DNA of 64,000 bases from a virus. The stretch is taken from positions 100,107-164,106 of the IMG/VR virus record IMGVR_UViG_3300020057_000027; one strand, 5' to 3'. The notes beneath the pieces were generated by a model that saw nothing but the letters and a program-made list of their open reading frames with translations, did not search any database and was not told the origin of the DNA. The translations under genes and the position numbers were made by a program. This document shows, piece after piece, positions 1-64,000 of this stretch (positions within the stretch are counted from its first letter, which is position 1; each line of letters begins with the position of its first letter).

Positions 1-43
1 GGTGCGCCGCTAGTAGAGTTTTTTTAAATTGGAGTATGATAAA

Positions 44-289
44 ATGACTAAAGTAAGTACAGAGAAGAAAGAGTTGGCCGAGAAGATCGTGCAGGCTCTA
101 GGGCCTATTGTGACCCGAAAGCAGGTTCTAGCGTTCGTTAAGTCGAACGGCGGAGCGGTTGCTGATGTGCGGTTCATCTTTAATAACAAGAACTTCCGGG
201 CCGGTCGTGGTCAGTATGATCTTTCAAGCCTTAATGGTGTTGAAGCTACTAACACTTCCGTAGTGGGTGCTCCTGTTGTGAGTGCATAG
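44..289 (+). CDS. small protein resembling the N-terminal domain of the downstream AAA+ ATPase
   Basis: ATG at 44 follows GGAG (31-34); shares the pattern TR..V.A..K.NG...F......R..RG.Y with the N-terminus of 1190..2128. Confidence 0.75.
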   Translation: MTKVSTEKKELAEKIVQALGPIVTRKQVLAFVKSNGGAVADVRFIFNNKNFRAGRGQYDLSSLNGVEATNTSVVGAPVVSA

Positions 290-334
290 TCCTCAGGGCT
301 AATAAATTTCCTACCTGCCCTATTGAGCATCCTG

Positions 335-366
335 GCATACGATGTGGGACGTGTATGCTTTTTGTT
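335..366 (+). terminator. intrinsic terminator candidate
   Basis: GCATAC(335-340)/GTATGC(353-358) stem followed by TTTTTGTTT. Confidence 0.5.
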
Positions 367-374
367 TATAAATA
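367..374 (+). promoter_or_regulatory. T4-type late promoter TATAAATA
   Basis: exact T4 late consensus 5 nt upstream of ATG 380. Confidence 0.5.
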
Positions 375-379
375 ACTTT

Positions 380-649
380 ATGGATAAAAGGTTCATGCAA
401 TTATTGTTTACTCCGTTCTTTAGTGCAGCTATGCAGGGCACGGACTCGCATATTCCTGGACAGGAATATATCAATATAATGGTTAAGCGCATCAAAGAAA
501 TTAAAGCGCCGTTACAAACTGAGGTTCTGTTATACCTGGCCGCCGAATTAGAAAACACAGTAAGAAAGCTTCCAAGCATTCCGAGAGATCTCCGAGACGA
601 TTTCAAGCTTAAGATCGAAGCAATCAAGAAAGTCCTAGAAGAGTTCTAA
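380..649 (+). CDS. hypothetical protein
   Basis: ORF 323..649; in-frame ATG at 380, downstream of the terminator and late promoter, is the more plausible start. Confidence 0.6.
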   Translation: MDKRFMQLLFTPFFSAAMQGTDSHIPGQEYINIMVKRIKEIKAPLQTEVLLYLAAELENTVRKLPSIPRDLRDDFKLKIEAIKKVLEEF

Positions 650-704
650 TCATATCACATAGTTACGGCTGTCCAAAATACGAGTTTTTCGTAGCCGAAT
701 AGTC

Positions 705-741
705 TTGACTTAAGTGTGGATTGTATGGTATACTTAGTATA
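705..741 (+). promoter_or_regulatory. sigma70-type early promoter
   Basis: TTGACT-18 nt-TATACT with extended TG; ATG 741 lies 7 nt after the -10. Confidence 0.8.
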
Positions 742-929
742 TGATAAGAAATGAAAACAAAAGCATTGAAGAAGTAATAGAACAGATTAACGATTTAACA
801 TATGATGTTATGTTGTTAGAATCCGAGTTAAAAGGATGTGAAGTTGTTTCACTAGGTATGGATCTAATGGATCAACTAATAGAAAAGAGAATCAAACTAG
901 CAATTTTAAAAGACTGTAACGGATTCTAA
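741..929 (+). CDS. hypothetical helical protein, probably leaderless
   Basis: ORF track; no Shine-Dalgarno, ATG at the predicted start site. Confidence 0.65.
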   Translation: MIRNENKSIEEVIEQINDLTYDVMLLESELKGCEVVSLGMDLMDQLIEKRIKLAILKDCNGF

Positions 930-930
930 G

Positions 931-1155
931 ATGTGCAAAGTATACGATATATTCGCTCCGAACATTAGGGTAGAAGGCAAAGCATTGGCAACATTCAGCA
1001 CCACGGCAGAGCTTGAAGCCGAGCATGAGATTTTGAAAGCTATACTATTGGATGAGACGGAAGCTAAGTGGATCCAAGAACTTGCATATGAGCAGATACA
1101 AATAGTGGAATGTGCAATTTCAATACTTGACATGTCATCCACACATGTGCTATAA
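931..1155 (+). CDS. hypothetical protein
   Basis: ORF track, packed against the previous gene. Confidence 0.6.
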   Translation: MCKVYDIFAPNIRVEGKALATFSTTAELEAEHEILKAILLDETEAKWIQELAYEQIQIVECAISILDMSSTHVL

Positions 1156-1164
1156 TAGATTATA
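1127..1164 (+). promoter_or_regulatory. sigma70-type early promoter
   Basis: TTGACA-18 nt-TATAAT with extended TG. Confidence 0.85.
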
Positions 1165-1189
1165 AGATAAAAATAGAGGGTTGTTAATT

Positions 1190-2128
1190 ATGAGTAATTT
1201 AGTTGAAGTATTAAAGAGTTCCGGTTCCACTAGTTTCACAAGAGACGAAGTGAAAGCACTAGCAAAGGAAAATGGAATTAAGACTACAGAGCTTAAAGCG
1301 TTTCTCCAAGATCCTGCTAATCGTCAAGAGCGCGGCCGCTATGGTGTAGTGATTACGCAAGCAAAGCCTGTACAGACAGAAACGGAAGAACAGATTGCAG
1401 TAAGAATCCGGGATCGTTTTGAGATACTAGAATCACTTTCTAGTTCCGCCGCTTCAGGTGAAACTCGGGCCCTAATAGTAAGCGGCCCTCCGGGACTTGG
1501 TAAAACTCACACAGTAACAAACACAGTAGAAGCACTATGCCGGGATAACGTAGTTGTTACCCTATCAGGTTCCGCCTCAGCTATCGGGTTGTATAGAGGT
1601 TTATCAGACACAAGATCAAAAGGTTCAGTATTGATCTTAGATGATTGTGATGCGGTATTCTTTGACCTAGCAAGTTTATCACTACTTAAGGCCGCTTGTG
1701 ATAGCACAAAGAAAAGAATCCTAAGATGGTCTAGTGAATACCACTTTGGCGGAGACGCTATAGACAAGTGTTTCGAGTATCACGGAACAGTTATATTCAT
1801 TACCAATATAGACTTTGATGCCGAGTTAGCACGTAGATCAAAACTAACACCACATTTGGAAGCCTTAATGTCAAGAGCGCATTATCTCACGTTAGGTATT
1901 AGAACCAAGAAAGATTTTATAGTACGTATCATTGATGTGATCAAGGTGATGTACAATAAGGGCGAATTCGGAAAAGATGAAGCTGTGGATGCTATTACCT
2001 TTATTAAAGACCATGCTGATAGTCTTAGAGAGTTGTCATGTAGAACAGCTATTAAGATTACACAGTTACGCAAGAGTCTCCCGGATGATTGGGAACGTGT
2101 AGCAAGAATAACAATGTGTAAGGAATAG
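1190..2128 (+). CDS. AAA+ family ATPase
   Basis: Walker A GPPGLGKT, Walker B LILDDCD, sensor IFITN, Arg-finger-like ALMSR; ATG 1190 after AGAGGG. Confidence 0.9.
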   Translation: MSNLVEVLKSSGSTSFTRDEVKALAKENGIKTTELKAFLQDPANRQERGRYGVVITQAKPVQTETEEQIAVRIRDRFEILESLSSSAASGETRALIVSGPPGLGKTHTVTNTVEALCRDNVVVTLSGSASAIGLYRGLSDTRSKGSVLILDDCDAVFFDLASLSLLKAACDSTKKRILRWSSEYHFGGDAIDKCFEYHGTVIFITNIDFDAELARRSKLTPHLEALMSRAHYLTLGIRTKKDFIVRIIDVIKVMYNKGEFGKDEAVDAITFIKDHADSLRELSCRTAIKITQLRKSLPDDWERVARITMCKE

Positions 2129-2138
2129 CATATAGACA

Positions 2139-2163
2139 GGGCCGGGACTAAGAATCCCGGCTC
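2139..2163 (+). terminator. GC-rich hairpin after the ATPase (terminator or processing site)
   Basis: GCCGGGA-ctaagaa-TCCCGGC stem; poor U tract. Confidence 0.45.
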
Positions 2164-2251
2164 GATTAAAATTAAAAAGAATACAAGGTTCGTGTGAGGA
2201 TCCGTTTTAAGTAGGAAATAAAAAAAGAACCATTTATATAAGAGAGTACCT

Positions 2252-2464
2252 ATGACGACAGCGCAAAATTTAAAACCCATTCCAAAAAAATCTGGTAAAA
2301 AAATTTCAGACCCTATTAGTGATTTTTCTACACTCCGAGAATTCCTTAATAAAGAGTTTGCAAGAAAACAAGAGGTTAAGCGACATTTAGAATATGAGCT
2401 TAGTTTAATCGATCAAGAGTTTGAAGAACTTAAAGAGTTATATCAACAGGTTAAGACATCTTAA
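2252..2464 (+). CDS. hypothetical coiled-coil protein
   Basis: ORF track. Confidence 0.55.
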   Translation: MTTAQNLKPIPKKSGKKISDPISDFSTLREFLNKEFARKQEVKRHLEYELSLIDQEFEELKELYQQVKTS

Positions 2465-2472
2465 TTTGACTA

Positions 2473-2510
2473 TTGACAGCCTCCAAAGAGTATGGTATAA
2501 TAGTATTATA
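2473..2510 (+). promoter_or_regulatory. sigma70-type early promoter
   Basis: TTGACA-17 nt-TATAAT with extended TG. Confidence 0.9.
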
Positions 2511-2532
2511 ACATGATGATTGAGGTGAAACA

Positions 2533-2916
2533 ATGTTGAGATTTAGATTAAAAAAATTAATTGAAGAAGTTGCAGAACTAAGAGGTGAAAAATTTTATCT
2601 CACTAACCTAAGCAAAGAATCGGGTTTAGATAAGAACGCACTTTCCAGATTAGCTAATCATCCAAAGATTACACCATCAAGCGAAGTATATAATAAACTA
2701 TTAAACTTTGCTTACAACGAATTCCGCAAAGCATACAAGAACAGAACAGATCAAGAGGTCGCAGAACTTATACAGCGAGATTTTGTTTTGTTCGTCCCGG
2801 ATGCTCTAACGGATGCTCTAAAGGTCGCAGTAAAGGTCGCAGAACCTAATCACATAACACCAGACGATTTTGAATATCACACAAGGTACCAATGGAAAGA
2901 GATTAAGAGTATATAA
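2533..2916 (+). CDS. Cro/C1-type helix-turn-helix DNA-binding protein
   Basis: MLRFRLKKLIEE...LTNLSKESGLDKNALSRLAN...YNKLLNF fits the XRE/HTH_26 pattern; GAGGTG RBS. Confidence 0.75.
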   Translation: MLRFRLKKLIEEVAELRGEKFYLTNLSKESGLDKNALSRLANHPKITPSSEVYNKLLNFAYNEFRKAYKNRTDQEVAELIQRDFVLFVPDALTDALKVAVKVAEPNHITPDDFEYHTRYQWKEIKSI

Positions 2917-2973
2917 CGACACACTAAGTTTCCGATTATACTTCTATCTACAGAGTAAAGGGTTTAAGTTGAT

Positions 2974-3156
2974 ATGATACACAAAGCTTCCGTAAATTAC
3001 CAGAACGTACCATCTTGGAAACTTGTTTTGATTCTCAAAGACTGTAAAAAGCTGCTTGACAGTAGACCTGATTATAGTGTACAATTAAGAGAGAGGTTGA
3101 AGAACACTATTAAGCTACTGAGAAATATTTTAATTCAGAGACAGGTGTTAGCATGA
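2974..3156 (+). CDS. hypothetical protein
   Basis: ORF track. Confidence 0.5.
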   Translation: MIHKASVNYQNVPSWKLVLILKDCKKLLDSRPDYSVQLRERLKNTIKLLRNILIQRQVLA

Positions 3157-3260
3157 AAGGTCGGTCACTAAATGAGTTTGAGCAGATTAGGTTTGAGTTA
3201 AACAAACGAGGTGTTACATTCCTGTGGATGAAAATTCTGGGTATTCGTTTTATGAGATAA
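3153..3260 (+). CDS. small hypothetical protein (35 aa, not in track)
   Basis: ATGA overlap with the previous stop, AGGTG RBS; MKGRSLNEFEQIRFELNKRG... Confidence 0.4.
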   Translation: MKGRSLNEFEQIRFELNKRGVTFLWMKILGIRFMR

Positions 3261-3288
3261 CAGAAAAGTTTTTAAGTGAGTTTAGAAA

Positions 3289-3507
3289 ATGATTGATATA
3301 GTTATTCCTAGGTTGCTGAGTGGTTGCTGTGGAGCAAAGCTAATAAACGGAAGCATGTGTTCAGACTGTAAAGAACACGCTGATGTATATTGCGAGACGT
3401 GCGGTTCAGAATACGAGTACGGCACAGAGTCGTGTGTGGTGTGTGGTGCTAAAGAGATGACGATTGATGATGTACGAGACTTACTTGGACGTGCTGATGG
3501 TGAATAG
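3289..3507 (+). CDS. Cys-rich zinc-ribbon protein
   Basis: CC, CSDC, CETC and CVVC motifs. Confidence 0.7.
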   Translation: MIDIVIPRLLSGCCGAKLINGSMCSDCKEHADVYCETCGSEYEYGTESCVVCGAKEMTIDDVRDLLGRADGE

Positions 3508-3542
3508 GACGGCTTAGCGATTAAACGATATAGATTGATAAT

Positions 3543-3767
3543 ATGAAAACTACTTTTGATATTGATAACGAGATGGTGATGTTGGCTAATTCAGTTGTCA
3601 CAGTAGTTAATGGACACGATGGAAAGTTTTATCTTCACGTCACAAAGTCACGGTCTAAAGAGCAGACAGATAAACCTATTGTGTGTGATAATAGAGAAGA
3701 GTTTGCAAAGATGCTTGTAAGAATTATGTTTGATGAAAAATGTTTTATTGAAAGAGTAATACAATGA
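3543..3767 (+). CDS. hypothetical protein
   Basis: ORF track, overlaps the next gene by ATGA. Confidence 0.65.
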   Translation: MKTTFDIDNEMVMLANSVVTVVNGHDGKFYLHVTKSRSKEQTDKPIVCDNREEFAKMLVRIMFDEKCFIERVIQ

Positions 3768-4006
3768 AAGAAAAATACGTGCTATTAAAGAAAGAGTATT
3801 CAGAAGAAGATCTTTATGATCTTGAAAGAGACGTGTCAGAGATACATGACTTTCCTAAGGATGCGGAATATAAACGATTGAAGAACGATGATGACTTCAA
3901 AGCTGGAACTTATTTGGTTACTATAGTTTATGTTCCTGGAGATGGTGATAGACTAGAAGGTGGTTCAGAACTTGACGAAGACGATGTGGATTTGGGAGGT
4001 AGTTAA
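3764..4006 (+). CDS. acidic hypothetical protein
   Basis: ORF track, translationally coupled. Confidence 0.7.
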   Translation: MKEKYVLLKKEYSEEDLYDLERDVSEIHDFPKDAEYKRLKNDDDFKAGTYLVTIVYVPGDGDRLEGGSELDEDDVDLGGS

Positions 4007-4225
4007 ATGGAACTTAATAGAGAACCAACACAAGCAGATATTAAAGAGTACGTAAGACAAGCACTTTGCAGAATGTTAAATGATGCACTTGAGTTGAATG
4101 ATCTACAGTTACAACGTGGAGAAGATCCAGCAGTGGTGAAAGCTACTGAAGAGGATATAATGGAAGACTTTCAAATGATGCTTGACTGGTTTAGATTAAC
4201 AGAGTATAATAAACAGAGAAGGTAA
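4007..4225 (+). CDS. hypothetical protein
   Basis: GGAGGT RBS. Confidence 0.75.
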   Translation: MELNREPTQADIKEYVRQALCRMLNDALELNDLQLQRGEDPAVVKATEEDIMEDFQMMLDWFRLTEYNKQRR

Positions 4226-4229
4226 AATT

Positions 4230-4517
4230 ATGTCAACCATTTACATAGTGCGAGGCCAAACTGGTATATACGACGATCATTATGAATGGAATGTAATGGC
4301 ATTTACCGATAAACAACAAGCACAATTTAGGGTTTCTATTCTTCATACTATATTAAAAGAACATAATGCACTTTATGAAAATGGTATTGATTGCGCCGCT
4401 TATAATGATAAAGATGTAAAAGCATTACTGGAATCTGAAATAAAAAACTTTGACCCACACTTTTCTTTAGATTATACCGGAACAGAATATCAAATTGAAG
4501 AACTTGAATTGGTATGA
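4230..4517 (+). CDS. conserved-type phage hypothetical protein
   Basis: IYIVRGQTG.YDD..EW.V.AF...DYTGT.Y.IEE pattern typical of small phage early proteins. Confidence 0.75.
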   Translation: MSTIYIVRGQTGIYDDHYEWNVMAFTDKQQAQFRVSILHTILKEHNALYENGIDCAAYNDKDVKALLESEIKNFDPHFSLDYTGTEYQIEELELV

Positions 4518-4789
4518 GTAAAAAGAAACTATCAGACAAAGAACTAATCATGAGGTCTGGAGCTTTACTTGCTGAGATGTATCAGGTTATTGGTGATGCG
4601 ATGTTTACGTTGGATGAAAAGCGTATAACACAGAAAGAAAAACTTAGAGTAGGAAAGAGATTGCTTGATGCTGCTGATCTAATAGACGCTGAAATGGCTA
4701 ACTGGAATAGCAGATTGAATACTAGAAAACAATGTGATGCTTTTGATAAAGCACTTGACTATGTTAATAAGAAGATGAAGTATGAGTAA
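4514..4789 (+). CDS. hypothetical protein
   Basis: ORF track, coupled. Confidence 0.7.
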   Translation: MSKKKLSDKELIMRSGALLAEMYQVIGDAMFTLDEKRITQKEKLRVGKRLLDAADLIDAEMANWNSRLNTRKQCDAFDKALDYVNKKMKYE

Positions 4790-5072
4790 GAAAGTATTTG
4801 TTCCAGATCTATGTTCGGCTAATGTAAAGATTTATTCTTCACTGGAAGAAGCAAACGAGGTGCAAGGTTTTGTGCATCCAGGAGATACTTGTCCTACATA
4901 TATGGACGCTCTTATGTTTATTAAGAAGCACACCGAAGAAGATTTACAATATCAAGAAGCCACAGCATGTACAGCACATGCTTGGGCGAATCGTGATAGA
5001 GAAAATCTTATTAAAGTAAAGAAAGAAATTAGAAGTCTATTAACAGGTAGGAAGAATGGAACTAAGAGATAG
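4782..5072 (+). CDS. hypothetical protein
   Basis: ORF track, coupled. Confidence 0.7.
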   Translation: MSKKVFVPDLCSANVKIYSSLEEANEVQGFVHPGDTCPTYMDALMFIKKHTEEDLQYQEATACTAHAWANRDRENLIKVKKEIRSLLTGRKNGTKR

Positions 5073-5143
5073 ACTATTTTTATGCTTGTATTTCTTGATG
5101 TGATAGTGTATACTTTAGTCTTTATGCAATTGAGGAATTTAAT

Positions 5144-5305
5144 ATGAGTAATCCAGTAGAAGATATAGTAGCAGAAAAAGTAGCACAAGAAATTATTACG
5201 GTTGAGGAAATTAAAGAAGTCCTTGAGGCCATATCTACATATACTGCACTGCTAGATGTTATAGTACAAAATTTTGAACAGCGCATAGGCGCATTGGAGT
5301 TATAA
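5144..5305 (+). CDS. small acidic protein (53 aa, not in track)
   Basis: GAGGA RBS; MSNPVEDIVAEKVAQEII...GALEL; stop abuts the next start. Confidence 0.7.
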   Translation: MSNPVEDIVAEKVAQEIITVEEIKEVLEAISTYTALLDVIVQNFEQRIGALEL

Positions 5306-5306
5306 C

Positions 5307-5600
5307 ATGGTAGACGTAAAATCAATATTAGCAGAATATGATATCTTTGAAGACGATTTCGGATTCACTGGTGTATCAGAAGATGAAATGAATCAAGCGG
5401 TAGATCAAGCGGTTGCTGCCACAGAGGAAGAAACAATTGCTGAGTATAAAGCAAAATTGCTTGAGGTAGAAAAATTGATTATGCCATTCTTAGGTAAGCT
5501 GCTAAAGACTAATGAAACATTTATCAAGTGGCCACCAGATATTCGTAAACCGACAATACAAAAACAGATTGAAAAGATTTTAGCTATAACTAGGAGTTAA
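5307..5600 (+). CDS. conserved T4-like phage hypothetical protein
   Basis: DDFGFT.VSEDE...LIMPFL..L.K...I.WP..R motif recalled from T4-like phages. Confidence 0.75.
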   Translation: MVDVKSILAEYDIFEDDFGFTGVSEDEMNQAVDQAVAATEEETIAEYKAKLLEVEKLIMPFLGKLLKTNETFIKWPPDIRKPTIQKQIEKILAITRS

Positions 5601-5601
5601 T

Positions 5602-5892
5602 ATGACTGAAGATACACCACAAGTAACACTAACAGAGCCAACACCACAAGTTGTTGGAGCTATTGATGCTGAGCCGTTAGCAATTCTTCCAGATACTAAG
5701 AGACTGGCGCGAGATAAGTTGATTCATAGACTACAAGTAACAAGCGTGAGGCTTGCGCGAAGACAGACTGGAAATCTTAGTCGTTTGGGAAATCTTCTTA
5801 GACGTGTTAATGGACTTAGAAAGCAGTTAGGTTTTCCTACACTTACATTAGCACAGTTCAGAGGATTTAATCCGCCACCATCTGCGGAATAA
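5602..5892 (+). CDS. hypothetical protein with Arg-rich C-terminal half
   Basis: AGGAG RBS. Confidence 0.7.
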   Translation: MTEDTPQVTLTEPTPQVVGAIDAEPLAILPDTKRLARDKLIHRLQVTSVRLARRQTGNLSRLGNLLRRVNGLRKQLGFPTLTLAQFRGFNPPPSAE

Positions 5893-5996
5893 CAAAAGGA
5901 AGAGTAATGTGTGAGAGGTGACTGGAACTTTCTATTGCCTTGGGTGATTCCGATCTTGTGGGTGATATTAGGTATAATACATTATAGGAGTTAATT

Positions 5997-6257
5997 ATGA
6001 GTTATTTGAGAGTGAACAGCGTACAAGGAGAATTAGTCCTTGACGTTGATAGAATCGGAGGTGTTGGTGAAGTATTTGCCAATTCAGCTTTAGGTGGACA
6101 AGATGATGCTTTTATTAGTGTAGCATTATTTCTTTCTGGTTATCAAATAACAGTATATGTTAGAGATGCAGAACAGAAAGATAAACTTATTGAAGCAGTG
6201 AAAGATATTCTTAATCAAAGAAAAATTAGACAGCCAATGAAGGTGATTGAAGTATGA
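5997..6257 (+). CDS. hypothetical protein
   Basis: AGGAG RBS, TATAAT at 5973. Confidence 0.75.
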   Translation: MSYLRVNSVQGELVLDVDRIGGVGEVFANSALGGQDDAFISVALFLSGYQITVYVRDAEQKDKLIEAVKDILNQRKIRQPMKVIEV

Positions 6258-6464
6258 GCTTACCATCAGTCGAACTCTCAAGAATTTTAAATAATTTGTG
6301 CGCGAGATGAAGCAATGGAAATTTTGAAACACGCATGTACTCAATATGCTTCTGGTACTATTCATCCTGAAGACATGGAACTATTTGAACATGATTTAGA
6401 AGTTATATTCAAAGAATTAGATCTTGCTAATAATGCGTTGAATGATGTACAGTTAAAGCAATAA
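6254..6464 (+). pseudogene. possible frameshifted small gene (or a short gene starting at 6315)
   Basis: coupled ATG 6254 frame stops after 18 codons; the +1 frame continues RDEAMEILKH...QLKQ to a stop abutting ATG 6466. Confidence 0.4.
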
Positions 6465-6465
6465 T

Positions 6466-6669
6466 ATGGAGCGCATAGATACTAATAAGGAACAAGCATT
6501 ATCAGATATTAAAGTAAAAGCATTGTTAGTTATAGAAGCACTTTGTTTTGGTGAGGTAAAGATAGACCAATTAAAACAAAACGAATTGATATATAAATTT
6601 TCTCATGCTGCTTTAAGTAAAAATGTTTGTAACCGATGTAATCATTCCGATTGGGAAAAAAGAGCTTAA
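6466..6669 (+). CDS. hypothetical protein
   Basis: ORF track. Confidence 0.55.
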   Translation: MERIDTNKEQALSDIKVKALLVIEALCFGEVKIDQLKQNELIYKFSHAALSKNVCNRCNHSDWEKRA

Positions 6670-6716
6670 TCAATGGTACTCTGATTTAACTGGAGCCGGC
6701 ATAATATAAGTTGAAT

Positions 6717-6932
6717 ATGAAACACTTCTATAATCCACAATATGACTGCTTGGATATAGAACACGTCATGTTTTTGCGCGAGGTTTTAATTCAATTAAAA
6801 CACGAAGTTGTATCCATTCCAGAAGAGTATCTGATGGAAGAAGATGTGCGAATATATTTGGAAGATAGATTTGATTGGTTTGCTAAACTACAGTTAGAAC
6901 TTGACTTATTGTTACTGGACGTGATACACTAA
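6717..6932 (+). CDS. hypothetical protein
   Basis: ORF track; ATG at 6717. Confidence 0.6.
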   Translation: MKHFYNPQYDCLDIEHVMFLREVLIQLKHEVVSIPEEYLMEEDVRIYLEDRFDWFAKLQLELDLLLLDVIH

Positions 6933-6936
6933 TAGT
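6901..6936 (+). promoter_or_regulatory. sigma70-type promoter, likely leaderless transcript
   Basis: TTGACT-18 nt-TACACT with extended TG; ATG 6937 is 7 nt after the -10. Confidence 0.65.
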
Positions 6937-7167
6937 ATGGGTAAAAAGAAAAAGATAATTGAGCTTCCAAAAACTAAGAATCCTGATGTAGGAGTTATTG
7001 AGTTTGTGTTAGATGCGAGAGCTACTGAATTGAGAAATAAAATTGAAGAATTAAATTCTGAAGTAGAAGATCTATCAAACGAATTAGAAGAAGTTGAAAA
7101 CGCACTTACTGAATTAGGTATTGTAACTGATGTACTATTAGATAATAATTTATTGAAGGACGAGTGA
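6937..7167 (+). CDS. acidic coiled-coil protein
   Basis: ORF track. Confidence 0.7.
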   Translation: MGKKKKIIELPKTKNPDVGVIEFVLDARATELRNKIEELNSEVEDLSNELEEVENALTELGIVTDVLLDNNLLKDE

Positions 7168-7748
7168 TGAGTATACAGGGTAGATTTAAAAAGATTTTCG
7201 GATTCAAAGAACAGTATCTTCATGAGACTTCTATTGGACGTATCTATCAACACTCTCAAGAAAAAACTATTGGGATGATGACTGCTTTTAGAAGTGAGTT
7301 CGAGTTAAAAGAAAACATAAGACGCAATCAGCAATTGAAATTTAGTATACAAACTAATGGTTTTGGTTTTATTAATTTAACTGGGCACTATGTAGAAAAC
7401 GGAAAGCCCGTTGTTGAACAGAGCTTTTTAATTATTAGTTCCCCTGATGATAACGGTAAACTGAAAGGATTCTTAAAAGCTTCAGGACATAAATGGAATC
7501 AAGACAGTGTTCTGTATAAAGAATTCGGTGAAAAAGCTATGCTGATCGGAACATCTGCCGGTAATGATACTAATGGTAATCCACGTTGGCCTGGCCTGGG
7601 CACTGAAGTTACTGTTGGTGATTGGAAAGCAAATAAGATAGGACAATTTTACAGTCAATTAAAAGGTCGAGGTAATCGAACATTCGTGTTTGAATCTGCC
7701 GACTATGAGCCAAATTTATTCACAAAAGCATATAGAGGTAGAGTATGA
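7164..7748 (+). CDS. probable S-adenosylmethionine lyase (T3 SAMase-like)
   Basis: ordered motifs TAFRS / N.RR / LTGHYVE / EQS / WNQDSVL parallel T3 SAMase SAFRS / N..R / LTGCYRE / EEKT / WEQDCVL (recalled, not searched). Confidence 0.65.
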   Translation: MMSIQGRFKKIFGFKEQYLHETSIGRIYQHSQEKTIGMMTAFRSEFELKENIRRNQQLKFSIQTNGFGFINLTGHYVENGKPVVEQSFLIISSPDDNGKLKGFLKASGHKWNQDSVLYKEFGEKAMLIGTSAGNDTNGNPRWPGLGTEVTVGDWKANKIGQFYSQLKGRGNRTFVFESADYEPNLFTKAYRGRV

Positions 7749-8074
7749 ACAATTTTGAAAACCATTTAGAGGGTACTTATATTCCATACACCGGCGGGCG
7801 ATTTTATACGTTTGTTGAAAGGGATGTATTTGAAGATTATTTCGATAAGATTGATGATGAATCATTAGAAGATTTAACTGTGGGTGAAACGTATACTTTC
7901 TTCCGTGTTGTTAAAGACCAGAAGACCGATGAGGTTTTGTTTGTCAAAATTACCGGAGAGATTATTTCAATAAATGAAACAGAGATGGTTTTTATCCATA
8001 CTGGAACATTGGGTAAGGTAATGAGTTTGGATAACTTTCTTGAGAACTGGTTTTTCATGTCAGGTAAAGTATAA
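7745..8074 (+). CDS. hypothetical protein
   Basis: ORF track, coupled, GAGGT RBS. Confidence 0.7.
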   Translation: MNNFENHLEGTYIPYTGGRFYTFVERDVFEDYFDKIDDESLEDLTVGETYTFFRVVKDQKTDEVLFVKITGEIISINETEMVFIHTGTLGKVMSLDNFLENWFFMSGKV

Positions 8075-8108
8075 TAAATAGGTCTATTAGTTTATAGAGG
8101 TAATACAA

Positions 8109-8339
8109 ATGGCAACATATCATACAACAGAAGAAGAAGCGGCAATCAGAGCATTAAGCACAAGAGATCTAGCAAAGAAAAATAACAAGATGCTGAATGA
8201 AGCACTTGTTGCGGATACTCCAGATAAGAAACTTAAACATAGTGAATGTAAAGCTATTGTAAGAGAAGAGCTTGCCACTAGAGGTATTCTTTCCTCATCG
8301 GCCGAAGAGCGTTTGATTGATGGCACTGAATTAGTATAA
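8109..8339 (+). CDS. hypothetical protein behind a late-type promoter
   Basis: AATAAATA at 8073-8080, GAGGT RBS. Confidence 0.7.
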   Translation: MATYHTTEEEAAIRALSTRDLAKKNNKMLNEALVADTPDKKLKHSECKAIVREELATRGILSSSAEERLIDGTELV

Positions 8340-8352
8340 GGATAATTTCATT

Positions 8353-8604
8353 ATGTTAGAATTGAATGATTATGAAAAAGGTCAAGTAAAAGATGCTATT
8401 CGGATAGCTTGCGAACATTATGGATATGGTTCATCCCTATCTAGTCCATATGCACTTAAATTTGTGCTTAATAAGAAATTAGAAAGTATTCGCAATTCTC
8501 AATATCAAGGTATTAATGATAGTACACTTCTTTTAAACACTGGAACATCTGCCATGCTAATTCGTGCTGCTATTGCTTTTTTAGAAAAGGAATATCAAGT
8601 ATGA
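8353..8604 (+). CDS. hypothetical helical protein
   Basis: AAGGA RBS. Confidence 0.7.
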   Translation: MLELNDYEKGQVKDAIRIACEHYGYGSSLSSPYALKFVLNKKLESIRNSQYQGINDSTLLLNTGTSAMLIRAAIAFLEKEYQV

Positions 8605-8858
8605 AAGTTGGTGAATTAATTGAATTACTAAAGACAGCTCCACAAGATCTTGAAGTGTTAGTTCCAGGATATGAAGGTGGATTTGATGACATAACTCGGG
8701 CCGTTACAGACTATGTAACATTTAATGCTAATAAGGAATGGTGGATGGGTTCACATGATGTTATTGAACCTAATCAGGTAAAAGACACAGAAAGGCCAAA
8801 CGCATTGCTATTAAGGACTACTCGTAATGAAAGAAAACTCGGCGCAGAAAGCGATTAA
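8601..8858 (+). CDS. conserved-type phage hypothetical protein
   Basis: MKV.ELIE.L...PQDLEVLV.GYEGGFDD motif. Confidence 0.8.
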   Translation: MKVGELIELLKTAPQDLEVLVPGYEGGFDDITRAVTDYVTFNANKEWWMGSHDVIEPNQVKDTERPNALLLRTTRNERKLGAESD

Positions 8859-9087
8859 AGACTTTCTATTAAATGAAGTCCTTAGACGTGATGATACTAT
8901 ATCGGAACGTGAGTTAAAACTTACTGAAGCGATGATCCGCGCGAAGCTGGCAGAGCTTGTTGTCCAAGTAGAAAAATTAGATGATAAATCTTCCGCAGAT
9001 GCTTATAATAGCTATTTGCTTACCGCACTATCATTAAAAATAATACTATCATATTCAAAAAAGTTGAGGGCCGATGCAGTGGTTTAA
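8827..9087 (+). CDS. helical-hairpin hypothetical protein
   Basis: ORF track; AAGGA RBS. Confidence 0.65.
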   Translation: MKENSAQKAIKDFLLNEVLRRDDTISERELKLTEAMIRAKLAELVVQVEKLDDKSSADAYNSYLLTALSLKIILSYSKKLRADAVV

Positions 9088-9544
9088 AAAGCTATTTAAG
9101 AAATCACTTAATACTCAATTAAATGAGGCAGCACACGAATTCAAAGATCTTGATGCTAATGATATTGGTTCAGCTACTAGTACAGCATCTACTCATCCAG
9201 TAACACATTCATGGAGTCAAAATGCTCATAATGTTCATATACCGATGGGAGCTGTTCCGGGAATAATGGGTGCCCACGTTCATACTCCACCAAGCCAGAA
9301 TCCAGTTTATGCGGGTGTAGGAATTCCTAATAATTTTAATATTCAAAAAAGAGATAGGTCAGTAACTTCATATAGAGCGCGGGAATATGTGGATAAACTC
9401 AATTTAAAAATCGCCAGTCTAATAAGAATAAGACTTGTTGCTAAGACACAAGAAGAAAAAGACGCATTGACGTTATCAATTGATATATTAGAAATGAGCA
9501 GGGAACTTGTAACGGAAGTATTTGTCAATCAACTAAAAGATTAA
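9074..9544 (+). CDS. hypothetical protein, low-complexity N-half and helical-hairpin C-half
   Basis: GAGGG RBS. Confidence 0.7.
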   Translation: MQWFKKLFKKSLNTQLNEAAHEFKDLDANDIGSATSTASTHPVTHSWSQNAHNVHIPMGAVPGIMGAHVHTPPSQNPVYAGVGIPNNFNIQKRDRSVTSYRAREYVDKLNLKIASLIRIRLVAKTQEEKDALTLSIDILEMSRELVTEVFVNQLKD

Positions 9545-9545
9545 T

Positions 9546-9923
9546 ATGAAACTTTTTAAAGATGTGGGGTTTCTATTAAGGTGGTATGATAAAGAAGATC
9601 TATTATATTTCTATGAGCAATTACAGAATAGAATAACCAATACAGTTAAGAGTGAAACGACAGATAACGAAAAGCTTCAGGGATACATCTGGAAGATAAT
9701 GGCTACTACTATTGAACGTTGTCTTCCTCAAAGTAGAAGATATACAAGAATAAACGAAAAACAGAGAGAAGAGTTCTGCCAATTAATATCAGATAGAATG
9801 AAAGATTTGAATGTACAGTATCAAGATTACACAATAACAAAACAAGAAAGAGAAACTATATTGTTTAGTTTATATGCAATGAAGTTTCTTTTGGCCTTAG
9901 CAAAACACGATGACCTATTTTAG
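9546..9923 (+). CDS. hypothetical protein with two helical-hairpin units
   Basis: ORF track, packed. Confidence 0.7.
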   Translation: MKLFKDVGFLLRWYDKEDLLYFYEQLQNRITNTVKSETTDNEKLQGYIWKIMATTIERCLPQSRRYTRINEKQREEFCQLISDRMKDLNVQYQDYTITKQERETILFSLYAMKFLLALAKHDDLF

Positions 9924-9931
9924 GAGACAAT

Positions 9932-10153
9932 ATGAATAAGAATAAATTAAATGAACTTGTGGCTCGCATCGAAGCTAAACTGGATAAAATGCCAGATAAT
10001 ACTAAGAAGACAAAAGAGAAAGAAGATATTCTCTTGACAAAAGGTATATTAGAGTTTATACTGATGTTAGCTCAAAATGAATTGAGTAAAAATTCTGAAA
10101 ATGGATTAGTGGCAACACTAGAGGAAGTATATAACTTAACACACGATGAGTAG
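9932..10153 (+). CDS. helical-hairpin hypothetical protein
   Basis: AGGAG RBS. Confidence 0.75.
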   Translation: MNKNKLNELVARIEAKLDKMPDNTKKTKEKEDILLTKGILEFILMLAQNELSKNSENGLVATLEEVYNLTHDE

Positions 10154-10385
10154 AGATATATTAGACGCATTTGAAAGGAGGCATGGGAAGAGACAGTTTG
10201 AAAATGAACAACTTCCTAAGTTGACTGGCGTTGAAAAAAGATTATTTTGTGATAGACTACAAACTAAAATAGTAGCATTACAAAATCAATTGGATAAAGA
10301 GAGTGGTTCAAATTTAGATAATCTTAAACTATCTCAGATGACTTTAATGTGGATATACGATCAAGTTTTTTATGGTAAATTATGA
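10146..10385 (+). CDS. helical-hairpin hypothetical protein
   Basis: ORF track, overlapping neighbours. Confidence 0.7.
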   Translation: MSRDILDAFERRHGKRQFENEQLPKLTGVEKRLFCDRLQTKIVALQNQLDKESGSNLDNLKLSQMTLMWIYDQVFYGKL

Positions 10386-10960
10386 AAGATGAATTAGAGA
10401 AAGAAATAACAGATAGTTGTCCTAAACTTTTCAGATCGTTCTGGGAAGAGAGACAAAAACTTAATGATCAATGGGCCGCTAAAGGTCGAGAACCTTTTCA
10501 TCCGATTGCTTTTGGTTTTGAGTGTGGTGGTGGGTGGTTTCCTATCCTAAAAGAACTATGCTTAAAGATTGAAGCATTAATCAATACATTACCGTTAGAC
10601 GAACAGCAAAATTTTCATGTTGCTCAGGTTAAAGAAAAGTTTGGCGGACTTAGATTCTATATGCATGGCGAGACTGATGAAATGAGTAAACTTATCAGAG
10701 AAGCAGAAGAAAAATGTGATTCTACTTGTGAGACTTGTTCCGCTCCATCTATCCAATTAGGTCAGGGCTGGATTGTTAATGCTTGTCGGCCGTGTTGGGT
10801 GAAGTATGCAGTCGGCCACAGTTATCGCTATGATACTGATGAAGAATCCCAAGGAAAGTATTATGATGATACTGTAAAGCGCATTAATAAACGTAAGACC
10901 GCACTAGCAAGAGTAAACAAACTAAGAACTAGTAAGGGTTTAGAAATCCGTCATTATTAA
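10382..10960 (+). CDS. conserved phage protein (QVKEKFGGLRFY family) with CxxC pairs
   Basis: FECG.GW...QVKEKFGGLRFY...AE..C..TCETC...C..C motif. Confidence 0.85.
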   Translation: MKDELEKEITDSCPKLFRSFWEERQKLNDQWAAKGREPFHPIAFGFECGGGWFPILKELCLKIEALINTLPLDEQQNFHVAQVKEKFGGLRFYMHGETDEMSKLIREAEEKCDSTCETCSAPSIQLGQGWIVNACRPCWVKYAVGHSYRYDTDEESQGKYYDDTVKRINKRKTALARVNKLRTSKGLEIRHY

Positions 10961-11001
10961 ATTGAACAAAATCAATACCTTATAGTCTCTTGGAATAACT
11001 G

Positions 11002-11040
11002 TTGACAGTGACGGATAATCCATGATATACTTATAGTATA
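11002..11040 (+). promoter_or_regulatory. sigma70-type early promoter (repeat copy 1)
   Basis: TTGACA-18 nt-TATACT with extended TG. Confidence 0.85.
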
Positions 11041-11139
11041 GAGAGTGAGTTGATATCAAATTCATTCTGAGGTGTTTACGGTTTCCACCTTTCCCACCAG
11101 AGACATATAAACCGTTTATTTTATAATGAGGTATTGAAC

Positions 11140-11397
11140 ATGATTACACAAAACGAATTGAACAAACTAAGCAGAGAAGAACTAAGAGAATTAAATCATC
11201 GTATCGTAGTAGCTTTAAACTATAAGCAAGCCGCACTAGCAATTACCTTTAGTGTTGGAGATCGGGTTTCCTTCACAGGAAAATATAATCAAAAATTAAC
11301 TGGTCAAGTTACCAAAGTAAACCTAAAAAGCATTAAAGTTAAAGATATTAATAATGGAAACTGGAAATGTTCACCAAGTCTATTAACTAAAATCTAA
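11140..11397 (+). CDS. small protein with C-terminal SH3/KOW-like beta-barrel
   Basis: FSVGDRVSF...GQVTKVN.K.I.V...W..SPSLL; GAGGT RBS. Confidence 0.75.
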   Translation: MITQNELNKLSREELRELNHRIVVALNYKQAALAITFSVGDRVSFTGKYNQKLTGQVTKVNLKSIKVKDINNGNWKCSPSLLTKI

Positions 11398-11431
11398 TAA
11401 AATCAACCACTTAGATATCGTGGAATAGTTG

Positions 11432-11490
11432 TTGACAGTAGCAGTTATTCCATGATATACTATAAGTATAGACAATAAGAACTAAGAGGT
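11432..11490 (+). promoter_or_regulatory. sigma70-type early promoter (repeat copy 2)
   Basis: TTGACA-18 nt-TATACT; flanks similar to 10971-11042. Confidence 0.85.
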
Positions 11491-11499
11491 AGTTATATT

Positions 11500-11786
11500 A
11501 TGATTCAATTAAGTGATACGCAAGTAAAAAAAATTAAGCAAGTGACTGGATATCGTGGTCGTAATGTTAAACTAGAAAACTTTAAACCTGGAATGGGTTT
11601 AGCTTCATATTGGGATGAGGGTTCTAAAAATAATTTTTGGATAATGGTCATGCGGTTCCGGTTTCATCTAATGGTGGACCGTTTCAAAAAAATGAAATCA
11701 AACTTGAAAATCTTGAAGCTAATCAAGTTGTAGCTGAAGTTAGTATTTTCAGAGGTAAATCAGTAGCTTTATATATTCATTCATAA
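11500..11786 (+). pseudogene. frameshifted early gene (true C-terminus in the -1 frame)
   Basis: after SYWDEGSKNNF the -1 frame reads LDNGHAVPVSSNGGPF...EVSIFRGKSVALYIHS* and stops at the RBS of the next gene. Confidence 0.65.
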
Positions 11787-11796
11787 GAGGTAAATC

Positions 11797-12051
11797 ATGA
11801 GTACAGCAACAATAATTGAAAGTCCGGAAACTTTAGTTTTGTTTAGTTATACTACTCCGGTTGCTTATGTCAATAAGTTGACTGGAGAAGTTTTCAAGAC
11901 AAGTAAAAAACATAGTAAGACTACTACTAAACATATCAATCAATTTTTTAGTGAGAAGGTTATTGGAAATACTCATTCTGCTTTTAACGTGATCGAAGTT
12001 GAGCAAGAGACATTAGACAAGAAATTTCCACTTAGCATTGTTAAACTATAA
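11797..12051 (+). CDS. conserved phage hypothetical protein
   Basis: LFSY.TPVA...T.K..S.TT.KHIN motif; GAGGT RBS. Confidence 0.85.
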   Translation: MSTATIIESPETLVLFSYTTPVAYVNKLTGEVFKTSKKHSKTTTKHINQFFSEKVIGNTHSAFNVIEVEQETLDKKFPLSIVKL

Positions 12052-12059
12052 GAGGTAAC

Positions 12060-12257
12060 ATGAAAGCAATATATTTTCCAAGTAGAAAAGAAGAACTATT
12101 GAAGCTATTAGAAGAGCTTAAAGACGTTGTACTAGCTAGTCGAAGTCTACTAGAGGGTGAGCATTATCGTGATGCTAGTGAGACGGTAAAGAGCTTGATT
12201 GAGACAATAGAAGAAAGAGAAGTTGAAGAAGTTGTTTTGGGAGATCAATATGAATAA
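12060..12257 (+). CDS. acidic hypothetical protein
   Basis: GAGGT RBS. Confidence 0.75.
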   Translation: MKAIYFPSRKEELLKLLEELKDVVLASRSLLEGEHYRDASETVKSLIETIEEREVEEVVLGDQYE

Positions 12258-12441
12258 AGAAAATTTAAATACTCCAAAACGTGTATGGGTGAATTCACCT
12301 AGTACACTTCAACCATATCACGAGCTACACGGAAGAATTGGAATCGCAGTCTTAATAAAAGACGAAGTACGAATTTACTTCACGGAAGGTTCAGTTCATA
12401 ATCAGCAAATAGATCCTTTATATCTTTCGGAGAAACATTAA
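12250..12441 (+). CDS. small SH3-like hypothetical protein
   Basis: GGGAG RBS before ATG 12250. Confidence 0.7.
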   Translation: MNKENLNTPKRVWVNSPSTLQPYHELHGRIGIAVLIKDEVRIYFTEGSVHNQQIDPLYLSEKH

Positions 12442-12442
12442 T

Positions 12443-12637
12443 ATGAAAAATGAAATATCAGTTGTGCTTAATGGGGTTGTTATTGGTAAGGTTTATGAGC
12501 TATCAGATCGTTGGGTTGCTCAGCCGTCGTGGTCGCTTTATAGTTGTTCGTTTCTTAGCAGTGAAGAAGCAATAATTGAACTTAAATTCCATTATCAAAC
12601 AAGTCAATTGCAATCAGGTAATCATCAAATACAATAG
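12443..12637 (+). CDS. hypothetical protein
   Basis: GGAG RBS, packed. Confidence 0.65.
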   Translation: MKNEISVVLNGVVIGKVYELSDRWVAQPSWSLYSCSFLSSEEAIIELKFHYQTSQLQSGNHQIQ

Positions 12638-12645
12638 AGGTATCA

Positions 12646-12882
12646 ATGAATAGTGAAGACATTAAACGTTATCAAAGAGCTTTTGAGCAGGGTAGACAAG
12701 ACGTATTAAACAAAACAGATACACTAGAGCTTGCAAGAGACGAAAAGGAATATGAATTCTATATCAAAGGTCGTAAAGATGCTGGAGAGATTCCAGTTAA
12801 AGTTGAACCACGGATTGAAGGTTATTCAAGACAAACTGCGGAAACTGAAAACGTTAATCCACTTAAAACTATACTCTTCTAA
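12646..12882 (+). CDS. hypothetical protein
   Basis: GAGGT RBS. Confidence 0.75.
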   Translation: MNSEDIKRYQRAFEQGRQDVLNKTDTLELARDEKEYEFYIKGRKDAGEIPVKVEPRIEGYSRQTAETENVNPLKTILF

Positions 12883-12899
12883 GAAAAACTCGTAGTTCT

Positions 12900-12953
12900 A
12901 AATGGGTAATATACTGGTTTCATTACCCTATTTCCGTTACTTATTACCCTATT
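12900..12953. repeat. ATTACCCTATT direct repeats plus one inverted copy
   Basis: exact copies at 12922-12932 and 12943-12953; inverted near-copy at 12900-12910. Confidence 0.7.
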
Positions 12954-12969
12954 ATATTCCAAATAAGTA

Positions 12970-13027
12970 TTGACAAGAGCATTGGATCTATGGTATACTA
13001 TAAGTATAGACAATAAGAATAAGAGGT
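12970..13027 (+). promoter_or_regulatory. sigma70-type early promoter (repeat copy 3)
   Basis: TTGACA-18 nt-TATACT; 12994-13019 identical to 11456-11481. Confidence 0.85.
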
Positions 13028-13028
13028 A

Positions 13029-13328
13029 ATGAGAATGAAAATTGAATTTAGTTTATTGAATAAGAAGTATAATGAAGCATTGAAGCTGGTTAAAAGTCCA
13101 GAGAATGAATCAAGTATTGTTAAGAACGTTCCGCTTGAGGTACTAGACAAGGTTAAAGAGATATTGAAAGAGACGTTTCCGAATTCAAAGTTTTATGTTA
13201 AGTATAGAGGTCCAAGACAAGCTGTTGGATCTGCTAGTGGTACGTGTTGGAAAAAGTTTGCTAAGTCGGCAGCTATATATTTCAAAACGTCATATGATTA
13301 TGAGACAAGAACTTGGAAGTATCAGTAA
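13029..13328 (+). CDS. conserved-type phage hypothetical protein
   Basis: YRGPR...C.K..A...AIY motif. Confidence 0.75.
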   Translation: MRMKIEFSLLNKKYNEALKLVKSPENESSIVKNVPLEVLDKVKEILKETFPNSKFYVKYRGPRQAVGSASGTCWKKFAKSAAIYFKTSYDYETRTWKYQ

Positions 13329-13356
13329 TTAGAGAGCTTATAAGGTTTAAAATTAT

Positions 13357-13465
13357 GCCGGGCTAGCTCAACGAAAGAGCGGCCAAAGAACACCGCACTG
13401 TCCGTGTTGAGGACAGAGAGCGGATTCTGGTGTAAGGGTTCCGGGTTAAACTCCCGGGCCCGGCG
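13357..13465 (+). ncRNA. tRNA-like RNA with extended anticodon arm
   Basis: perfect 7-bp acceptor GCCGGGC/GCCCGGC, T8A9, D-stem GCTC/GAGC, T-stem CCGGG/CCCGG with 7-nt loop; about 50-nt hairpin in place of the anticodon arm; no encoded CCA. Confidence 0.8.
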
Positions 13466-13545
13466 GCTTATAAGGTAGCGTTGGAAGACGAGAAAATAAC
13501 ACGAGGCGACTGTACGCGCCTACTCTAATGAAAAGTTTTTTTATG

Positions 13546-13581
13546 TTGACAGTATATGATTAATCTGGTATTATTATAATA
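13546..13581 (+). promoter_or_regulatory. sigma70-type promoter, likely leaderless transcript
   Basis: TTGACA-17 nt-TATTAT with extended TG; ATG 13581 is 7 nt after the -10. Confidence 0.75.
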
Positions 13582-14273
13582 TGGGTTGCGATATTCACAT
13601 ATATCCTGAGTGGTACTCTAAGAAAGACCAACTAGAAAGTATACCAGAAAAATCTGTTTGGATTCATTCCGCTTGTTCTGAATTTCATGTTGGTAGAAAT
13701 TACGAGCTGTTTAGTATAATGGCTCAAGTAAGAGGTGCTTCTCCATTTGGTTATTCACCAAGAGGTTTACCCGATGATCCAGCTCCTGGATTTGATGCTA
13801 GTTACAAATATAAACTAATAGTAATACCCGATGAAGAATTAAAAGAATCAGGTTCGTCGGATTTTGGACAGTCTTTTGTTGCAAAGAGTATAGCAGAAAA
13901 TTGGAAAACCTGTTTATGTTATTCAATCAAAGTATTACAAGATGCAGATCCAGAAAACAGAAAAAGAGAAGAGATCATGCATCCAGATTATCATTCTCAT
14001 TCGTGGTTGACCACAAAAGAATTATTTCACGTTAGACAGATCTATCTAAGAGAGCAGATCGAATTTAATTACTCCCAATATGATATGACAAAGAAGAAAG
14101 TTAAACCTCTTCTTAAAAAGCTTGATGATTGTCCAGACCCTATAGACCTGTTCAATATAAATTTTGGTAATTTTGAATATACTAGTCTTAATGCTTTGAT
14201 TGGTATGTTATATTCTGCTGAGAGAACTGATCCAGATACGCAAGGTAGAATAGTTTTTTGGTTTGATAGTTAA
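13581..14273 (+). CDS. conserved phage protein (MGCDIH family)
   Basis: MGCDIH...RNY.LF..MA.VR...PRGLP.D...HSHSWLT..EL...RIVFWFDS. Confidence 0.85.
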   Translation: MGCDIHIYPEWYSKKDQLESIPEKSVWIHSACSEFHVGRNYELFSIMAQVRGASPFGYSPRGLPDDPAPGFDASYKYKLIVIPDEELKESGSSDFGQSFVAKSIAENWKTCLCYSIKVLQDADPENRKREEIMHPDYHSHSWLTTKELFHVRQIYLREQIEFNYSQYDMTKKKVKPLLKKLDDCPDPIDLFNINFGNFEYTSLNALIGMLYSAERTDPDTQGRIVFWFDS

Positions 14274-14285
14274 AGGAAATATATT

Positions 14286-14570
14286 ATGTTTAAATACCCT
14301 GAATCGTTTGTTGCTAAGTGTAAAGAAGTTTATCCTGATTGGGAAGATCTCCATTATCAATTGAATCTCAATAGTCGAGCAGTTGGTAATATTCTTGAGC
14401 GTGGAGTAGGTTTCTCATTAGATGAAGAGATGATTATATCATTATTCAGAAACAAGAAAGAAACTAAAATTTTAGAAGCTGCTAAGAGAGCTAAACTTAA
14501 ACGAGATCTTTATAGAGAGTGGACAGAAGTGGTAGATACAATCATAGAGCATAACGGGCATGAGGTTTAG
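14286..14570 (+). CDS. hypothetical protein
   Basis: AAGGA RBS. Confidence 0.75.
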   Translation: MFKYPESFVAKCKEVYPDWEDLHYQLNLNSRAVGNILERGVGFSLDEEMIISLFRNKKETKILEAAKRAKLKRDLYREWTEVVDTIIEHNGHEV

Positions 14571-14571
14571 A

Positions 14572-14727
14572 GTGTCAGAAGACGAAGTGAAAGTTGTTTT
14601 TAAATGTGGTGTAGGTGAAGCACTAGCAATGATTATTTCATGGAGTCTTCATAAGTCTTTAATTTGGGCTATAGTTCATGGACTGTTTGGCTGGTTCTAC
14701 GTCATTTATTATATCATCGTAAGGTAA
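14572..14727 (+). CDS. small membrane protein (51 aa, not in track)
   Basis: GTG after GAGGT; G.G.ALAMIISWS..KSLIWAIVHGLFGWFYVIYY hydrophobic motif. Confidence 0.75.
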   Translation: MSEDEVKVVFKCGVGEALAMIISWSLHKSLIWAIVHGLFGWFYVIYYIIVR

Positions 14728-14787
14728 TATAGGTTTCTAAAACTGAACTAAATATCTCTATGATTGATAAAACATATGTAGAGATTT

Positions 14788-16710
14788 ATGGAAAGTAATT
14801 GGTTCGGAAAAGAAATGATATGGTGGAAAGGCGTTGTCGAAGACCGCAAAGACCCATTGTTTCTTGGCCGTTGTAAAATCAGAATATTCGGCTGGCACAC
14901 TCAAGATAAAACACAGATGCCGACTGAGGCACTTCCTTGGGCTCTACCAAGTCTACCTATTGATAACGGAAGAAGTCCTGTAGGGTTGCGCGAGGGTGAT
15001 TGGACGTGGGGTTTCTTCATGGACGGTTCTGAAGCACAACAACCAATTGTGTGTGGTTTCACTCCAGGAATTCCCGAAGATAAAGCAGACCCCGAAAAAG
15101 GATATCACGATCCAACTCCAGAAGAAGAATTATTAAGCACTCTACAACCAAGACCTCCTGAGTTTTCTCCTATTATTGAAGCTGAAGAAGGTGAAGAGGG
15201 AGAAGCTGTAGTTGGGTTAGGTAGATTTGATGACCCGAATAAGTTGCCTGGAGAAAACGTTGCGTTTGGTGAATTAACGCAAGACTATGATCCAGCATTA
15301 TATAAGTGGGACGTAAATCGTGATGGAAAATATGATGCCGTTGACGCACTTCAAATAAGTGATCCTGATGGTGATGGTATTCCCGGAACGGGAGCAGGCA
15401 GCGACGATATTTTTTCTGGTGGAGAAGTTACTACCATATCTTATCCGATGAGTAGGTATCCATTAGAGCCATTTTTAAATGAACCTACTACACCAAGAAT
15501 ATCAAGAAACGAAAAGATTGAAGAAACTATAGTTGCAAAAAAGAAAGGTGATCTTCAAACTGGTGATGCTGCCGCTCATGAAGCATTGGGTGTAGGTAGT
15601 GATCAGGGAGCAGAAGCAGAAGCGTTTGGTGAACCAGAAACACCATACGCAGCCAAGTATCCTTTTAATCACGTATATGAAAGTGAAGCTGGCCATTATC
15701 AAGAAATAGATGATACTCCTGGCGCAGAAAGATTACATTCGTATCATAGATCTGGAACATTCAATGAAATACATCCTGACGGTACGCAAGTAAACAAAGT
15801 AGTAAAAAAAGGCTTTCATTTTGTAGTAGAAGAACATAATTTTGCAACAAAGAGTTTTGCTAATTTTAGTGCTGCCCAAGCCTTTAGAATCAATGCTGGC
15901 GCAGAGATGAATCTAAAATCCGGCGGCGACATGAATCAAGATGCTGGTGGCAACCATAATACTATTGTTAAAGGTGATTCTAATAATAGAATAAAGAAGA
16001 ATTCATATACTGTTATTGAGGGTGATGTTAGAGTATTAGTAAAGGGTAACGTGTTTCTTGCCGTTGAAGGTAATTTAGAAACAAAAGTCGTCGGCAATAT
16101 TTTATTAGACGCTGGCGGAGATATATGTTTAACTGCTGGTGGTGGTATACATACAACCGCTCCACAAATTCATATGGTAACTCCTGTTGTTGAAGCTAAT
16201 GTTAAATTTGCTATGACGGCTGGAAGTTCTCCTATAGGACCTCCTCTGCCTGCAATACCACTACCTTGTACTCATATTAACACTGCTGATAATAAAGATA
16301 ATCTGGTGGCAGAACCATTTACACCAAAAGAAGGTTTTGTTTGGGAAGAACACACAGGAGATTTATGGAAACCAATATCAGATAGTGATGGTAATGCAGT
16401 TACTTTAAGTTTGACTTTGGGTGTTCCTCATTTCTTAGTAGAAGCACTTCCTACTGGAGCACTAGAGACAGTAACTATCAAATATAAACACAAAGATGGT
16501 AGAATAGTAGAATGGGAAGTTACAAGGCCAGTACATACACCAGGAACACGAATACTTGAAGCTGGTGTTTATAAAGGTAATGGCAACGGAGGTAGAGATC
16601 ATTACCGTTGGAGTAAACCAGGAGCTGAATATCCAACACAGATGTTTTTACGTATCGGTTCATATCATCAATTAATACTTTCAGCGGATGTTAGACATGA
16701 AGCTTTCTAG
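14788..16710 (+). CDS. gp5: baseplate hub/central spike, gp5-like, no lysozyme domain
   Basis: OB-fold WWKGVVEDR.DP..LGR..IRI.G.H; YPFNHVYESEAGH..EIDDTPGAERLH.YHRSGTF.EI.PDG; beta-helix repeats; CTAAATA upstream. Confidence 0.92.
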   Translation: MESNWFGKEMIWWKGVVEDRKDPLFLGRCKIRIFGWHTQDKTQMPTEALPWALPSLPIDNGRSPVGLREGDWTWGFFMDGSEAQQPIVCGFTPGIPEDKADPEKGYHDPTPEEELLSTLQPRPPEFSPIIEAEEGEEGEAVVGLGRFDDPNKLPGENVAFGELTQDYDPALYKWDVNRDGKYDAVDALQISDPDGDGIPGTGAGSDDIFSGGEVTTISYPMSRYPLEPFLNEPTTPRISRNEKIEETIVAKKKGDLQTGDAAAHEALGVGSDQGAEAEAFGEPETPYAAKYPFNHVYESEAGHYQEIDDTPGAERLHSYHRSGTFNEIHPDGTQVNKVVKKGFHFVVEEHNFATKSFANFSAAQAFRINAGAEMNLKSGGDMNQDAGGNHNTIVKGDSNNRIKKNSYTVIEGDVRVLVKGNVFLAVEGNLETKVVGNILLDAGGDICLTAGGGIHTTAPQIHMVTPVVEANVKFAMTAGSSPIGPPLPAIPLPCTHINTADNKDNLVAEPFTPKEGFVWEEHTGDLWKPISDSDGNAVTLSLTLGVPHFLVEALPTGALETVTIKYKHKDGRIVEWEVTRPVHTPGTRILEAGVYKGNGNGGRDHYRWSKPGAEYPTQMFLRIGSYHQLILSADVRHEAF

Positions 16711-16987
16711 TAAACTTGCGGTCTTCTTAATTACACTTCAAGTGGCTGATGCTACTCTAACAGGTTTTGGTGTCAATACATTTGGAATAGGCGCAGAGGG
16801 TAATCCGCTAGTTAAATATGTTATGGTGGAGCTTGGTGTGATTCCGGGACTAATTTTAGTTAAGATGTTTGCTATTCTTTGTATTGGTTTACTGTGGAAA
16901 GCTAAAGCCACTAATATTATATTATTTTTATCGGGCCTATATACTAGTATAGTAATAATGTGGTTACTTGCATTTTACTACAACTAA
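16697..16987 (+). CDS. small membrane protein, DUF5658-like
   Basis: LQVAD..LT..G......EGNPL...M..LG...GL..VK, three hydrophobic segments. Confidence 0.7.
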   Translation: MKLSSKLAVFLITLQVADATLTGFGVNTFGIGAEGNPLVKYVMVELGVIPGLILVKMFAILCIGLLWKAKATNIILFLSGLYTSIVIMWLLAFYYN

Positions 16988-17007
16988 AATTAAGTATATG
17001 GAATATT

Positions 17008-17259
17008 ATGAAATTGTCAGGGCCGATAGTAGAAAAGAACGCTAAGGGAGAAACAGTAGTTCATTTAGAAGCAGTAGAAGAGTTTCTTGATTATAGTGAA
17101 AGGTTAGAAGAAGCTGTAAATAGGTTTGGCGAGATATTGAATTCCAAAGAATTCAATGAAGCATTGGTGGATGTATATGATCCAGAGAGAACACCATCTT
17201 CAGAAGTAATAATACAAACAGCATTAACACTTAAGAACATCTTGGCCAAAGTGGTATAA
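17008..17259 (+). CDS. hypothetical protein
   Basis: ORF track; ATG 17008 avoids the overlap. Confidence 0.65.
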   Translation: MKLSGPIVEKNAKGETVVHLEAVEEFLDYSERLEEAVNRFGEILNSKEFNEALVDVYDPERTPSSEVIIQTALTLKNILAKVV

Positions 17260-17262
17260 ATA
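17255..17262 (+). promoter_or_regulatory. late promoter TATAAATA
   Basis: exact T4 late consensus upstream of gp25. Related sites: 14748, 21584, 23353, 34959, 38448, 44711, 46452, 50551, 52783, 53416, 55603 (NATAAATA or CTAAATA). Confidence 0.85.
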
Positions 17263-17294
17263 ACTCTTGGATATACCAAAAGGTTAATATACTC

Positions 17295-17684
17295 ATGCCT
17301 GTAGTTAAGAAATATAAAGATTTAGACTTAGACTTTATACCTCATCCCGTATCTGGAGATCTTTTACCGTTGAAAGATGCTGATGCGGTTAAACGTTCTG
17401 TTAGAAATCTCATACTAACTGGTCTATATGAAAGAGTCTTTCAACCTAAAATTGGTTCAGGCGTTAGAGAGTTATTATTTGAGCTTATAAATCCATTAAC
17501 ACAAAAGAGTATTGAAATAGCTATTGAAGACGTTTTAAGAAAACATGAAAAAAGAATAACTTTAATATCTACATTGGCCTCAGTTAATACAGAAGAAAAT
17601 GGTTATAATATAACAATAACATTTTCAGTAGACGCTATATCAGAAATATTGGTTGTTGATATGTTCTTAGAAAGAGTAAGATAA
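17295..17684 (+). CDS. gp25: baseplate wedge subunit
   Basis: YKDLDLDF..HP..D.....D..AVKRSVRNLILT...ER.F.P.IGS. Confidence 0.95.
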   Translation: MPVVKKYKDLDLDFIPHPVSGDLLPLKDADAVKRSVRNLILTGLYERVFQPKIGSGVRELLFELINPLTQKSIEIAIEDVLRKHEKRITLISTLASVNTEENGYNITITFSVDAISEILVVDMFLERVR

Positions 17685-17687
17685 AAA

Positions 17688-19487
17688 ATGGCACAAATAA
17701 AATACACCGAATTAGACTTTGCTAAGATTAAAGATAATCTAAAGACATTCTTAAAATCACAAGATCAATTCAAAGATTATGATTTTGATGGTGCTGGTAT
17801 TTCGGTGCTACTAGATCTATTGGCATATAATACTGCCTATAACGGTTTCTATCTAAACATGCTTGCTAGTGAAATGTTTCTTGATAGTGCTGTTCTTAGA
17901 GATAGTGTAGTATCAAGAGCAAAACATTTAGGTTACACTCCACGATCAGTTCGTTCAAATGTTGCTACTATTGATTTAGAAATCTTTCCAGCTTTCGGTC
18001 CAGGAGCAACATCCCCGACAAGTATATTCATAGATACTACTCAAAAATTTTATGCTGTTGTTGATAATAAGAAATATATCTTCAGTCCAAAACAATCTAT
18101 ATTAATACAACCTAATGCTGGTAAATATCTTGCTACAGGTTTAGAACTAATTGAGGGAACAAGATTAACCCATAGATGGACTTTTGATGCGTCATTAAGC
18201 ATAAAACAGAGATTTATTATACCTAATAGTAATATAGATACCACTCAATTAAAAGTTACTGTACAAGATTCAGAAACTAATAATACAATAAGATCATATA
18301 ATCTGCACGAAGATATAAATGAATTAACTCCTGAGTCGCAAGTGTATTTTCTGCAAGAGGCAACAGATAAAAAATATGAAATTATTTTCGGTGATGGTGT
18401 AGTAGGTAAAGGTTTAATTGATGGCAACATTGTTATTGTAGATTATATTGTTTCATCTGGCAGCTTATCTGTTGGCGCAAAGAAATTTGTTCCTGTAGAA
18501 AAAGTTGGCGGTTATGATCAATCAACAATTGTTTGTACTATTCCGGCCAAGGGTTTTACTGAGCAAGAAAGTATTGATAACATTAAAAGATTGGCACCAT
18601 TAAATTATGATGCACAAAATCGAGCAGTAACTAGATTAGATTATGAGACATTAGTAAAGAAAGATATACCATCAATTCAATATCTCAGAGTATGGGGAGG
18701 AGAAGATAATGTACCTCCACAATATGGAAGAGTATTCATGTCGCTCAAGCCATTTACTGGAACATCATTATCTGAAGATCAAAAAGCGGCTTTAATTGAA
18801 GCATATATTAGACCTAGAAATCCAATTTCAATCGAAGTAAAAATTGTAGAGCCTGATTATCTAAGATTGCAGATAGAAAGTTTAATATTATATAAGAGTA
18901 GTAATACTATTTTATCTGAAGCTGATATTAAAAATAAAGTTAAAGATGCTATTATAGCATTTAGATCTGCTGAATTAAATGGGTTTGACGCAGATTTTAG
19001 ATATAGTAAGTTTGTTCAAACTATTGATGAAGCTGATATAGCTATTGAAGGAAATTTAACTAATATTAAAATGAAATATCGTATATTTCCTCCATTCAAT
19101 GTACCAACAAAATTTGAAATCAGCTTGAATAACTCAATAGATAAAGGTGATGCGGCTAACGGTTTAGCATCTATAGTTAGTAGTGCTTTCATATATAAAG
19201 GTAATACAACATTTGCAGGGGATGATGGTAAAGGTGTATTATCATTATTTCGCATAGTAAATGATCAAAAAGTTACCATAGAAAATAATATCGGAACCGT
19301 CAACTATGAAACTGGAGAAATAGTTTTAGATGGCTTCTTAGTTCAAAGCATTCCAGATAATAAAGACTATGTTGATTTTGTTATTGTACCTAAAGTACAA
19401 GACGTTGAATCATTACGTAACCAGATCCTTTTAATGGAAGATGAAGATATAATTCTGGCAACTAAAGATCTGAATAAAAAGGTTTAA
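17688..19487 (+). CDS. gp6: baseplate wedge subunit
   Basis: ELDF..IK.NLK.FL..Q..F.DYDF.G...LLD.LAYNT; YEI.FGDG; QNRAVT..DY; WGGEDN.PP.YG.V. Confidence 0.95.
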   Translation: MAQIKYTELDFAKIKDNLKTFLKSQDQFKDYDFDGAGISVLLDLLAYNTAYNGFYLNMLASEMFLDSAVLRDSVVSRAKHLGYTPRSVRSNVATIDLEIFPAFGPGATSPTSIFIDTTQKFYAVVDNKKYIFSPKQSILIQPNAGKYLATGLELIEGTRLTHRWTFDASLSIKQRFIIPNSNIDTTQLKVTVQDSETNNTIRSYNLHEDINELTPESQVYFLQEATDKKYEIIFGDGVVGKGLIDGNIVIVDYIVSSGSLSVGAKKFVPVEKVGGYDQSTIVCTIPAKGFTEQESIDNIKRLAPLNYDAQNRAVTRLDYETLVKKDIPSIQYLRVWGGEDNVPPQYGRVFMSLKPFTGTSLSEDQKAALIEAYIRPRNPISIEVKIVEPDYLRLQIESLILYKSSNTILSEADIKNKVKDAIIAFRSAELNGFDADFRYSKFVQTIDEADIAIEGNLTNIKMKYRIFPPFNVPTKFEISLNNSIDKGDAANGLASIVSSAFIYKGNTTFAGDDGKGVLSLFRIVNDQKVTIENNIGTVNYETGEIVLDGFLVQSIPDNKDYVDFVIVPKVQDVESLRNQILLMEDEDIILATKDLNKKV

Positions 19488-19490
19488 TAG

Positions 19491-21575
19491 ATGACTCAGT
19501 TTATTGACTTATCTGGTTTAGGTATTATCTCAGAAGAAAACTGGGCTTGGGTTATTCGACCTATTGGTATTGGTCCACTATTAGTTGGTACGCCCGAACT
19601 TAATTTAACAATATTCACTCCTTCTATAGTTTCACAAGAAACTTTTGGTTATCATAGTGTTGGTAACATTACATTAAATTCTAGTATAGCTGATGCCAAC
19701 AATACGTTTGGTATTCCTAATATTAGTAATACTTCAAGTGTTCCTTTAATATCATCTCAAATATATTCTCAGCTTCCTAGTTTTGTTAGAGAAGATCATC
19801 CACATTTCATAAACTTCATGGAAGCATATTATGAATGGATGGAAAATTATAGAAATGTTCAATTTGATATAGCAAGATTAAAAACATATCAAGATGTTGA
19901 AACTAGTATTGATATTTTTACAGAACAATTCTTTAAAGAATTTTTAACTAATATACCAAGAGGTATTGTTGCTGATAAAGAAAATGTTTTAAAAAACATT
20001 AGAGAGTTCTATCGTGCTAAAGGAACAGAAAAGTCATATAAGTTCTTTTTCAGAATATTGTTTAATATAGATGTTGATTTTTATTATCCTAGAATAGACA
20101 TGTTGCGAGTGTCTGATGGTAAATGGATTCAACCAATTACATTGCGTATCAGATCTACTGTGGGTAATCCTTTTGATTTAGTCGGTAGACGAATTAGAGG
20201 ACTAAACAATAATGCTTCGGCGTTTGTTGAACAAGTACAATTCGTTCAAGAAGGTTTCTTAACTGTATATGAATTATTTTTAAATCGTTCGAGTATATCT
20301 GGTTTATTTGAAGGTGATGAAGTTATCAAAGCTGCGGATGTTGATATTGAAGGGGTAATTTATCCAATAGTAGATTCAATTAAAGTTGTGAGCGGCGGCG
20401 AAGGGTATTCAACCGGAGACCCTATATTGATTGGTGGGCCAGGCGTTGGAGCTACTGCTGTAGTTCAATCTGTTGGTAGTTTGGGTGCGATAAAGAAAGT
20501 TAAGATGACTGCTTTCGGAGCAGGATATACAAGTGCTCCACTAGTAACTGCTCCCGGAGGTACGGTAGTAGCATCATTAGAAGCAGTAATCGGCGCACAA
20601 ACTAAGTATCCCGGATTCTTTTTAAATGAAGATGGTCAAATATCCGCATCAAAATATATTCAAGACGGTAAGTATTACCAACAATTTTCTTATGTAGTAT
20701 TTGTTAATGAGTCTATAGAAAAATATAGAGACGCATTAAAGCGAATGATCCATCCTGCCGGTTTAGAGATGTTTGGTGGATTCAGATCTCAAGAATTGAT
20801 AGATGCTGGTGTAAACCTTTCTTCAAGATATGGACAGGTTGGCACTTCAATGCTTAGAATCCACGACCATTTTAAATTTGTTTGGGTGGTATTTGATATT
20901 AATAATCAACCATTGAATGTATTTGATAATGAACAGCTTGCTATACAGTGGTTAAAAGAGCTAGGAACCTTACCATACACCGAATATCTATCAACCGACT
21001 ATGTGGTGCTAGATGTAAATTTGAAAGTATTAGCTGTATTTGCTTCACAGATCGAAGCGCAAGACTGGTTGAACGATCACGAGTCTGAGTATCCAGGTAC
21101 ATTATTTCATATAAAAGAAAGAATAGACACTAGATTCAATTCTCAATATCTCCAAAGAAGAGATAGTAGACAAGTAAATCCATTTTATTTTGATCCTATA
21201 GATGCTCGTATTAAATCACAACAAACAGAGCTTATTTTAATCCACGATCTATATGAAGGTATTAATCAAGCCAAACTTGGACCTTCTTACCGTTCTATTG
21301 AGCGAGATAAATTCACATATAGACCATTTGAGAAAACCGATATTACTGGAGAGTTGAATGGTGTTAATGCTGGCTATTGGGGTATTCAAGGTGTTTTTAT
21401 ATCTCAATTTGCTAATTATCAGATAAAAGACTTTAAAGATATAACAGTAAAAGAGATGACAGAAAAACCTTGGACGAAGATAAATATAATGCCTGAACCT
21501 ATTGTTAGAAACAGTGACGGAACTAGCATTAACAGTTTAGAAAAGTTTGGAATAGCTGAAATCTCACACACTTAA
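19491..21575 (+). CDS. gp7: baseplate wedge protein, gp7-like
   Basis: QLP.FVRE.H..F..F.EAYYEW; FYRAKGT..SY..FFRILF; IQD..YYQ.FSY; HPAG..MFG; position between gp6 and gp8. Confidence 0.75.
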   Translation: MTQFIDLSGLGIISEENWAWVIRPIGIGPLLVGTPELNLTIFTPSIVSQETFGYHSVGNITLNSSIADANNTFGIPNISNTSSVPLISSQIYSQLPSFVREDHPHFINFMEAYYEWMENYRNVQFDIARLKTYQDVETSIDIFTEQFFKEFLTNIPRGIVADKENVLKNIREFYRAKGTEKSYKFFFRILFNIDVDFYYPRIDMLRVSDGKWIQPITLRIRSTVGNPFDLVGRRIRGLNNNASAFVEQVQFVQEGFLTVYELFLNRSSISGLFEGDEVIKAADVDIEGVIYPIVDSIKVVSGGEGYSTGDPILIGGPGVGATAVVQSVGSLGAIKKVKMTAFGAGYTSAPLVTAPGGTVVASLEAVIGAQTKYPGFFLNEDGQISASKYIQDGKYYQQFSYVVFVNESIEKYRDALKRMIHPAGLEMFGGFRSQELIDAGVNLSSRYGQVGTSMLRIHDHFKFVWVVFDINNQPLNVFDNEQLAIQWLKELGTLPYTEYLSTDYVVLDVNLKVLAVFASQIEAQDWLNDHESEYPGTLFHIKERIDTRFNSQYLQRRDSRQVNPFYFDPIDARIKSQQTELILIHDLYEGINQAKLGPSYRSIERDKFTYRPFEKTDITGELNGVNAGYWGIQGVFISQFANYQIKDFKDITVKEMTEKPWTKINIMPEPIVRNSDGTSINSLEKFGIAEISHT

Positions 21576-21612
21576 ATTAGTGCTATAAATATTACTAGAG
21601 GATAAAACTAAG

Positions 21613-23352
21613 ATGACCGCAATAATTAAAAATAGATTCAGAATACAGAACGCTAAAGACTTCTTAGAAAATCTTGTCGGTCATCCTAGAACAAGTGTTA
21701 TAGGTAACACAATCAATCTTACTGGTGTAACCGAAGCAGAAAGAATTGCAGATCTTCAAACTGAAATTGGTTCTCATGCTGTAGATAGAAATTTATATTT
21801 GTTTGTTGGTAGAGCTAGACCTTGGCCAACAGATCTTTTGAACGGAACTAATGAGTTGGCTCCACCTCTAGCTAAAGATACGATATCAGAAGAGTATCGT
21901 ATTTGGGATGCTATGTTAGGTTTAAAGAAAGTCACTGAAACTTATTCTTCTCTTGTTGTTCCTAGATTTGATTGGGACGCTACAGGTGAAACTGTATATA
22001 AACCCTTTGACGATCAAGATAAAGATCTATTCAATCATCCAACTACTGCTGAAATTGCTGATGGTAATCTTAATAGCTATACCGCAGGATCTTTTTATGT
22101 ATTGACTGATGAATATCATCTATTCAAATGTTTAGGTAATAATCTTTCAGCAAAATCTACAGTTAAACCACAAAAACCTTTAGCTGCTCCATTTATATTT
22201 GAGGGCTCAGATGGTTATAGATGGAAGTATCTAACAACAATTACTCCCGGCCAGGTAGTTAAATTTTTAACTGAAAGATGGATACCTGTAGTTCAACTAG
22301 CAGAAGATGATGGTAGTTCACAATGGTTGGTTCAACAGGCTGCCACTGAAGGTACTATTGATACTTTTATTATTGATAATAAAGGTTCCGGATATATTTA
22401 CGTTCATTCAGGAACACTACAGGGGTTTAGCGGAACCACAGGTTCTTTAGATTCTGGATTTTCTATTGTGGCCTCAGCATATGTTGGAGCACAGATTCAT
22501 ATAGTTTCTGGAACTGGAGCAGGCACAGTAAGAAACATTACATCATATGATGAAACTTTTGGTATTGTTACTGTAAATGTTGCTTGGTCTGTTGACGGAA
22601 GTTCTGTATATGAAATAACGCCAAAACTTACTATTTCAGGAAACGGAACAGGCGCTACAGCCAAAGCAGTTGTTGAAACTCTTGCTGGGCCTGACCAATA
22701 TAAAATAACAAAAATTATTTCCACTGCTGGTGGTTCTGGTTACACTTTTGCTTCTGTGTCTATTACTGGAGCTGGTGGTTCTGGTGCTTCAGTGAGAGCG
22801 CAGATAGCTGCTCCGGGTGGTCATGGTTCAGATATAGAAAAAGAACTTGGTGCTTTCTTTGCCATGTTGAATGTTAGATTGAAATATGAAGAAGGTGCTG
22901 GAGACTTTCCTATATCTAATGACTATAGACAAATTGGAGTAGTTAGAGATCTTAGAAACTTAGATGGTTCTTTAGCGACTGAAGATACTCGTATTGCTAC
23001 AAAGAAATTAAATCTAACTGGTGTTAGTCCTGGTTTGGGTGGCGATTTTGCTCCAGATGAAGATATCACTACTGGTGGAGCTACTGCTAAAGTTATAGAT
23101 TATGTTGCTACTGGTCCTGGAACAGGAACAATAACTTTCTTTCAAGATGAAATAACAGGTTATGCTTCATTTGCTGGTGGACAAGTGGTTAGTGGTTTAA
23201 CTAGTGGTGCTACAGGAACTATTGCTTTATCGGGAGTAATAAATGAAGAAATTAAAAAGAATGTTGGAGAAATCATTTACATAGAAAATCGTAGACCTGT
23301 TCTGCGAGCCCCTGACCAGATAGAAGATATAAAAGCTATTATAGAATTCTAA
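21613..23352 (+). CDS. gp8: baseplate wedge subunit
   Basis: MTAII...FRI.NA; FYVLT.EY..FKCL.N; DGY.WKY; NDYRQIG; GEIIYIENR......DQIEDIK.IIEF. Confidence 0.92.
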   Translation: MTAIIKNRFRIQNAKDFLENLVGHPRTSVIGNTINLTGVTEAERIADLQTEIGSHAVDRNLYLFVGRARPWPTDLLNGTNELAPPLAKDTISEEYRIWDAMLGLKKVTETYSSLVVPRFDWDATGETVYKPFDDQDKDLFNHPTTAEIADGNLNSYTAGSFYVLTDEYHLFKCLGNNLSAKSTVKPQKPLAAPFIFEGSDGYRWKYLTTITPGQVVKFLTERWIPVVQLAEDDGSSQWLVQQAATEGTIDTFIIDNKGSGYIYVHSGTLQGFSGTTGSLDSGFSIVASAYVGAQIHIVSGTGAGTVRNITSYDETFGIVTVNVAWSVDGSSVYEITPKLTISGNGTGATAKAVVETLAGPDQYKITKIISTAGGSGYTFASVSITGAGGSGASVRAQIAAPGGHGSDIEKELGAFFAMLNVRLKYEEGAGDFPISNDYRQIGVVRDLRNLDGSLATEDTRIATKKLNLTGVSPGLGGDFAPDEDITTGGATAKVIDYVATGPGTGTITFFQDEITGYASFAGGQVVSGLTSGATGTIALSGVINEEIKKNVGEIIYIENRRPVLRAPDQIEDIKAIIEF

Positions 23353-23387
23353 TATAAATAGAATACAGACTTTGGTAATAAGAGAAT

Positions 23388-26300
23388 ATGACTAAAATAG
23401 ATTTAAATCAATCACCATATTTTGATGATTATAATGAGAATAAAAAATTCTATAAAATCCTATTCCGTCCAGGAAGAGCAGTTCAAGCAAGAGAACTAAC
23501 ACAAATTCAAACTGCTTTACAGAAGCAAGTTGAAAGAATGGGAAGACACATCTTTGAACAGGGTTCACAGGTTCTTCCAGGCTCTAAAGAAGGAGTTCGT
23601 TATATTAACAATAACGGCTTCATTAAAATTCCAAGAACCTCATATGCTAATACCTTAACTGAACTTAATACTTATTGGTTAGGAAAAGAAATAATTAGTG
23701 CTAGTGGTGTTCGTGCTAAAGTAATCGGGGTTAGAGAAGCAGACACTATTAATGAAGCAAGATTATATCTTAACTATCTTAATGCTTCTACTAGCGGTTT
23801 AGTTACTTCTTTTGTTTTGGGTGAAATCATACAAACAGATGAAATAGTTCCAATTACAACTACTATTCCTGCTACTCAATATTCTATCGGTTTAATATCT
23901 TCTGTTATAGTCGAAGAGGGTGTATATTTCTTTGATGGTAATTTTATTCTTGTTGATCAACAAACTGTTTTTATTACTCCGCCAGACACCGAAGATCAAG
24001 CAACATGGAATAACCAACCAACGGCTTTGGTTGGACTTAAAATAACTGAAAGTGTTATAACATCCGATGACGATGAAACGCTATTAGATAATGCGTTGGG
24101 TTCACCAAACTATGCGGCTCCAGGAGCCGACAGACTTCATATATCTGCTGATTTAATTCAAGCTGCTTTAAACACTGACGATTCGGATTTTATTTCTCTT
24201 CTTAGAGTTGTTGATGGTGTTGTTCAAGCAAGAGTTATACGAACTGAATATTCAGTCCTTGAAGATACATTAGCTAGAAGAACAAATGATGAAAGTGGAG
24301 ACTATAGTGTAGTACCATTTCAAATCCAGATTAGAGATTTCCTAAGAAATAATATTAATAATGGTATTCATAATGAAAAGGAATTTCATTTTGATACTCA
24401 ATTAGAAGCTCAAAAAATATCAATATCTACTTTTGGTTTAGCCGAGCCAGGAAATGCAGTGCTTCATCCTGATTTTATTTCAGTGTGGGTTCCTGGAACT
24501 TCATATAATACTGCTGGAGATGCTAGTTCATTTATTCAACTATGTGATGATCGATTAAGTATCAAAGTTGATCCAGGTAAAGCATACGTTAAGGGTTATG
24601 AAATTGAAAAACTTTCTACTACTATAATAGATGTTGTTAAAGCAAGAACATTACGATATAGAAATAATAAAACTATATCTACTCCTCTTGGAACATTTTT
24701 ATATGTTAAGAAAATGTATGGAGCATTAACTCTTGAGACATATGACACTGTTGAACTTTATGATCGTCCTATAGTAACTGGAGGTGCATCTTCTGGAAAT
24801 AAAATAGGCACTGCTAGAGTATTAGCCGTAGAATTTTTCAGTGGTGTTAATGGTAGTGTTGATGGAGTATATCGCCTATTTGTTTTTGATATGAAAGCCG
24901 ATCCAGGCAAGTCACTTAGACAATTAAAATCTATATACTCACCAAATCCAACTTTTACTTGTGATTGTGTAACTCAAAATTTTAGATTAACTGGTTCTGT
25001 TGCTAAATTACCTAATCAATTAATTGGTACGGGAACATCTTGGAAAAACGATGAACTACAAAGACTACAAGCAGGAGATTTTGTTCAAGTAAGCCAAGGG
25101 CCAACAGCTACTATCTATAGACTCCTTTCTACTCCATCAAACGATAATGTGTTAGATGTTACCCCTAATCCAGCAGGAGCACTTTGGCCTGAGGGTTCTA
25201 CTATAGATTATTCTTTTGTGTCTCCAGAAACCAATTCACAAAATTCGGGATTATTATTCAGACTACCAGATGATGTTGTATACACACTTCATGGGGGTTC
25301 ACAAGGTTTTGTTGATACTTCTCTAGCTGGAATTGATACTGTATATACTTCACGTAGAGTTGTGGGTAATGGAGTTGTTCCTGTATCTGATGAACTACAA
25401 TTTACTTTATCTGATCCTAATGAAGAGTTTGAAGATTTTAATACTTCTGGATATGCAGTAATTAATCTTGGTGGATTATCTGGTGATTGGTTAGAACTTA
25501 TTCCATATGTTGCAGGAAATCCTTCTGCTGGAAAATGTGAAGTTCAAGCACTTGGAGCACAAGTAACATTTCACTTAAATAATACTGATACGCTTTCTGC
25601 TGGTCTTAATGGGTTTTATGTAATCACTCCTGTAATACATAGTGGAAATTTTGCTTCAAAAGAAAGATCTAAAACTTTAGTTAAAGGTTCTTTTCCTCTT
25701 GGAGTATACTCTGGTGAAAGTGTAGTTAGTGCAGGCTCGGATGTATCAGAAATTTCTCTTGGTAGAGCAGACGTACTTAGAATAACTAGAGTTGTAGAAT
25801 CTCAAAATTATACGTCAGTGCCAAGCGATTTAGAAGTTCTTCCTCCAACAGATAGAGATATTACTGGTCTTTATATTTTAGATGATGGTCAAAGAGATTA
25901 TTTTTATGATATCGCTAAAGTAGTATTACGTCCCGGAGTAACCAGACCAAGAGGACGAGTAAGAGTAGAATTTGATTATTTTCAACATGGTACTTCTGGT
26001 AATTATTTCTGTGTAGATTCATATCCATTCAGAGGTCCTGGTAAGCAAATGGACTATGAAGAAATTGGCATATATGTTTCTGCTGATGGTACAGAATATG
26101 ATTTAGCTTCTGCTGTAGATTTTAGACCTAGAGTAATAGAGCCTGGTGGTATTGGTTCTGGTTTTGCTACTACTCTTGAATTACCAAAAGAAAATTTTAG
26201 ATGTGATTATCACTTCTACGAAGGACGTATTGATAAACTATTCTTAGATAAGAGTAGTAAGTTTCTTATTAAGTCAGGAACTCCTGATGTTAAACCTCAA

Positions 26301-29300
26301 GCTCCAGATGAACCAGAAACAGGAATGGTAATCTATGCTTTAGATTTTGCTCCATATACTGCTTTGCCGGCTTCGGTATTTCCTAGATTCCGAGATAATA
26401 AGCGTTATACAATGCGCGATATTGGTAAACTTGAAAAGAGAATTTCTAATCTCGAATACTATACTACTCTTTCTTTACTTGAAGTAAATACAAAAGATCT
26501 TAAGATCACTGATGCTCAAGGTAATGATAAATTTAAGAATGGTTTCTTAGTTGATAACTTCGGAACATTCAATGGCGATTTAGGTAGTGCTGACTATAAA
26601 GCTGCCGTTGATCGTACTGCTGGCACAGCTAGACCTATTATAGTTCAACAAAATGCTGGACTATTTGAAAAGGTATTACTAGAGCCAAATACTATTCAAC
26701 AAAATGCACTAAGAGTAGCTGCCAGATATCAAAAGACTGGAGATATATACACTCTTCCTTACACTCCAAATAAACTACTTGAACAAAAGAAAGCAAGTAA
26801 AGTAGCTAATGTAAATCCTTATGCTGTATTCACATTTGTTGGAGCAGTAGATATTACTCCTTGGTCTGATGAATGGAGAGAAACTAAAACTGTTGAACCA
26901 TTAAATGTTGTTGATTCCGGTGCGTATGAAGCTGCACAGAAATCATTCGGACCGACAGGCACAACTATTGATTATACTTCTACTACACAGCAATGGACTG
27001 GTAGCAAAACAGAATCAACTAAGATTGGAGAAGTTATTAAGGTTGGTGGTCATGAATTCTTTGATGATCTTCCTAAGAAAGAAAAAAAGAAACTTAAGAA
27101 TCAAATAAAGAAAGGCAAAGGTAAAGTTGTTATTCCAGAAGGTTATGTAAATTCTGGTGAAGAAGTTCCTGCTGGCCGTAGCACAGAAATTGCTGATAAG
27201 TTTAGAACTACAACAACTATTACTGGCGAACAAATCACACAAACTTTCACTTCAACTTTTGTCGATCAAGGTTTCTCAAATCCAGTTTCATTTGGTTCGA
27301 GAATTATTGAAACTGCAATGGCAGAGTTTATGCGCGAGCGAGAAATAGTTTTCAGTGCCAAAGCTTTTATGCCATTTGCTAGATTGTATCCTTTCTTTGA
27401 TGATGTTGATGTTGCTGAAGACTGTAAGCCAGATGGTGGAGCTTATGGTAACGATCTTATATGCGACAGTAAAGGAAGACTTAAAGGTACTTACAAAATT
27501 CCTAATAGAGAAGGAAAGAAATTCAAAGTTGGTGATCGTATATTCCGACTAACTACCTCTCCAAACAATCAAAAGAATCCACCTCCTGCTTCTGCTGGTG
27601 AAGGTAAATATACTGCACGTGGATGGATTGATGTTCAACAAGAAACAACCTATTCAACAAGATTGTTTACTGTTGACCGAGGCAGCACAACAAGCTCAAG
27701 TGATATTTCTTTACAAACTTCTGAAACATTCTCAGAAGGTAAAGCGTGTCCAAGAGATCCTATAGCACAGAGTTTCTTCATTTACGAAAATGGCGGATGT
27801 TTTATCACGGCCGTAGATGTTTTCTTTTATAAGAAGCCAACAGGAAGTTCTCAACCTTCAATTACATTACAGATTAGACCTTTAGATGAAGGTGGTAATC
27901 CATCTAATAAAGTTCTTCCGTTCGGTGAGATAATTAAAGAAGCGGTTGAAATAGTAACTAATAAAGTAGATCTGATTAATGGAACTCTAACTGTTGTGGG
28001 TTATGATAACTCCGATTCTCAGATTGATGCTACTACTGATAATTCTGGCCCATGGCCTTCAACTAATGTTACTAATTCTTCTGGTAGAGCAATAACTTCT
28101 GGAGTTCCAGTAACTCTTGGTACGGTTCCTTCTGATGATATGATACCAACAAGATTTACTTTTGAAAGTCCAATATATCTTTCACAGAATGAAAGTTTTT
28201 GTTTTGTTTTAATATCTGATAGTAACGAATATAATGTTTGGGTTGCTCAATCTGGCCCAGACGTAACAAGCAGAGAAGGACTTGATGCTTTCAGAGATGA
28301 GGGTGAAGTTAATACTGAAATTGGAACTAATACGCCAATATTAAAAGACCCATATATTCAAGGTATCTTCTTTAAGTCACAAAACGGAATATCTTGGTCT
28401 GCCGATCAAACTATTGATATAAAGTTCAGCATTTGGAAAGCAGAATTTAATACTGCTGTCAATGGTGAAATAGAATTTGTTAATGATGAATTAGCATTAA
28501 AGAAACTTACTTTAGATCCTATTGAAACAAAAACTGGATCAAGCAGAGTTAGAATACTTCATCCTAATCATGGTTTAACTACTGATGCGCCTATAAGTAA
28601 AGTAGTATTTCAACCTAATTATGACATTACTCTTACTGGTGCATTAAGTAGTGTAGGAACAACTGTAACAGGATCTGGAACTCTATTCACTAGCGAACTT
28701 GTTGTTGGAAGTTTTATTCAACATCCCGTAACTGGAGAACAAAAGAAAGTAACAGCAATTGCTAATGCTACTTCTTTAACTATTGCGAGTGCGTTCACTT
28801 CATTACAATTAGCATCAAGCACTAATGTACAAGGAACAACCTTTGCTCTTCCTGACGCTTCTTCATTAAATGGTTTAGACGCTTCGACATTATTTAACTA
28901 TGTTGGACATAGTGTATTATTAACAGAAATGGATTACTACATTATAGATCTTGGAACAAATGCCACTGTTGATGGACGTGTGGGCGGTTCGCAAATATTG
29001 GCGTCTGAAAATAGAAGATTTGAAGAATTAATGTTATTGACTACTCCATTAGCATTACCACAAACAGATATTACTTGGAACGTTCAAACAACTTCTTCTG
29101 CTGGTGTTAATGATTTAATAACACAACCATATGAAGTTCTTCCTAGAAAAAATCTAACACCTAACGAAAAAATTATTTTTGATAAGCCAATGCAGATCAG
29201 TTCATATATTAATGAACATAATAGTGGAGATGTTCCTCCTGGCCCATCACAAGTATCTACTTCTGGTTTAGGTGATAAGAAATCATTAAATATTCGTGCT

Positions 29301-30416
29301 ATATTAAAGAGTTCAAATAAAAATCTATCTCCTGTTATTGATAGATCTCGTATGAGTGCGTTCCTACTTTCACATAGATTGGATGATCCTCGTGGTATTA
29401 GTGGTTCTGGAGTTGTTGCATCACAGATTGTGAATGATGTATTTGATAATTATCAGTGCTTACCTACTACTGTATCTCCAATTGTTGCTACTACTGCAAG
29501 CCTGTTTTGGTTTACTACATCTACTGGAGCACTATCTGGACAGTCTTCAGGTGCGTCAGGAAGCATAACTGTTACAGGTGATATAAATGCAAAATACTTA
29601 TCTGAATTGAAAGTTGGCTCTAAGATTAAAGTAAGTTCTTCTTCTGAAGAAAGAATAGTTAGAACTATTGCAAGTGATACTTCATTAACTGTTGATGTGG
29701 CATTTGGGGTAACATTTGGACCTGAAGTGATACATACTGATCCAGCTAATGTTAAAATTAAAACTGCTGACCCTAGTGCAGCAAAACATATTAGCAAACT
29801 AGATATTGGTAAATATTTGACTATTTCTGGTGCAACTGGAACAAGAAGCTTTACAGATAGATTAATTACTTCTGTAGAATATAGTCCAGATAATACTGTT
29901 GTTGATTCAAATTTGGGAGCTCCTAAACTAGCAGAAATTGAAGTTGATTATAGAACATTAACTGCCGCTACTATCGAAACAAACGCTATAACTATAACAC
30001 AAAAAGATAGATATATTGATGAAATAGCTCCATCTGGTGGAAGCTGTGCCGCTAAGTATGTTTCTAAGAAATTAGTAGTACCAAGAGAATCAAATTCTCT
30101 TAAGGTTATGTTTGATGCTCATAGACATAATTCGTGTCAATTAGAACTTTATTATAAACTTGAGCCTGTAAATTCTGATAAGCACATAGATAAGCTTAAC
30201 TGGATTAAAGGTGAGTTTAATCTTGATATTAATAGTGTATTACAGCCCGCTATTCCAGATGCTAATGACGGTCTTAATGAATTTAATACTTATGAAGCTA
30301 CTTTGAATGATCTGCCTGGTTATGTTGGAGCCCAAGTTAAAGTAGTTATGAGAGGTGGTAATCCTGCAAGACCTCCACTTATCAGAAACTTCAGATTAAT
30401 TGGTTTGGATGAATAG
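23388..30416 (+). CDS. large virion structural protein (VrlC-like/DUF4815-type)
   Basis: SPYFDDY...K.FYKILFRPG.AVQARELTQ.Q; APGADR; KRYTMRDIGKLEKRI.NLEYYT.LSLLE; DP.AQSF. Confidence 0.9.
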   Translation: MTKIDLNQSPYFDDYNENKKFYKILFRPGRAVQARELTQIQTALQKQVERMGRHIFEQGSQVLPGSKEGVRYINNNGFIKIPRTSYANTLTELNTYWLGKEIISASGVRAKVIGVREADTINEARLYLNYLNASTSGLVTSFVLGEIIQTDEIVPITTTIPATQYSIGLISSVIVEEGVYFFDGNFILVDQQTVFITPPDTEDQATWNNQPTALVGLKITESVITSDDDETLLDNALGSPNYAAPGADRLHISADLIQAALNTDDSDFISLLRVVDGVVQARVIRTEYSVLEDTLARRTNDESGDYSVVPFQIQIRDFLRNNINNGIHNEKEFHFDTQLEAQKISISTFGLAEPGNAVLHPDFISVWVPGTSYNTAGDASSFIQLCDDRLSIKVDPGKAYVKGYEIEKLSTTIIDVVKARTLRYRNNKTISTPLGTFLYVKKMYGALTLETYDTVELYDRPIVTGGASSGNKIGTARVLAVEFFSGVNGSVDGVYRLFVFDMKADPGKSLRQLKSIYSPNPTFTCDCVTQNFRLTGSVAKLPNQLIGTGTSWKNDELQRLQAGDFVQVSQGPTATIYRLLSTPSNDNVLDVTPNPAGALWPEGSTIDYSFVSPETNSQNSGLLFRLPDDVVYTLHGGSQGFVDTSLAGIDTVYTSRRVVGNGVVPVSDELQFTLSDPNEEFEDFNTSGYAVINLGGLSGDWLELIPYVAGNPSAGKCEVQALGAQVTFHLNNTDTLSAGLNGFYVITPVIHSGNFASKERSKTLVKGSFPLGVYSGESVVSAGSDVSEISLGRADVLRITRVVESQNYTSVPSDLEVLPPTDRDITGLYILDDGQRDYFYDIAKVVLRPGVTRPRGRVRVEFDYFQHGTSGNYFCVDSYPFRGPGKQMDYEEIGIYVSADGTEYDLASAVDFRPRVIEPGGIGSGFATTLELPKENFRCDYHFYEGRIDKLFLDKSSKFLIKSGTPDVKPQAPDEPETGMVIYALDFAPYTALPASVFPRFRDNKRYTMRDIGKLEKRISNLEYYTTLSLLEVNTKDLKITDAQGNDKFKNGFLVDNFGTFNGDLGSADYKAAVDRTAGTARPIIVQQNAGLFEKVLLEPNTIQQNALRVAARYQKTGDIYTLPYTPNKLLEQKKASKVANVNPYAVFTFVGAVDITPWSDEWRETKTVEPLNVVDSGAYEAAQKSFGPTGTTIDYTSTTQQWTGSKTESTKIGEVIKVGGHEFFDDLPKKEKKKLKNQIKKGKGKVVIPEGYVNSGEEVPAGRSTEIADKFRTTTTITGEQITQTFTSTFVDQGFSNPVSFGSRIIETAMAEFMREREIVFSAKAFMPFARLYPFFDDVDVAEDCKPDGGAYGNDLICDSKGRLKGTYKIPNREGKKFKVGDRIFRLTTSPNNQKNPPPASAGEGKYTARGWIDVQQETTYSTRLFTVDRGSTTSSSDISLQTSETFSEGKACPRDPIAQSFFIYENGGCFITAVDVFFYKKPTGSSQPSITLQIRPLDEGGNPSNKVLPFGEIIKEAVEIVTNKVDLINGTLTVVGYDNSDSQIDATTDNSGPWPSTNVTNSSGRAITSGVPVTLGTVPSDDMIPTRFTFESPIYLSQNESFCFVLISDSNEYNVWVAQSGPDVTSREGLDAFRDEGEVNTEIGTNTPILKDPYIQGIFFKSQNGISWSADQTIDIKFSIWKAEFNTAVNGEIEFVNDELALKKLTLDPIETKTGSSRVRILHPNHGLTTDAPISKVVFQPNYDITLTGALSSVGTTVTGSGTLFTSELVVGSFIQHPVTGEQKKVTAIANATSLTIASAFTSLQLASSTNVQGTTFALPDASSLNGLDASTLFNYVGHSVLLTEMDYYIIDLGTNATVDGRVGGSQILASENRRFEELMLLTTPLALPQTDITWNVQTTSSAGVNDLITQPYEVLPRKNLTPNEKIIFDKPMQISSYINEHNSGDVPPGPSQVSTSGLGDKKSLNIRAILKSSNKNLSPVIDRSRMSAFLLSHRLDDPRGISGSGVVASQIVNDVFDNYQCLPTTVSPIVATTASLFWFTTSTGALSGQSSGASGSITVTGDINAKYLSELKVGSKIKVSSSSEERIVRTIASDTSLTVDVAFGVTFGPEVIHTDPANVKIKTADPSAAKHISKLDIGKYLTISGATGTRSFTDRLITSVEYSPDNTVVDSNLGAPKLAEIEVDYRTLTAATIETNAITITQKDRYIDEIAPSGGSCAAKYVSKKLVVPRESNSLKVMFDAHRHNSCQLELYYKLEPVNSDKHIDKLNWIKGEFNLDINSVLQPAIPDANDGLNEFNTYEATLNDLPGYVGAQVKVVMRGGNPARPPLIRNFRLIGLDE

Positions 30417-30417
30417 C

Positions 30418-30657
30418 ATGAAAACTTCTTTAGTTGAAAATAATCCACAACTACGTAGAGATTTGAATACTGGTTCAGTGATTAATATAGACGAAAATGG
30501 TTATAGAAATCATAAGAAGCAAAAAGCTCTTAGTAAACAAAAAATAGAGTTAGAACAGGCCAAAGAAGAGCGAATAAATAGATTAGAGACAGACGTATCA
30601 GAATTGAAAACTGGTATAAATCAAATTTTAGAGATATTGAAAAATGCCAATTCTTAA
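30418..30657 (+). CDS. conserved small coiled-coil protein following the VrlC-like gene
   Basis: L.RD..TG.VIN.D...Y...RINRLE.DVSELK. Confidence 0.8.
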   Translation: MKTSLVENNPQLRRDLNTGSVINIDENGYRNHKKQKALSKQKIELEQAKEERINRLETDVSELKTGINQILEILKNANS

Positions 30658-31048
30658 AGTACCAGACACAGACAGTTTTGACTTGTGGAGACAGAAGACT
30701 AATCTTCTTGCTCTTCAACAAGGAGACTTTCAACGTCTTATTGCTCCATTGGTTTATCCTATTTCTGGTTCGGTAACTTCTTTTGGTGATAGCTTAGTTG
30801 GTGTTGGAACAAACTTTGTTACAGAACTTATTGTAGGTAGTCGTGTTAGAGATATTGGAACTTTTGCAGAAAGAACTATTATTGAAATAACTTCTGCTAC
30901 TACTGCTAAAACTGACACTGCTTTTACTCCCGCATTGGCAGCTTCACAATTAGCAACAATGGATATTATAACAGCACTAAATTCTACGTACCTAGCAATA
31001 GGAACAGTACAAAGAAATATTTTAATCCGCGCAATAGCGATGAGTTAA
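30644..31048 (+). CDS. virion structural/fibre-anchor protein
   Basis: N-terminal V..TDSFD.WRQKTN anchor motif plus a beta-barrel module shared with gp18. Confidence 0.75.
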   Translation: MPILKVPDTDSFDLWRQKTNLLALQQGDFQRLIAPLVYPISGSVTSFGDSLVGVGTNFVTELIVGSRVRDIGTFAERTIIEITSATTAKTDTAFTPALAASQLATMDIITALNSTYLAIGTVQRNILIRAIAMS

Positions 31049-31057
31049 AGAGGTAAT

Positions 31058-31405
31058 ATGACAGCACTAAATGGATTATTTAAAAACGCGGTAAAGGCAG
31101 CTATAGGAAATTCCTTTCAGACTATCTATACCGCCCCGGCTCTAAAAGATAGTTATGCTATTGAACTTGACGTTGCTAACAACGGCAATACTGGTGTTCA
31201 GATTACCGCAAGACTTTATGATATCTCGGCTGGTGTTACAGCAAATATTGTTAAGCTCGCTCCTGTTCCTGTGGGTTCTGCTATTCAAATTATTGATGGT
31301 CAAAAGATTGTTCTTGAAGCTGGAGATTACATTGAAGTTAAATGTGATACTCCTGGCGAAACAGTAGATGTTATTCTATCATTAGTAGAAGACGTAAATA
31401 GTTAA
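31058..31405 (+). CDS. fibre-associated beta-sandwich protein
   Basis: FKNA...TIYTAP...VAN...VP.GSA.....GQKIVLEAGD.I.V motif, typical of genes preceding MAYIG-type fibres. Confidence 0.75.
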   Translation: MTALNGLFKNAVKAAIGNSFQTIYTAPALKDSYAIELDVANNGNTGVQITARLYDISAGVTANIVKLAPVPVGSAIQIIDGQKIVLEAGDYIEVKCDTPGETVDVILSLVEDVNS

Positions 31406-31414
31406 AGGTATTTC

Positions 31415-34000
31415 ATGGCTTATATCGGTAACGGTAGAACATTATTAATTTTCGGACCTAATGCTCAAGATGACATTGTTCCTGATGGTGTATCTTCTAC
31501 TTTTAATTTATCTCAAGAAGTTCCTGGTGGTTACGAAGGTAATGTAGTAGTTGTTCGTAAAAGATATCTTTTAGACCAACTTATTGTTGAAAACGGTGGC
31601 GCTCCAATTTCTTTAGTTTCACCTAATAGAATCACTACGATTAATACAGATGTGGCGGCCGCCTTATCTATAGTTCAAGCTCCCACAACTGATAATGATT
31701 CATCTAATATTCACATCTCAGGATCGGGTGCTGGTAATGATGGTGTTTATAGAGTTGCTTCTATAAATTATACTGGAGACCAAATTGAAATTTTTATTAT
31801 AGGAACTTTTTTTGATGAATATAATGCTCCAATAGATGTTTCTTGGGGAAGAACAACTGAATGGGAAGTTCTTGAACCTGAACTTGATTATGTAATAGGT
31901 GGCGTAGGAAATAATACAAATCAAGAAATCACCTTTCAAGCTGGATATATTCCTGCCATTGATGATAAAATTTATGTTATTCATAAAGGTGATGCTACTT
32001 ATAATTTTGTTCCTTCACAGGCATCTGTTGGACCAGATCAATTACAACAAAATTTAAGAAACTTTGTATGCGATAGATATGTTGGAGATGGGACTACTAC
32101 TACTTTTGCTCTATCACAATTTGCCGTAAACGCTAAAACATTATTAGTATATCAAGTAGGCACAGAAAGAGATGGTGATGATCCAGATCAATCATTTATA
32201 GGCGATTGGTCATTAGCTCTTAATGGTCTTAGTATAACATTCGCTAGTCCTCCTAATATAGGAAATCCTATAAAAATTCTTCATTTAGGATTTTCTACTG
32301 TTGCTAGACGTGCTTCTTTATCTCCAGGACAGGCTGGTTTATTAGCTCCAGGAACTGTAAACAACGCTGCGCTCTCTGCCAATAGTGTAACTACAGATAA
32401 GATTGCACCTGGAGCAGTTCAAAATTCTGACATTGGTTCCGATGCAGTAGGTGGTTCTAAAATTCTTTTAAACAATGAAGAAAATCTTCGCGGTAAAGAT
32501 TTTGGTGGTACTGCTAGAGGTCTACTTAAAATAAATGCAAGCGATCAAACAGTTTTAAACTCTCAAGGTGATACACTACTTCAAGTTGCTGGTGTAACTA
32601 AAATAAAATTAGATAATGCTAATAGTGCATTATCTCCTGAAGTGACAAATACTATTGCATTAGGTACAGCAACAAAAAAATATTCTGCTTTATTTGTTCA
32701 AGGCACCGCAAGTCTTGGAGCTACCGATGTTACAACATTAAGTGCTTTAGGTAATATTACTGTAACAGGTAACGTTATTTTACCTACTGGTGGAGCAACT
32801 GTTGATGGTGTAGATCTTACAGCATTAAAAACTCAAGTAGACCAATTAGCATTAGATCTTCTTGCTGCTGTTCCTACAGGAACTATGAAAATGTGGATGG
32901 TTGATGGCGCTACCCCTGCTGGTTATCTACTATGTCAAGGGCAAGTAGTTTCACAAGCCACATATAGTAATTTATTTTCTGTATTAAGTACAACCTTTAA
33001 TACCGGCGGAGAAGGTGGTGGCAACTTTAGAATACCAGATTTAAGACAAAGATTTCCTATAGGTAAAGCCGCTTCAGGTACAGGATCTTTATGGGGTCCA
33101 GTTTCGGGTGTTGGTGGTTCAATAGATCATACTCATACTAGCGGCGCCCATACACACGATTTAAGTTCGCACACGCATGCGGTTCCTGGACATTTTCATG
33201 CACAAGATACAGGTGGCGGTGGCTCAACATTAGCCATAACTGGTTTATCGGGAACTCATACTACAAATATTGATATATCGCACGGACATACTGCAAGTTC
33301 TCTTGGTTCTTCAACTGGAGCTTCTATATCTCAAAGTGCCCACGCACATACTATTAATATTAGTGATCCTGGACATGCTCACAGTGTTTTTGATCCTGGA
33401 CATACTCACGGTATGGCCGGAATGAACGCTAACGCGAATCACTCCCATACTGGAAGCACAAATACAGACGGTTCACATAATCATGCCACTGATACTTCAA
33501 GAGGTGCCGGAGTAAATTCAGGTTCTACTGGAAAACCCGACAAAAATGATGGTAATGTGACTGCTAATACTGGTACTATGAATATAGATACCGCATCAAG
33601 TACCCACAGCCATGCATTTACAACTAATACGGCGAATGTTGATCACTCTCATACAATTTATGTAAACGGAACAGGAGTGGGAACAAATGGGATCGGCACA
33701 GGAGTAAGTGCTGTTTGTGTTCCAACTACAGCTAACGTAACTTTTAATGATGCATCACATTCCCATACTATAACAGTAAATGCTTTAGGTGCGACAAATA
33801 AAACTGATATTTCAGGCGTTCACACTCATGCAGCTAATACATTTTCTGGATCTATTGGTAATGTAGCAGGTGGTATTTCGGGCAACTCAAATTTTTCAAC
33901 ATTTGGGCCAAGTGCTGCCAATACGGGTTCCGCTGGAGCAGTAACAACTACTTCAAATAATCCTCCATTCCACACAGTGCATTTCATAATTAAAACATAA
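31415..34000 (+). CDS. tail fibre with collar domain and His-rich needle
   Basis: collar PTG...P.GYLLC.GQ.VS..TY..LF......F.IPDLR..F; 14 HxH motifs; ends NPPF.TVHFIIKT. Confidence 0.85.
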   Translation: MAYIGNGRTLLIFGPNAQDDIVPDGVSSTFNLSQEVPGGYEGNVVVVRKRYLLDQLIVENGGAPISLVSPNRITTINTDVAAALSIVQAPTTDNDSSNIHISGSGAGNDGVYRVASINYTGDQIEIFIIGTFFDEYNAPIDVSWGRTTEWEVLEPELDYVIGGVGNNTNQEITFQAGYIPAIDDKIYVIHKGDATYNFVPSQASVGPDQLQQNLRNFVCDRYVGDGTTTTFALSQFAVNAKTLLVYQVGTERDGDDPDQSFIGDWSLALNGLSITFASPPNIGNPIKILHLGFSTVARRASLSPGQAGLLAPGTVNNAALSANSVTTDKIAPGAVQNSDIGSDAVGGSKILLNNEENLRGKDFGGTARGLLKINASDQTVLNSQGDTLLQVAGVTKIKLDNANSALSPEVTNTIALGTATKKYSALFVQGTASLGATDVTTLSALGNITVTGNVILPTGGATVDGVDLTALKTQVDQLALDLLAAVPTGTMKMWMVDGATPAGYLLCQGQVVSQATYSNLFSVLSTTFNTGGEGGGNFRIPDLRQRFPIGKAASGTGSLWGPVSGVGGSIDHTHTSGAHTHDLSSHTHAVPGHFHAQDTGGGGSTLAITGLSGTHTTNIDISHGHTASSLGSSTGASISQSAHAHTINISDPGHAHSVFDPGHTHGMAGMNANANHSHTGSTNTDGSHNHATDTSRGAGVNSGSTGKPDKNDGNVTANTGTMNIDTASSTHSHAFTTNTANVDHSHTIYVNGTGVGTNGIGTGVSAVCVPTTANVTFNDASHSHTITVNALGATNKTDISGVHTHAANTFSGSIGNVAGGISGNSNFSTFGPSAANTGSAGAVTTTSNNPPFHTVHFIIKT

Positions 34001-34010
34001 GGTGATATAG

Positions 34011-34946
34011 ATGGCAAAGTATTTAGGACGAGATGTAGCATACGGTTTATTTGATAAACAAGTAATTGTACCTGATGGAGTTAATGACGAATTTACTCTC
34101 ATCTATCAAGTCGGCTCAACTGGTTCTTTGCTTATTAACTATGCTGGAACTATATTAGAGCCTGGCACTGAATATGCTTTAACTGAAGGCGGTCAGAAAG
34201 TCCAGTTTTCTTTTGTGCCTCAAATTGGTTATAGTCTATATCTTGTTTATATGGGTAAAGAAATGCAAGTGCCTTCAGTGGCAGGAGCTTTCCCATTACT
34301 AGTACAAGCATTAGGTGATGGTGTTACAACTGCTTTTACTTTACCATTATCTCCATTAAATGTTGCTGGTATTATTGTATTCAAACAAGGTATTCAACAA
34401 AGAGCAACAACACATTTTACTCTATCAGGAGCAATAGTTACTTTTACAACTGCTCCTGCGTTTGGCGATTTTGTAGATTTTTATATTCTTGGTATTGAAA
34501 GAACTGATCTAGTTACTGTAGATCCTCTTGCTATTACTAATGATAAAATTGGGCCAATGGCCGTGACTGCTGATAAACTTAATTTATTATATACTGCTTA
34601 TGCTAGTGCGTTAGATACTTTCGGTGGAATGGCCATTGATAGTTATACTATTAACGTTGCTGAGTATATTGATCAGGGTAGATGTATTAAATTAAGGTTT
34701 CAAGCTACAGTAACTTTAAGCGGAACACCTGATAACAAGATTAGAATTCTTTTACCAATTCCAAACAACGGTAGTACACTTGTTACTGGCTCAGTAACAT
34801 TAAGTTCTTCTACTACTCTTGAGAATGGAATCATTAGATGGGGTAGCGTCAATCACTTTGACATACACAGACAATTTGGGGTAAATTACGAAGCTAATCC
34901 AACCGAGTGGACCGTTGAAGTTGATATGGAGTATGAATCTGCCTAA
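34011..34946 (+). CDS. fibre-associated structural protein
   Basis: two DG....F.L modules paralogous to the N-terminus of 31415..34000. Confidence 0.75.
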   Translation: MAKYLGRDVAYGLFDKQVIVPDGVNDEFTLIYQVGSTGSLLINYAGTILEPGTEYALTEGGQKVQFSFVPQIGYSLYLVYMGKEMQVPSVAGAFPLLVQALGDGVTTAFTLPLSPLNVAGIIVFKQGIQQRATTHFTLSGAIVTFTTAPAFGDFVDFYILGIERTDLVTVDPLAITNDKIGPMAVTADKLNLLYTAYASALDTFGGMAIDSYTINVAEYIDQGRCIKLRFQATVTLSGTPDNKIRILLPIPNNGSTLVTGSVTLSSSTTLENGIIRWGSVNHFDIHRQFGVNYEANPTEWTVEVDMEYESA

Positions 34947-35005
34947 AGCGGTTTCAAACTAAATAATTGGAGCTATAGCTCTAACAATTTTAAGGCGGAA
35001 ACACA

Positions 35006-37246
35006 ATGTCAACCACTCTAACAAGTGCCATCATAAATGTAAATGTTTCCAAGCTCAAGAAAGATCTTGAAGCACTTGGAGACATCAAAGTACAATCTAT
35101 TGCGCCCAAAGACGGTCTTACGCTCACAACTGTTATCATGGTTCGTGGGGATGGTGTTTCTAATCTCACAGGTTCACAAGTAATAGCCGCCCAAGCAGTC
35201 ATAGATGCTCACGTAGACCTTCAAGACGAAGACTTAAGACTTCTTGGTAGAAACGATACGGTATTAGGTAATACACAGGCAGGAACACTTGATTTCTATA
35301 ATACTAACGTTGCCCGTTGGAGAATCAATACTTCTCATGCTCTTTTGCCTGTTGCCAATGCTTCTTATGATCTAGGTAGTTCTGGATTAAGAATCAATCA
35401 ACTCTTTTCTGTTACTGGTAACTTTTCTGGTGATGTTAGTATCTCTGGTAACTTAACTGTAAGCGGAACCACTACTACAATCAATACAGCAAACTTAAAT
35501 ATTGCTGATAATATAATCACTCTTAATTCAGATTGGACTGGAGCTCCCACTGAAGATGCTGGTATTCTTATTGAACGTGGTTCATCTACTGATGCTGAAA
35601 TTCTATGGAATGAAACTACTGATAAATTTCAGGCTGGTGTATTAACAGATCTACAAAACATTATTAGACAAACTGAATTTGATACTCACGTAAACAACGT
35701 AAGTAATCCACACTCAGTAACTAAAACACAAGTTGGACTTTCTAACGTTACTGATGATGCACAGTTAAAAAGAGCTTCTGGTGATTACATAAGTTTTACT
35801 GCTAAAACTGTTCCTGTTTCTGCTGATGTATTTTTAATTGAAGATAGTGCGGCCGGTAATGCCAAAAAGCGGGTAACGTTTACACAAATTAATTCTAATC
35901 TAGTTCACCAAAATCTTTCTGGTGCTGGAACAAATACTCATACTCAAATTGATGCACATATATCAGATCTTGCTAACCCACACGCAGTAACTAAAACACA
36001 AGTTGGACTTTCTAACGTTACTAATGATGCACAGTTAAAAAGAGCCGCAAGTGATTTTAGTTCTTTTACTGTTAAAGCTACACCAACAAATTCAGACGTT
36101 CTTTTGATTGAAGATGCTGCTGGTTCTGGAGCAAAGAAATTTGTAACTATTGGAAGCTTACCATTTTCTGCTTCTGCTACCTTAGATGGATTTCCTCTTC
36201 CTGCTACTCCAACCAACGGACAGACTGTATTATTTAATAGCGGTTTAAGTCAATGGGATTATATTGAAGAAGGGGTTGCAAAGAAAGTTGTAACAGGTTC
36301 GGGTAATAAATCTTTTGATGCTACAAGTATTCCAGATGATGCCGAATATCTAAGATACGATTCAGGTTTAGATAAGATTATTTGGGCGACTGCTCCTGGT
36401 GTATCAAGTTCTGGACCTATTGGTTCTATTATTTCTCATTCTGCTTCTACTGCTCCTTTAGGTTATTTACATTGTGATGGTTCGGCAGTCTCAAGAACTT
36501 TCTATGCTGATCTATTTGCAGTTATTGGAACTCTATATGGTGTTGGAGATGGTTCAACTACTTTCAATCTGCCCGATACACGACAAAAGTTTTTACTTGG
36601 TCTAGCAGTTTCAGGAACTGGTTCTACTCTTGGTAGTTCAGGTGGTGCTATAGATCATCAACACACTCTATCAACCACTGCTACTGGACAAACTGGTGGA
36701 GCTGGTTTATTGTTGACTTCAACATCTACTGGAACAAGTAACCCTCCGTTTGTAGCAATTAAACACTTCATTAAGTATAGTGATAATATTCTTGCTAGTG
36801 GTATTACTAATATAGCAAATGATATTGCTTTTACTGGTATATTAACACAACAAACACATTCTGCTTATGCTGGTTCGCAAGAAATAAAGAAAACTTTTGG
36901 TTTTCAAACAACAAACGCAACACAACAAACCGCTTTATCAATTGCTTTACCTGATTTAACTGTAACATGGATTGAAGTTTTATTAACTGCAAGATTTCAA
37001 AACACTGGCACAAATAAAAGTTATGTTGCAAGAGTATTTGGTGGCGTAAGAAGAAACAATGGAGGTTCCGCGGCGCTAATAGATTCGCCAGAAATTGCTG
37101 ACTTGATTGCTGAAAACCCAACAAATTATTCTGTAGATTTAGGAGTTAGTGGTAACAATGTAACTGTGTTGGTTACTGGTGCTGCTGGCGAAACAGTAAA
37201 TTGGACGGGCACAGTAAGATACCAATCAGTAAGTCTAGCGGTTTAG
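35006..37246 (+). CDS. tail fibre protein with duplicated NPH.VTK.QVGL.NV repeat, collar domain and C-terminal beta-sandwich
   Basis: protein motifs; late promoter at 34959. Confidence 0.85.
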   Translation: MSTTLTSAIINVNVSKLKKDLEALGDIKVQSIAPKDGLTLTTVIMVRGDGVSNLTGSQVIAAQAVIDAHVDLQDEDLRLLGRNDTVLGNTQAGTLDFYNTNVARWRINTSHALLPVANASYDLGSSGLRINQLFSVTGNFSGDVSISGNLTVSGTTTTINTANLNIADNIITLNSDWTGAPTEDAGILIERGSSTDAEILWNETTDKFQAGVLTDLQNIIRQTEFDTHVNNVSNPHSVTKTQVGLSNVTDDAQLKRASGDYISFTAKTVPVSADVFLIEDSAAGNAKKRVTFTQINSNLVHQNLSGAGTNTHTQIDAHISDLANPHAVTKTQVGLSNVTNDAQLKRAASDFSSFTVKATPTNSDVLLIEDAAGSGAKKFVTIGSLPFSASATLDGFPLPATPTNGQTVLFNSGLSQWDYIEEGVAKKVVTGSGNKSFDATSIPDDAEYLRYDSGLDKIIWATAPGVSSSGPIGSIISHSASTAPLGYLHCDGSAVSRTFYADLFAVIGTLYGVGDGSTTFNLPDTRQKFLLGLAVSGTGSTLGSSGGAIDHQHTLSTTATGQTGGAGLLLTSTSTGTSNPPFVAIKHFIKYSDNILASGITNIANDIAFTGILTQQTHSAYAGSQEIKKTFGFQTTNATQQTALSIALPDLTVTWIEVLLTARFQNTGTNKSYVARVFGGVRRNNGGSAALIDSPEIADLIAENPTNYSVDLGVSGNNVTVLVTGAAGETVNWTGTVRYQSVSLAV
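35705..36045 (+). repeat. intragenic duplication with 270-nt period
   Basis: 35705-35775 and 35975-36045 nearly identical at nucleotide level. Confidence 0.85.
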
Positions 37247-37259
37247 GAGTAATTTAACT

Positions 37260-38447
37260 ATGGCTAAACTACGAAACATCACAACAGTCGTAGGATGCGC
37301 AGGGGTCCCAGTCGGAACAATTGTTGCGTTTGGTGCTTCTACGGTTCCGGCAGGCTGGCTATTATGTGATGGTTCACCCATTTCAAGAACAACGTATCTA
37401 GATCTATTTAATGCTGTTAATACTATTCACGGAGCTGGTGATGGTTCTACTACATTTAATATCCCAGACATAAGACAAAGATTTATTTTAGGTAAAGCTG
37501 CTTCAGGCACAGGAAATATTCTAGGAACTTTTGGTGGTTCTATAGATCATAATCATACTGTAGCAGGACACTTTCATGGTATGGGAGCAGGAGCAGATCT
37601 TAATATTAGTTCTTCAGGTTCTCATACTATTGTATTAGATCACTCACATTCTGCCGGAACTACTGGAGCTGGTTCTGCTCACACTCACGGATTAGGAACT
37701 ATTGCTACTTCCGCCACTTCACACAGCCACGCACACACTTTAGGCACTGATACTGTTGGAGCCCACACTCATGATATTAGTCATGGACATAGTGCGAGTT
37801 CTGGTTTACAATCAGCAAACCATTCTCACAATGTTAATGGAAATACGAACACTGATGGTCTACACGGACATAATATTCAAGACCCACAACATTTACATTA
37901 TCAAACAACTACAGCTAATCCTGGATCAGGTAATGGTTCTGCTCCTTATCAAAATGGTGTAAAAGCAACTTACGATTTCGATGCATCAAATTTAACTTCT
38001 TATCCTGGAGCAGGCGCCACAGAATATAGTTATACCGGAGTCTATATAAATGCTGGTGGAGAATCTAACCATTCTCATGGTATTGCTATTGTTTCTGGTG
38101 GTGATAACAGTAATCACAATCACGCAATCACAGTAAATTCTTTAGGTGGTTCAAGCGGTGGAGCAGGATCTCATAGTCATGAGGTGAATACAGGCTCAAT
38201 CACCGCAGAATCCGCACACGTTCATACTGTTACTGGAGCTCCTGCTACTGAATCAGCACACACTCATTCATTTACTACTCCTGCTTTTGTTGGTAACTCT
38301 TCAAGCACTGGCGTTCATGTACACGCATCTGGAACTTTTGCTGGTAGAATTGGTAATGTAACAGGAGCTATAGATGGTAACTCTCCGATAACTTCTAATA
38401 CAAGCAACCCTCCGTTTTATGTATTAAATCATATTATTAAATATTAA
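37260..38447 (+). CDS. short fibre: collar domain plus His-rich needle
   Basis: collar PVGTIVAF...P.GWLLCDGS.ISRT.Y.DLF; about 16 HxH motifs; ends NPPFYVLNHIIKY. Confidence 0.88.
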   Translation: MAKLRNITTVVGCAGVPVGTIVAFGASTVPAGWLLCDGSPISRTTYLDLFNAVNTIHGAGDGSTTFNIPDIRQRFILGKAASGTGNILGTFGGSIDHNHTVAGHFHGMGAGADLNISSSGSHTIVLDHSHSAGTTGAGSAHTHGLGTIATSATSHSHAHTLGTDTVGAHTHDISHGHSASSGLQSANHSHNVNGNTNTDGLHGHNIQDPQHLHYQTTTANPGSGNGSAPYQNGVKATYDFDASNLTSYPGAGATEYSYTGVYINAGGESNHSHGIAIVSGGDNSNHNHAITVNSLGGSSGGAGSHSHEVNTGSITAESAHVHTVTGAPATESAHTHSFTTPAFVGNSSSTGVHVHASGTFAGRIGNVTGAIDGNSPITSNTSNPPFYVLNHIIKY

Positions 38448-38475
38448 CTAAATATTGGAAAAGAAGATTTAACAA

Positions 38476-41400
38476 ATGGCAAGAATTCGTGGTATAGGAC
38501 AGATTGACAGAAACACTAATCTAGTGTCTGATCAATTAATTGGCGTAGAGTCTGGGACTCTTGATACCCTCATTTCAACTGACGGCACGCAAGTTCGTTT
38601 TGTTAAAGAAGGTACTGGAGCTTTAGCTTACTTTGAATCCAACAAACTTCTTTGGACTTCTAGTGCTGGTTTAACGCACGTTGTTGGAACTAATTCTGTT
38701 GATGGTGCTGATACTAGAACACTTCTTTTAAGTTCTTCTGATAGTGCTAACGCCGCTAGAGGTGCTTTCATTACTCTTGCTGGTAATGAGGCTTCAGTAA
38801 ATCCTAGTTCTATATTTCTTACTAGTGGCAATGCTACTAACTCTTTAATCTCTATTAACGCAACTGGAAGTAATGGTACTATACAATTACATTCCTCAAA
38901 TATTTTGCGATTAACACTTACTTCAGGTGGTTCATTAGAATATAATAACAACATGACTATTCATGCGGCGTCTGTTGATGGTGCTGATAATCAAAGAATA
39001 GTTATTAATGGTGGCGGTAATACTGGTGGTATAGATCCTGCTAGAGGAGCTGGTTTACAACTTTCTGGTAATGAAGAATCTAATCCTGGCTTAGCACAGA
39101 TATTTTCTGGTGATGCAGTTGGAAGTAAAATACAATTCTTTACTCCTGGAAATTATCCAATTAGATTTTGGACTAACTCAACACAAAGATGGGACATAGA
39201 CGGCTCTGGTCATTTAGTTCCTGCTAGTGCTTCAGCATATAATTTTGGTAGTGCTAGTTCTCCTGTCAACAATGTTTACGCAACAAGTATTGGTTTATTT
39301 GCTGCATCAAGTTTTTCTATATTTACTAACAACATTAATAGATGGCAAGTAAATTCTACTGGAAGTTTTATTCCTGGAGCCAGCAATACTTACGATATTG
39401 GTACTGATACATCAAGAGTTAGTCGCATCTATGCACAAAATGAATTAAGAGTTGATGCTATTAGTAAAGCTGATGCTGATGGAGTTATGTCTTTCGCTTC
39501 GGGTACAGGAGCATTACCATATATTAAATTACAAGGAACAACTGGTAATAAAATTACTGCTGGAACTTCTGATGGTGCTGATAATACATATGTAAAATTG
39601 GCGGGTGGTGGAGATGTAGGAAGTTCTCGTGGTGCTACCATAGAATTATATGGTAATGAAGCTCCATCTTCTAACAACGGAAAAGTTTTAATTCAAGGTG
39701 GACAAGATGCTAATGGAACAATACAACTTCAAACCAATAATGCTTCTGCTGGAATTAATTTAACTACTGGTGGTAACAGTGCCAATATAACTCTTGAAGG
39801 AAATTCTGGTGGTGCAAAATGGTTATATGTTGCTAACGATGGTGAATTAGAATTTACTGGAACAACTACCGGCTTTATTGGTACTACAACAAGTGATGGA
39901 GCAGATAACGCATCACTATATCTTTCTGCCGGCGGTGGCGGCGCGGGAACAAACGCGAGTTTGCCAACTAGAACTGGTTCTCTAACACTTAGAGGTAATG
40001 AAAATGCTTTTGGTGGTCAAGTATTCCTACAAGGTGGAGCTGTTGCTTCAGGTAAAATAAGATTACAAACCAATCACGCAACACCAACTATTGATATTGA
40101 AGCAAATACTTTAGTTACTTGGTCATTCAATAGCACAGGACAACTAGTTCAAAATGCAACCAATGGCGATAATATAATCATTAACCGTAATGGTAAAGGT
40201 ATATTCCATGGCAATAATGCTATGGACTTGATTTTTGGTGATAGCACTCTCGGAGCTTTCATTGTTGCTAGTGGTAGTACAGTAAGCAGTGAAATGTTAA
40301 TTTCTACTGGCCCAACGGTTTCTGGAGCTGCTTTATATCTAAGAGCGCAAGGCGCAACTGCTCCTATATTATTACAAGCTGGAGGTGCTACTACTAGATG
40401 GTCTGTATTATCTTCAGGTCATTATGTTCCTTTTGTCGGCAGCACATATGATATTGGAACTACTTCATTAAGAGTTAGAAATCTTTATGTAGATAATATA
40501 ATTGGAGGTGCTGGTGGTGGCTCATTAAGCACATTAGCTAATGATACATTCTTAAATGGTAGAAACTTTGCTAATAGTGCTGATGTTGGTTTAATTAAAT
40601 TAAGTGTTGCTGATGATACTACTATTAGTTCAGCTAGTGCTAAGAAAATTAAATTAATGAATATTGCTGGTTCTGCTTATGTTGGCACATTTGATTATGT
40701 TAATCAATCTTTAACCCTTGCTGCCACTGCTGGTGTTAGTAGATTAATTCAAACTTCTGCCACTATTGATTCTCGTTGGACACTTGATGTTGCTAACTCA
40801 CGATCAATAGTAGGAAATACAACTTCTCATGATTTATATTTTAATACAACCAATTTAAATAGATGGTATATTGATACCACAGGAAGACTTGCGGAAGATC
40901 CTACAAATGGTAATGGTATTCTATTACAAAATCCTACAAGTGGTATAGAATATAATAGTGCTTCAGGCGATCTATATTTCGGTTCTATACAGTCTAATGA
41001 TCTTAGATTCTATACTAATAATAGTAATAGATGGAGAATAAAAAATACTTCAGGTAACTTAGAGCAAGATGTAACTAACGGCGGCGATCTTGTATTTAAT
41101 AAGTCTTCTGGAATTATTCGACAAGGCACTGTTGATGCGACAGATACTAACTCTATTTCTCTAGTCGGCGGTGGTGCAGAAGCGACTAGCAGAGGCTCAT
41201 ATATTAGAGTTTCTGGTAATGAACATGCAGATTTAGGAAAAGTAATAATTCAATCGGGTGCAGTAGCCGGCGCAGATATTAGAATGGACGTTGGCTCTAA
41301 TGCTAACATCTATCAACTTTCTATCGGTAATACACCGGTAGATCAAAATTCTGGCACATTAAGAACTTTCACTACTAGAGATCGTCCAACCGTGGATGGC

Positions 41401-43395
41401 GTGAACTTCATATTCAATGCAAAATATCCAGATATTACTTCCACTGTAACTCGTTATCAAAAAGTTGCAGAGTTTAGAGGTTATGATCCTAAAATAAATG
41501 TTGGTATAACTGATTCTGGTTATAGAATTGGTATAGCAGTTGAGCATTACTTCAATACAGCAAATTTTGCTGGAACCCTTGCTGAACAGTATGGTACATG
41601 GTCGAGAGTTGGACTCCATACTCTTAATCCAACCGGCACAATATCTAATTCATATGCACTATATGCAGAAACTTTAAATTTTGGTATAGCTGGCTCTATC
41701 ACTAATGCTTGGGGTATCTTTCAAGCATCAAACGGTGGCGGGAATACTAAGAACTATTTTGAGGGTCGTGTTGGTATTGGTGTTGCGCCTGCGACCGGAT
41801 TCTTTCTCGATGTTGCTGGAGCATTACAAGTTGCCGGTAACATTCAGTACACTCCTTCTATATTTTCTATTGCTGCAAATACTGCTGATGGTGCAGACAA
41901 TAAGAAAATTATAATTGGTGGTGGCGGTGCTGCTGGATTTGCACAAGTAGGACGTGGCGCATATCTAGAACTTGGCGGCAACGAAAGTAATTCTGGTGGT
42001 GCAACACTTTCAACTGGTGACGCTGGCGGACATCTATATCTCTACACTCGTAACAGTGCTGCTGATATTTACTTTAATGCAGGAGCAATCGGAAACTGGA
42101 AAGCATCTGGTGCAGACGGCGACCTAGTATTCAGTGGTTCAACTTCAAGAATTCATGCTGATACTGCTGATGGCGCAGACACAAAAAGACTATTACTTTG
42201 TGGTGGTGGAATTCAAGGTGATTCTAGAGGCGGTACAATATATCTCTACGGAAATGAGCACGGAAGCACCGGTTCAGTAGAAATATTAGCAGGCGGTGCA
42301 GGTTCAATCTATTTTGAAACTCTAAATGCTGTTCAGTGGCAAGTTCAAAATGCTGGACATTTAGTACCTGGCTCAAATAATACAAAAGATATTGGTAATT
42401 CTAGCTTAGGTATACGCGACATTTACTTGCGCGATCTTTTAGTTAGAGGTGCAATCACTGGCACTGCAACTAACACACTTAATATCACAACTGGTACTGT
42501 TGATGGCACAGACAACATGAGATTAGAAATATCTGGTGGTGGTGATATTGGTTCTTCTCGTGGAGCTTATATTTCTCTTTTTGGTAATGAAGAAGCTAAT
42601 ACGGGAAGAATAGATCTTGTTGCCGGTAACGTTTCTGGTGGACATATTACTATATCAACTGCCGGAGCAGAGAGATGGAGAATAATAAACTCATCAAATT
42701 CTAACTTACAGTTCAGCACAACAAACGGTTATATTTTCGCTACTACTTCTGATGGCTCGGACAGTGCTAGACTTATTCTATCGGGTGGCGGCAACGTTTT
42801 AGATACTGCTAGAGGCGGTTACATTACTATCAATGGTAATGAACATGCTGGACTTGGTGGTATTCAAATACAATCTGGAATTGGTACGGCTGGTGTTGGT
42901 ATTAACATTCAAGTTAATAGCACTACCGGAGAACTAAATCTTGGCACTAATGCTACAACAAGATTAGCTATAGATGCTAATGGTAGAACACAACATAGAG
43001 CATTTACTGGCTACACACCTTCAGGTAAATTTGAAATTCCCGTAGTAGCAAATACAACTAATGCGACTACAGCTAATCTTTATACTTTAACATTAGCAGA
43101 TAATACTACCTACATATTCACTGTAACTCTTGGCGGAAGATTTAATAGCACTACAGCCAAAGGTATTGGTGGAAAACTTAAGTTCACTGTCTATAGAAAC
43201 AATGCTGGAGCTGCTGTTATTGCTTCAGACTTGGGAGGAAGAATTAAAGAAATAGAAACCTATGGTTCTCCGGGATATGATTTTGATGTAGATGTTTCAA
43301 GTAATGATATAAGAATCAGAATTACTGGAGCGGCGGCAGAAACAGTTTCTTGGATTGGTAATATAGAATACTTAGCGGTTTCAACGGCAACATAA
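38476..43395 (+). CDS. long modular tail fibre/spike with nine DGAD...GGG...RGA.I.L.GNE modules
   Basis: repeats visible in the translation; late promoter at 38448. Confidence 0.85.
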   Translation: MARIRGIGQIDRNTNLVSDQLIGVESGTLDTLISTDGTQVRFVKEGTGALAYFESNKLLWTSSAGLTHVVGTNSVDGADTRTLLLSSSDSANAARGAFITLAGNEASVNPSSIFLTSGNATNSLISINATGSNGTIQLHSSNILRLTLTSGGSLEYNNNMTIHAASVDGADNQRIVINGGGNTGGIDPARGAGLQLSGNEESNPGLAQIFSGDAVGSKIQFFTPGNYPIRFWTNSTQRWDIDGSGHLVPASASAYNFGSASSPVNNVYATSIGLFAASSFSIFTNNINRWQVNSTGSFIPGASNTYDIGTDTSRVSRIYAQNELRVDAISKADADGVMSFASGTGALPYIKLQGTTGNKITAGTSDGADNTYVKLAGGGDVGSSRGATIELYGNEAPSSNNGKVLIQGGQDANGTIQLQTNNASAGINLTTGGNSANITLEGNSGGAKWLYVANDGELEFTGTTTGFIGTTTSDGADNASLYLSAGGGGAGTNASLPTRTGSLTLRGNENAFGGQVFLQGGAVASGKIRLQTNHATPTIDIEANTLVTWSFNSTGQLVQNATNGDNIIINRNGKGIFHGNNAMDLIFGDSTLGAFIVASGSTVSSEMLISTGPTVSGAALYLRAQGATAPILLQAGGATTRWSVLSSGHYVPFVGSTYDIGTTSLRVRNLYVDNIIGGAGGGSLSTLANDTFLNGRNFANSADVGLIKLSVADDTTISSASAKKIKLMNIAGSAYVGTFDYVNQSLTLAATAGVSRLIQTSATIDSRWTLDVANSRSIVGNTTSHDLYFNTTNLNRWYIDTTGRLAEDPTNGNGILLQNPTSGIEYNSASGDLYFGSIQSNDLRFYTNNSNRWRIKNTSGNLEQDVTNGGDLVFNKSSGIIRQGTVDATDTNSISLVGGGAEATSRGSYIRVSGNEHADLGKVIIQSGAVAGADIRMDVGSNANIYQLSIGNTPVDQNSGTLRTFTTRDRPTVDGVNFIFNAKYPDITSTVTRYQKVAEFRGYDPKINVGITDSGYRIGIAVEHYFNTANFAGTLAEQYGTWSRVGLHTLNPTGTISNSYALYAETLNFGIAGSITNAWGIFQASNGGGNTKNYFEGRVGIGVAPATGFFLDVAGALQVAGNIQYTPSIFSIAANTADGADNKKIIIGGGGAAGFAQVGRGAYLELGGNESNSGGATLSTGDAGGHLYLYTRNSAADIYFNAGAIGNWKASGADGDLVFSGSTSRIHADTADGADTKRLLLCGGGIQGDSRGGTIYLYGNEHGSTGSVEILAGGAGSIYFETLNAVQWQVQNAGHLVPGSNNTKDIGNSSLGIRDIYLRDLLVRGAITGTATNTLNITTGTVDGTDNMRLEISGGGDIGSSRGAYISLFGNEEANTGRIDLVAGNVSGGHITISTAGAERWRIINSSNSNLQFSTTNGYIFATTSDGSDSARLILSGGGNVLDTARGGYITINGNEHAGLGGIQIQSGIGTAGVGINIQVNSTTGELNLGTNATTRLAIDANGRTQHRAFTGYTPSGKFEIPVVANTTNATTANLYTLTLADNTTYIFTVTLGGRFNSTTAKGIGGKLKFTVYRNNAGAAVIASDLGGRIKEIETYGSPGYDFDVDVSSNDIRIRITGAAAETVSWIGNIEYLAVSTAT

Positions 43396-43396
43396 T

Positions 43397-44491
43397 ATGG
43401 CAAAGATAGTATCAAGTACAACATACATTGCTCCGACAGGTCAAAACGACTTTGCTACAAAAAAATATGTAGACGATAATGCTGGCGATGCGTCCGGTGG
43501 TATTACTTATACGCCTACTACTTATACCATTAAAGCTAATACTACCGATGGTTCTGATAATAAAAGAATTCTTATTGAGGGCGGCGGAGATTTTGCTACT
43601 GGTAGAGGTGCATATATTGGTATCTATGGTAATGAATTTGCTGGTGGAGAGGGTACATTAGAAATATATGGCGGAGATGCTACTACTGGTGGTTCTGGTA
43701 ATGTTAATATAGGAAGCAGAAGTACAACAGGAGAATTAAGACTATCTACTAATAATTCTATAAGATGGCTTGTAGATTCTGGAGGACATTATGTTCCTAA
43801 TGGAAATATTACTTCAGATATTGGAAATGGTTCTAATTATATTAGAAATCTATATATAGATTCTACCATCGGAACTAGAGTCACACTTAATCGTGGTAGT
43901 GCGTCGGCTGCATCTGCTTCAGGATTTAATGTTCAAGTTGATGGAACTACTTATGGATATTTTAGATTAAGTGATACCGATACTACATTAGATATATCAG
44001 CCAATCAAGATATGTATTTCTTTACTGGAGGTTCTGCTAGATGGTCTATAGCAGCCGCAGGTGGACTTAGAGCGGAAGCAAATAACGCATATGATATTGG
44101 CAGTTCCGGGGCCCGAGTAGCAACCATCTATGCCGTTAATGCTCTTAACACTTCAGATCAGAGATTAAAACAAGGTATCATAAGTATATCTAGTTCTGAT
44201 GCTTTAGATAAAGTATGTGGTTTAGATCCTATAAGATATACATTCAAACCAGAATATGACGATGGTTCAGCAAGAGTCCGAACAGGTTTCTTAGCACAAG
44301 AGGTAATAGATGAAATTCCTGAAGCAGTAGTAGCTGGAGACTCTAATAATAATTTAGAATTTGGTGATGAGGGCTTTGAAGCTTGGTCAATGCAAACTGA
44401 TCATATCATTCCATATCTAGTTGGAGCTATTAAGAAACTTAAAGAAGAACTTGAAGCCGCTAAAGCAAGAATAACAGTATTGGAGAATTAA
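43397..44491 (+). CDS. fibre/spike with C-terminal intramolecular chaperone (peptidase S74)
   Basis: TSD.RLK..I......AL..V..L.P..Y......GF.AQEV....PEAV...LV.AIK.L coiled coil. Confidence 0.9.
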   Translation: MAKIVSSTTYIAPTGQNDFATKKYVDDNAGDASGGITYTPTTYTIKANTTDGSDNKRILIEGGGDFATGRGAYIGIYGNEFAGGEGTLEIYGGDATTGGSGNVNIGSRSTTGELRLSTNNSIRWLVDSGGHYVPNGNITSDIGNGSNYIRNLYIDSTIGTRVTLNRGSASAASASGFNVQVDGTTYGYFRLSDTDTTLDISANQDMYFFTGGSARWSIAAAGGLRAEANNAYDIGSSGARVATIYAVNALNTSDQRLKQGIISISSSDALDKVCGLDPIRYTFKPEYDDGSARVRTGFLAQEVIDEIPEAVVAGDSNNNLEFGDEGFEAWSMQTDHIIPYLVGAIKKLKEELEAAKARITVLEN

Positions 44492-44492
44492 T

Positions 44493-44696
44493 ATGCCACT
44501 AGCACCTAATACATGGCCACTACCGTATACCGCATCATATAGAATGGTTTTTGATAGTGAGAACAGACCATCTTATTATGACATAACTATTACAGATAAT
44601 TCCACAAATGAATCGGTGTCTGCCCAGACTAGTAATGCAGACCCTTTGGAATTAAACAAAACAATAAAAGACTTAGCAGATTTACTATATCCATAG
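44493..44696 (+). CDS. hypothetical protein
   Basis: GGAG RBS, packed after the fibre gene. Confidence 0.65.
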   Translation: MPLAPNTWPLPYTASYRMVFDSENRPSYYDITITDNSTNESVSAQTSNADPLELNKTIKDLADLLYP

Positions 44697-44747
44697 TGGC
44701 TACAAGTTTTAATAAATAATGTAAGATCATTACTTAGGAGACTAATC

Positions 44748-44978
44748 ATGGCAAGACAGAGCGTAGCTATTACACCGAATAACGGTGCAGATCTAGCAAG
44801 ACCCATTACTTCACTGTATGTTGGGGGCGCTGGTGACATCACACTTGAACTAGTCAAAGATGTGCCAGGTGGTACTCAACTTAAATCAGTTCCTGCTGGT
44901 ACATACCTAGAGAATCTAGTCATTAGAAAAATATACGCCACTGGAACAACTGCCACATTTCTAGTGGGGTTCTTTTAA
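44748..44978 (+). CDS. head-spike base protein, RcGTA Rcc01079-like
   Basis: AITP....DL.....LYVGGAG.I..........VPAG..L.....I.ATGTTA..LV matches the recalled family pattern; own late promoter and AGGAG RBS. Confidence 0.75.
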   Translation: MARQSVAITPNNGADLARPITSLYVGGAGDITLELVKDVPGGTQLKSVPAGTYLENLVIRKIYATGTTATFLVGFF

Positions 44979-45481
44979 TGTCAATAAAATCTTATTTCAA
45001 TATTGTTTCTGATGTATTTGAGTTAGTAGATCTCAAAATCTTCTTAACTAAAGTATTACTATTAATCACTGCTTTTCTTGCTCCTATATCAAGCATCATC
45101 TTTGGAGTAGTTTTTCTTGTTGCTTGCGATCTTATCACTGGTGTCATAGCTGCTTTCAAAAAGAAAGAAAAGATTACAAGCTCAAAGCTATCAAGAACTA
45201 TATCCAAACTTCTTGTGTATTTTGTTACTATAGTTGTCTGTAGAATAATTAATGAGTATTTGTTATTTGGGGCTGATGTTGTTCCTCTAACCTCAATGGT
45301 TACTAGCTATATTGCATTAACAGAATTAAAATCTATTCTTGAGAATCTTGATAAGATGACTAAAGGAAAGATGAGTGCATTGGGTGCTATTATGAGAGCA
45401 TTATCAAATGAAAGATTTAGATCCAACGGCAACGGCGCATCAACACCAAAAAGAATTAAAGATAAACCAAAGAGAAAATAA
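44978..45481 (+). CDS. holin (Phage_holin_4_1-like)
   Basis: D.ITGVIAA......ITS.KL.RT..KL..Y ... E..SI.EN with 3 TM segments and a basic tail. Confidence 0.8.
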   Translation: MSIKSYFNIVSDVFELVDLKIFLTKVLLLITAFLAPISSIIFGVVFLVACDLITGVIAAFKKKEKITSSKLSRTISKLLVYFVTIVVCRIINEYLLFGADVVPLTSMVTSYIALTELKSILENLDKMTKGKMSALGAIMRALSNERFRSNGNGASTPKRIKDKPKRK

Positions 45482-45483
45482 CC

Positions 45484-46446
45484 ATGCCACTTCCAGCTAC
45501 CAGAGTTGATTTAATAGAGTGGTGCCTGAGAAAGTTGGGTGCTCCTGTTATTGAATTAAATTTGGATGAAGATCAAATTGAAGACCGCATAGATGAAGGT
45601 CTAGCGTATTTTCGTGACTATCATTTTGATGGTGTAGAGCGTTGTTATCTTAAACATCAAATCACCGCATCAAGTTTTGTAATCACTGGAGCTCCTGTTG
45701 GAGTTTTTGAAAAAAGACAAGTATTGAAGGGAAACACAAGCAATGCTACAGCGTATTTTTATGATGTTGTTGGCCTTAATGTGCGCTTTATTACTGCGGC
45801 TGGAAGCTTTACGCCAGGAGAAACAGTCACCAATCAAACTACCGCCGGCACATTCGTTATTTCTAATACTCCCAATGCAATCGTTATTGGAGATATAGAT
45901 ACAAAATCTATTCCAGTTGGTGATAGAGTAATCAGTGTTACCGATATATTACCTCCACAGAGTTCTTCGCTTGGTGGAAATATGGGTGGTATATTTGACT
46001 TTCAATATCAATGGGCATTGAACAATATGTTCAGCATGGCTTCTACTGATTTAATTACCTACGATATTTACAAAACATATATTGCTACTTGGGAATTTCT
46101 ATTCAGAGGTAAAAAGGGTTTACGTTTTAATAGAAAAACAGATACGCTTTATATTGATATCAATGATTACATGGTAGACCAATTTGTAATTATAGAAGCA
46201 TGGGTAGCATTAGATCCAGAACAATATAAAGAAGTCTACGGAGATGAAATTGTTAGAGAGTATTGCTACAACTTAATCAAAGAACAGTGGGGAAATAACC
46301 TCAAAAAGTTTTCGGGTATTCAACTTCCAGGCGGGATAACTCTCAACGGACAAGTAATCTACGATGAAGCACAAAGAGATTTAGAAAAACTCAGAGAGCG
46401 TATTCGTAAAGAGTTTGAGTTGCCACCTGATTTTATGGTTGGATAA
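45484..46446 (+). CDS. gp13: neck protein
   Basis: P.TR..L..WCLRKLG.PVIE.N...DQIEDRIDE...YHFDG; K.QWG.NL.KF.G.QLPGG.TLNG. Confidence 0.95.
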   Translation: MPLPATRVDLIEWCLRKLGAPVIELNLDEDQIEDRIDEGLAYFRDYHFDGVERCYLKHQITASSFVITGAPVGVFEKRQVLKGNTSNATAYFYDVVGLNVRFITAAGSFTPGETVTNQTTAGTFVISNTPNAIVIGDIDTKSIPVGDRVISVTDILPPQSSSLGGNMGGIFDFQYQWALNNMFSMASTDLITYDIYKTYIATWEFLFRGKKGLRFNRKTDTLYIDINDYMVDQFVIIEAWVALDPEQYKEVYGDEIVREYCYNLIKEQWGNNLKKFSGIQLPGGITLNGQVIYDEAQRDLEKLRERIRKEFELPPDFMVG

Positions 46447-46487
46447 TAGGGCATAAATACCCTATAGCAACAATTTAAGGTGGAACC

Positions 46488-47345
46488 GTGGGAACCAATC
46501 GTTACTTCAATCTATTTAATCCGCGATCAGAACAAAATCTGGTTGACGATCTCAATCGTGAGGCCATACAAATACATGGCATAGATTGTGTGTACCTTCC
46601 AAGATCAAACCAAAAAATAGATCTAGTATTAGGTGAAGATGTTCTCTCTAAATTTGATGACGTATATGATATAGAAGTGTACATTAAAAACGTAGATGGC
46701 TTTGAAGGTCAAGGAACTTTAATGAACAAGTTCGGGATTGATATCAAAGATCAGATCACTTTAACTATTTCACGCACAAGATTTAACGATGTAGTAGGAA
46801 CAGAATTAGAAAGACCAAGAGAAGGTGATTTAATTTACTTTCCTCTAAACAATGCACTATTAGAAATTAGATATGTAGAACATGAAAGTGTATTTTATAA
46901 TCTTGGCGAAAGATATGTTTACGAATTAAAATGTGAACAGTATGCTTTCTCACATGAAGAAGTTAAAACTGGAGTTGATGCAATTGATGAAATTGCTGAT
47001 ATAGCGGCATCAAGTATATTCTTAAAACTTGGAGTTGGTGTTGGTACTTTTCAACAAGGCGAAATTGTTTATCAAGGTTTAGATCTATTAGAAGCAGATG
47101 CAAAAGCTACTGTTATTCAAGCAATCTTTCCTGCTGGACAACTTCAAGTTAAAGATATTTTTGGTGTGTTTGATCCTACTAACGGCCCAGTTAAAGGTGT
47201 TAAAAGTGCCGCTTCATATTCTCTAACATCTCTTAATACTCAAGCTATTAGTGATCCATTAGCAGAGAATGTTCCTATTCAGACAGAGAGTGATTCTATT
47301 ATAGATTTCACTGAGAACAATCCATTTTCTGAGGATGACTTCTAA
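46488..47345 (+). CDS. gp14: neck protein
   Basis: EQ.LV.DL..E.IQ..G.D..YLPR; RP.EGDLIYFPL; DF.E.NPF. Confidence 0.95.
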   Translation: MGTNRYFNLFNPRSEQNLVDDLNREAIQIHGIDCVYLPRSNQKIDLVLGEDVLSKFDDVYDIEVYIKNVDGFEGQGTLMNKFGIDIKDQITLTISRTRFNDVVGTELERPREGDLIYFPLNNALLEIRYVEHESVFYNLGERYVYELKCEQYAFSHEEVKTGVDAIDEIADIAASSIFLKLGVGVGTFQQGEIVYQGLDLLEADAKATVIQAIFPAGQLQVKDIFGVFDPTNGPVKGVKSAASYSLTSLNTQAISDPLAENVPIQTESDSIIDFTENNPFSEDDF

Positions 47346-48238
47346 TGTTTGGCAATATATTCTACCATAGAACAATGAGAAAAGTTGTTTCAGTGTTTGG
47401 TTCACTGTTCAATGATATCTCTATTGTAAGAAGAGACGCACAAGGTAAAGAGATCAAGCGTATTAAAGTCCCTTTGGCTTACGGTCCAAAAGAAAGATAC
47501 TTATCAAGAACATCTAAAGAGCCAGATTTCAATCAAGGTTATACAATAGAACTTCCACGTTTAGCTTTTCAAATTGTTTCATTCAATTATGATGGAGCAA
47601 GAAAACTAAACACAATGCATAGAAATAAAAAGGCTATTGCAGGCGATGGTTCACATGTGAACAGACAGTACAATCCAGTGTCGTACAAGCTCGGCCTAGA
47701 GCTTTACGTGCTTGCTAAGTACATAGATGATGCTAACCAGATCATAGAACAAATACTTCCTTGGTTCACTCCTGACTATACTGTAACTATTAAAGCTATA
47801 CCAGAAGTAAATCTTATTGATGACGTTCCAATCACTCTCCAAGCTGTTTCTATGGCTGATAACTATGAAGAAGATTGGCTAACAAGAAGAGATATTATTT
47901 GGACTCTAAATTTTGAAGTTAAGACTTTATTCTATGGGCCAGTAAAACCAGAAGATGTTATTACAAAAATACAAACAGATATTCTTGTTGGGCCTATTGG
48001 AAATTCTGTTCAAGATCAAATAGCAAGAAACGCAACACCTAGATCGGCACGACATTTAATTGAAGCTCTTCCTGGAGAAACTTTTGAAGATGATTTTGGA
48101 TTCAGTGAAAGCTATACTGAATATACAGACAATAAGAAGTTTAATCCTGAGACTGGATTAGATGAAGACATTGTATTAAAAATAAAAACTGAAATTTTAC
48201 ATACTGGCGAGCAATTTGGGAAACCAAAAATTATTTAA
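47345..48238 (+). CDS. gp15: tail sheath terminator
   Basis: MFG..FYH...RK.V..FG.LFN; VPLAYGPK; LPR.AF; QI.EQILP.F.P. Confidence 0.95.
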   Translation: MFGNIFYHRTMRKVVSVFGSLFNDISIVRRDAQGKEIKRIKVPLAYGPKERYLSRTSKEPDFNQGYTIELPRLAFQIVSFNYDGARKLNTMHRNKKAIAGDGSHVNRQYNPVSYKLGLELYVLAKYIDDANQIIEQILPWFTPDYTVTIKAIPEVNLIDDVPITLQAVSMADNYEEDWLTRRDIIWTLNFEVKTLFYGPVKPEDVITKIQTDILVGPIGNSVQDQIARNATPRSARHLIEALPGETFEDDFGFSESYTEYTDNKKFNPETGLDEDIVLKIKTEILHTGEQFGKPKII

Positions 48239-48246
48239 GGTGATAT

Positions 48247-48801
48247 ATGAGTGACGATATTATAAAAGATAATGATCAGGAATTTAATCAGTTTGTAGCA
48301 ACTGAAGACGATCTTCGTGCTATTACTGGAAATACTTTACCTGTTATTTCTTCTGAGAAAACAGAAGAGACTAAACTTCCTACGGCAGCTAAAGACGGCT
48401 CACCATTAGTGCCGGTAATATTTGAAGAAGCTGTGCCGGTATTAGCACCAAAGAAAGATACACATACTGAAGAGGTTGAAACAGACTATAAGTATGTGAG
48501 AGATAATCTATACACAATTACTGAACGATCTGTTGAAGCACTAAACAATCTATCTCAGATTGCTAACGCAAGCCAACATCCTAGAGCTTTTGAAGTTTTA
48601 AGTTTGTTAGTTAAAACAATTGCTGATGCACAGAAAGACTTGATGACCATGCACAAAGATAAGGTTAAGATCGAAAATGAGAAAGCAAAACAAATTTCTG
48701 ACACTGGTCCTGAAGTTGTCAACAATAATTTATTTGTTGGTACGACTACTCAACTGGATGAGATCATAAAGAAAATGGGGTTAGTCAAGAAAGATGCCTA
48801 G
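48247..48801 (+). CDS. gp16: terminase small subunit
   Basis: DY.Y.R.NL...A..S.HPRAFEV...NNNLFVG.T..L. Confidence 0.92.
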   Translation: MSDDIIKDNDQEFNQFVATEDDLRAITGNTLPVISSEKTEETKLPTAAKDGSPLVPVIFEEAVPVLAPKKDTHTEEVETDYKYVRDNLYTITERSVEALNNLSQIANASQHPRAFEVLSLLVKTIADAQKDLMTMHKDKVKIENEKAKQISDTGPEVVNNNLFVGTTTQLDEIIKKMGLVKKDA

Positions 48802-50521
48802 ATATAATCCACAGACTATGCGGCACTACAAAGGTAATCCTAACCTTAAGTGCGCTGGCGTTCAAATGGCTTATACTACCGATCAAATTGCGGAGCGTAT
48901 TAAATGCACCAATGATCCATTATATTTCATTCAGACTTACATGAAGATCGTTCACGTGGATAGAGGACTTGTGTCTTTTGATCTATATGACTTTCAAAAA
49001 ACATTACTTCAAGCATATATTGATGAACGTTTTGTTATTGCAAAACTACCAAGGCAGGTAGGAAAATCTACTGTAACAATTGCTTACATCATGTGGACTG
49101 TATTATTTGGTCCGATGCAAAATATTGCTGTGCTTGCTAACAAGGCTCAGATTGCTAGAGATATTTTAGCTAAACTTCAATTAGCTTTTGAACATATACC
49201 ACTATGGATGCAACAAGGTATCGTATCGTGGAACAGAGGTTCTATTGAATTAGAAAATGGTTCAAAAGTTGTTGCTGCTTCTACTGCTAAAAGTTCTATT
49301 CGTGGTAACACATATAATATTATTTTCTTGGACGAGTTTGCTTTCGTACCACAAAATATTGCTAACGAGTTTATTACTTCTGTATATCCTACTATTTCTT
49401 CAGGTACTACAACAAAACTATTCATGGTATCAACACCGAATGGTATGAATTTATTTTATGATTATTGGGAAGCTGCTCTAGCAAAAGAAAATCTTTATAA
49501 ACCTATTGAAGCTCATTGGTCGGTTGTTCCTGGACGTGATGCTAAGTGGGCTGAAGACCAAATTAAACAATTAGGACAAGAAAAATTTAATCAAGAATTT
49601 AATTGCGAATTCTTAGGTTCTGTGAATACGCTTATTGTTCCATCTAAAATGATGTCACTGGGAACTAGAAAAAGAGAACCTCTTCATAAAATTAATGATA
49701 TAGACATTTACGAATTCCCACAAGAAAAACATATCTATATGACCATTGTGGATACCGCAGAAGGACAAAATTTAGATTATTCTGCTATGACTGTGATTGA
49801 TGTTACCGAAGCTCCTTATAGGGTGGTAGCAAAATACAGAAATAACAAAGTATCTCCAATGATGCTACCCAATATCATATATAACGTGGCCACTAAATAT
49901 AACACATCGCATGTATTGATTGAAACAAATAATATCGGAAGTCAAGTAGCAGAAACTTTACACTCAGATCTAGAATACGAAAACATCTTTTCTACTACTA
50001 ATATGGGGAGAGGAGGTCAAAGAATCTCGGCAGGGTTTAAGAAAAACGCTAAGTTAGGAGTAAAGACCACGGCCCCAATTAAATCTTTAGGGTGTTCAAA
50101 CCTTAAAAGTATAATTGAAAATGATCAACTATTAATCCACGACAAAGATACTATTAAAGAGTTAGCCGCTTTCGTAGCAACTAAAAAAAGCTTTGCCGCA
50201 GGGGCAGGTCATAATGATGACTTGGTTATGTGTTTAGTTCTTTTTGGTTGGTTAGCTACTCAGCCCGTCTTCAAGGAATTGACAGACGTGGATATACGAA
50301 AGAACATGGCTGACCAGAAAGAAGAGAGTATGAGAGAAGAGATGCTTCCCTTTGGAATTATCGCTTCAAGTGAAGACCATGTTAAAGCTGTTGAGACTTT
50401 CAAAGATAATGACGGAACTAATTGGGAAGTTGTTAATGAGTGGGAAGAGAGCAAAAGATCATGGAATGAGTTTGACTATACCGGAAAAGACGATCAAGAT
50501 GAGAGTTTTGAAGACTGGTAA
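48794..50521 (+). CDS. gp17: terminase large subunit
   Basis: PRQ.GKST, LANK...A, IFLDEFAF, STPNG.N, DTAEG..LDYS, HNDDLVM. Confidence 0.97.
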   Translation: MPRYNPQTMRHYKGNPNLKCAGVQMAYTTDQIAERIKCTNDPLYFIQTYMKIVHVDRGLVSFDLYDFQKTLLQAYIDERFVIAKLPRQVGKSTVTIAYIMWTVLFGPMQNIAVLANKAQIARDILAKLQLAFEHIPLWMQQGIVSWNRGSIELENGSKVVAASTAKSSIRGNTYNIIFLDEFAFVPQNIANEFITSVYPTISSGTTTKLFMVSTPNGMNLFYDYWEAALAKENLYKPIEAHWSVVPGRDAKWAEDQIKQLGQEKFNQEFNCEFLGSVNTLIVPSKMMSLGTRKREPLHKINDIDIYEFPQEKHIYMTIVDTAEGQNLDYSAMTVIDVTEAPYRVVAKYRNNKVSPMMLPNIIYNVATKYNTSHVLIETNNIGSQVAETLHSDLEYENIFSTTNMGRGGQRISAGFKKNAKLGVKTTAPIKSLGCSNLKSIIENDQLLIHDKDTIKELAAFVATKKSFAAGAGHNDDLVMCLVLFGWLATQPVFKELTDVDIRKNMADQKEESMREEMLPFGIIASSEDHVKAVETFKDNDGTNWEVVNEWEESKRSWNEFDYTGKDDQDESFEDW

Positions 50522-50630
50522 TATTTGGAATATTATAAAGACAGTAAAATTATAAATATCTAGTGCTAAAGCTATACAAAGGCCTGCTCAGATTTGAGGT
50601 GGAGCACTTAAAACTTTAAGGAGAAAAAAC

Positions 50631-52784
50631 ATGGGATTTCAAGTATCGCCCGGAGTAAATGTAAGTGAAATTGATCTTACTACTATTGTCCCTGCCGTAT
50701 CAACTACTGACGGTGGTTTCTGTGGTGTGTTCAAATGGGGGCCGCTCAACGAGATCGTTCTTGTTGGAAACGAAAATGACGTAGTAAGACGATTCGGTAA
50801 ACCCGATTTGGAAACTGCTACTTCGTTCTTCACTGCCGCAAACTTTTTAGCTTACGGAAATAAACTTCGTATTGTTCGTGCTGCAAGCACAGCAACACAA
50901 TCTGTTGCCTTCACTGGCGTAAGTTCTACTGGAACTGCTGTAACTGGTTCAGGCTTCTTGCTTGGTGCTTTACGTGTACGTCCTGGAGACACTATTGTTT
51001 TTGGACTTGACGAAAGAAATGTAACTGCTGTTGCAAGTGATATCGCATTAACTATTGATGCTGCATTTTCTCCAGATTTAAGTTCTGCTGCTGTTACCAT
51101 TAAAATCTTTGTTGGAGCTTTAAATGCTACTTCAGAAGAAGGTACTGGAACTGCTGCTCCTGGTATCGGAGTTCTTATTAAGAATGACGATGACTATACA
51201 CAAAACTATTCTAGCGGTTTAGCTAACGTTGGACCTTTTGCTGCTAAGTATCCTGGAGCATTAGGTAATGCTATTTTGGTTTCTATTTGTCCAAGTGGTA
51301 GCACTAATCCTGCAACTGCTAACGCATTTAAACAAAACCTTGCTGGCACTGTTTCTAGTTCTGGTGTTACTTTAACTGGTACTGGAACTGACTTCTTAAA
51401 TAAATTAACTGTTGGTTCTATCGTTAGAGATTTAGCTTCAGGTCAAGAAAGAAAGATCGCTTCTGTAGTATCTGCTACTTCAGCAGATACCGATACCGCT
51501 TTCTCTCCTGTATTACTTGGTGCTTCACTTTCTGCTAAATGGGAATTCGCTGATGCTATCGGTGTTGCTCCTGGAACTTCTGACTATGCTGCTGATCGTT
51601 CTAGTTCTGCTGATGAACTTCACGTTGTAGTTATTGACGCAAATGGAGATATCTCTGGTACTAAAGGTGCTGTTCTTGAAAGACATGCTTTCCTTTCTAA
51701 AGCTGCTGATGCTAAGAGTCCAGATGGTGCTTCTGTTTATTACGTAAATAAAATCAATGAAGTGTCAAACCTAATACGTTGGACAGATCATCTTCCTGCT
51801 GGATTAAACTGGGGAAGTAGTGCCGCTGGTATTGCTTTCACTGCTATTAATAAGCCATACACAGTTCGCTTGAAAGGTGGACGTGATGTGAATACTGGAG
51901 GCGCTGTAGAGGGCGCACGTATTCAAGGTTACGATTTGTTTGCTAATGCTGATCTAGTTGATGTATCACTTGTTCTATTAGGTGAAGCATCTTCAGCAAT
52001 CGCAATTTCTGTAATCAATAACGTTTGTGAAGTGCGTAAAGATTGTGTTGCTTTTATCTCACCAGAAAAAGCTGACGTAGTTGATAACGTAGATAACGAA
52101 GTTGAAGATTCTATTGAATTCCGCGATACTCTTCCATCAAGCTCGTATGCTTTTATGGACAGTGGTTGGAAACTTCAATACGACAAATACAATGACGTTA
52201 AGAGATGGGTTCCTTTGAATGGTGATATTGCTGGTCTATGTGTTAGAACAGATACTATTGCTGATCCTTGGTACTCTCCTGCTGGATATAACAGAGGTAA
52301 TATTAAAAATGTATTACGTCTTGCTTATAGCCCACACAAAGCGCAAAGAGATGACTTGTATCTTTCTGGAATCAATTCTGTAATTGACGAACACGCTCAA
52401 GGCACTGTATTGTTTGGAGATAAAACTCTTCTTGCTAAACCAAGTGCGTTTGATCGTATTAACGTTCGTAGATTGTTTATTGTTCTTGAAAAAGCAATTG
52501 CTCGTGCTTCTAAATTTACTTTGTTTGAATTCAACGATTCATTCACAAGATCACAATTTAGAAACCTTGTTGAGCCTTTCTTGAGAGATGTTCAAGGTAG
52601 ACGTGGAATATATGACTTCAAAGTTGTATGTGATACATCTAACAACACTCCTGAAGTAATTGACCGTAACGAGTTTATTGGAGATATTTACATCAAGCCA
52701 GCACGTTCGATCAACTTCATTCAGTTGAACTTTATTGCTGTAAGAACTGGTGTCGAATTTGCTGAAATTGTTGGTAAATTCTAA
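50631..52784 (+). CDS. gp18: tail sheath protein
   Basis: SPGV.V.EIDLT; FGDKT....SAFDRINVRRLF; IYIKPARSINFI.LNF. Confidence 0.97.
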   Translation: MGFQVSPGVNVSEIDLTTIVPAVSTTDGGFCGVFKWGPLNEIVLVGNENDVVRRFGKPDLETATSFFTAANFLAYGNKLRIVRAASTATQSVAFTGVSSTGTAVTGSGFLLGALRVRPGDTIVFGLDERNVTAVASDIALTIDAAFSPDLSSAAVTIKIFVGALNATSEEGTGTAAPGIGVLIKNDDDYTQNYSSGLANVGPFAAKYPGALGNAILVSICPSGSTNPATANAFKQNLAGTVSSSGVTLTGTGTDFLNKLTVGSIVRDLASGQERKIASVVSATSADTDTAFSPVLLGASLSAKWEFADAIGVAPGTSDYAADRSSSADELHVVVIDANGDISGTKGAVLERHAFLSKAADAKSPDGASVYYVNKINEVSNLIRWTDHLPAGLNWGSSAAGIAFTAINKPYTVRLKGGRDVNTGGAVEGARIQGYDLFANADLVDVSLVLLGEASSAIAISVINNVCEVRKDCVAFISPEKADVVDNVDNEVEDSIEFRDTLPSSSYAFMDSGWKLQYDKYNDVKRWVPLNGDIAGLCVRTDTIADPWYSPAGYNRGNIKNVLRLAYSPHKAQRDDLYLSGINSVIDEHAQGTVLFGDKTLLAKPSAFDRINVRRLFIVLEKAIARASKFTLFEFNDSFTRSQFRNLVEPFLRDVQGRRGIYDFKVVCDTSNNTPEVIDRNEFIGDIYIKPARSINFIQLNFIAVRTGVEFAEIVGKF

Positions 52785-52811
52785 TAAATATTAACTTAGG
52801 GAGAAACCAAA

Positions 52812-53405
52812 ATGGCTTTTAAAATTCAAGATATCAAGACAGCATTAGAGTTTGGTGGAGCACGTCCGTCACTCTTTAGAGTAGAGCTAGACCTTCCGCT
52901 TGCTATAAGCGGAGGTCAAATTCTTCCACAAGGCGGTTCACAAGCGGCAGATAAAACTACATTCAAAAACAAATTAAGTTTTCTATGTAATGCTGCTTCT
53001 TTACCCTCTTCAACTATTGCTCCAATCGAAGTATCATACTTTGGTAGAAAAATTAAGGTTGCTGGTAATAGAACATTCCCTGAATGGACATTGACTATTA
53101 TCAACGATGAAGATTTTGCTTTAAGAAATGCTTTTGAATCATGGATGGGAGCTATCAACGGACATACAACTAACTTACGTAACTCTGGTGCTACATCAAC
53201 TCCAGATACATATAAGGTAGACGGTAAGGTATTACAATTTGGAAAAGCTGATGATCAGTCTCCAATTAGAAAGTACCAATTTCAAGGTTTGTTTCCAACT
53301 GAAGTTTCTGCTATTGAAACAAATTGGGCAACCGAAAATGAAATTGAAAGTTTCACTGTAACCCTTCAGTACGACTTATGGGTTCTTGACGCCAGCAAAG
53401 AATAA
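52812..53405 (+). CDS. gp19: tail tube protein
   Basis: GGARP.LF.V; GR..K.AG.RTF..W..TI.NDEDF..R..FE.W; IE.F.VT..YD.W. Confidence 0.96.
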   Translation: MAFKIQDIKTALEFGGARPSLFRVELDLPLAISGGQILPQGGSQAADKTTFKNKLSFLCNAASLPSSTIAPIEVSYFGRKIKVAGNRTFPEWTLTIINDEDFALRNAFESWMGAINGHTTNLRNSGATSTPDTYKVDGKVLQFGKADDQSPIRKYQFQGLFPTEVSAIETNWATENEIESFTVTLQYDLWVLDASKE

Positions 53406-53480
53406 TTTAGGCTCACCTAAATATCAAGTGAAGGTCTTGGAGATAATCACAAGCCTATTATAGTATGAACAGGAGAGCAA

Positions 53481-55589
53481 ATGGATTTTAAATTATTCGG
53501 TTATACATTAAAAAAGACTGAACTAGAAAAAGCTAAAGAAGATGCTAAGTCTTTTGTACCGCCTACTAATGAAGATGGCGCAGTAACCGTTGAAGGTGTT
53601 GGTGCCTACGGAGCCTTCATTGACCTTGAAGGCTCTTCTAAAAACGAATTTGAATTAATCACACGCTATAGAGAAATGGCACTTCTACCTGAAGTAGATA
53701 GTGCTATAGACGACATTGTTAATGAAGCAATTGTTGTTAATGGACAAAGAGATGCCGTAGAAATTAATCTCAGCAATATCAAAGAAAAGAAAGAAGTTAA
53801 AGAAGCAATCTATGAAGAGTTTGATAATATTCTTACTCTATTAAATTGGAATCAAAACTCATACGACCTATTCAGAAAATGGTATATAGACGGTAGACTG
53901 TTTTTTCACGTTATACTAGACGATCAAAAAAAGAAAAATGGGATCTTAGAACTTCGATATATTGACCCAAGACAAATTCGTAAAGTTAGAGAAATAGAAA
54001 GAGATGTTTCAGAACAGGGTGTTGAGCTATTAAAAGTTGCCGATGAATATTACGTGTTCAACCAAAGAGGACTTCTTCGTGGTGGTTCTGGTAATACCAC
54101 ATACACTGGCGCATCTACTACCGTAGAAGGTATTAAAATTTCTACTGATTCAATTCTATTTGTTCATTCTGGTATTGTAGATAAATTTTCTTCTACCATT
54201 CTTTCTAATCTACATAAAGCATTAAAAGGAATGAATCAACTAAAAATGATGGAAGATGCGATGGTTATCTATCGTATTGCTCGTGCTCCAGAAAGAAGAA
54301 TTTTCTATGTTGATGTTGGTAATCTTCCTAAATCAAAAGCTGATGCATATCTTAGAGATATCATGCAAAGATATCGTAACAAGATGGTCTACAATATCGA
54401 AACTGGAGAAGTCAAAGACGATAGACGAACACTTTCTATGCTTGAAGACTTTTGGTTGCCGAGGAGAGAGGGATGCCTTTCATTGAATACGCAGATAGAT
54501 TTACTAGATGGCCGTCAAGTTCCTTTAAGTGATTTAATATTAGAATATGATCAAGGCAAACAAAACTGGACATACTCTGTTTCACCCGAAGGAGAAATAG
54601 TTCCTGGCCTGATATCTTGGGCTGGCGTTACACGCAAAAATACTGATGTGCTTAAAATAACTCTCGACAACGGCGAAGAAGTTATAGCAACACCAGATCA
54701 CAAATTTATTTTGCGAGACGGCACTAAAATAGAAGCAAGAGATCTGAAACCACAAGATTCGTTAATGCCTTTCTATACGAGAGAGAAAGATAAACAAATA
54801 TTAAGTAAAGCAGAATACTTAGAAAAATGGTCTCCTGGCTTGGCTAAAATGCAAGCGATGAATGAAGAAAAGAAACTCCATAACCATAAAGTCGTTTCAA
54901 TAGAAATACTTTCTGAAAGAATGGATGTCGGAACCTTAACAATTGATAAAGACCACAGATATCACGATTATCACAACTTTGCTCTATCGGCTGGAATCTT
55001 TGTGATGAACAGTCAGGGCACTTCTATTGATACACTTCCAGGTGGTGAAAATCTTGGTGAGATGGCAGACGTTGAATACTTTCAGAAGAAATTATATAAA
55101 GCACTTAATGTTCCAGTATCAAGATTAGATCCAGAAAATGGTTTCCAATTAGGACGTGCTGCTGAAATTACTCGTGATGAATTGAAGTTTACTAAATTCA
55201 TCTATAGACAAAGAATTAGATTCTCACACCTATTCATTGAACTATTAGAAAAGCAACTAACTATAAAGGGTATTGTAAACCGAGATGAATGGGAGAATAT
55301 AAAAGAGCAAGTAACTTTTGATTGGGCTAACGATAATCACTTTACTGAATTGAAAGACTCTGAAATTCTTAGAAACAGACTTGAGCTTATTCAATTGATA
55401 GATCCATACACACAAAAATACTTCTCAGTTAAGTGGATTAGAAAGAACGTACTAAAACAGACTGAGGATGAACAGAAAACTGTGGATAAAGACATTGTAG
55501 CTGAAAAAGACGTTTACCCTGATCCGGCTCCCGCTCCGGGAGAAGATGGGGTTAAAATGACTAATTTTGATGATGGTAACGAATTTTAA
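53481..55589 (+). CDS. gp20: portal protein containing an intein
   Basis: FR.WY.DGR; MEDA.VIYR..RAPERRIFYVDVGNLP..KA; LEDFWLPRREG; ITRDE.KF. Confidence 0.97.
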   Translation: MDFKLFGYTLKKTELEKAKEDAKSFVPPTNEDGAVTVEGVGAYGAFIDLEGSSKNEFELITRYREMALLPEVDSAIDDIVNEAIVVNGQRDAVEINLSNIKEKKEVKEAIYEEFDNILTLLNWNQNSYDLFRKWYIDGRLFFHVILDDQKKKNGILELRYIDPRQIRKVREIERDVSEQGVELLKVADEYYVFNQRGLLRGGSGNTTYTGASTTVEGIKISTDSILFVHSGIVDKFSSTILSNLHKALKGMNQLKMMEDAMVIYRIARAPERRIFYVDVGNLPKSKADAYLRDIMQRYRNKMVYNIETGEVKDDRRTLSMLEDFWLPRREGCLSLNTQIDLLDGRQVPLSDLILEYDQGKQNWTYSVSPEGEIVPGLISWAGVTRKNTDVLKITLDNGEEVIATPDHKFILRDGTKIEARDLKPQDSLMPFYTREKDKQILSKAEYLEKWSPGLAKMQAMNEEKKLHNHKVVSIEILSERMDVGTLTIDKDHRYHDYHNFALSAGIFVMNSQGTSIDTLPGGENLGEMADVEYFQKKLYKALNVPVSRLDPENGFQLGRAAEITRDELKFTKFIYRQRIRFSHLFIELLEKQLTIKGIVNRDEWENIKEQVTFDWANDNHFTELKDSEILRNRLELIQLIDPYTQKYFSVKWIRKNVLKQTEDEQKTVDKDIVAEKDVYPDPAPAPGEDGVKMTNFDDGNEF
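54474..55010 (+). mobile_element. mini-intein (179 aa) in the portal
   Basis: begins CLSLNT (block A), ATPDHKF (block B TxxH), ends YHNFALSAGIFVMN before Ser; removal restores REG-SQGT..TLPGG and a 523-aa portal; no LAGLIDADG motifs. Confidence 0.93.
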
Positions 55590-55615
55590 TAAACTTGGAA
55601 AGGATAAATACATAT

Positions 55616-55777
55616 ATGTCAAAAAAGAAACTAAAAAACCTTATTAAGTTAGCTTCAGAAATGAACCTTTCGGCTTTCAGAAAGACGCTAAAAGAAGTTC
55701 TTTTGGCTAAGACAGCTAAGAGACTTGACGAAAAAGAAGTACAGCTTTCCAAGAAACTTTTTAAAGAGAAACGTTAG
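55616..55777 (+). CDS. small prohead core protein candidate (gp67/68 position)
   Basis: position between portal and protease; F...L..K....LD..E motif; late promoter at 55603. Confidence 0.55.
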   Translation: MSKKKLKNLIKLASEMNLSAFRKTLKEVLLAKTAKRLDEKEVQLSKKLFKEKR

Positions 55778-55786
55778 GCCTAAGAA

Positions 55787-56452
55787 ATGAAACTCATTAC
55801 AGAAGTAAATGAAAATTTAGCGTACAAGGTTATTACCGAAGAAAAGTCTGGCGGTAAAAACTACTTCATTGAAGGTATCTTTCTCCAAGCAGAAATGAAG
55901 AACCGCAATGGAAGAATGTACCCTAAAGAACTTCTACAAAATGAAGTTAAAAGATATATTAAAGAGTACGTAGAAAAGAATCGTGCTTTTGGTGAATTGG
56001 GACATCCAGATGGTCCGACTATCAATCTTGATCGTGTATCGCATATGATTACCGAATTAAGAGAAGATGGTGATAATTTTATTGGTAAAGCTAAAATATT
56101 AGTTGACTTGCCTAACGGTAAAATCGTTAAGGCTTTTATTGATGCTGGTGCTTCACTTGGCGTATCTTCTCGTGGTATGGGTTCGTTAAGAACCGAAGGC
56201 CACGATATACAGATAGTTCAAGATGATTTTTATCTTGTAACGGCTGGTGACATTGTTGCCGACCCTTCTGCTCCTGATGCTTTCGTAAATGGCATCATGG
56301 AAGGTAAAGAATGGGTTTGGGATAATGGGCTCATCAAAGAACGTACCATTGCCGGCTACAAGAAAGAAATATCTAAGGCTCCTGCTAAGAAGATTCGTGA
56401 AGTAAGCGTAAAAGCTTTTGAAGACTTCATGAAACGACTTAGCAGAGGATAA
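55787..56452 (+). CDS. gp21: prohead protease
   Basis: MKLITE; IEGIFLQ....NRNGR.YP; GELGHP; GVSSRG.GS; DIVADPSAP.AFV.GIMEG.EW. Confidence 0.97.
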   Translation: MKLITEVNENLAYKVITEEKSGGKNYFIEGIFLQAEMKNRNGRMYPKELLQNEVKRYIKEYVEKNRAFGELGHPDGPTINLDRVSHMITELREDGDNFIGKAKILVDLPNGKIVKAFIDAGASLGVSSRGMGSLRTEGHDIQIVQDDFYLVTAGDIVADPSAPDAFVNGIMEGKEWVWDNGLIKERTIAGYKKEISKAPAKKIREVSVKAFEDFMKRLSRG

Positions 56453-57028
56453 ATGTTCACGCATAAAGATTTAATAAGAACATTAAAGACTGAATTACTT
56501 ACTGACCCCGAACATTTAGGGTATAGTAGATATTTTGCTTATCCGGCGCAGATCGCTGCTTTAATGAATCAACCACAAAGACAATCAGAAATACAATCTA
56601 CTAGTATAACTAAAGCATTAGAATATCTAACTTGGCTTGAGGAATTAAAGGTAGTTAATAATGTACAGCTTGTAAAAGAACTAGTTGAGTTTTTAATATA
56701 TCATGGAGCAGGAAATGCAGTTAATAATACTGTTGCTACCGAAGAAAGTGATGGATTGTTAAGAATTCTTAAATTACTAGGCATAGATTTTTTTCTAAAT
56801 ATGTTTGGTATATCATCATATTGGGGTGATAAAGAAAAGCTTAAGATGGCTGTTTTAGATGTTTTGGAACACGCTTCAAAAATAGGACAGAAAAAGTATT
56901 CTGTTCATATAAGTAATAAAATTATTTCATGTAGAATTCTTAGATTATTTAGTGGTGTTGCTGGGGCGCCAAACGCCGTGACTGAAAAAGATATTATTGA
57001 TACAAAACATTACGCTAATATAATATAG
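56453..57028 (+). CDS. hypothetical protein, first gene of the post-gp21 insertion
   Basis: GAGGA RBS, coupled to gp21; L..EL..DP..LGY...IAAL.N. Confidence 0.8.
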   Translation: MFTHKDLIRTLKTELLTDPEHLGYSRYFAYPAQIAALMNQPQRQSEIQSTSITKALEYLTWLEELKVVNNVQLVKELVEFLIYHGAGNAVNNTVATEESDGLLRILKLLGIDFFLNMFGISSYWGDKEKLKMAVLDVLEHASKIGQKKYSVHISNKIISCRILRLFSGVAGAPNAVTEKDIIDTKHYANII

Positions 57029-57038
57029 GAAAACAAAA

Positions 57039-57521
57039 ATGGCTTCAACATTAAACATTACATATTCAGCTTCAGCAAGTATAACTTGTACTCTTGCTTC
57101 TTTAGCTACTGCTTCAGCAAGATCTTGCGATGCTGTAGATAACGGCACAAACAAATATATTGATGCTATACTATATCTTGCTATACCTTTGGTTACGGGC
57201 ACTCCGGCCTCAGATAAAGCTATCAACGTTTGGTTCTATGGTTCAGAAGATGGAACAAACTATACCGATAACTCTTTAGGTACTAATGCTGCTGTTACAT
57301 TAAGAGTACCAACAAATTTGCGTGGACCTTTTATCATAACAACTCCAACTGCTGGTGCTTTAACCTATAAAGCAACTATAGGTTCTGTTGCTTCTTTCTT
57401 TGGTGGCATACTTCCTAGAAAATGGGGATTTGTTATTGAGAATAGAACTAACTTAGCTTTCAATGCAACTGAAGGAAATTTAATAAAGACTTTTACTGGT
57501 ATAACATATACGACGACTTAA
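57039..57521 (+). CDS. Thr/Ala-rich beta-sandwich virion protein
   Basis: AGGA RBS; composition and strand pattern of a structural or decoration protein. Confidence 0.75.
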   Translation: MASTLNITYSASASITCTLASLATASARSCDAVDNGTNKYIDAILYLAIPLVTGTPASDKAINVWFYGSEDGTNYTDNSLGTNAAVTLRVPTNLRGPFIITTPTAGALTYKATIGSVASFFGGILPRKWGFVIENRTNLAFNATEGNLIKTFTGITYTTT

Positions 57522-57551
57522 TAAAACCCTTTAGGAGTGTGAAGAGTCGTT

Positions 57552-60500
57552 ATGTATAATTTCCGACGTAGTAAATTAATAGCCCAACCAATGCAGCCAA
57601 TAGTGGACGGAAACCACTATTTGAGCAAAGGCCTCGTGGGTTATTGGCCGTGTTCTGTAGATACTGCTACTGGTGGTACAGGAGCATTAAAAGACTATTC
57701 AGGTTATGGTAATCACGGCACAATAAGTAATACTTCTATAACTTATTCAACTACTCCTGGCCCTCTTAATGCTGTTGGTCTTAATTTCCCAAGCATAAAA
57801 CAATTTGTATCATTTACGACTCCGGCTGGACTTCCTGCTTATCCAACTGGAGCAAACCAATTAACTATATCATTCTGGATTAAATCAAATTCAGCAACTC
57901 TTAAAGATATTGTTCAATATAATGCTGGGACTACTAGCGGAACAAATTTATTAATACAAACTTCTAGCGATAATATACAAATAGATTTCGGTTCGGCTGG
58001 ACATATTTGGGGAACGGCGGCGAGTACCATATCGCAAAACTACATGTCTCATGTGGTTATAGTTGTGCCACCTGGAGCTACCTTAACTTCAGATATAAAA
58101 ATTTACATTAATGGTATTGACGTTGCAGTATCAACTTTATCTGGAACGGCTGCTACCTTAAATCTATCTGCTGCCGATTGGCTATTTGGTGAAAGAGGAC
58201 CTTCTCAAGCTAATAAAGCAGATCAAATTTTATCTGAAGTTCGTTTATATAATAGAGCATTACAAAGTTCAGAAGTTAGAGAATTATATTCCGACCCTTG
58301 GTCTGGACTTATTAATCCTGCTAATGAAATATTATATACTTTTGCTGGTGTCCCACCGACACAAAACATACAACCAACAGGAATATCTTCTGCTGAAGCA
58401 TTTGGTTCACATAAAATAAACCAAAATATTAATACGGTGGGAAATATATCTTCTACTCAAGCTTTCGGCACTCATCAACTCAACCAAAAAATTCATAATG
58501 TTGGAGCGATAGTAAGCGCAGAAGCTTTCGGGACACACAAACTTAATCACGTAATTAAACCTATAGCCATAACATCACAAGAAGTTTTTGGTATACCAAA
58601 ATTACATTTGGTTATCTATACTACTGGCCCACCAATTCTATCGGCCGAAACATTTGGAACTCATAAGCTAAATCAAAAAATACATCTTGTTGGTAATATT
58701 GCTTCTGTTGAAGCCTTTGGTTCTCACAAACTAAACCAAAGAATTTCTCCTACATCTATTACAACACTAGAAGCTTTTGGTTCTCACAAACTAAATCTAA
58801 AAATACATAATGCTGGCAACATTGCTAGTGCTGAAGCTTTCGGAACTCCAACAATAGTTCCTGGAACCGCTTACGTTCTTCCATCTGGTATTATAAGCCA
58901 AGAGGCTTTTGGTTTACATGAACTTGATTTAGAAATAGAAGAGCCTGGAGTTCCTAGTGCGGAAGCATTTGGTTTACACCAGATCAACCAAAAAATCAAA
59001 CCATCTTCTATAGATTCATTAGAAGCTTTTGGTTCACATAAAGTAAATCTTAATATTCATGTAATTGGTATTACATCTGATGAAGCTTTTGGTACTCACA
59101 TAATAGAAGTTGGAGATGTTATTATCTCTACTTCTTCTATAAACTCACTAGAAGCATTTGGTTCTCATAAAGTAAATCTTAATATTGTTCCTTCTTCTAT
59201 TGATTCATTAGAAGGTGTTGGACTACCACACATAAAACATCATATTAAGCCAGCATCAATTGATAGTGCTGAAACTTTTGGTACACACCAATTAAATCTT
59301 TATATTGTTCCATCTTCTATTAATAGTAATGAAGCTTTTGGCAGTCATACCTTAACAACTGGCAATGTAAATATATTACCATCTTCTATTGATTCATTAG
59401 AAGTATTTGGTGTACACAATATAGTACATAAGATTAAACCATCTTCTATTGATTCAGAAGAAGCTTTTGGTTTGCATCAATTAAATCTTACTATCTTCCC
59501 GTTGGGTATTCTATCTCAAGAATATGTCAATGAAGCTCCTGGAGTTGAATATGAAATAGAACCTCCATCTATTAATAGTGCAGAAGATTTTGGTTTCCCA
59601 ACTATAACTTCTATTGTATCTATTCAAGTAACTTCTATTAATAGTGCCGAAACTTTTGGTTTACATAAAGTAAATCAAAAAATTCATGCTCAAAGTATTA
59701 CAAGTCAAGAAGCTTTTGGTTTACATAAGTTTAGTTACATAATATATCCAGATCACGTAAACAGTGCTGAAGCTTTTGGTTCACCTATTATACTTTCTGT
59801 TGTTTACGTACAACCATCTTCTATAGACTCACTAGAAGCTTTTGGTTCACATTCATTACATCTTAGAATATTCCCACAAGCAATAAACACTTCGGAAGCT
59901 TTTGGTTCACATTCATTATCGGCTGTTATATACCCATCTTCTATTAACAGTGAAGAAGCATTTGGCACACATCAATTAAATCTTTATGTTGTTCCTTCTT
60001 CTATTGATTCTACTGAAACATTTGGTTCACATACTGTAACACCTGGAACGGCTTACGTTCTTCCATCTGGTATTGTTAGCCAAGAAGCTTTTGGTTTACA
60101 TGAACTTGATTTAGAAATAGAAGAGCCTGGAGTTCCTAGTGCTGAAGCATTTGGCACACATCAAATTAATCAAAAGATTAAACCTAGTTCAGTAGACAGT
60201 GATGAAGCTTTCGGAACTACAATGTTGGTTCACGAGATTGAGCCAAGCTCAATTGATAGTGAAGAAGCATTTGGCACTCCAACAATAGTAAGTGGAAATA
60301 TTAATATCTATCCATCTTCTATATCTTCATTAGAATCTTTTGGTACACATAAAGTAAATCAAAAGATTCATGCTGAAAGTATTACAAGCCAAGAAACTTT
60401 TGGTAATCTAAAAATTAATTTTGTTATCTTTGCTCAAGATATCAATACTCAAGAAACTGTAAATGAACCTACATTACATTTAAAGATTTTCATTAATGAG

Positions 60501-63500
60501 ATATTTTCATCTGAAGCTTTTGGTTCACATGTAATACAACCTGGAGTTGTTTACATTCAACCAAGTTCAATAACTTCATTAGAAGCCTTTGGCTCTCATA
60601 AAGTAAATCATCTTATCAATATCACAAGTATTGATTCGGAAGAAGCTTTTGGTACACATCTATTAATTCTTTATGTTGTTCCTTCTTCAATAACTTCTGA
60701 AGAAGCTTTCGGAACTCCAACACTAACTTCTATAGCTTACATTCAACCAAGTTCAATTGATAGTGAAGAGTATATTGGAACTCATAGTGTTGTACAAGTA
60801 ATACAACCTAATGCTATTGATACAGAAGAATTTGTAAATGATGTAAATGTAGTTCAAGTAATACAACCACTATCAATTAACTCACAAGAAATGTTTGGTG
60901 GTCTGGATGATATTGAACAAAACATTTATCCACCAAGTATTAATTCGGCTGAATCGGTTGGTTTCCCAATAGTACAACCTGGAGCTGTATACATTCAACC
61001 GACTTCTATTGATTCGGAAGAAGCTTTTGGTATAGCACAACTTTCTATTTCTATAATAGTAAATGCTATTACTACCGAAGAAGTATTCGGATATCATATC
61101 GTTCATCAAAATATTCACACAACATCTATCTTTGAAGATGAATATGGAACACCACAAGTAAATCTAAACATTCATGTTCTTGGTATAGCATCATTAGAAG
61201 CTTTCGGTTCACACCAATTAAATTACATCATCTATCCTATTGGTGTTACTTCTGATGAAGCTTTCGGAACTACAATGTTGGTTCATGAGATTGAACCAAG
61301 TTCAATCAATAGTAATGAAGCATTTGGCACTCCAACATTAACATCTAATGCTTATATTAATCCATCTTCTATAACATCATTAGAAGCATTTGGTACACAC
61401 CAAGTAAACTTAAATGTTCATGTTCTTGGTATAGCATCATTAGAAGAATTTGGTACTCACCAATTAAATCTTACTATCTTCCCAGTAAGTATTACTAGTG
61501 AAGAAGCATTTGGCTCACACCAATTAAATCTTTATATTGTTCCATCTTCTATTGATTCAGAAGAATACATTGGCTCACATAGTTTAGTTCAAGTAATACA
61601 ACCATCTTCTATAACATCATTAGAAGCTTTCGGTACTCATCAATTAAATCTTACTATCTTTACTCAAGCTATTGGTAGTGATGAAGCTTTTGGTTTACAT
61701 CAATTAAATCATGTTATTAATATTACATCAATTGATAGCGAAGAAGCTTTTGGCACTCATCAAGTAAATCTAAACATTCATGTTCTTGGTATAGCTAGTG
61801 AAGAGGCATTTGACACTCCAACATTAACATCTAATGCTTATATTAATCCATCTTCAATTGATAGTGAAGAGTATATTGGAACACACTTATTTGTTCTTGA
61901 AATTGAAAATGGTAATATTTCTTCAGAAGAAGCATTTGGTACTCACCAATTAAATCTTACTATCTTCCCAGTAAGTATTACTAGTGATGAAGCTTTTGGT
62001 TCACATAGTATAGTTCAAATAATACAACCTAATAGTATTGATAGTGAAGAGGCTTTCGGAACTCATCAATTAAACCAAAACATATACACTCAAGCTATTG
62101 GAACAGAAGAAGCATTTGGCACACACCAAGTAAACTTGAATATTCATGTTCTTGGTATTGCTAGTGAAGAGGCTTTCGGAACTCATCAATTAAATCAAAA
62201 TGTATATTCTGTTGGTATTACTTCTGATGAAAACTTTGGTTCACATCAATTAAATCTTACTATCTTCCCACAAGATATTAACACCGATGAAGCTTTCGGA
62301 ACTCCAAGTCTAGTTCAAGTAATACAACCATCTTCTATAACATCATTAGAAGCTTTCGGTACTCATCAATTAAACTTGAAGATCTTCATTGATACTATTA
62401 ACAGTGATGAAGCATTTGGTACTCCTGATCTAACTGCCGCGTATTTAATATACCCATCTTCTATAGATTCACTAGAAGCTTTTGGTTCACATCAATTAAA
62501 CTTGAAGATCTTCATTGATACTATTAACAGTGATGAAGCATTTGGTACTCATCAATTAAATCTTCATATAACAACTATTGGTATTACCACTGGAGAAATC
62601 TTTGGTACACCACAACTAAACTTAGTAATATATCCATTTGATATACCATCACAAGAAGTTTTTGGTTCACATCAATTAAATGTAAACATTCTTCCTGTCG
62701 GTGTTGTTACCGAAGAGTATATTGGCACACATCAAATTGATCTTGAAATTGAGAATGGTAATGTTGATTCTGGAGAAGAATTCGGCACACATCAAATCAA
62801 TCAAACAATATTATATGCTGGTGATATAGTAAGTAATGAAACATTTGGTGTACAACCTCTAATAATAATATATGTTGATCCTCTTGCTATAGACTCAGAA
62901 GAGTATATCGGCACACATCAATTAAATTACATCATCTATCCTGTTGCTATAGATTCAGAAGAATTTGTAAATGGTGGCGATGAACAGATCATACATGAGG
63001 TTGAGCCTGTAAGTATTCCTTCAGAAGAGTATATTGGCTCACATAGTCTAGTTCAAGTAATACAACCTAATACTATTGGTTCTGAAGAAGCCTTCGGAAC
63101 TCATATGCTAGTTCACGAAATTGAACCTGTAAGTATTCCTTCGGAAGAAGCTTTTGGTTTACCTTATTTAACTTCAAGTATAACTTTAACTGGTATACCT
63201 TCTGATGAAGCTTTCGGAACTCATCAACTTAACCTTACTATCTTCCCTGTAAGTATTGATAGTGAAGAAGTTGTAAACCAAGTTAATGTAGTTCAAGTAA
63301 TACAACCTACAGAAATAACTTCGGAAGAAGCTTTTGGTAATCATACGCTATCACAAAGAATATACTTGGTTGGTATATTGAGTGAAGAGTATATTGGAAA
63401 CTTAAAAGTAAATCAAGAGTTCCAAGATGGTTTCATACCAAGTGCTGAAGCCTTCGGAACACATCAACTAAACTTCACAATATTCCCACAAGATGTTAAT

Positions 63501-64000
63501 AGTGATGAATCTTTTGGTAATGCTAATATTAATTACATAATAAAACCTTTTGGTATTTCTTCTGCTGAAAATGTAAATTCACCTAAAGTAAATCTACACA
63601 TTCACTTAACTGGAATCAATAGTGATGAATTGTTTGGTACTCATACACTAGTATCTACTATTCATGTTCTATCTATTAACAGTGATGAAGCTTTTGGTTT
63701 ACATCAAGTTAATCTGAATATACACACTATTAGTATTGATAGTGAAGAAGCATTTGGAACTCATCAATTAAATCTTACTATTTTCCCTGTACAAATTGAT
63801 AGTGAAGAATACATTGGCGCACATAGTCTTGTTCAAATAATACAACCAACTTCAATAGACAGTGAAGAAGCATTTGGCACACATCATCTTAAGCATATTA
63901 TTAAACCAGTTTCAATTAATTCACAAGAAGCTTTTGGTACTCATACAATTGTATCTACTATTCATGTTCTATCTATTGATAGCGAAGAATACATTGGCAC
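57552..64000 (+). CDS. giant repeat protein (>2149 aa, runs off the window): N-terminal LamG/ConA-like domain plus about 90 tandem 20-aa repeats
   Basis: absent from the ORF track because no stop is reached; ATG 57552 and the last codons (63960) share a frame; GLVGYWP...DYSGYGNHGT, LTISFWIK, IKIYING, SEVRLYNRAL...EV..LY are LamG hallmarks. Confidence 0.92.
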   Translation, partial: MYNFRRSKLIAQPMQPIVDGNHYLSKGLVGYWPCSVDTATGGTGALKDYSGYGNHGTISNTSITYSTTPGPLNAVGLNFPSIKQFVSFTTPAGLPAYPTGANQLTISFWIKSNSATLKDIVQYNAGTTSGTNLLIQTSSDNIQIDFGSAGHIWGTAASTISQNYMSHVVIVVPPGATLTSDIKIYINGIDVAVSTLSGTAATLNLSAADWLFGERGPSQANKADQILSEVRLYNRALQSSEVRELYSDPWSGLINPANEILYTFAGVPPTQNIQPTGISSAEAFGSHKINQNINTVGNISSTQAFGTHQLNQKIHNVGAIVSAEAFGTHKLNHVIKPIAITSQEVFGIPKLHLVIYTTGPPILSAETFGTHKLNQKIHLVGNIASVEAFGSHKLNQRISPTSITTLEAFGSHKLNLKIHNAGNIASAEAFGTPTIVPGTAYVLPSGIISQEAFGLHELDLEIEEPGVPSAEAFGLHQINQKIKPSSIDSLEAFGSHKVNLNIHVIGITSDEAFGTHIIEVGDVIISTSSINSLEAFGSHKVNLNIVPSSIDSLEGVGLPHIKHHIKPASIDSAETFGTHQLNLYIVPSSINSNEAFGSHTLTTGNVNILPSSIDSLEVFGVHNIVHKIKPSSIDSEEAFGLHQLNLTIFPLGILSQEYVNEAPGVEYEIEPPSINSAEDFGFPTITSIVSIQVTSINSAETFGLHKVNQKIHAQSITSQEAFGLHKFSYIIYPDHVNSAEAFGSPIILSVVYVQPSSIDSLEAFGSHSLHLRIFPQAINTSEAFGSHSLSAVIYPSSINSEEAFGTHQLNLYVVPSSIDSTETFGSHTVTPGTAYVLPSGIVSQEAFGLHELDLEIEEPGVPSAEAFGTHQINQKIKPSSVDSDEAFGTTMLVHEIEPSSIDSEEAFGTPTIVSGNINIYPSSISSLESFGTHKVNQKIHAESITSQETFGNLKINFVIFAQDINTQETVNEPTLHLKIFINEIFSSEAFGSHVIQPGVVYIQPSSITSLEAFGSHKVNHLINITSIDSEEAFGTHLLILYVVPSSITSEEAFGTPTLTSIAYIQPSSIDSEEYIGTHSVVQVIQPNAIDTEEFVNDVNVVQVIQPLSINSQEMFGGLDDIEQNIYPPSINSAESVGFPIVQPGAVYIQPTSIDSEEAFGIAQLSISIIVNAITTEEVFGYHIVHQNIHTTSIFEDEYGTPQVNLNIHVLGIASLEAFGSHQLNYIIYPIGVTSDEAFGTTMLVHEIEPSSINSNEAFGTPTLTSNAYINPSSITSLEAFGTHQVNLNVHVLGIASLEEFGTHQLNLTIFPVSITSEEAFGSHQLNLYIVPSSIDSEEYIGSHSLVQVIQPSSITSLEAFGTHQLNLTIFTQAIGSDEAFGLHQLNHVINITSIDSEEAFGTHQVNLNIHVLGIASEEAFDTPTLTSNAYINPSSIDSEEYIGTHLFVLEIENGNISSEEAFGTHQLNLTIFPVSITSDEAFGSHSIVQIIQPNSIDSEEAFGTHQLNQNIYTQAIGTEEAFGTHQVNLNIHVLGIASEEAFGTHQLNQNVYSVGITSDENFGSHQLNLTIFPQDINTDEAFGTPSLVQVIQPSSITSLEAFGTHQLNLKIFIDTINSDEAFGTPDLTAAYLIYPSSIDSLEAFGSHQLNLKIFIDTINSDEAFGTHQLNLHITTIGITTGEIFGTPQLNLVIYPFDIPSQEVFGSHQLNVNILPVGVVTEEYIGTHQIDLEIENGNVDSGEEFGTHQINQTILYAGDIVSNETFGVQPLIIIYVDPLAIDSEEYIGTHQLNYIIYPVAIDSEEFVNGGDEQIIHEVEPVSIPSEEYIGSHSLVQVIQPNTIGSEEAFGTHMLVHEIEPVSIPSEEAFGLPYLTSSITLTGIPSDEAFGTHQLNLTIFPVSIDSEEVVNQVNVVQVIQPTEITSEEAFGNHTLSQRIYLVGILSEEYIGNLKVNQEFQDGFIPSAEAFGTHQLNFTIFPQDVNSDESFGNANINYIIKPFGISSAENVNSPKVNLHIHLTGINSDELFGTHTLVSTIHVLSINSDEAFGLHQVNLNIHTISIDSEEAFGTHQLNLTIFPVQIDSEEYIGAHSLVQIIQPTSIDSEEAFGTHHLKHIIKPVSINSQEAFGTHTIVSTIHVLSIDSEEYIG
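58366..64000 (+). repeat. coding tandem repeat, mostly 60-nt period, consensus I.PSSI.S.EAFG.HQLNL.
   Basis: GAAGC(T/A)TT(T/C)GG recurs about every 60 nt with interspersed 63-69-nt units. Confidence 0.95.

What the first reader, a model, noticed from the sequence alone, without database searches (positions are those of the whole stretch)
13357..13465. tRNA-shaped RNA with a roughly three-fold elongated anticodon arm
Seen: GC-rich island with canonical acceptor, D and T arms. The anticodon arm is a 50-nt interrupted hairpin (GCC-AGAA/TTCT-GGT, CCGC/GCGG, CTGTCC/GGACAG) capped by the 7-nt loop GTGTTGA (T at position 33, GTT in the centre). The T-loop is TTAAACT rather than TTCRA, and there is no encoded CCA. 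Known: T4 makes tRNA-like stable RNAs of unknown function. Inference: too long to decode on the ribosome, so possibly a decoy for anticodon nucleases, synthetases or tRNA-sensing defences, or a substrate of unusual splicing.
Basis: partly seen in the sequence, partly recalled or inferred. Interest (0 to 1): 0.75.

Follow-up and report, generated by a model that had tools for sequence, protein, structure and literature searches.

The report
Non-decoding tRNA-shaped RNA of a phage
A T4-like phage carries a real gene for an RNA with the upper half of a tRNA but a 50-base hairpin where the anticodon arm should be. It belongs to a small family in related phages that keep the tRNA-like upper half by compensating mutations while the middle arm differs in every phage. 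Its function is unknown.

Summary
Window 13357-13465 (+) folds into a cloverleaf with a 7-bp acceptor stem, a 4-bp D stem, a 5-bp T stem and a 50-nt interrupted arm. ARAGORN and Rfam do not call it.

It is not a decayed tRNA. I found four homologues in related uncultured phages (L098, L124, L125, L126). The acceptor and T stems covary: 90% of cells are paired, 7 of 12 pairs changed on both sides, and 0 of 500 shuffles reached the observed score.

All five T loops have A at position 56, never C. None encodes CCA. The middle arm is unalignable: a GCAA-capped 6-bp hairpin, a 37-nt hairpin, the 50-nt arm here, or two or more hairpins. The GUU "anticodon" loop is therefore peculiar to this phage, which argues against the anticodon-nuclease decoy idea as a family function.

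The flanking 11-bp "direct repeat" is best read as the two strands of a palindromic leader-trailer helix. Relatives keep that helix with three compensatory changes and without the repeat.

The module occupies a different genomic slot here than in the relatives. In every case it lies at the end of a transcription unit.

The closest known RNAs are the tRNA-like stable RNAs of T5 (RNA1, RNA2) and T4 (RNA C), which are analogues without detectable homology. This scan has noted similar "tRNA-shaped RNAs with variable middles" in many other phage genomes. Expression could not be tested.

The parts
13357..13465 (+). tRNA-shaped RNA core (109 nt): acceptor stem, D arm, 50-nt middle arm, 9-nt variable region, T arm, discriminator G; no CCA
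   Evidence: Sequence. MFE cloverleaf, z = -3.6. Family model R2 scores 82.4 bits. Covariation of acceptor and T stems across 5 members.
13357..13363 (+). Acceptor stem, 5' strand GCCGGGC; pairs with 13458-13464 GCCCGGC
   Evidence: Positions 4-7 show G-C, C-G, U-A, A-U and G-U across the family.
13366..13380 (+). D arm: GCTC / AACGAAA / GAGC. The 7-nt loop lacks G18G19.
   Evidence: The same 17-mer D arm occurs in a genuine tRNA-Arg(CCG) of another phage contig, L011.
13382..13431 (+). 50-nt interrupted hairpin in the anticodon-arm position (17 bp in four helices), with tip loop GTGTTGA at 13404-13410
   Evidence: It cannot be aligned with the middle arms of the homologues. A strain SNP, 13384 C>T, turns C:G into U:G.
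13441..13457 (+). T arm: CCGGG / TTAAACT / CCCGG. The T loop has A56 in place of C56.
   Evidence: A56, U54, R57 and A58 are shared by all five family members. The T stem is 100% paired, with 3 of 5 pairs changed on both sides.
13336..13346 (+). Left copy of the 11-mer GCTTATAAGGT. Its palindromic core CTTATAAG (13337-44) is the 5' strand of leader-trailer helix P1.
   Evidence: The 11-mer and the 8-mer each occur only twice in the genome, both here. They pair in the MFE fold of 13326-13545. Duplex energy -9.0 kcal/mol, reached by 8 of 1000 shuffles.
13466..13476 (+). Right copy of GCTTATAAGGT, the 3' strand of P1. It starts one base after the discriminator. The trailer start GCTTA is shared with L098 and L124.
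13328..13334 (+). Outer helix P0, 5' strand ATTAGAG; pairs with CTCTAAT at 13523-13529
   Evidence: MFE fold. The same outer helix forms in L098 and L124 with changed pairs. It is weak on energy alone in this phage.
13505..13520 (+). Trailer hairpin H (GGCG...CGCC), conserved in L098 and L124
13523..13529 (+). Outer helix P0, 3' strand CTCTAAT, followed by a run of seven T at 13536-13542
12970..12999 (+). Strong sigma-70-like early promoter (TTGACA-18-TATACT with TG) driving ORF 13029-13328 and, by inference, the tRNA-shaped RNA
13029..13328 (+). 99-aa ORF of unknown function immediately upstream. Its homologue in L098 is not adjacent to the RNA.
13546..13574 (+). Next early promoter (TTGACA-17-TATTAT), which marks the end of the unit that contains the RNA
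256..380 (+). 'Slot A', the place where the four relatives carry their tRNA-shaped RNA. Here it holds only a terminator-like hairpin and a TATAAATA late-promoter motif.

Best explanation
This is a single-copy gene for a non-decoding, tRNA-derived small RNA. It is one member of a small family found in a narrow clade of uncultured T4-like phages.

Shown:
- The tRNA 'upper half' (a 7-bp acceptor stem stacked on a 5-bp T stem, with a T loop of the form U-K-A-R-A-N-N) is kept by compensatory mutations.
- The arm in the anticodon position is free to change in length, number of hairpins and sequence.
- The module can move between genomic slots.
- It always lies in sense orientation at the end of a transcription unit, just before the next promoter.
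- In three of five members it is clamped by a leader-trailer helix that starts one base after the discriminator.

Inferred:
- It is co-transcribed with the upstream early gene from the promoter at 12970.
- It is cut out by the host's tRNA-maturation enzymes: RNase P between U13356 and G13357, then 3' trimming after G13465, possibly followed by CCA addition by the host enzyme.
- It accumulates as a stable RNA of about 109 nt. This would be the same way the engineered 'tRNA scaffold' stabilises foreign hairpins in E. coli.
- Selection acts on the tRNA-like upper half rather than on the long arm. I therefore think it most likely works as a mimic of the tRNA upper half that engages a tRNA-binding factor of host or phage.
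- The arm would be either neutral ballast or a fast-evolving effector.

The partner and the benefit to the phage are unknown.
For: Cloverleaf:
- It is real and statistically unusual.
- The body resembles tRNA.

Homologues:
- L098:1739-1832 (also in L099), L124:823-901, L125:2208-2316 and L126:748-889.
- On a MAFFT alignment made without reference to structure (A5), the acceptor and T stems are 90% paired against 71.6% in shuffles.
- 7 of 12 pairs changed on both sides. The covariation score is 0.508 against 0.153, reached by 0 of 500 shuffles. Slid controls give at most 54% paired.
- Hand parse: acceptor position 6 shows G-C, C-G, U-A and A-U (A-G in L126). Position 50:64 shows C-G, U-A and A-U.
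- All five T loops share U54, A56, R57 and A58.

Family model:
- R2 scores members at 47-90 bits.
- It scores ordinary tRNAs of other phages at 25 bits or less.
- It matches none of the phage's own tRNAs at E<=1.

Strains: near-identical strains from at least four other samples all keep the element. The only SNP inside it is pair-preserving (C:G to U:G).

Transcription context: a strong early promoter lies upstream, the next promoter lies downstream, and every listed ORF above 70 aa between 9000 and 18000 is on the + strand.

Leader-trailer helix P1:
- Here it is CUUAUAAG/CUUAUAAG; in L098 and L124 it is GAUUAAG/CUUAAUC. That is three double changes at the same place relative to the discriminator.

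Processing features: U is at -1 in 4 of 5 members and G at +1 in all.

Precedent for stabilisation: the tRNA scaffold, with hairpins inserted in place of the anticodon stem-loop, is processed and stable in E. coli (PMC3753655).

Against: - The ends, the processing, CCA addition and stability are all inferred.
- Only five members are known, and the flanking helices rest on essentially two lineages (this phage versus L098/L124). On energy alone, P1 and P0 are weak in several members.
- A56 and the missing G18G19 alter the tRNA elbow. By established knowledge RNase P reads the elbow, so cleavage may be poor.
- All 10 tRNAs that ARAGORN calls in this phage, and the tRNA-Cys it misses, encode CCA. 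This RNA does not, and the phage has no CCA-adding enzyme.
- The RNA is dispensable on evolutionary time. Relatives L104, L106, L018 and L020 lack it at this slot, and L127 lacks it at the other slot. 30 more distant T4-like records gave no hit.
- A family in which only the processing-competent part is conserved fits a pure processing signal equally well (rival 1).
Confidence: 0.6

Rival explanations
1. It is RNA punctuation at the 3' end of a transcript rather than a working small RNA. The tRNA-like upper half would be only a built-in RNase P / 3'-processing site, together with a large terminal structure. That structure would end, trim or stabilise the upstream early mRNA. This is comparable to tRNA punctuation in mitochondria or to the mascRNA at the end of MALAT1 (both from my own knowledge). 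The excised RNA would be a by-product, which would explain why its middle arm drifts freely.
For: - Every member sits at the end of a gene, just before the next promoter.
- Phages that lack the module have a plain terminator-like hairpin at that place (window 256-380; L127).
- In L125 and L126 a run of U follows the acceptor stem directly. Here seven T follow the closing helix P0.
- Only the part needed for processing is conserved.
- Leader-trailer helices would keep the flanks together.
Against: - A simple hairpin does the same job elsewhere in the same genome, so the cost of a 109-nt G+C-rich cloverleaf is unexplained.
- The conserved A56 T-loop signature and the retained D arm are not needed for a cleavage site.
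- The arms are stable, fully paired hairpins rather than eroded sequence.
- No data exist on mRNA ends.
Confidence: 0.25
2. It is a decoy or sponge for a tRNA-targeting host defence or enzyme (anticodon nuclease, colicin-E5-like nuclease, queuine transglycosylase, AsnRS). The bait would be the U-GUU 7-nt loop held on a long arm.
For: - The tip loop GUGUUGA has U at the position of 33, GUU at 34-36 and a purine at 37.
- The discriminator is G. By my own knowledge, tRNA-Asn identity uses GUU plus G73.
- The phage encodes no tRNA-Asn of its own.
- No T4-type RNA ligase 1 was found in the phage (the control rang nowhere, so this is a weak negative).
Against: - None of the four homologues has an anticodon-like 7-nt loop, so this cannot be the family's function.
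- Position 37 is G, not the A expected of tRNA-Asn, and position 32 is G (expectation from my own knowledge).
- An anticodon-nuclease bait does not need a 17-bp arm.
- The exact tip hairpin matches nothing meaningful in 185,579 species genomes (3 chance hits in coding DNA), so it does not mimic a repeated host element there.
Confidence: 0.08
3. It is a dead tRNA gene or a recently inserted mobile fragment without function, and the 11-bp direct repeat is a target-site duplication.
For: - The 11-mer occurs only twice in the genome, bracketing the element.
- The element is absent from the same slot in relatives and sits at a different slot than in L098 and the others.
- It has no CCA, unlike every real tRNA of this phage.
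Against: - Compensatory changes in the acceptor and T stems across five phages.
- Both copies of the repeat contain sequence that is ancestral to the module in relatives: leader ..UAAGG and trailer GCUUA... Those relatives have the helix but no direct repeat.
- No second copy exists in the genome.
- No copies turned up in IMG/VR or JGI metagenomes with the T-arm, D-arm or combined patterns, so it is not a multicopy mobile element.
- All 33 pairs of the fold are intact.
Confidence: 0.05
4. It is a Y-RNA-like partner of a Ro60 (Rsr) protein, as with YrlA, with the long arm as the Ro-binding stem.
For: - YrlA RNAs are tRNA mimics with a long stem and occur in some phages (PMC4201824).
- The D loop reads AACGAAAG, one base off the GNCGAAN0-1G motif.
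Against: - There is no TROVE (Ro60) gene in the complete phage genome, and the control genomes rang.
- No Rfam family, YrlA included, matched 13200-13650 at E<=10 apart from four chance-level hits at E>=1.
- The topology is opposite. YrlA has its ends in the long stem and a closed acceptor; here the acceptor is open and the long arm is closed.
- The motif lies in the D loop, not in the stem.
Confidence: 0.02

Closest known systems
Phage T5 RNA1 and RNA2 (NC_005859 misc_RNA T5s03 at 30501-30644 and T5s06 at 32959-33083, annotated 'tRNA-like stable RNA with unknown functions')
   Same: When folded, both show an acceptor stem, a D arm, a T arm and a 55-60-nt irregular hairpin in the anticodon position. 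This is the same architecture. They are phage-encoded and their function is unknown.
   Different: - They lie inside the T5 tRNA cluster, whereas this RNA stands alone about 37 kb from its phage's tRNA cluster.
- Their T loops are canonical (UUCAACU, UUCGAAU), whereas this family has A56.
- Model R2 finds no homology at E<=10 with filters off.
- I did not look for leader-trailer helices there.
Phage T4 RNA C (species 1, rnaC) and RNA D (species 2, rnaD)
   Same: They are small stable RNAs of a T4-type phage with unknown role. RNA C folds with an acceptor-like stem, a T arm whose stem is identical to the one here (CCGGG/CCCGG), and long hairpins in between.
   Different: - They lie in the tRNA cluster.
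- RNA C has a canonical T loop, no clear D arm and two long hairpins.
- RNA D does not fold significantly (z = -0.8).
- R2 finds no hit.
Engineered 'tRNA scaffold' for recombinant RNA (Ponchon and Dardel; PMC3753655)
   Same: The acceptor stem, T arm and D arm are kept, and the anticodon stem-loop is replaced by an arbitrary hairpin. The chimera is recognised by the cell's tRNA machinery, processed precisely and protected from nucleases. This is the best functional model for how the present RNA could mature and persist.
   Different: It is man-made, built on a tRNA with a canonical elbow, and its purpose is production. The resemblance says nothing about what the natural RNA is for.
YrlA-type bacterial and phage Y RNAs (PMC4201824)
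   Same: They are tRNA mimics with D- and T-arm look-alikes and a long stem. One is cleaved by RNase P and receives CCA.
   Different: The topology is permuted, they are linked to Ro60 (absent here), they have a canonical T loop, and there is no Rfam match.
Canonical tRNA (Rfam RF00005)
   Same: It shares the 7-bp acceptor stem, U8, A14, A21, G26, the G53:C61 pair, U54, U55 and A58, as well as the cloverleaf order of arms. tRNAs score 24-39 bits on a model of this RNA once the arm is skipped.
   Different: - The anticodon arm is 50 nt instead of 17.
- It has A56, no G18G19, a 9-nt variable region and no CCA.
- RF00005 gives no hit even at E<=10, although it scores this phage's own odd tRNAs at 40 bits or more.

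Membership tests
Canonical tRNA (RF00005) | Scores at or above the Rfam gathering score (29 bits), or is called by a tRNA finder | tested here: not met
   No RF00005 hit at gathering scores or at E<=10 on 451 nt. ARAGORN at default settings finds none. Only at a relaxed setting does it guess 'tRNA-Ile with a 35-nt intron'.
Canonical tRNA (RF00005) | 5-bp anticodon stem with a 7-nt loop at the standard distance from the acceptor end | tested here: not met
   The arm has 17 bp in four helices and is 50 nt long.
Canonical tRNA (RF00005) | Elbow nucleotides G18, G19 and C56 | tested here: not met
   The D loop is AACGAAA and the T loop is UUAAACU. A56 is present in all five family members.
Canonical tRNA (RF00005) | 7-bp acceptor stem stacked on a 5-bp T stem, with U8, A14, U54 and A58 | tested here: met
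Phage tRNA-like stable RNAs (T5 RNA1/RNA2, T4 RNA C): a kind, not a homologous family | tRNA-like acceptor and T arm with an oversized arm in place of the anticodon arm, encoded by a virulent phage | tested here: met
   Folds. The genome is T4-like: it has gp5 and gp6.
Phage tRNA-like stable RNAs (T5 RNA1/RNA2, T4 RNA C) | Located within the phage tRNA gene cluster | tested here: not met
   The tRNA and tmRNA genes lie at genome 70.7-76.1 kb. This RNA is at 113.46 kb.
Phage tRNA-like stable RNAs (T5 RNA1/RNA2, T4 RNA C) | Sequence or profile homology to the T4 or T5 RNAs | tested here: not met
   R2 with filters off gives no hit on rnaC, rnaD, RNA1 or RNA2 at E<=10.
Phage tRNA-like stable RNAs (T5 RNA1/RNA2, T4 RNA C) | Accumulates as a stable RNA during infection | not testable with these tools
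The host is uncultured.
The family defined here (window, L098/L099, L124, L125, L126) | Acceptor stem starting GCC, 5-bp T stem ending GG/CC, T loop U-K-A-R-A-N-N, no CCA, a non-anticodon middle arm, and a position at the end of a transcription unit | tested here: met
   R2 scores members at 47-90 bits.
YrlA / Y RNA | Encoded near a Ro60 (TROVE) gene | tested here: not met
   PF05731 is absent from the complete genome, and the control genomes rang.
YrlA / Y RNA | RNA ends in the long Ro-binding stem, with the acceptor-like stem closed by a loop | tested here: not met
   Here the acceptor is open and the long arm is closed.
YrlA / Y RNA | GNCGAAN0-1G motif near the 5' end | tested here: inconclusive
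   AACGAAAG is present, but in the D loop and with A in place of the first G.
Intron-containing tRNA | Removing one contiguous insert restores a canonical anticodon stem-loop | tested here: not met
   In a scan of several hundred single deletions, only 12 are called by ARAGORN. Their anticodons disagree (Leu, Ile, Val, or four- and two-base 'anticodons'), and none has U33 with a proper stem.

The most novel reading that the evidence does not exclude
The family would be a natural 'tRNA scaffold display' system. Phages would keep a processing-competent tRNA upper half, marked by an altered A56 elbow so that it is matured and stabilised but kept out of translation. They would swap or rapidly evolve the arm in the anticodon position as the active part: an RNA aptamer or decoy aimed at a host defence or RNA-binding protein that differs from host to host. 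The 50-nt arm with its U-GUU loop would then be this phage's own bait.
Probability: 0.2. Interest if true: 0.8.

Novelty: new variant of a known kind. Interest (0 to 1): 0.5.

Why it matters
tRNA-like stable RNAs of T4 and T5 have been known for about fifty years without a function (PMC3014915). The T5 record still annotates RNA1 and RNA2 as 'tRNA-like stable RNA with unknown functions'.

This case adds three things to that old question.
- It is a separate lineage, not homologous to the T4 or T5 RNAs, in which selection can be read directly. The acceptor/T minihelix and an unusual A56 T loop are maintained, and the anticodon-position arm is not.
- The gene stands alone at the end of an early transcription unit and has moved between slots, so it behaves as a self-contained module.
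- It has candidate leader-trailer helices, which make definite, testable predictions about processing.

Together with this scan's many similar notes on other phages, it suggests that non-decoding tRNA look-alikes are a general and unannotated class of phage RNA. tRNA finders and Rfam miss them.

Tried and rejected
**Near matches.** Megablast of 12000-15000 and blastn of 13330-13480 against 50,697 GenBank phages gave nothing beyond chance 19-20-mers.

**Exact-pattern scans**
- IMG/VR with the T arm and the D arm returned other phages' tRNAs and unrelated DNA.
  - L003/L004: a tRNA-Cys.
  - L011: a tRNA-Arg.
  - L005/L006/L008: an ambiguous tRNA-like remnant that does not fold significantly, z -0.1 to -1.1.
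- The combined D-arm plus T-loop pattern found only L012 in IMG/VR. It gave two unconvincing hits in JGI metagenomes.
- Family-derived patterns gave L111 and L112-L123, none of which is related.

**Relatives of gp6 and of the 230-aa neighbour**
- 80 gp6-linked loci and 30 whole records gave no hit with R1 or R2.
- The syntenic gap upstream of the 230-aa gene holds only a promoter in L104 and L106 and coding sequence in L018 and L020.

**CRISPR-repeat or host-element mimicry by the tip hairpin.** No Rfam CRISPR-DR hit. The exact 19-mer gave three chance hits in coding DNA of species-representative genomes.

**Intron hypothesis.** Tested by a deletion scan.

**Partner enzymes in the phage.** No TROVE and no CCA-adding enzyme. 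The Rnl1 search was uninformative because the control rang nowhere.

**Self-similarity or antisense targets in the genome.** Nothing beyond 10-12-mers, plus one 16-mer in the trailer.

**MAFFT on the whole modules.** It misaligned them, so the flanking helices were compared by separate folds and duplex energies instead.

The last IMG/VR scan, with the 89-aa neighbour alignment, found no relatives.
Full report
**What is there**

The window is the right-hand 64 kb of a complete 164,106-bp IMG/VR phage genome with terminal repeats. The phage is T4-like: gp5 lies at 14788-16710 and gp6 at 17688-19487.

At 13357-13465 on the + strand lies a 109-nt stretch of about 60% G+C (0.61). It is the longest run of G+C-rich 60-nt windows in the window, in a region that is otherwise 32-37% G+C. 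No ORF of 40 aa or more overlaps it.

It has a 7-bp acceptor stem, a 4-bp D stem with the loop AACGAAA, and a 50-nt arm of four helices (17 bp) capped by GUGUUGA. A 9-nt variable region follows, then a 5-bp T stem with the loop UUAAACU and the discriminator G. The energy is -50.7 kcal/mol with z = -3.6. The arm alone gives z = -3.0.

The standard detectors miss it.
- ARAGORN finds nothing.
- Rfam finds nothing at gathering scores, nor at E<=10 on a 451-nt slice.
- The Rfam tRNA model does score this phage's own odd tRNAs at 40 bits or more.

The body is still clearly tRNA-derived.
- U8, A14, A21, G26, G53:C61, U54, U55 and A58 are all present.
- A covariance model of the element (R1) hits genuine phage tRNAs at 24-39 bits when the arm is skipped.
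- ARAGORN calls a tRNA once 20-35 nt of the arm are deleted, though with contradictory anticodons.

ARAGORN tRNAs in this phage. It misses a tRNA-Cys, and a tmRNA is also present. All of these lie about 37 kb away. All 10 tRNAs and the tRNA-Cys end in an encoded CCA. This RNA has none.

**Is it conserved?**

At first the element looked like an orphan.
- GenBank phages gave no similarity.
- 80 gp6-linked loci and 30 whole related records gave no hit.
- Relatives that carry the neighbouring 230-aa gene have nothing at this position.
- Contigs from at least four other samples are 99.8-100% identical over the region and all keep the element. The single SNP inside it, 13384 C>T, changes C28:G73 into U:G, so the pair survives.

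The turning point was a weak R1 hit (15.4 bits) in L098. This Logan contig had been fetched because it carries a 61%-identical homologue of the upstream 99-aa ORF. L098:1739-1832 (also present in L099) folds as a cloverleaf. Its D loop is AACGUUA, its T loop is UUAAAUU, it has a 37-nt closed hairpin in the anticodon position and it has no CCA.

In L098 the element lies between homologues of window ORFs 44-256 and 380-646. Homologues of the second of these genes led to three more contigs. Each has a tRNA-shaped element in the same gap.
- L124:823-901 is 79 nt. Its middle arm is a 6-bp hairpin with a GCAA tetraloop.
- L125:2208-2316 is 109 nt, with two hairpins in the middle.
- L126:748-889 is 142 nt.

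**Covariation**

MAFFT aligned the five cores without any structural guidance (A5). I then counted pairs for the acceptor and T stems.

| Measure | Observed | Shuffled |
|---|---|---|
| Cells paired | 90% | 71.6% |
| Covariation score | 0.508 | 0.153 |
| Pairs changed on both sides | 7 of 12 | – |
| Shuffles reaching the observed score | 0 of 500 | – |

Sliding the partners by 1-3 columns drops pairing to 34-54%.

A hand parse corrects a one-column shift in L124.
- Acceptor position 6 reads G-C, C-G, U-A and A-U (A-G in L126).
- T-stem positions 49-51 also vary by double changes.
- The five T loops are UUAAACU, UUAAAUU, UGAGAAU, UUAAAGU and UGAAAGA. U54, A56, R57 and A58 are constant, and C56 never occurs.
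- None of the five has CCA.
- The discriminators are G, A, C, U and A.

A family model built from A5 (R2) separates members from tRNAs.
- Members score 47-90 bits.
- Ordinary tRNAs of other phages score 25 bits or less with filters off.
- None of the phage's own tRNAs matches at E<=1.

This is a maintained structured RNA, not a decaying tRNA gene. Five sequences are few, and the shuffle test does not correct for relatedness. The slid controls and the variety of pair types make the conclusion reasonably firm all the same.

**What varies**

The arm in the anticodon position cannot be aligned between members, and it differs in length and in the number of hairpins. Only this phage has a 7-nt loop with U at '33' and GUU in the centre. 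The others end in tri-, tetra- or pentaloops. The anticodon-like loop is therefore a local peculiarity. An explanation built on it (an anticodon-nuclease, Tgt or AsnRS decoy) cannot be the family's function, although it is not excluded for this one phage.

**The 11-bp direct repeat**

GCTTATAAGGT occurs only twice in the genome, at 13336-46 and 13466-76, bracketing the element. Its core CTTATAAG is a palindrome that also occurs nowhere else in the genome. A target-site duplication was the obvious reading.

However, the two copies pair with each other in the fold of 13326-13545. The duplex energy is -9.0 kcal/mol, reached by 8 of 1000 shuffles. The homologues L098 and L124 have a helix at the same place, with its 3' strand again starting one base after the discriminator. 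There it reads GAUUAAG/CUUAAUC. That is three compensatory differences and no direct repeat.

Both copies here also contain sequence that belongs to the module in the relatives: leader ..UAAGG and trailer GCUUA.. I therefore read the repeat as the two strands of a leader-trailer helix, P1, that happens to be palindromic in this phage.

Two further flanking features recur.
- An outer helix, P0, reads ATTAGAG at 13328-34 with CTCTAAT at 13523-29. In L098 it is UUAGACCGA/UUGGUCUAA and in L124 it is UUAGAUCGA/UCGGUCUAA.
- A trailer hairpin, H, reads GGCG..CGCC at 13505-20.

These recur in the same three members. They rest on only two lineages, and most are weak on energy alone. L125 and L126 instead have a leader hairpin and a run of U directly after the acceptor stem.

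**Context and mobility**

A strong early promoter (TTGACA-18-TATACT, 12970-99) precedes the 99-aa ORF and the RNA. The next early promoter starts at 13546, after seven T.

In the four relatives the module follows a 79-83-aa gene and precedes a late-promoter-like TATAAATA motif. In this phage that slot (256-380) holds only a terminator-like hairpin, and the same is true in L127.

The module has thus changed place between related genomes. It is absent from some of them. It always occupies the end of a transcription unit.

**How it probably works**

Shown:
- There is a conserved, non-decoding tRNA-shaped RNA.
- Selection acts on its upper half.
- The middle arm is hypervariable.
- The module sits at the end of a transcription unit.

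Inferred:
- It is co-transcribed with the early gene.
- RNase P cuts at U-1/G+1, the 3' end is trimmed, and host CCA addition may follow. The phage has no CCA-adding enzyme of its own.
- It persists as a stable RNA.

The engineered tRNA scaffold shows that E. coli processes and protects exactly such chimeras. [quoted passage not shown]

Because only the upper half is conserved, I favour a mimic of the tRNA upper half that engages some tRNA-binding factor. The main rival is a pure processing, termination or stabilising signal for the early mRNA. I cannot separate the two without RNA data. The A56 elbow is the most distinctive conserved feature and remains unexplained.

**Comparison with known RNAs**

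The closest described things are the tRNA-like stable RNAs of T5 (RNA1, RNA2) and T4 (RNA C).

| | T5 RNA1/RNA2, T4 RNA C | This family |
|---|---|---|
| Architecture | Acceptor, T arm and long arm; D arm in the T5 RNAs only | Acceptor, D arm, T arm, long arm |
| Function | Unknown | Unknown |
| Location | Inside the tRNA cluster | Solitary, about 37 kb from the tRNA cluster |
| T loop | Canonical | A56 |
| R2 match | None at E<=10 | 47-90 bits |

YrlA-type Y RNAs are excluded by topology, by the absence of Ro60 and by the absence of any Rfam match.

This scan's earlier notes describe many 'tRNA-shaped phage RNAs with variable or swappable middles' in other genomes. I took these as leads. What I verified myself is the T5 annotation and fold, the T4 comparison and, for this clade only, the pattern of a conserved upper half with a variable middle.

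**Verdict**

The feature is real and conserved, and the standard tools miss it. It is a new variant of an old and still unexplained kind of phage RNA. The decoy and splicing ideas are not supported at the level of the family. Interest is moderate: the class is not new in principle, but this lineage gives clean evidence of what is under selection and definite experiments to run.

Noticed in passing
L110:4440-4560 (genome G000:C1 about 74740-74860, outside the window): Between the two tRNA clusters lies a hammerhead-like core. It reads CACAC-CUGAUGA-GUCC AUAA GGAC-GAAAC-AGGGGAG ... CUCCUCCCCU-GUC-GUGUG, with the stems I, II and III and the GUC site in the right order. Rfam reported no hammerhead at E<=0.01, perhaps because stem III carries an insert of about 40 nt. 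It remains an unconfirmed candidate ribozyme in a phage tRNA region.
   Followed up: partly
L110:846-917 and L110:5592-5664 (genome 71145-71216 and 75891-75963): The Rfam tRNA model finds two tRNAs that ARAGORN misses. One lies directly after the tmRNA. The other is a tRNA-Cys(GCA) with the odd T loop CGCACAU. Every tRNA whose sequence I printed in this phage (the 10 that ARAGORN calls and this tRNA-Cys) encodes its CCA.
   Followed up: partly
L012:2700-2795 (- strand), a 214-kb IMG/VR phage with terminal repeats: Another tRNA look-alike that ARAGORN does not call sits among that phage's tRNA genes (the nearest called one is about 0.7 kb away). Its D arm is identical to the one studied here (GCTCAACGAAAGAGC). 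Its T loop is UUUAACU (U56). It has a 29-nt closed hairpin in the anticodon position and an encoded CCA. The fold is only marginal (z = -1.8), and neither R1 nor R2 recognises it.
   Followed up: partly
L003:4582-4656 and L004 (IMG/VR contigs): A normally sized tRNA-Cys(GCA), called by ARAGORN, carries the same unusual T arm CCGGG-UUAAACU-CCCGG. An A56 T loop therefore also exists in apparently decoding phage tRNAs.
   Followed up: no
window 13581-14273: The 230-aa ORF downstream of the RNA (phrog_10141, no Pfam match) is a conserved neighbour upstream of gp5 in relatives with 40-54% identity. It starts MGCDIH.. in this phage and MG-D.. (ATGGG..GAT) in the relatives whose starts were printed (L104, L106, L018, L020). 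Its function is unknown.
   Followed up: partly
L104:5184-5915: One relative has a SprT-like metalloprotease gene inserted between the 96-aa ORF and gp5. This phage has only a 55-aa ORF at that place.
   Followed up: no
window 10800-13600: The small early ORFs form single-gene cassettes. Each is headed by a near-consensus TTGACA-17/18-TATACT or TATTAT promoter with an extended TG (at 11002, 11432, 12970 and 13546). Gene order in this region is scrambled between relatives; ORF99, the DUF8033 gene and others appear in a different order in L098.
   Followed up: partly

Follow-up and report, generated by a model that had tools for sequence, protein, structure and literature searches.

Units of a giant repeat protein recur at the ends of a gp7-like baseplate protein in a T4-like phage: candidate attachment points for an accessory-fibre cassette

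In T4-type baseplates, fibres and tailspikes dock via gp7 and gp10, the wedge protein gp7 being the known hub that joins peripheral fibre proteins to the baseplate. CBA120- and G7C-like phages have branched tailspike adaptors, and exchangeable fibres are accommodated through modular N-terminal docking domains. Outside phages, the donor-strand complementation of chaperone-usher systems and the CsgB-nucleated assembly of curli CsgA are cases in which a terminal strand or repeat copy completes or templates a beta structure.

A different kind of appendage is the tail wing of mycobacteriophage Bxb1, which has gp30 as its base, gp31 as its arm and gp33 as its brush (PDB 9d93; Freeman et al., Cell 2025, cited after PMC12646305). 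In Bxb1, the wing base gp30, a D-Ala-D-Ala carboxypeptidase, holds the arm on the tail and ties it to the tail spike; furthermore, Bxb1 remains viable when gp30 is lacking, and genes 30-35 are missing from a close relative (PMC12646305). A further set of comparable proteins are the minor tail proteins of other mycobacteriophages (Cosmo/Wildcat gp45, Marvin gp88, Kumao gp32, McProf gp72), which share the repeat family phrog_13352 with the giant protein that we describe here.

We analysed a stretch of 64,000 nucleotides of a viral genome record, hereafter the window. At its end lies the gene for a giant repeat protein, followed by two further genes of interest:

57552 to 64000, plus strand: giant repeat protein, continuing past the end of the window into the start of the genome record (2469 aa as assembled)
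G000:C1:1083-1490, beyond the window: Bxb1 gp31-like arm gene, the next gene after the giant gene
G000:C1:1519-1875, beyond the window: gene for a 118-aa protein, the third gene of the cassette

The giant protein has a lectin-like LamG domain (residues 100-242) as its head and then about 103 units of 20 aa with the consensus YIQPSSINSEEAFGTHQLNQ; the HMM likewise finds 103 domains, which have a conserved I-x-S-x-E-x-F-G core. It belongs to phrog_13352 (E 6.6e-70), and a Pfam profile search returned no family over its repeats. A low-confidence model (pLDDT 64) of a segment of the repeats gives each unit a long beta strand, a geometry that would permit strand addition. A fold search with the same low-confidence model gave no significant match in the PDB (the top entries were the curli-type amyloids FapC and CsgA, at a probability of at most 0.21), and the repeat profile produced only chance-level PDB matches, to the repeats of RTX adhesins.

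The arm protein matches the Bxb1 'Tail wing arm, gp31' (PDB 9d93_Ra, E 1.1e-22) as well as phrog_644 (E 1.3e-49), and its identity amounts to 71% with Cosmo gp46 and 61% with Marvin gp89. Both of these are encoded behind a minor tail protein with units (Cosmo gp45 and Marvin gp88, respectively), such that the order of repeat protein and arm homologue is the same as here. Of the 37 phage records with repeats, 36 contain the arm gene (all 9 that were downloaded and 27 of the 28 others), which adjoins the repeat gene wherever positions were compared and was not found in seven T4-like records without repeats. The giant protein is part of a mobile and widespread accessory-fibre cassette composed of unit array and gp31-like arm, with the 118-aa protein added in T4-like phages; the 20-residue unit (P-S-x-I-x-S-x-E-x-F-G...) is its building block. 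The cassette occurs in 40-kb siphoviruses, in T4-like myoviruses and in records of about 380-420 kb. For the 118-aa protein, we obtained a sub-threshold match to Pfam PF23148 (22.6 bits, cut-off 27) and a non-significant one in the PDB (8jou_D, E 0.26), and a role as a fibre-tail adaptor is a lead only.

Like the Bxb1 wing, the cassette is accessory, since T4-like relatives vary in whether they have it, and it includes a gp31 arm homologue, located directly after the giant gene. Unlike in Bxb1, no homologue of the wing base gp30 was found in the complete genome by a single-sequence search (E up to 0.01), which a very distant relative could escape. The phage also differs in having a contractile T4-like tail, and the partner of the arm is a LamG domain with an array of 20-residue repeats rather than a glycine-rich brush: Bxb1 gp33 is a low-complexity glycine-rich sequence, and the tail region of Bxb1 (record positions 17000-31000, genes 22-35) contains no 20-residue units. 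Cosmo gp45 has five units only, at the N-terminus of a receptor-binding-type protein, and the mycobacteriophage unit proteins as a group differ from the situation here, where about 103 units follow an N-terminal LamG domain and single-unit tags are seen on gp7 and gp15. The accessible part of the wing report mentions no such tags at the ends of resident tail proteins in Bxb1.

The first of the two tail proteins with such tags is encoded in the baseplate region:

19491 to 21575, plus strand: gp7-like baseplate wedge protein, 694 aa, between gp6 (17688-19487) and gp8 (21613-23352)

Its assignment is based on Pfam PF23786 (53.2 bits, cut-off 27) and on phrog_17744 'baseplate wedge subunit' (E 7.6e-60). 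In addition, Foldseek matched its AlphaFold2 model to the T4 gp7 chains 5iv5_BJ (E 4e-8) and 5hx2_A (E 1.5e-7) and to 9f4a_A0 of Klebsiella phage KP1 (E 9e-12), in each case with a probability of 1.00; the TM-scores against solved gp7 are low, owing to the flexibility of the multi-domain model. The gene order gp25-gp6-gp7-gp8, in which the flanking genes are PF04965, PF21379 and PF09215, is present and recurs in one relative. Four stretches near the ends of this protein resemble the units of the giant protein:

19512 to 19577, plus strand: N-terminal variant unit, residues 8-29, SGLGIISEENWAWVIRPIGIGP, in which the glycine of FG is replaced by W
19596 to 19667, plus strand: N-terminal canonical unit, residues 36-59, ELNLTIFTPSIVSQETFGYHSVGN, found with the giant-only matrix
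19686 to 19739, plus strand: N-terminal half-unit, residues 66-83, IADANNTFGIPNISNTSS, directly ahead of the conserved core
21510 to 21572, plus strand: C-terminal unit, residues 674-694, NSDGTSINSLEKFGIAEISHT, found with the giant-only matrix

The original prediction was that the giant's repeat had been added to both ends of gp7 and to the C-terminus of gp15, and the peptides that it quoted were found at the positions given. For scoring, we built a matrix from the approximately 103 units of the giant protein alone. With this matrix, gp7 residues 40-59 (TIFTPSIVSQETFGYHSVGN) reach 28.4 bits and residues 674-693 (NSDGTSINSLEKFGIAEISH) reach 13.8 bits, and apart from the giant protein itself, nothing else in the 164-kb genome, translated in six frames, exceeds 8 bits. 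When the proteome was shuffled 50 times, the top score had a mean of 6.3 bits and a maximum of 16.3 bits, and a score of at least 13 bits is expected 0.06 times per proteome, such that the stronger unit tops all 50 shuffled proteomes and the weaker one nearly does. The tags at both ends of gp7 are single members of the unit family. By HMM, the canonical N-terminal unit scores 19.0 bits, and in close gp7 homologues it is followed by SVGNITL in the alignment. The remaining N-terminal stretches, previously called degenerate units, turned out to be real as well: the variant unit keeps GIxSEENFxWxIxP in the homologues P0007, P0008, P0009 and P0011, and the half-unit, though sub-threshold by matrix, keeps NQFG(I/V/F)P(S/N)(I/V) in close homologues. 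In the AlphaFold2 model, pLDDT is below 50 at residues 1-68 and over nearly all of residues 672-694, and the terminal tags are therefore modelled as disordered on a core that is predicted to fold like T4 gp7. Such disorder is expected of peptides that fold only upon binding a partner.

The position of the tags is conserved. Among 119 gp7 homologues, the giant-only matrix gives 56 matches above 5 bits, of which 39 lie ahead of the core, 16 at the extreme C-terminus and 1 internally, although the internal region makes up 85% of the residues; shuffled sequences give 0.005 matches per protein. The C-terminal unit thus occupies the same extreme position in 16 of the 119 proteins, and 11 homologues carry N- and C-terminal tags together. 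S-x-E-x-F-G is nearly invariant in the C-terminal tags, in proteins whose core identity is only 40-70%, and the tags are thus under selection. They are old, conserved and position-specific elements that have been passed on in a gp7 clade, their number differing between members. A recent origin by grafting or by gene conversion of gp7 or gp15 from the giant gene, which is what the word "grafted" in the original prediction would literally mean, was ruled out: nucleotide identity between tags and the giant's units averages 45-50% and does not exceed 65%, as compared to up to 95% between units within the giant gene, and codon sharing between tag and unit is no higher than from unit to unit. Megablast found no close relatives among cultured phages, and a single-protein scan of IMG/VR for relatives found none; alignment-based scans were therefore used to find them.

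The second tail protein is the tail terminator:

47345 to 48238, plus strand: gp15 tail terminator / sheath stabiliser, 297 aa, Pfam PF16724
48170 to 48235, plus strand: C-terminal tail of gp15, residues 276-297, IVLKIKTEILHTGEQFGKPKII, a degenerate unit

The PF16724 match is strong (226.5 bits, cut-off 25) and spans residues 6-261, and the upstream gene encodes the gp14 neck protein (PF11649, 146 bits). Since the alignment of phage gp7 homologues begins at about residue 76-90, the tags of both proteins lie outside the conserved cores, as had been proposed. By its score of -4.0 bits with the giant-only matrix, the gp15 tail of this genome is insignificant if taken alone, and a score of 0 bits or more occurs at about 9 positions of the six-frame proteome, as in shuffles. 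Among 120 gp15 homologues, however, 14 score above 5 bits (up to 18.1 bits), as opposed to 0.17% of shuffled sequences, and all 14 matches sit at one and the same C-terminal position, the tail position, with clear units such as KPSGIQSKEKFGIAKIS. The gp15 tail of the present phage is thus a genuine unit in degenerate form, and the proposed gp15 tag holds by position in the family, not by score in this phage. In gp15 proteins of 265-277 aa, the tail is missing entirely.

The proposed check for tags in relatives that lack the fibre system turned up no such case among the records complete enough to judge. The four tagged T4-like records of this kind (G000, G001, G018, G048) all carry the arm gene of the cassette, which is absent from five untagged records, each at least 93% complete, though the sample is small and phylogenetically dependent, with many tagged records being fragments. 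With respect to the array, the association is looser: G048 has the arm and weak tags and no array in the 8 kb upstream of the arm gene, which suggests that the partner of the tags may be the arm protein, not the repeats. Conversely, gp7 and gp15 are untagged in the complete 167.8-kb relative G011, which encodes the arm and the 118-aa protein together with a LamG protein of 38 units, and the relatives L101 and L102 have arrays and untagged gp15. Tags are therefore not required for use of the cassette or of a giant-type protein. The arm also exists without arrays and without tags, in G051, in G065 and in Bxb1 itself.

How could these terminal units function? We tentatively favor the possibility, to which we give a little less than an even chance, that the tags are the points at which the accessory-fibre apparatus is attached to the virion, with both the binding and the identity of the partner being inferred. 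An exposed terminal unit would be captured as a unit of the array would be, either by the conserved arm protein or by the addition of a beta strand to the sheet of the array, and the appendage would thereby be fixed to the baseplate and perhaps also to the top of the tail. The need for another anchor follows from the comparison with Bxb1, whose arm is held by gp30, for which no homologue is found here. The statistics of the tags, their restriction to termini, their disorder, the link between arm and array and the co-occurrence of tags and arm all argue in favor of docking. The untagged G011, L101 and L102, the arm on its own in G051, G065 and Bxb1, and G048 with no array argue against it, as do the degenerate gp15 tail of this genome and an uncertain repeat fold that matches no solved structure. 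A complex prediction of gp7 residues 1-90 with an eight-unit segment of the giant, run without controls, gave a score of 0.00 and counts neither for nor against docking. Of the original docking proposal, the tags themselves stand, being real, terminal only, outside the cores and under selection; they are not required, as seen in G011, and may bind the arm in place of the giant. The idea of an external stay stretching from baseplate to neck was not supported.

As a mode of attachment, docking by tags would share with T4-type baseplates the use of the gp7 hub. However, the candidate element would be a disordered 20-residue peptide rather than a folded adaptor domain as in T4-type, CBA120 or G7C docking, and this peptide is homologous to the fibre's own repeat and present on the tail terminator as well. 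The proposed mechanism would resemble donor-strand complementation and CsgB-CsgA nucleation by analogy, though there is no sequence or demonstrated structural kinship to these systems, and strand exchange is proposed only.

Alternatively, the terminal units could be autonomous mini-arrays, each unit being self-sufficient, for instance as a short flexible spacer or as an adhesin that binds host surface polymers weakly. On gp7 and gp15, one to six copies would simply be on display, and they would have no physical link to the arm or the giant. The gp7 homologues have from one to at least six (P0014) N-terminal units, and the 1873-aa gp7-like protein of G001 has internal units in addition, a pattern that would fit a small appendage. 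Cosmo gp45 has its five N-terminal units ahead of a large globular part, and with 3269 cluster representatives in a public library (E up to 1e-3), the units form a very large family that is architecturally free. The use of an array without tags in G011 would agree with this explanation, too. However, one would hardly expect a lone 20-residue unit at the end of gp7, gp15 or a 140-aa protein to fold or to bind a ligand by itself, and the terminal unit is modelled as disordered. Moreover, the strict terminal restriction would be left unexplained, and so would the arm gene in every informative tagged record, such that we consider this explanation unlikely, if still worth keeping in mind.

In another scenario, the tags zip up the tail internally, the ends of gp7 pairing with neighboring wedges or other baseplate proteins and the tail of gp15 with the last sheath ring or the neck, and the likeness to the giant's repeat would merely reflect a shared, generic beta-strand pairing motif. 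Contractile tails are known to employ strand exchange, both among the subunits of the sheath and between the sheath and its terminator, and the homologues with tags at both ends could pair between adjacent wedges. Furthermore, the gp15 tails of many relatives grade into conserved non-unit forms (SKVGRPKLS, KEKIYxxTIK), which suggests a role intrinsic to the tail. Against this, many relatives, complete genomes included, build the gp6-gp7-gp8 baseplate and gp15 without tags, which marks the tags as accessory, and S-x-E-x-F-G is common to the mobile cassette of unrelated phages and is found on small cassette-adjacent siphovirus proteins as well. We consider this scenario unlikely as well.

Chance likeness or non-functional relics, for which the gp15 tail with its negative score and its shuffle-like background would be the best case, are very improbable overall and are excluded for the gp7 tags, because one of these scores above and the other nearly above all shuffled proteomes and because homologues keep units at the same termini.

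Returning to the attachment of the fibre apparatus by the tags, the same design is seen in two siphovirus-like genomes that are unrelated to the T4-like phage, which have a gene for a small protein with a single unit at its C-terminus next to the array genes (G022, 143 aa, 17.9 bits; G025, 140 aa, 18.9 bits), and this speaks for docking. No similarity was found among these two single-unit proteins and the 118-aa protein. One could go further and envisage a general plug-and-socket code, by which the horizontally transferred cassette attaches to structurally unrelated virions via single terminal copies of its unit, though as a general rule we hold this to be rather doubtful. Resident structural proteins or small cassette-encoded adaptors would gain one terminal unit, which the arm or the array would take up by beta-strand addition; in the present phage, gp7 and gp15 would by their tags secure the fibre with its approximately 100 units, the former at the baseplate and the latter at the top of the tail.

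If true, terminal single-unit tags would be a simple and evolvable way to attach a fibre kit to a new virion, and the 20-residue peptide would be a handle with which host-range appendages could be attached or exchanged in engineered phages. For T4-like phages of uncultured hosts, it would predict density of the gp7 termini and of the gp15 tail that touches the arm or the array. Irrespective of the function of the tags, the analysis flags a repeat family that has no Pfam model and comprises more than 3000 clusters.

The window takes up the final 64 kb of G000, a virus record consisting of one contig of 164,106 bp. The two ends of this contig share a 106-nt overlap, and the record is rated complete, with direct terminal repeats. 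Its source is a T4-like myovirus, for which no close cultured relative was found. The features that matter here are the following (the last two lie outside the window):

within the range of the finding, + strand: gp5, gp25 and gp6
19491-21575, + strand: gp7-like protein
23388-30416, + strand: 2342-aa DUF4815 protein, directly after gp8 (+ strand)
within the range of the finding, + strand: collar-domain fibres
38476-43395, + strand: 1639-aa glycine-/serine-rich fibre, then an S74-chaperone protein
47345-48238, + strand: gp15, preceded by the neck protein gp14 (+ strand)
within the range of the finding, + strand: terminase subunits (gp16-like, gp17), sheath and tube
within the range of the finding, + strand: gp21 protease
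53481-55589, + strand: T4-type portal gp20 with an intein (PF14890, residues 342-509) within the Portal_T4 domain
57552 to past the window edge, resuming at the record start (G000:C1:1-1067): giant protein, LamG domain plus unit array
G000:C1:1083-1490, directly after the giant gene: arm gene, 135 aa (phrog_644; PDB 9d93 'Tail wing arm, gp31', E 1e-22)
G000:C1:1519-1875 (L213:1519-1872), directly after the arm gene: gene for a 118-aa protein

The original prediction placed units of the giant protein's 20-residue repeat (core S-x-E-x-F-G) on both ends of the gp7-like protein, and a proteome scan bears this out. With a position matrix derived from 87 units of the giant protein only and run against all six-frame ORFs of the genome, exactly two matches above 8 bits were found outside the giant protein, both of them in the gp7-like protein (residues 40-59, 28.4 bits; residues 674-693, 13.8 bits). 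The best scores of 50 shuffled proteomes had a mean of 6.3 bits and a maximum of 16.3, such that the N-terminal match exceeds all of them, and a shuffled proteome is expected to yield 0.06 matches scoring 13 bits or more. The unit is absent from two further very large structural proteins, the 2342-aa DUF4815 protein and the 1639-aa fibre.

The sequences at the gp7 N terminus that had been read as degenerate units proved to be conserved features of close homologues, which carry a variant unit (GIxSEENFxWxIxP), a canonical unit with SVGNITL after it and, ahead of the core, the half-unit NQFGxPS/N. Across 119 other gp7-like proteins, the giant-only matrix gave 39 matches in the N-terminal pre-core region and 16 at the extreme C terminus, yet only one in the interior, which makes up 85% of the residues; shuffled sequences gave 0.005 matches per protein. 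N-terminal tags are present in 23 of these proteins (in one to at least six copies), C-terminal tags in 16 and both in 11, and many homologues have no tag at all. In an AlphaFold2 model based on a 73-sequence alignment, the core of the gp7-like protein is folded confidently and finds T4 gp7 in Foldseek, and pLDDT falls below 50 throughout residues 1-68 and in almost the whole of 672-694. The tags thus described are conserved, terminal and accessory. The suggestion that they were grafted from the giant protein did not hold up. In nucleotide sequence, the tags resemble the giant's units no more than two average units resemble each other; they are old homologues rather than the product of a recent graft.

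For gp15, the proposed repeat tail was not borne out by the copy in the window, which scores -4.0 bits with the giant-only matrix, but it was by homologues at the same position. Scores above 5 bits, which only 0.17% of shuffled sequences reach, were obtained for 14 of 120 gp15 homologues, in all 14 at the C-terminal tail and in one common register, with a maximum of 18.1 bits; KPSGIQSKEKFGIAKIS and SPTAIESEESFPIPQVK are examples. The tail in the window, TEILHTGEQFGKPKII, is therefore a degenerate member of this series, which grades into SKVGRPKLS tails in remoter relatives; in gp15 proteins of 265-277 aa, the sequence stops at NPxTGxDE and the tail is missing. The gp15 tags are the rarest, and they are present in the window's closest relatives, the contigs L099 and L100, the former of which has a LamG-repeat gene in the slot matching that of the giant.

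The giant protein comprises 2469 aa as assembled, with a LamG domain and, behind it, approximately 103 copies of the 20-aa unit, whose consensus is YIQPSSINSEEAFGTHQLNQ. Since the overlapping contig ends both lie inside its gene, the circular join passes through the repeats, and the assembled unit count may not be the true one. The repeat matches phrog_13352 and mycobacteriophage minor tail proteins, and it was found on 80 IMG/VR contigs (4 kb to 424 kb) and in 3269 cluster representatives of a public protein library, though no Pfam model covers it. It is thus not private to the phage of the window. In a low-confidence model of a repeat segment (pLDDT 64), each unit contributes one long beta strand to a row of such strands, and no solved fold matched this model.

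The arm protein encoded next to the giant shares 71% identity with Cosmo gp46 and 61% with Marvin gp89, the genes of which come after those of the unit-bearing Cosmo gp45 and Marvin gp88. An arm gene is present in all nine downloaded repeat-bearing records, where it usually adjoins the repeat gene (at most about 2 kb away), and in 27 of 28 further ones, the sole miss being an 11%-complete fragment; it was found in none of seven T4-like records without repeats. The giant protein is a member of a mobile accessory-fibre cassette that is known in outline.

In every arm-bearing T4-like record (G000, G001, G011, G018, G048, G051, G065 and L399), the arm gene is followed by that for the 118-aa protein, whose only resemblance, to the fibre-tail adaptor gp77 of podophage GP4, stays below the threshold (PF23148, 22.6 bits). 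In four loci, L396 (G048), L397 (G051), L398 (G065) and L399 (a JGI 140-kb contig), the pair is flanked by the gp21 protease gene on one side and the scaffold/capsid genes on the other, and no unit array adjoins it. In T4-like phages, the arm is thus not strictly tied to arrays, and the array seems to have been inserted upstream of two genes that were already resident.

Tags, unit arrays and arm genes in the records compared (completeness in brackets).
G000 (complete): gp7 N and C tags; gp15 tail degenerate; ~103 units; arm present
G001 (92%): gp7 N tag and internal units (1873-aa gp7-like protein); no gp15 tail; 154-aa protein with 4 units; arm present
G018 (44%): gp7 N tag only; no gp15 tail; 509 aa, 17 units; arm present
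G048 (36%): weak gp7 N and C tags; gp15 of SKVGRPKLS type; no array in the 8 kb covered upstream of the arm; arm present
ENA 109-kb contig (not known; gp7 P0014 and gp15 P0160/L102, matched to one contig by its length): six gp7 N units and a C unit; no gp15 tail; array cut by contig end; arm not seen
G011 (complete): no gp7 tags; no gp15 tail; 1292 aa, 38 units; arm present
G051 (64%): no gp7 tags; no gp15 tail; no array near arm; arm present
G065 (37%): no gp7 tags; no array near arm; arm present
G052-G055, G057 (93-100%): no gp7 tags; arm absent

The arm is likewise absent from fifteen less complete untagged records, and the other tagged records are fragments (at most 47% complete) that are uninformative in this respect. 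According to the prediction, a genome without the system should carry no tags; no counter-example to this was found among the records compared, which form a small and phylogenetically non-independent sample. G011, which is complete and has array and arm but no tags, shows that the cassette can be used without them.

Single units also occur in two unrelated, complete siphovirus-like records, where a 143-aa protein (G022:C1:20268-20696, - strand; 17.9 bits) and a 140-aa protein (G025:C1:20284-20703, - strand; 18.9 bits) adjoin the array gene and carry one strong C-terminal unit each. The two are mutually unrelated, neither has a Pfam match, and the former has none in PHROGs. A folded part with one terminal unit is the pattern expected of a docking tag, and it looks like the same design as that of the tags, arisen independently.

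What might the tags bind? Conservation of the arm (up to 72% identity between unrelated phages) greatly exceeds that of the array proteins, and the S-x-E-x-F-G unit is the only feature that the arrays have in common; both facts point to the arm as a candidate partner of the unit. G048, which has weak tags and an arm but no array in the 8 kb covered upstream of it, hints that tags may go with the arm rather than with arrays. In the account of the Bxb1 tail wing given in PMC12646305, with citation of the structure paper on Bxb1, the wing base gp30 binds the tail spike, and the arm gp31 and the brush gp33 bind gp30 only. G000 resembles this system in that a gp31 homologue adjoins the giant gene; no gp30 homologue was detectable in its complete genome, and no units were found in the Bxb1 tail region (record 17000-31000, genes 22-35). 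In the model that we favour, an exposed unit, be it part of an array or a terminal tag, would be captured by the arm, by strand addition to an array, or by both; on this model, the gp7 tags, and weakly the gp15 tag, would stand in as anchors for the missing Bxb1-type wing base. The docking function originally proposed is partly supported; it is sharpened and remains plausible, though unproven: the conserved terminal position of the tags and the lack of a refuting counter-example speak for it, while the untagged cassette of G011 speaks against it. The tags could instead be autonomous mini-arrays or tail-internal zippers, or, for the gp15 tail, a relic, and jointly these readings are about as likely as docking. 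What is new here are the conserved single-unit tags that resident tail proteins carry.

Small arrays were encountered in two further places. L100, the gp15 of which is 72% identical, has a 73-aa ORF with two units directly after the gp21 protease gene (L100:14070-14291), and the second unit resembles the giant's last one (GGPWVVN versus GNHWVVN); the ORF represents a minimal array unless the assembler collapsed a repeat there. In G014 (C1:14332-18953, - strand), two array proteins are encoded in tandem, first a short one (322 aa, with LamG and approximately three units) and immediately downstream a long one (1219 aa, 30 units); one unit is nearly identical in both.

Follow-up and report, generated by a model that had tools for sequence, protein, structure and literature searches.

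The prohead protease gene gp21 of a T4-like phage is separated from gp22 and gp23 by a giant open reading frame, which raises the question of what this frame encodes and why it lies among head genes. The viral record comprises 164,106 bp, of which the window (the whole stretch of 64,000 nt that was analyzed) is the final 64 kb. From its ATG start, the frame is free of stops for 2,149 codons up to the window end. A sequence-only reading had noted it as an unannotated frame of at least 2149 codons that interrupts gp21–gp22–gp23. The frame is unclosed at the window end because the record is cut there, and the two ends of the record carry a 106-bp direct terminal repeat that is located within the frame. 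Reading across this overlap preserves both the frame and the repeat register and leads to a stop codon at record position 1067, giving a protein of 2,469 aa. The frame is preceded by an AGGAG Shine–Dalgarno motif, some 13 nt upstream. Past the wrap-around of the record follow two small genes (orf135 first, then orf118) and then gp22 and gp23. The frame is a real gene, and its position between gp21 and gp22 was borne out. The protein, referred to below as the giant, starts with a LamG/ConA head (aa 1–272), which is followed by approximately 106 units of 20 to 23 aa and, at the C-terminus, by a short tail that is conserved. The features of the locus are listed in Table 1.

Table 1. Coordinates of the features discussed, in window positions.
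Feature	Position	Strand	Remarks
gp7-like baseplate wedge protein, N-terminal unit-like motifs	19512..19730	+	e.g. IFTPSIVSQETFGYHSV
gp7-like protein, weaker unit at extreme C-terminus	21522-21572	+	
gp15 C-terminal extension	48170..48235	+	~20 aa reading as one unit (...ILHTGEQFGKPKII)
gp21 prohead protease	55787..56452	+	Peptidase_S77, E 2e-37; upstream boundary of the slot
orf191	56453..57028	+	begins at first base after gp21 stop; conserved only in relative L095
orf160	57039..57521	+	small, well-folded partner protein; viral family without Pfam match
Giant ORF	57552..64000	+	2,149 codons in window; continues at record positions 107-1067; 2,469 aa in total
N-terminal head	57552..58367	+	aa 1-272
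Laminin_G_3 match (ConA-like lectin/glucanase)	57849-58277	+	aa 100-242, Pfam
Repeat array within window	58368..63998	+	aa 273-2149
83-aa super-repeat zone (20+20+20+23 aa)	58806..60743	+	aa 419-1064; autocorrelation and unit-spacing table
Uniform 20-aa zone	61356..63998	+	aa 1269 onwards, to aa 2156 past the junction
64-bp exact DNA repeat pair	61585 and 62311	+	inside uniform 20-aa zone
Terminal direct repeat, 106 bp	63895..64000	.	identical to record positions 1-106; within array

The N-terminal head, which the sequence-only reading had recognized as a LamG/ConA-like domain of about 260 aa, scored 55.8 bits against Pfam PF13385 (Laminin_G_3; gathering cutoff 27.6), with the match covering profile positions 15 to 150 of 151. 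It also matches phrog_8510, a family of virion structural proteins. Based on the profile score, which exceeds the curated one, the head is assigned to the Concanavalin A-like lectin/glucanase superfamily; it is of a sugar-binding type, and glycan binding is predicted.

The repeat unit has the consensus I.PSSI.S.EAFG.H.LNL., in which E10, F12, and G13 are almost invariant. An HMM built from the units located about 103 copies at aa 273 to 2445, or about 106 once gaps are allowed for, which exceeds the initial estimate of about 90; unit count and array length are those of the array as assembled in the viral record. Judged by spacing, 72 units are 20 aa long, nine are 21 aa, nine are 22 aa, and seven are 23 aa. 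Longer Pro/Gly units, first taken as occasional and as possible hinges, turned out to recur at regular intervals over one half of the array. Between aa 419 and 1064, each fourth place is occupied by a 23-aa unit, and the resulting 83-aa super-repeat gives an autocorrelation of 0.252 at lag 83, compared with 0.266 at lag 20. This regularity yields no evidence for hinges.

In line with the sequence-only reading, which did not recognize it, the repeat does not belong to a named family. Profile and sequence searches yielded no Pfam family and no PDB relative, and the only match was to PHROG 13352, annotated as “minor tail protein” (E 8.8e-103 in nine stretches for aa 301–950; E 6e-27 for the C-terminal 354 aa). 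The significance of this match over the repeat supports assignment to that PHROG. The repeat is widespread and was seen in approximately 2,000 protein clusters. Their median number of units is 17 and the highest number 41, as compared with 103 in the giant, whose array far exceeds all others found in the family. The SxEAFG core is conserved from actinophages to the present marine-type myovirus, and 183 of 222 homologues share the same polarity, that is, head, repeats, and short tail.

The giant is not a lone insertion, being part of a cassette made up of orf160, the giant, orf135, and orf118. The cassette genes are tightly packed and co-directional, and they lie inside the late structural block; the start of orf135 is 15 nt past the stop codon of the giant. 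Members of the orf160 family occur in 289 viral stretches, always followed within 0 to 20 nt by a gene for a 240- to 1,300-aa protein that often carries a LamG head. The cassette is mobile among unrelated phages. A repeat-bearing ORF adjoins an orf135 homologue in 37 of 80 IMG/VR loci, most of which are not T4-like, and the cassette recurs in the gp21–gp22 slot of related T4-like contigs. In these relatives, the repeat protein ranges from 86 aa, with two to three units, to more than 1,290 aa, and its heads are swapped (LamG, as in the giant, in L012; β-helix in L028), while the C-terminal tail (VVNH...RNYKYN), orf135, and orf118 are retained.

Comparison of the orf135 profile with PDB entry 9d93 identified the Bxb1 “Tail wing arm gp31” (E 2.2e-26; approximately 45–50% identity over 98 residues). 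By this measure, the homology of orf135 to gp31 of Bxb1 is clear. According to PMC12646305, gp31 sits on a non-essential tail-tip wing, bound to the base protein gp30; the wing consists of a gp30 base, a gp31 arm, and a gp33 brush (Freeman et al. 2025, Cell, as cited in PMC12646305), and genes 30 to 35 are non-essential. Entry 9d93 contains three gp30, six gp31, and three gp33 chains, that is, two gp31 per base. This short wing is the only solved example of the cassette family. In both systems, the gene immediately upstream of gp31 or its homologue encodes a large protein whose head is surface-active, and the appendage is an accessory, the cassette being absent here from the cultured relatives Melnitz and HTVC008M. 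The two systems also differ. The giant lacks similarity to gp30 and has a LamG head and no peptidase domain, whereas gp30 combines fn3 with a D-Ala-D-Ala carboxypeptidase (DD-carboxypeptidase); a homologue of this wing base was not found in the genome. A search of the genome for a gp33-like Gly-rich brush was also empty, which is weak evidence. Bxb1 gp30, gp31, and gp33 contain no recognizable 20-aa unit, as opposed to about 106 here, and Bxb1 is a siphovirus, whereas the present cassette belongs to a T4-like myovirus and lies in its head-gene block. The missing unit in the Bxb1 proteins and the missing gp30 and gp33 homologues count against the explanation favored below.

The repeat and orf135 also occur together in mycobacteriophages. 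The PHROG 13352 “minor tail proteins” (e.g., gp45 of Cosmo and Wildcat, RedRaider77 gp94, and Mycobacterium abscessus prophage proteins) contain the same 20-aa unit, align with the giant at 26 to 41% identity (tblastn), and have a gp31-like gene directly 3′. In Cosmo, the tail gene cluster ends with such a pair, namely gp45, with five units, and gp46, a homologue of orf135. Unlike the giant, these proteins of phages with Actinobacteria hosts have only about five units, which in Cosmo gp45 are N-terminal and precede a C-terminal globular part. Over the distance from actinophages to the present marine-type myovirus, orf135 is conserved at 58 to 90% identity. A tandem-duplicated gp31-like protein occurs naturally.

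Single units were also found on two tail proteins, namely at the C-terminus of gp15 and on a gp7-like baseplate wedge protein (Table 1). The gp15 extension is missing from gp15 of G001, Melnitz, and HTVC008M. Within the genome, unit-like tags were seen on these tail proteins and none were found on head proteins. A single unit is incapable of forming a shaft but can act as a docking motif, and we therefore count these tags in favor of docking. The tags on the gp7-like protein and gp15 also give indirect support to a placement at the tail tip.

The cassette context, with orf135, orf118, and the recurrence of the arrangement, points to an accessory fiber; instead of forming a bare shaft, the repeats may offer docking sites to a partner protein. 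We consider it probable that the giant is an accessory virion fiber of the Bxb1-wing-like cassette type. That the units are docking sites for orf135 is a more tentative proposal, with the odds slightly against it. Taken as a whole, the explanation that we favor by a small measure is that the giant forms the backbone of an accessory glycan-binding virion fiber whose units dock orf135 dimers. The predicted virion location, polarity, docking on each unit, and function are as follows. A mobile gene cassette of the “tail wings” kind would build an add-on fiber, with the variable LamG/ConA-type head as its distal, glycan-binding end and the lineage-specific C-terminal tail as its virion-proximal anchor. 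The Gp77-like adaptor orf118 would probably aid anchoring, as would the unit-like tags carried by gp15 at the neck and by the gp7-like protein of the baseplate. Each of the approximately 106 units would bind one dimer of orf135 by β-strand augmentation, yielding a composite “chain-like” fiber as in podophages GP4, VP1, and A1002. Taking the ~27 Å per site of A1002, such a fiber could be up to ~0.3 μm long. The fiber would serve to make a first, reversible contact with polysaccharide on the host surface; it would be dispensable, and its length and head type would evolve fast. Full occupancy would need approximately 212 copies of orf135 per giant chain, a heavy load that speaks against docking.

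The chain-like fibers of these three phages consist of a rope protein and dimers of a fiber protein of ~140 to 170 aa (PMC13730344; PDB 8JOU). In A1002, the rope gp39 begins with an N-terminal globular tip, continues with ~268 rope residues that carry 11 dimers (one site per ~24 aa), and is anchored by its C-terminus (PMC13730344). The giant resembles it in layout, with an N-terminal head, a periodicity of 20 to 23 aa in which the units may be docking sites, and a C-terminal tail; furthermore, a small partner gene adjoins, and the partner appears dimeric, as Bxb1 has two gp31 for each gp30. For orf118, a resemblance to the fiber-tail adaptor gp77 of GP4 was seen in a match to Pfam PF23148 below the cutoff (E 1.6e-4; 22.6 bits vs 27) and in an hhalign comparison (E 4.3e-4; probability 34%; 86 columns). 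The place of Bxb1 gp31 is taken in the genus Fromanvirus by a gp80-like gene, gene 33 of Keziacharles14. However, orf135 and gp31 have no detectable homology to the GP4 gp80 fiber-dimer family (hhalign probability ≤0.4%). For orf135, the probability was 0.2% with gp80 and 0.4% with a seven-member gp80 profile, and its match to Pfam Gp80 (PF23140; E 0.024) was below the cutoff, which weighs against the favored explanation. The rope sequences are also unrelated, GP4 gp79 (guessed to be the rope protein) being Gly/Ala-rich, and known ropes carry five to 11 dimers, as opposed to ~100 putative sites here.

The main competitor, which we regard as rather unlikely, is a self-standing shaft. The units would fold by themselves, either as a two- or three-sided β-solenoid (~0.48 nm per unit, ~50 nm in total) or as a trimeric β-structure, giving a rigid, lectin-tipped fiber with orf135 as a joint at the anchoring end only, like the short “arm” of Bxb1. 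Self-assembling shafts account for the majority of phage fiber repeats. The unit has the strand–turn–strand hydrophobic pattern and the conserved Gly and Pro typical of solenoid rungs, and a Bxb1 wing has only two gp31. Both AlphaFold2 runs gave regular all-β models with one long strand per unit; their confidence was low (pLDDT 49 and 57.5), and the repeat had no structural match at E ≤ 0.001 (Foldseek). Compared with classical trimeric fibers and spikes (T4 gp12 and gp34–37; triple β-helix or β-spiral), the repeat gave neither a PDB sequence match nor a Foldseek match. The initial proposal of a very long β-filament stands as far as a long, all-β-type 20-aa repeat is concerned and is unconfirmed as to a self-standing filament; structure prediction of the fold and of trimers was uninformative. 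Further points against a shaft are that the unit sequence is unusually well conserved even between very distant phages, in parallel with orf135, that isolated units occur on gp15 and gp7, where a shaft is impossible, and that there is an 86-aa mini-version.

It is improbable that the giant decorates the head as a capsid fiber, with orf160 or orf135 linking it to a vertex or to the lattice of gp23. Its gene does lie in the head morphogenesis block, and the nearest family-bearing atlas cluster of orf160 is Bbp16, the capsid cement protein of BPP-1 (score 0.91; family in 21% of members), which is a lead only; the same gene position and this weak, feature-based lead also speak against a tail-wing reading. 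Yet gp31, the sole solved homologue, is on a tail tip, the mycobacteriophage pair ends a tail gene cluster, the unit-like tags are on tail proteins, and for a mobile cassette, gene position is a weak guide. Least credible is that the array length is an artifact of collapse or expansion of in-phase repeats, or that the protein is a non-structural adhesin of the infected cell and not a functional virion part: although both contig ends meet within the array, any unit-to-unit join keeps the frame, and there are 19 repeated 55-mers and one pair of exact 64-bp repeats (the longest in the array, flanking a 726-bp segment), the 106-mer overlap occurs nowhere else in the array (second-best match 71/106), units are only ~60 to 70% alike in DNA, frame, register, and conserved tail persist past the junction, relatives independently have arrays of 37 and >19 units in the same slot, and the gene, with its own Shine–Dalgarno motif, lies within the late structural block.

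Accessory fibers decide a phage's first catch of hosts. The 20-aa repeat, of which we found no description in the literature, can now be connected with the gp31-like “arm” family, and the cassette type is now seen in a T4-like myovirus lineage whose cultured relatives, as far as checked (Melnitz and HTVC008M), are without it. The fixed slot, the ~30-fold range in array length, and the swapped heads provide a natural series for the evolution of fiber length and specificity. If the units are sockets for gp31-like dimers, Bxb1 wings would be linked with podophage chain-like fibers, and the docking mechanism would provide a modular scaffold on which phage adsorption could be engineered. A bolder version, which we put forward as a speculation somewhat less likely than docking in this phage, is that the unit serves gp31-like dimers universally as a portable docking motif and that the giant is a lectin-tipped rope of ~100 dimers and ~0.3 μm. 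Such a filament would be ~10 times longer than any solved chain-like fiber and the first on a T4-type myovirus; the single units on gp15 and gp7 would be extra sockets, within a plug-and-socket system letting many phage families bolt on accessory fibers of adjustable length.

A possible functional analogue of the proposed accessory fiber is provided by the T4 fibritin (wac) whiskers and the neck or collar fibers of myoviruses, as dispensable, neck-anchored accessory fibers on a T4-type virion. Fibritin, a trimeric coiled coil anchored at its N-terminus, has the opposite polarity, shows no sequence or repeat similarity to the giant, and differs in gene location. The likeness lies at the neck, where gp15 carries a unit tag and orf118 resembles a collar or adaptor protein.

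The repeat protein, built of roughly 20-residue units (consensus I.PSSI.S.EAFG.H.LNL.), is encoded by an ORF that starts with an ATG at 57552 and runs unstopped to the window end (2149 codons in the ORF listing of the window). The source is a 164,106-bp IMG/VR viral record rated complete, the window being its final 64 kb. The first 106 bases of the record equal the last 106, and this overlap falls within the giant ORF. When the record is closed into a circle of 164,000 bp, the ORF stops at record position 1067 and encodes 2469 residues, with frame and repeat register unbroken over the record junction. Extension past the window end, which the sequence-only reading had proposed, thus yielded the stop codon, and both gp22 and gp23 were found downstream.

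A Laminin_G_3 domain (ConA-like lectin/glucanase) exceeding the curated Pfam cut-off occupies residues 100–242. An HMM built from the units detected ~103 of them at residues 273–2445 (~106 once gaps are counted), a number taken from the assembled sequence to which some uncertainty attaches. By spacing, 72 units are 20 residues long, nine are 21, nine are 22, and seven are 23. Residues 419–1064 form an 83-residue super-repeat in which each fourth unit has 23 residues, residues 1269–2156 keep a uniform 20-residue period, and the final 300 residues comprise degenerate units and a distinct tail. The idea that the longer units act as hinges was dropped because these units form a regular super-repeat. 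A Pfam CdiI_4 match within the repeats (E 3e-4, below cut-off) was judged spurious.

The giant gene lies among co-directional, closely packed genes and is preceded by an AGGAG Shine–Dalgarno sequence of its own. The canonical T4 late promoter (TATAAATA) was not found directly upstream, the nearest being at 50551, before gp18; sigma-70-like or terminator-like sites showed no enrichment. The major capsid protein gp23 shares at most 59% identity with homologues from Stenotrophomonas phage DLP_6, the cultured T4-like relatives Melnitz and HTVC008M, and cyanophages. Since gp21–gp22–gp23 are contiguous in Melnitz and the corresponding slot in HTVC008M holds one small, unrelated ORF, the earlier claim that the giant gene interrupts the head gene cluster proved correct. 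No homologue of orf135, the gene following the giant ORF, was found in either phage.

Inteins and other large genes also occur in this genome. An intein (Pfam Intein_splicing, aa 342–509) interrupts the gp20 portal protein (702 aa, window 53481–55589). In the first 15,000 bases of the record (L009), the UvsW helicase, which contains a Hint/LAGLIDADG intein, and a GIY-YIG gene lie at 8235–10778 and 4806–5552; the latter, homing-endonuclease-like, is directly 3′ of gp23. Among the baseplate and tail-fibre genes of the window are two more huge structural-region ORFs, at 23388–30416 (2342 aa) and 38476–43395 (1639 aa).

Gene order, contents of the gp21–gp22 slot in related T4-like contigs, and unit-like motifs on tail proteins
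Feature	Window position	Content
Genes up to the giant ORF, in order		TerL, gp18, gp19, gp20 (intein-bearing), gp21 protease, orf191, orf160, giant ORF
Genes past the wrap-around, in order		orf135, orf118, gp22 scaffold, gp23 major capsid protein
Slot in G001 (L012/L101/L118)		LamG head, 37 units, 1291 aa
Slot in L022		at least 700 aa
Slot in L095		LamG head, at least 12 units
Slot in L028		right-handed β-helix head, then 330-aa repeat ORF
Slot in L014, closest relative by core genes		only an 86-aa ORF: 2–3 units and tail
gp7-like wedge protein	19491–21575	about four unit-like motifs at N-terminus (best i-E 0.003); weaker one in last 17 residues
gp15	47345–48238	C-terminal 20-aa extension reading as one unit

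Relatives were found by anchoring a locus search on orf135 and orf160; with the N-terminal 300 residues of the giant protein as anchor, no viral contig was found. Six T4-like contigs, including the present genome, carry the cassette (orf160, repeat gene, orf135, orf118) between gp21 and gp22. Because all six share the VVNH...RNYKYN motif of the C-terminal tail, orf135, and orf118, it is the C-terminus that stays constant in this lineage and the N-terminal head that can be exchanged. In L028 (2701–6155), an 826-residue right-handed β-helix (depolymerase-like) ORF overlaps the 330-residue repeat ORF by 19 nt; the two may be a single gene divided by a frameshift, or the shift may be programmed.

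The repeat had not been recognised as a named family, and this held: no Pfam family matched, and the only match was to PHROG 13352 (“minor tail protein”; E 8.8e-103). Sequence searches with a 480-residue repeat block and a 3-unit profile found no PDB relative. Searched exhaustively, 1.84 billion representatives yielded 1966 clusters with the repeat at E ≤ 1e-3, of which 274 reached E ≤ 1e-30. Heads on these proteins are highly varied (LamG, β-helix, TIG, He_PIG, F5/8C, CBM4_9, and fn3, with a DD-carboxypeptidase in homologue P0020), and 183 of 222 homologues carry their non-repeat portion at the N-terminus. The median homologue has 17 units and none has more than 41, against 103 by the same HMM in the giant protein, whose array therefore exceeds every other one found 2.5-fold. 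The present case stands out by its T4-like host lineage, fixed gp21–gp22 slot, gp15 and gp7 tags, and record array length. We found no paper on the repeat, or on a gp31-type cassette outside mycobacteriophages.

One partner gene relates the cassette to a known tail appendage. orf135 belongs to PHROG 644, annotated as of unknown function; a profile of 35 homologues matched PDB 9d93, “Tail wing arm, gp31” of mycobacteriophage Bxb1 (E 2.2e-26). According to PMC12646305 and the PDB chain names and counts, gp30 is the wing base, a DD-carboxypeptidase that binds the tail spike, gp31 and gp33 (brush) attach to it, and the wing region is non-essential. Homologues of orf135 with 58–90% identity occur in 125 IMG/VR stretches. 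An ORF with the repeat adjoins the homologue in 37 of the 80 such loci retrieved, most of these phages not being T4-like. The gene is also present in 445 cultured-phage records, 397 of them mycobacteriophages; in Cosmo, where the pair closes the tail gene cluster, gp45 (five units) lies immediately 5′ of gp46, the homologue. Variants of the gp31-like family (P0141–P0222 and P0105–P0140) have a ~155-residue N-terminal extension or two internal insertions, some of the latter being annotated E1_FCCH, and a third form has a single tandem duplication (P0103).

The upstream protein, orf160, is small and well folded (atlas model pTM 0.89), and its viral family has no Pfam match. Each of 289 viral stretches has, 0–20 nt after orf160, a gene for 240–1300 residues, often LamG-headed; the particular repeat of the giant protein is present in only 8 of 79 orf160 loci. 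The likeness of orf118 to GP4 gp77, a fibre–tail adaptor, is weak but consistent. Profile searches found no PDB relatives of orf160 or orf118.

This arrangement resembles the “chain-like fibres” of podophages GP4, VP1, and A1002, in which a rope protein carries tandem docking sites, each holding a dimer of a ~140–170-residue fibre protein through β-sheet augmentation (PMC13730344). A1002 gp39 combines an Ig-like tip at its N-terminus with a C-terminal anchor and ~268 rope residues for 11 dimers, with sites spaced ~24 residues and ~27 Å apart (PMC13730344). The giant protein has the same layout, with a period of 20–23 residues, and the partner gene adjoins the rope gene in A1002 and GP4 just as orf135 adjoins the giant gene. 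Pairing of the arm protein is likewise seen in Bxb1, where 9d93 contains three gp30, six gp31, and three gp33 chains, that is, two gp31 per base, and one gp31-like tandem-fused pair is known. By analogy, each unit would serve as a socket taking a dimer of orf135 by β-sheet augmentation, in rope fashion. Such docking sites would explain why the unit core and orf135 are conserved in parallel in distant phages, why single units occur as tags, and why an 86-residue mini-version exists. We consider the giant protein probably an accessory virion fibre, and the units candidate orf135 sockets at slightly less than an even chance.

Homology of orf135 to GP4 gp80 was not supported (hhalign probability 0.2% and 0.4%, Pfam E 0.024), and the gp80 profile had no match in this genome or Melnitz-3. 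With no relationship between orf135 and gp80 detected, we would not place the giant protein in the gp80 chain-like fibre family. We class it instead by probable function, as an accessory-fibre rope or base, related to the Bxb1 wing through gp31. No recognisable 20-residue unit was found in Bxb1 proteins and no gp30 or gp33 homologue in this genome. Within the genus Fromanvirus, however, the position of gp31 can be taken by a gp80-like gene, Keziacharles14 gene 33: after the last minor tail protein, Bxb1 has a gp31-like gene (locus L092) and Keziacharles14 the GP4-gp80-like one (locus L179). Homologues of GP4 gp80 occur in 412 mycobacteriophage records.

The array could also be a self-standing shaft. 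AlphaFold2 models of eight units reached pLDDT values of 49 (12-row alignment) and 57.5 (27-row alignment), a confidence too low to trust the predicted fold; at this low pLDDT, each of the two runs gave a regular β pattern with one long strand per unit. Foldseek of the eight-unit model against the PDB gave no match at E ≤ 0.001; its best-ranked rows were of β-solenoid or amyloid type, with TM ≤ 0.2. A three-copy complex prediction of the 8-unit block scored 0.00 and was counted neither for nor against. A shaft of this kind seems rather unlikely, though less so than the readings that follow. A head fibre, as the position among head genes might suggest, is improbable: no unit was found on any head protein of this genome, and the tagged proteins are gp7-like and gp15. 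The 20-residue extension was not found on gp15 of G001, Melnitz, or HTVC008M.

At the DNA level, units of the array are only about 60–70% alike, the longest exact repeat, of 64 bp, occurs twice at a distance of 726 bp, and the 106-mer overlap is without a near copy elsewhere in the array (next best, 71/106). The giant gene is therefore assemblable. An artefact or a non-structural product is considered very unlikely. Terminal repeats are present as well in the 167.8-kb relative G001 (IMGVR_UViG_3300019487_000003; L012, L101, L118), whose record breaks within the orf160 homologue, just upstream of its own 1291-residue repeat gene, so that both assemblies are broken in or beside the cassette.
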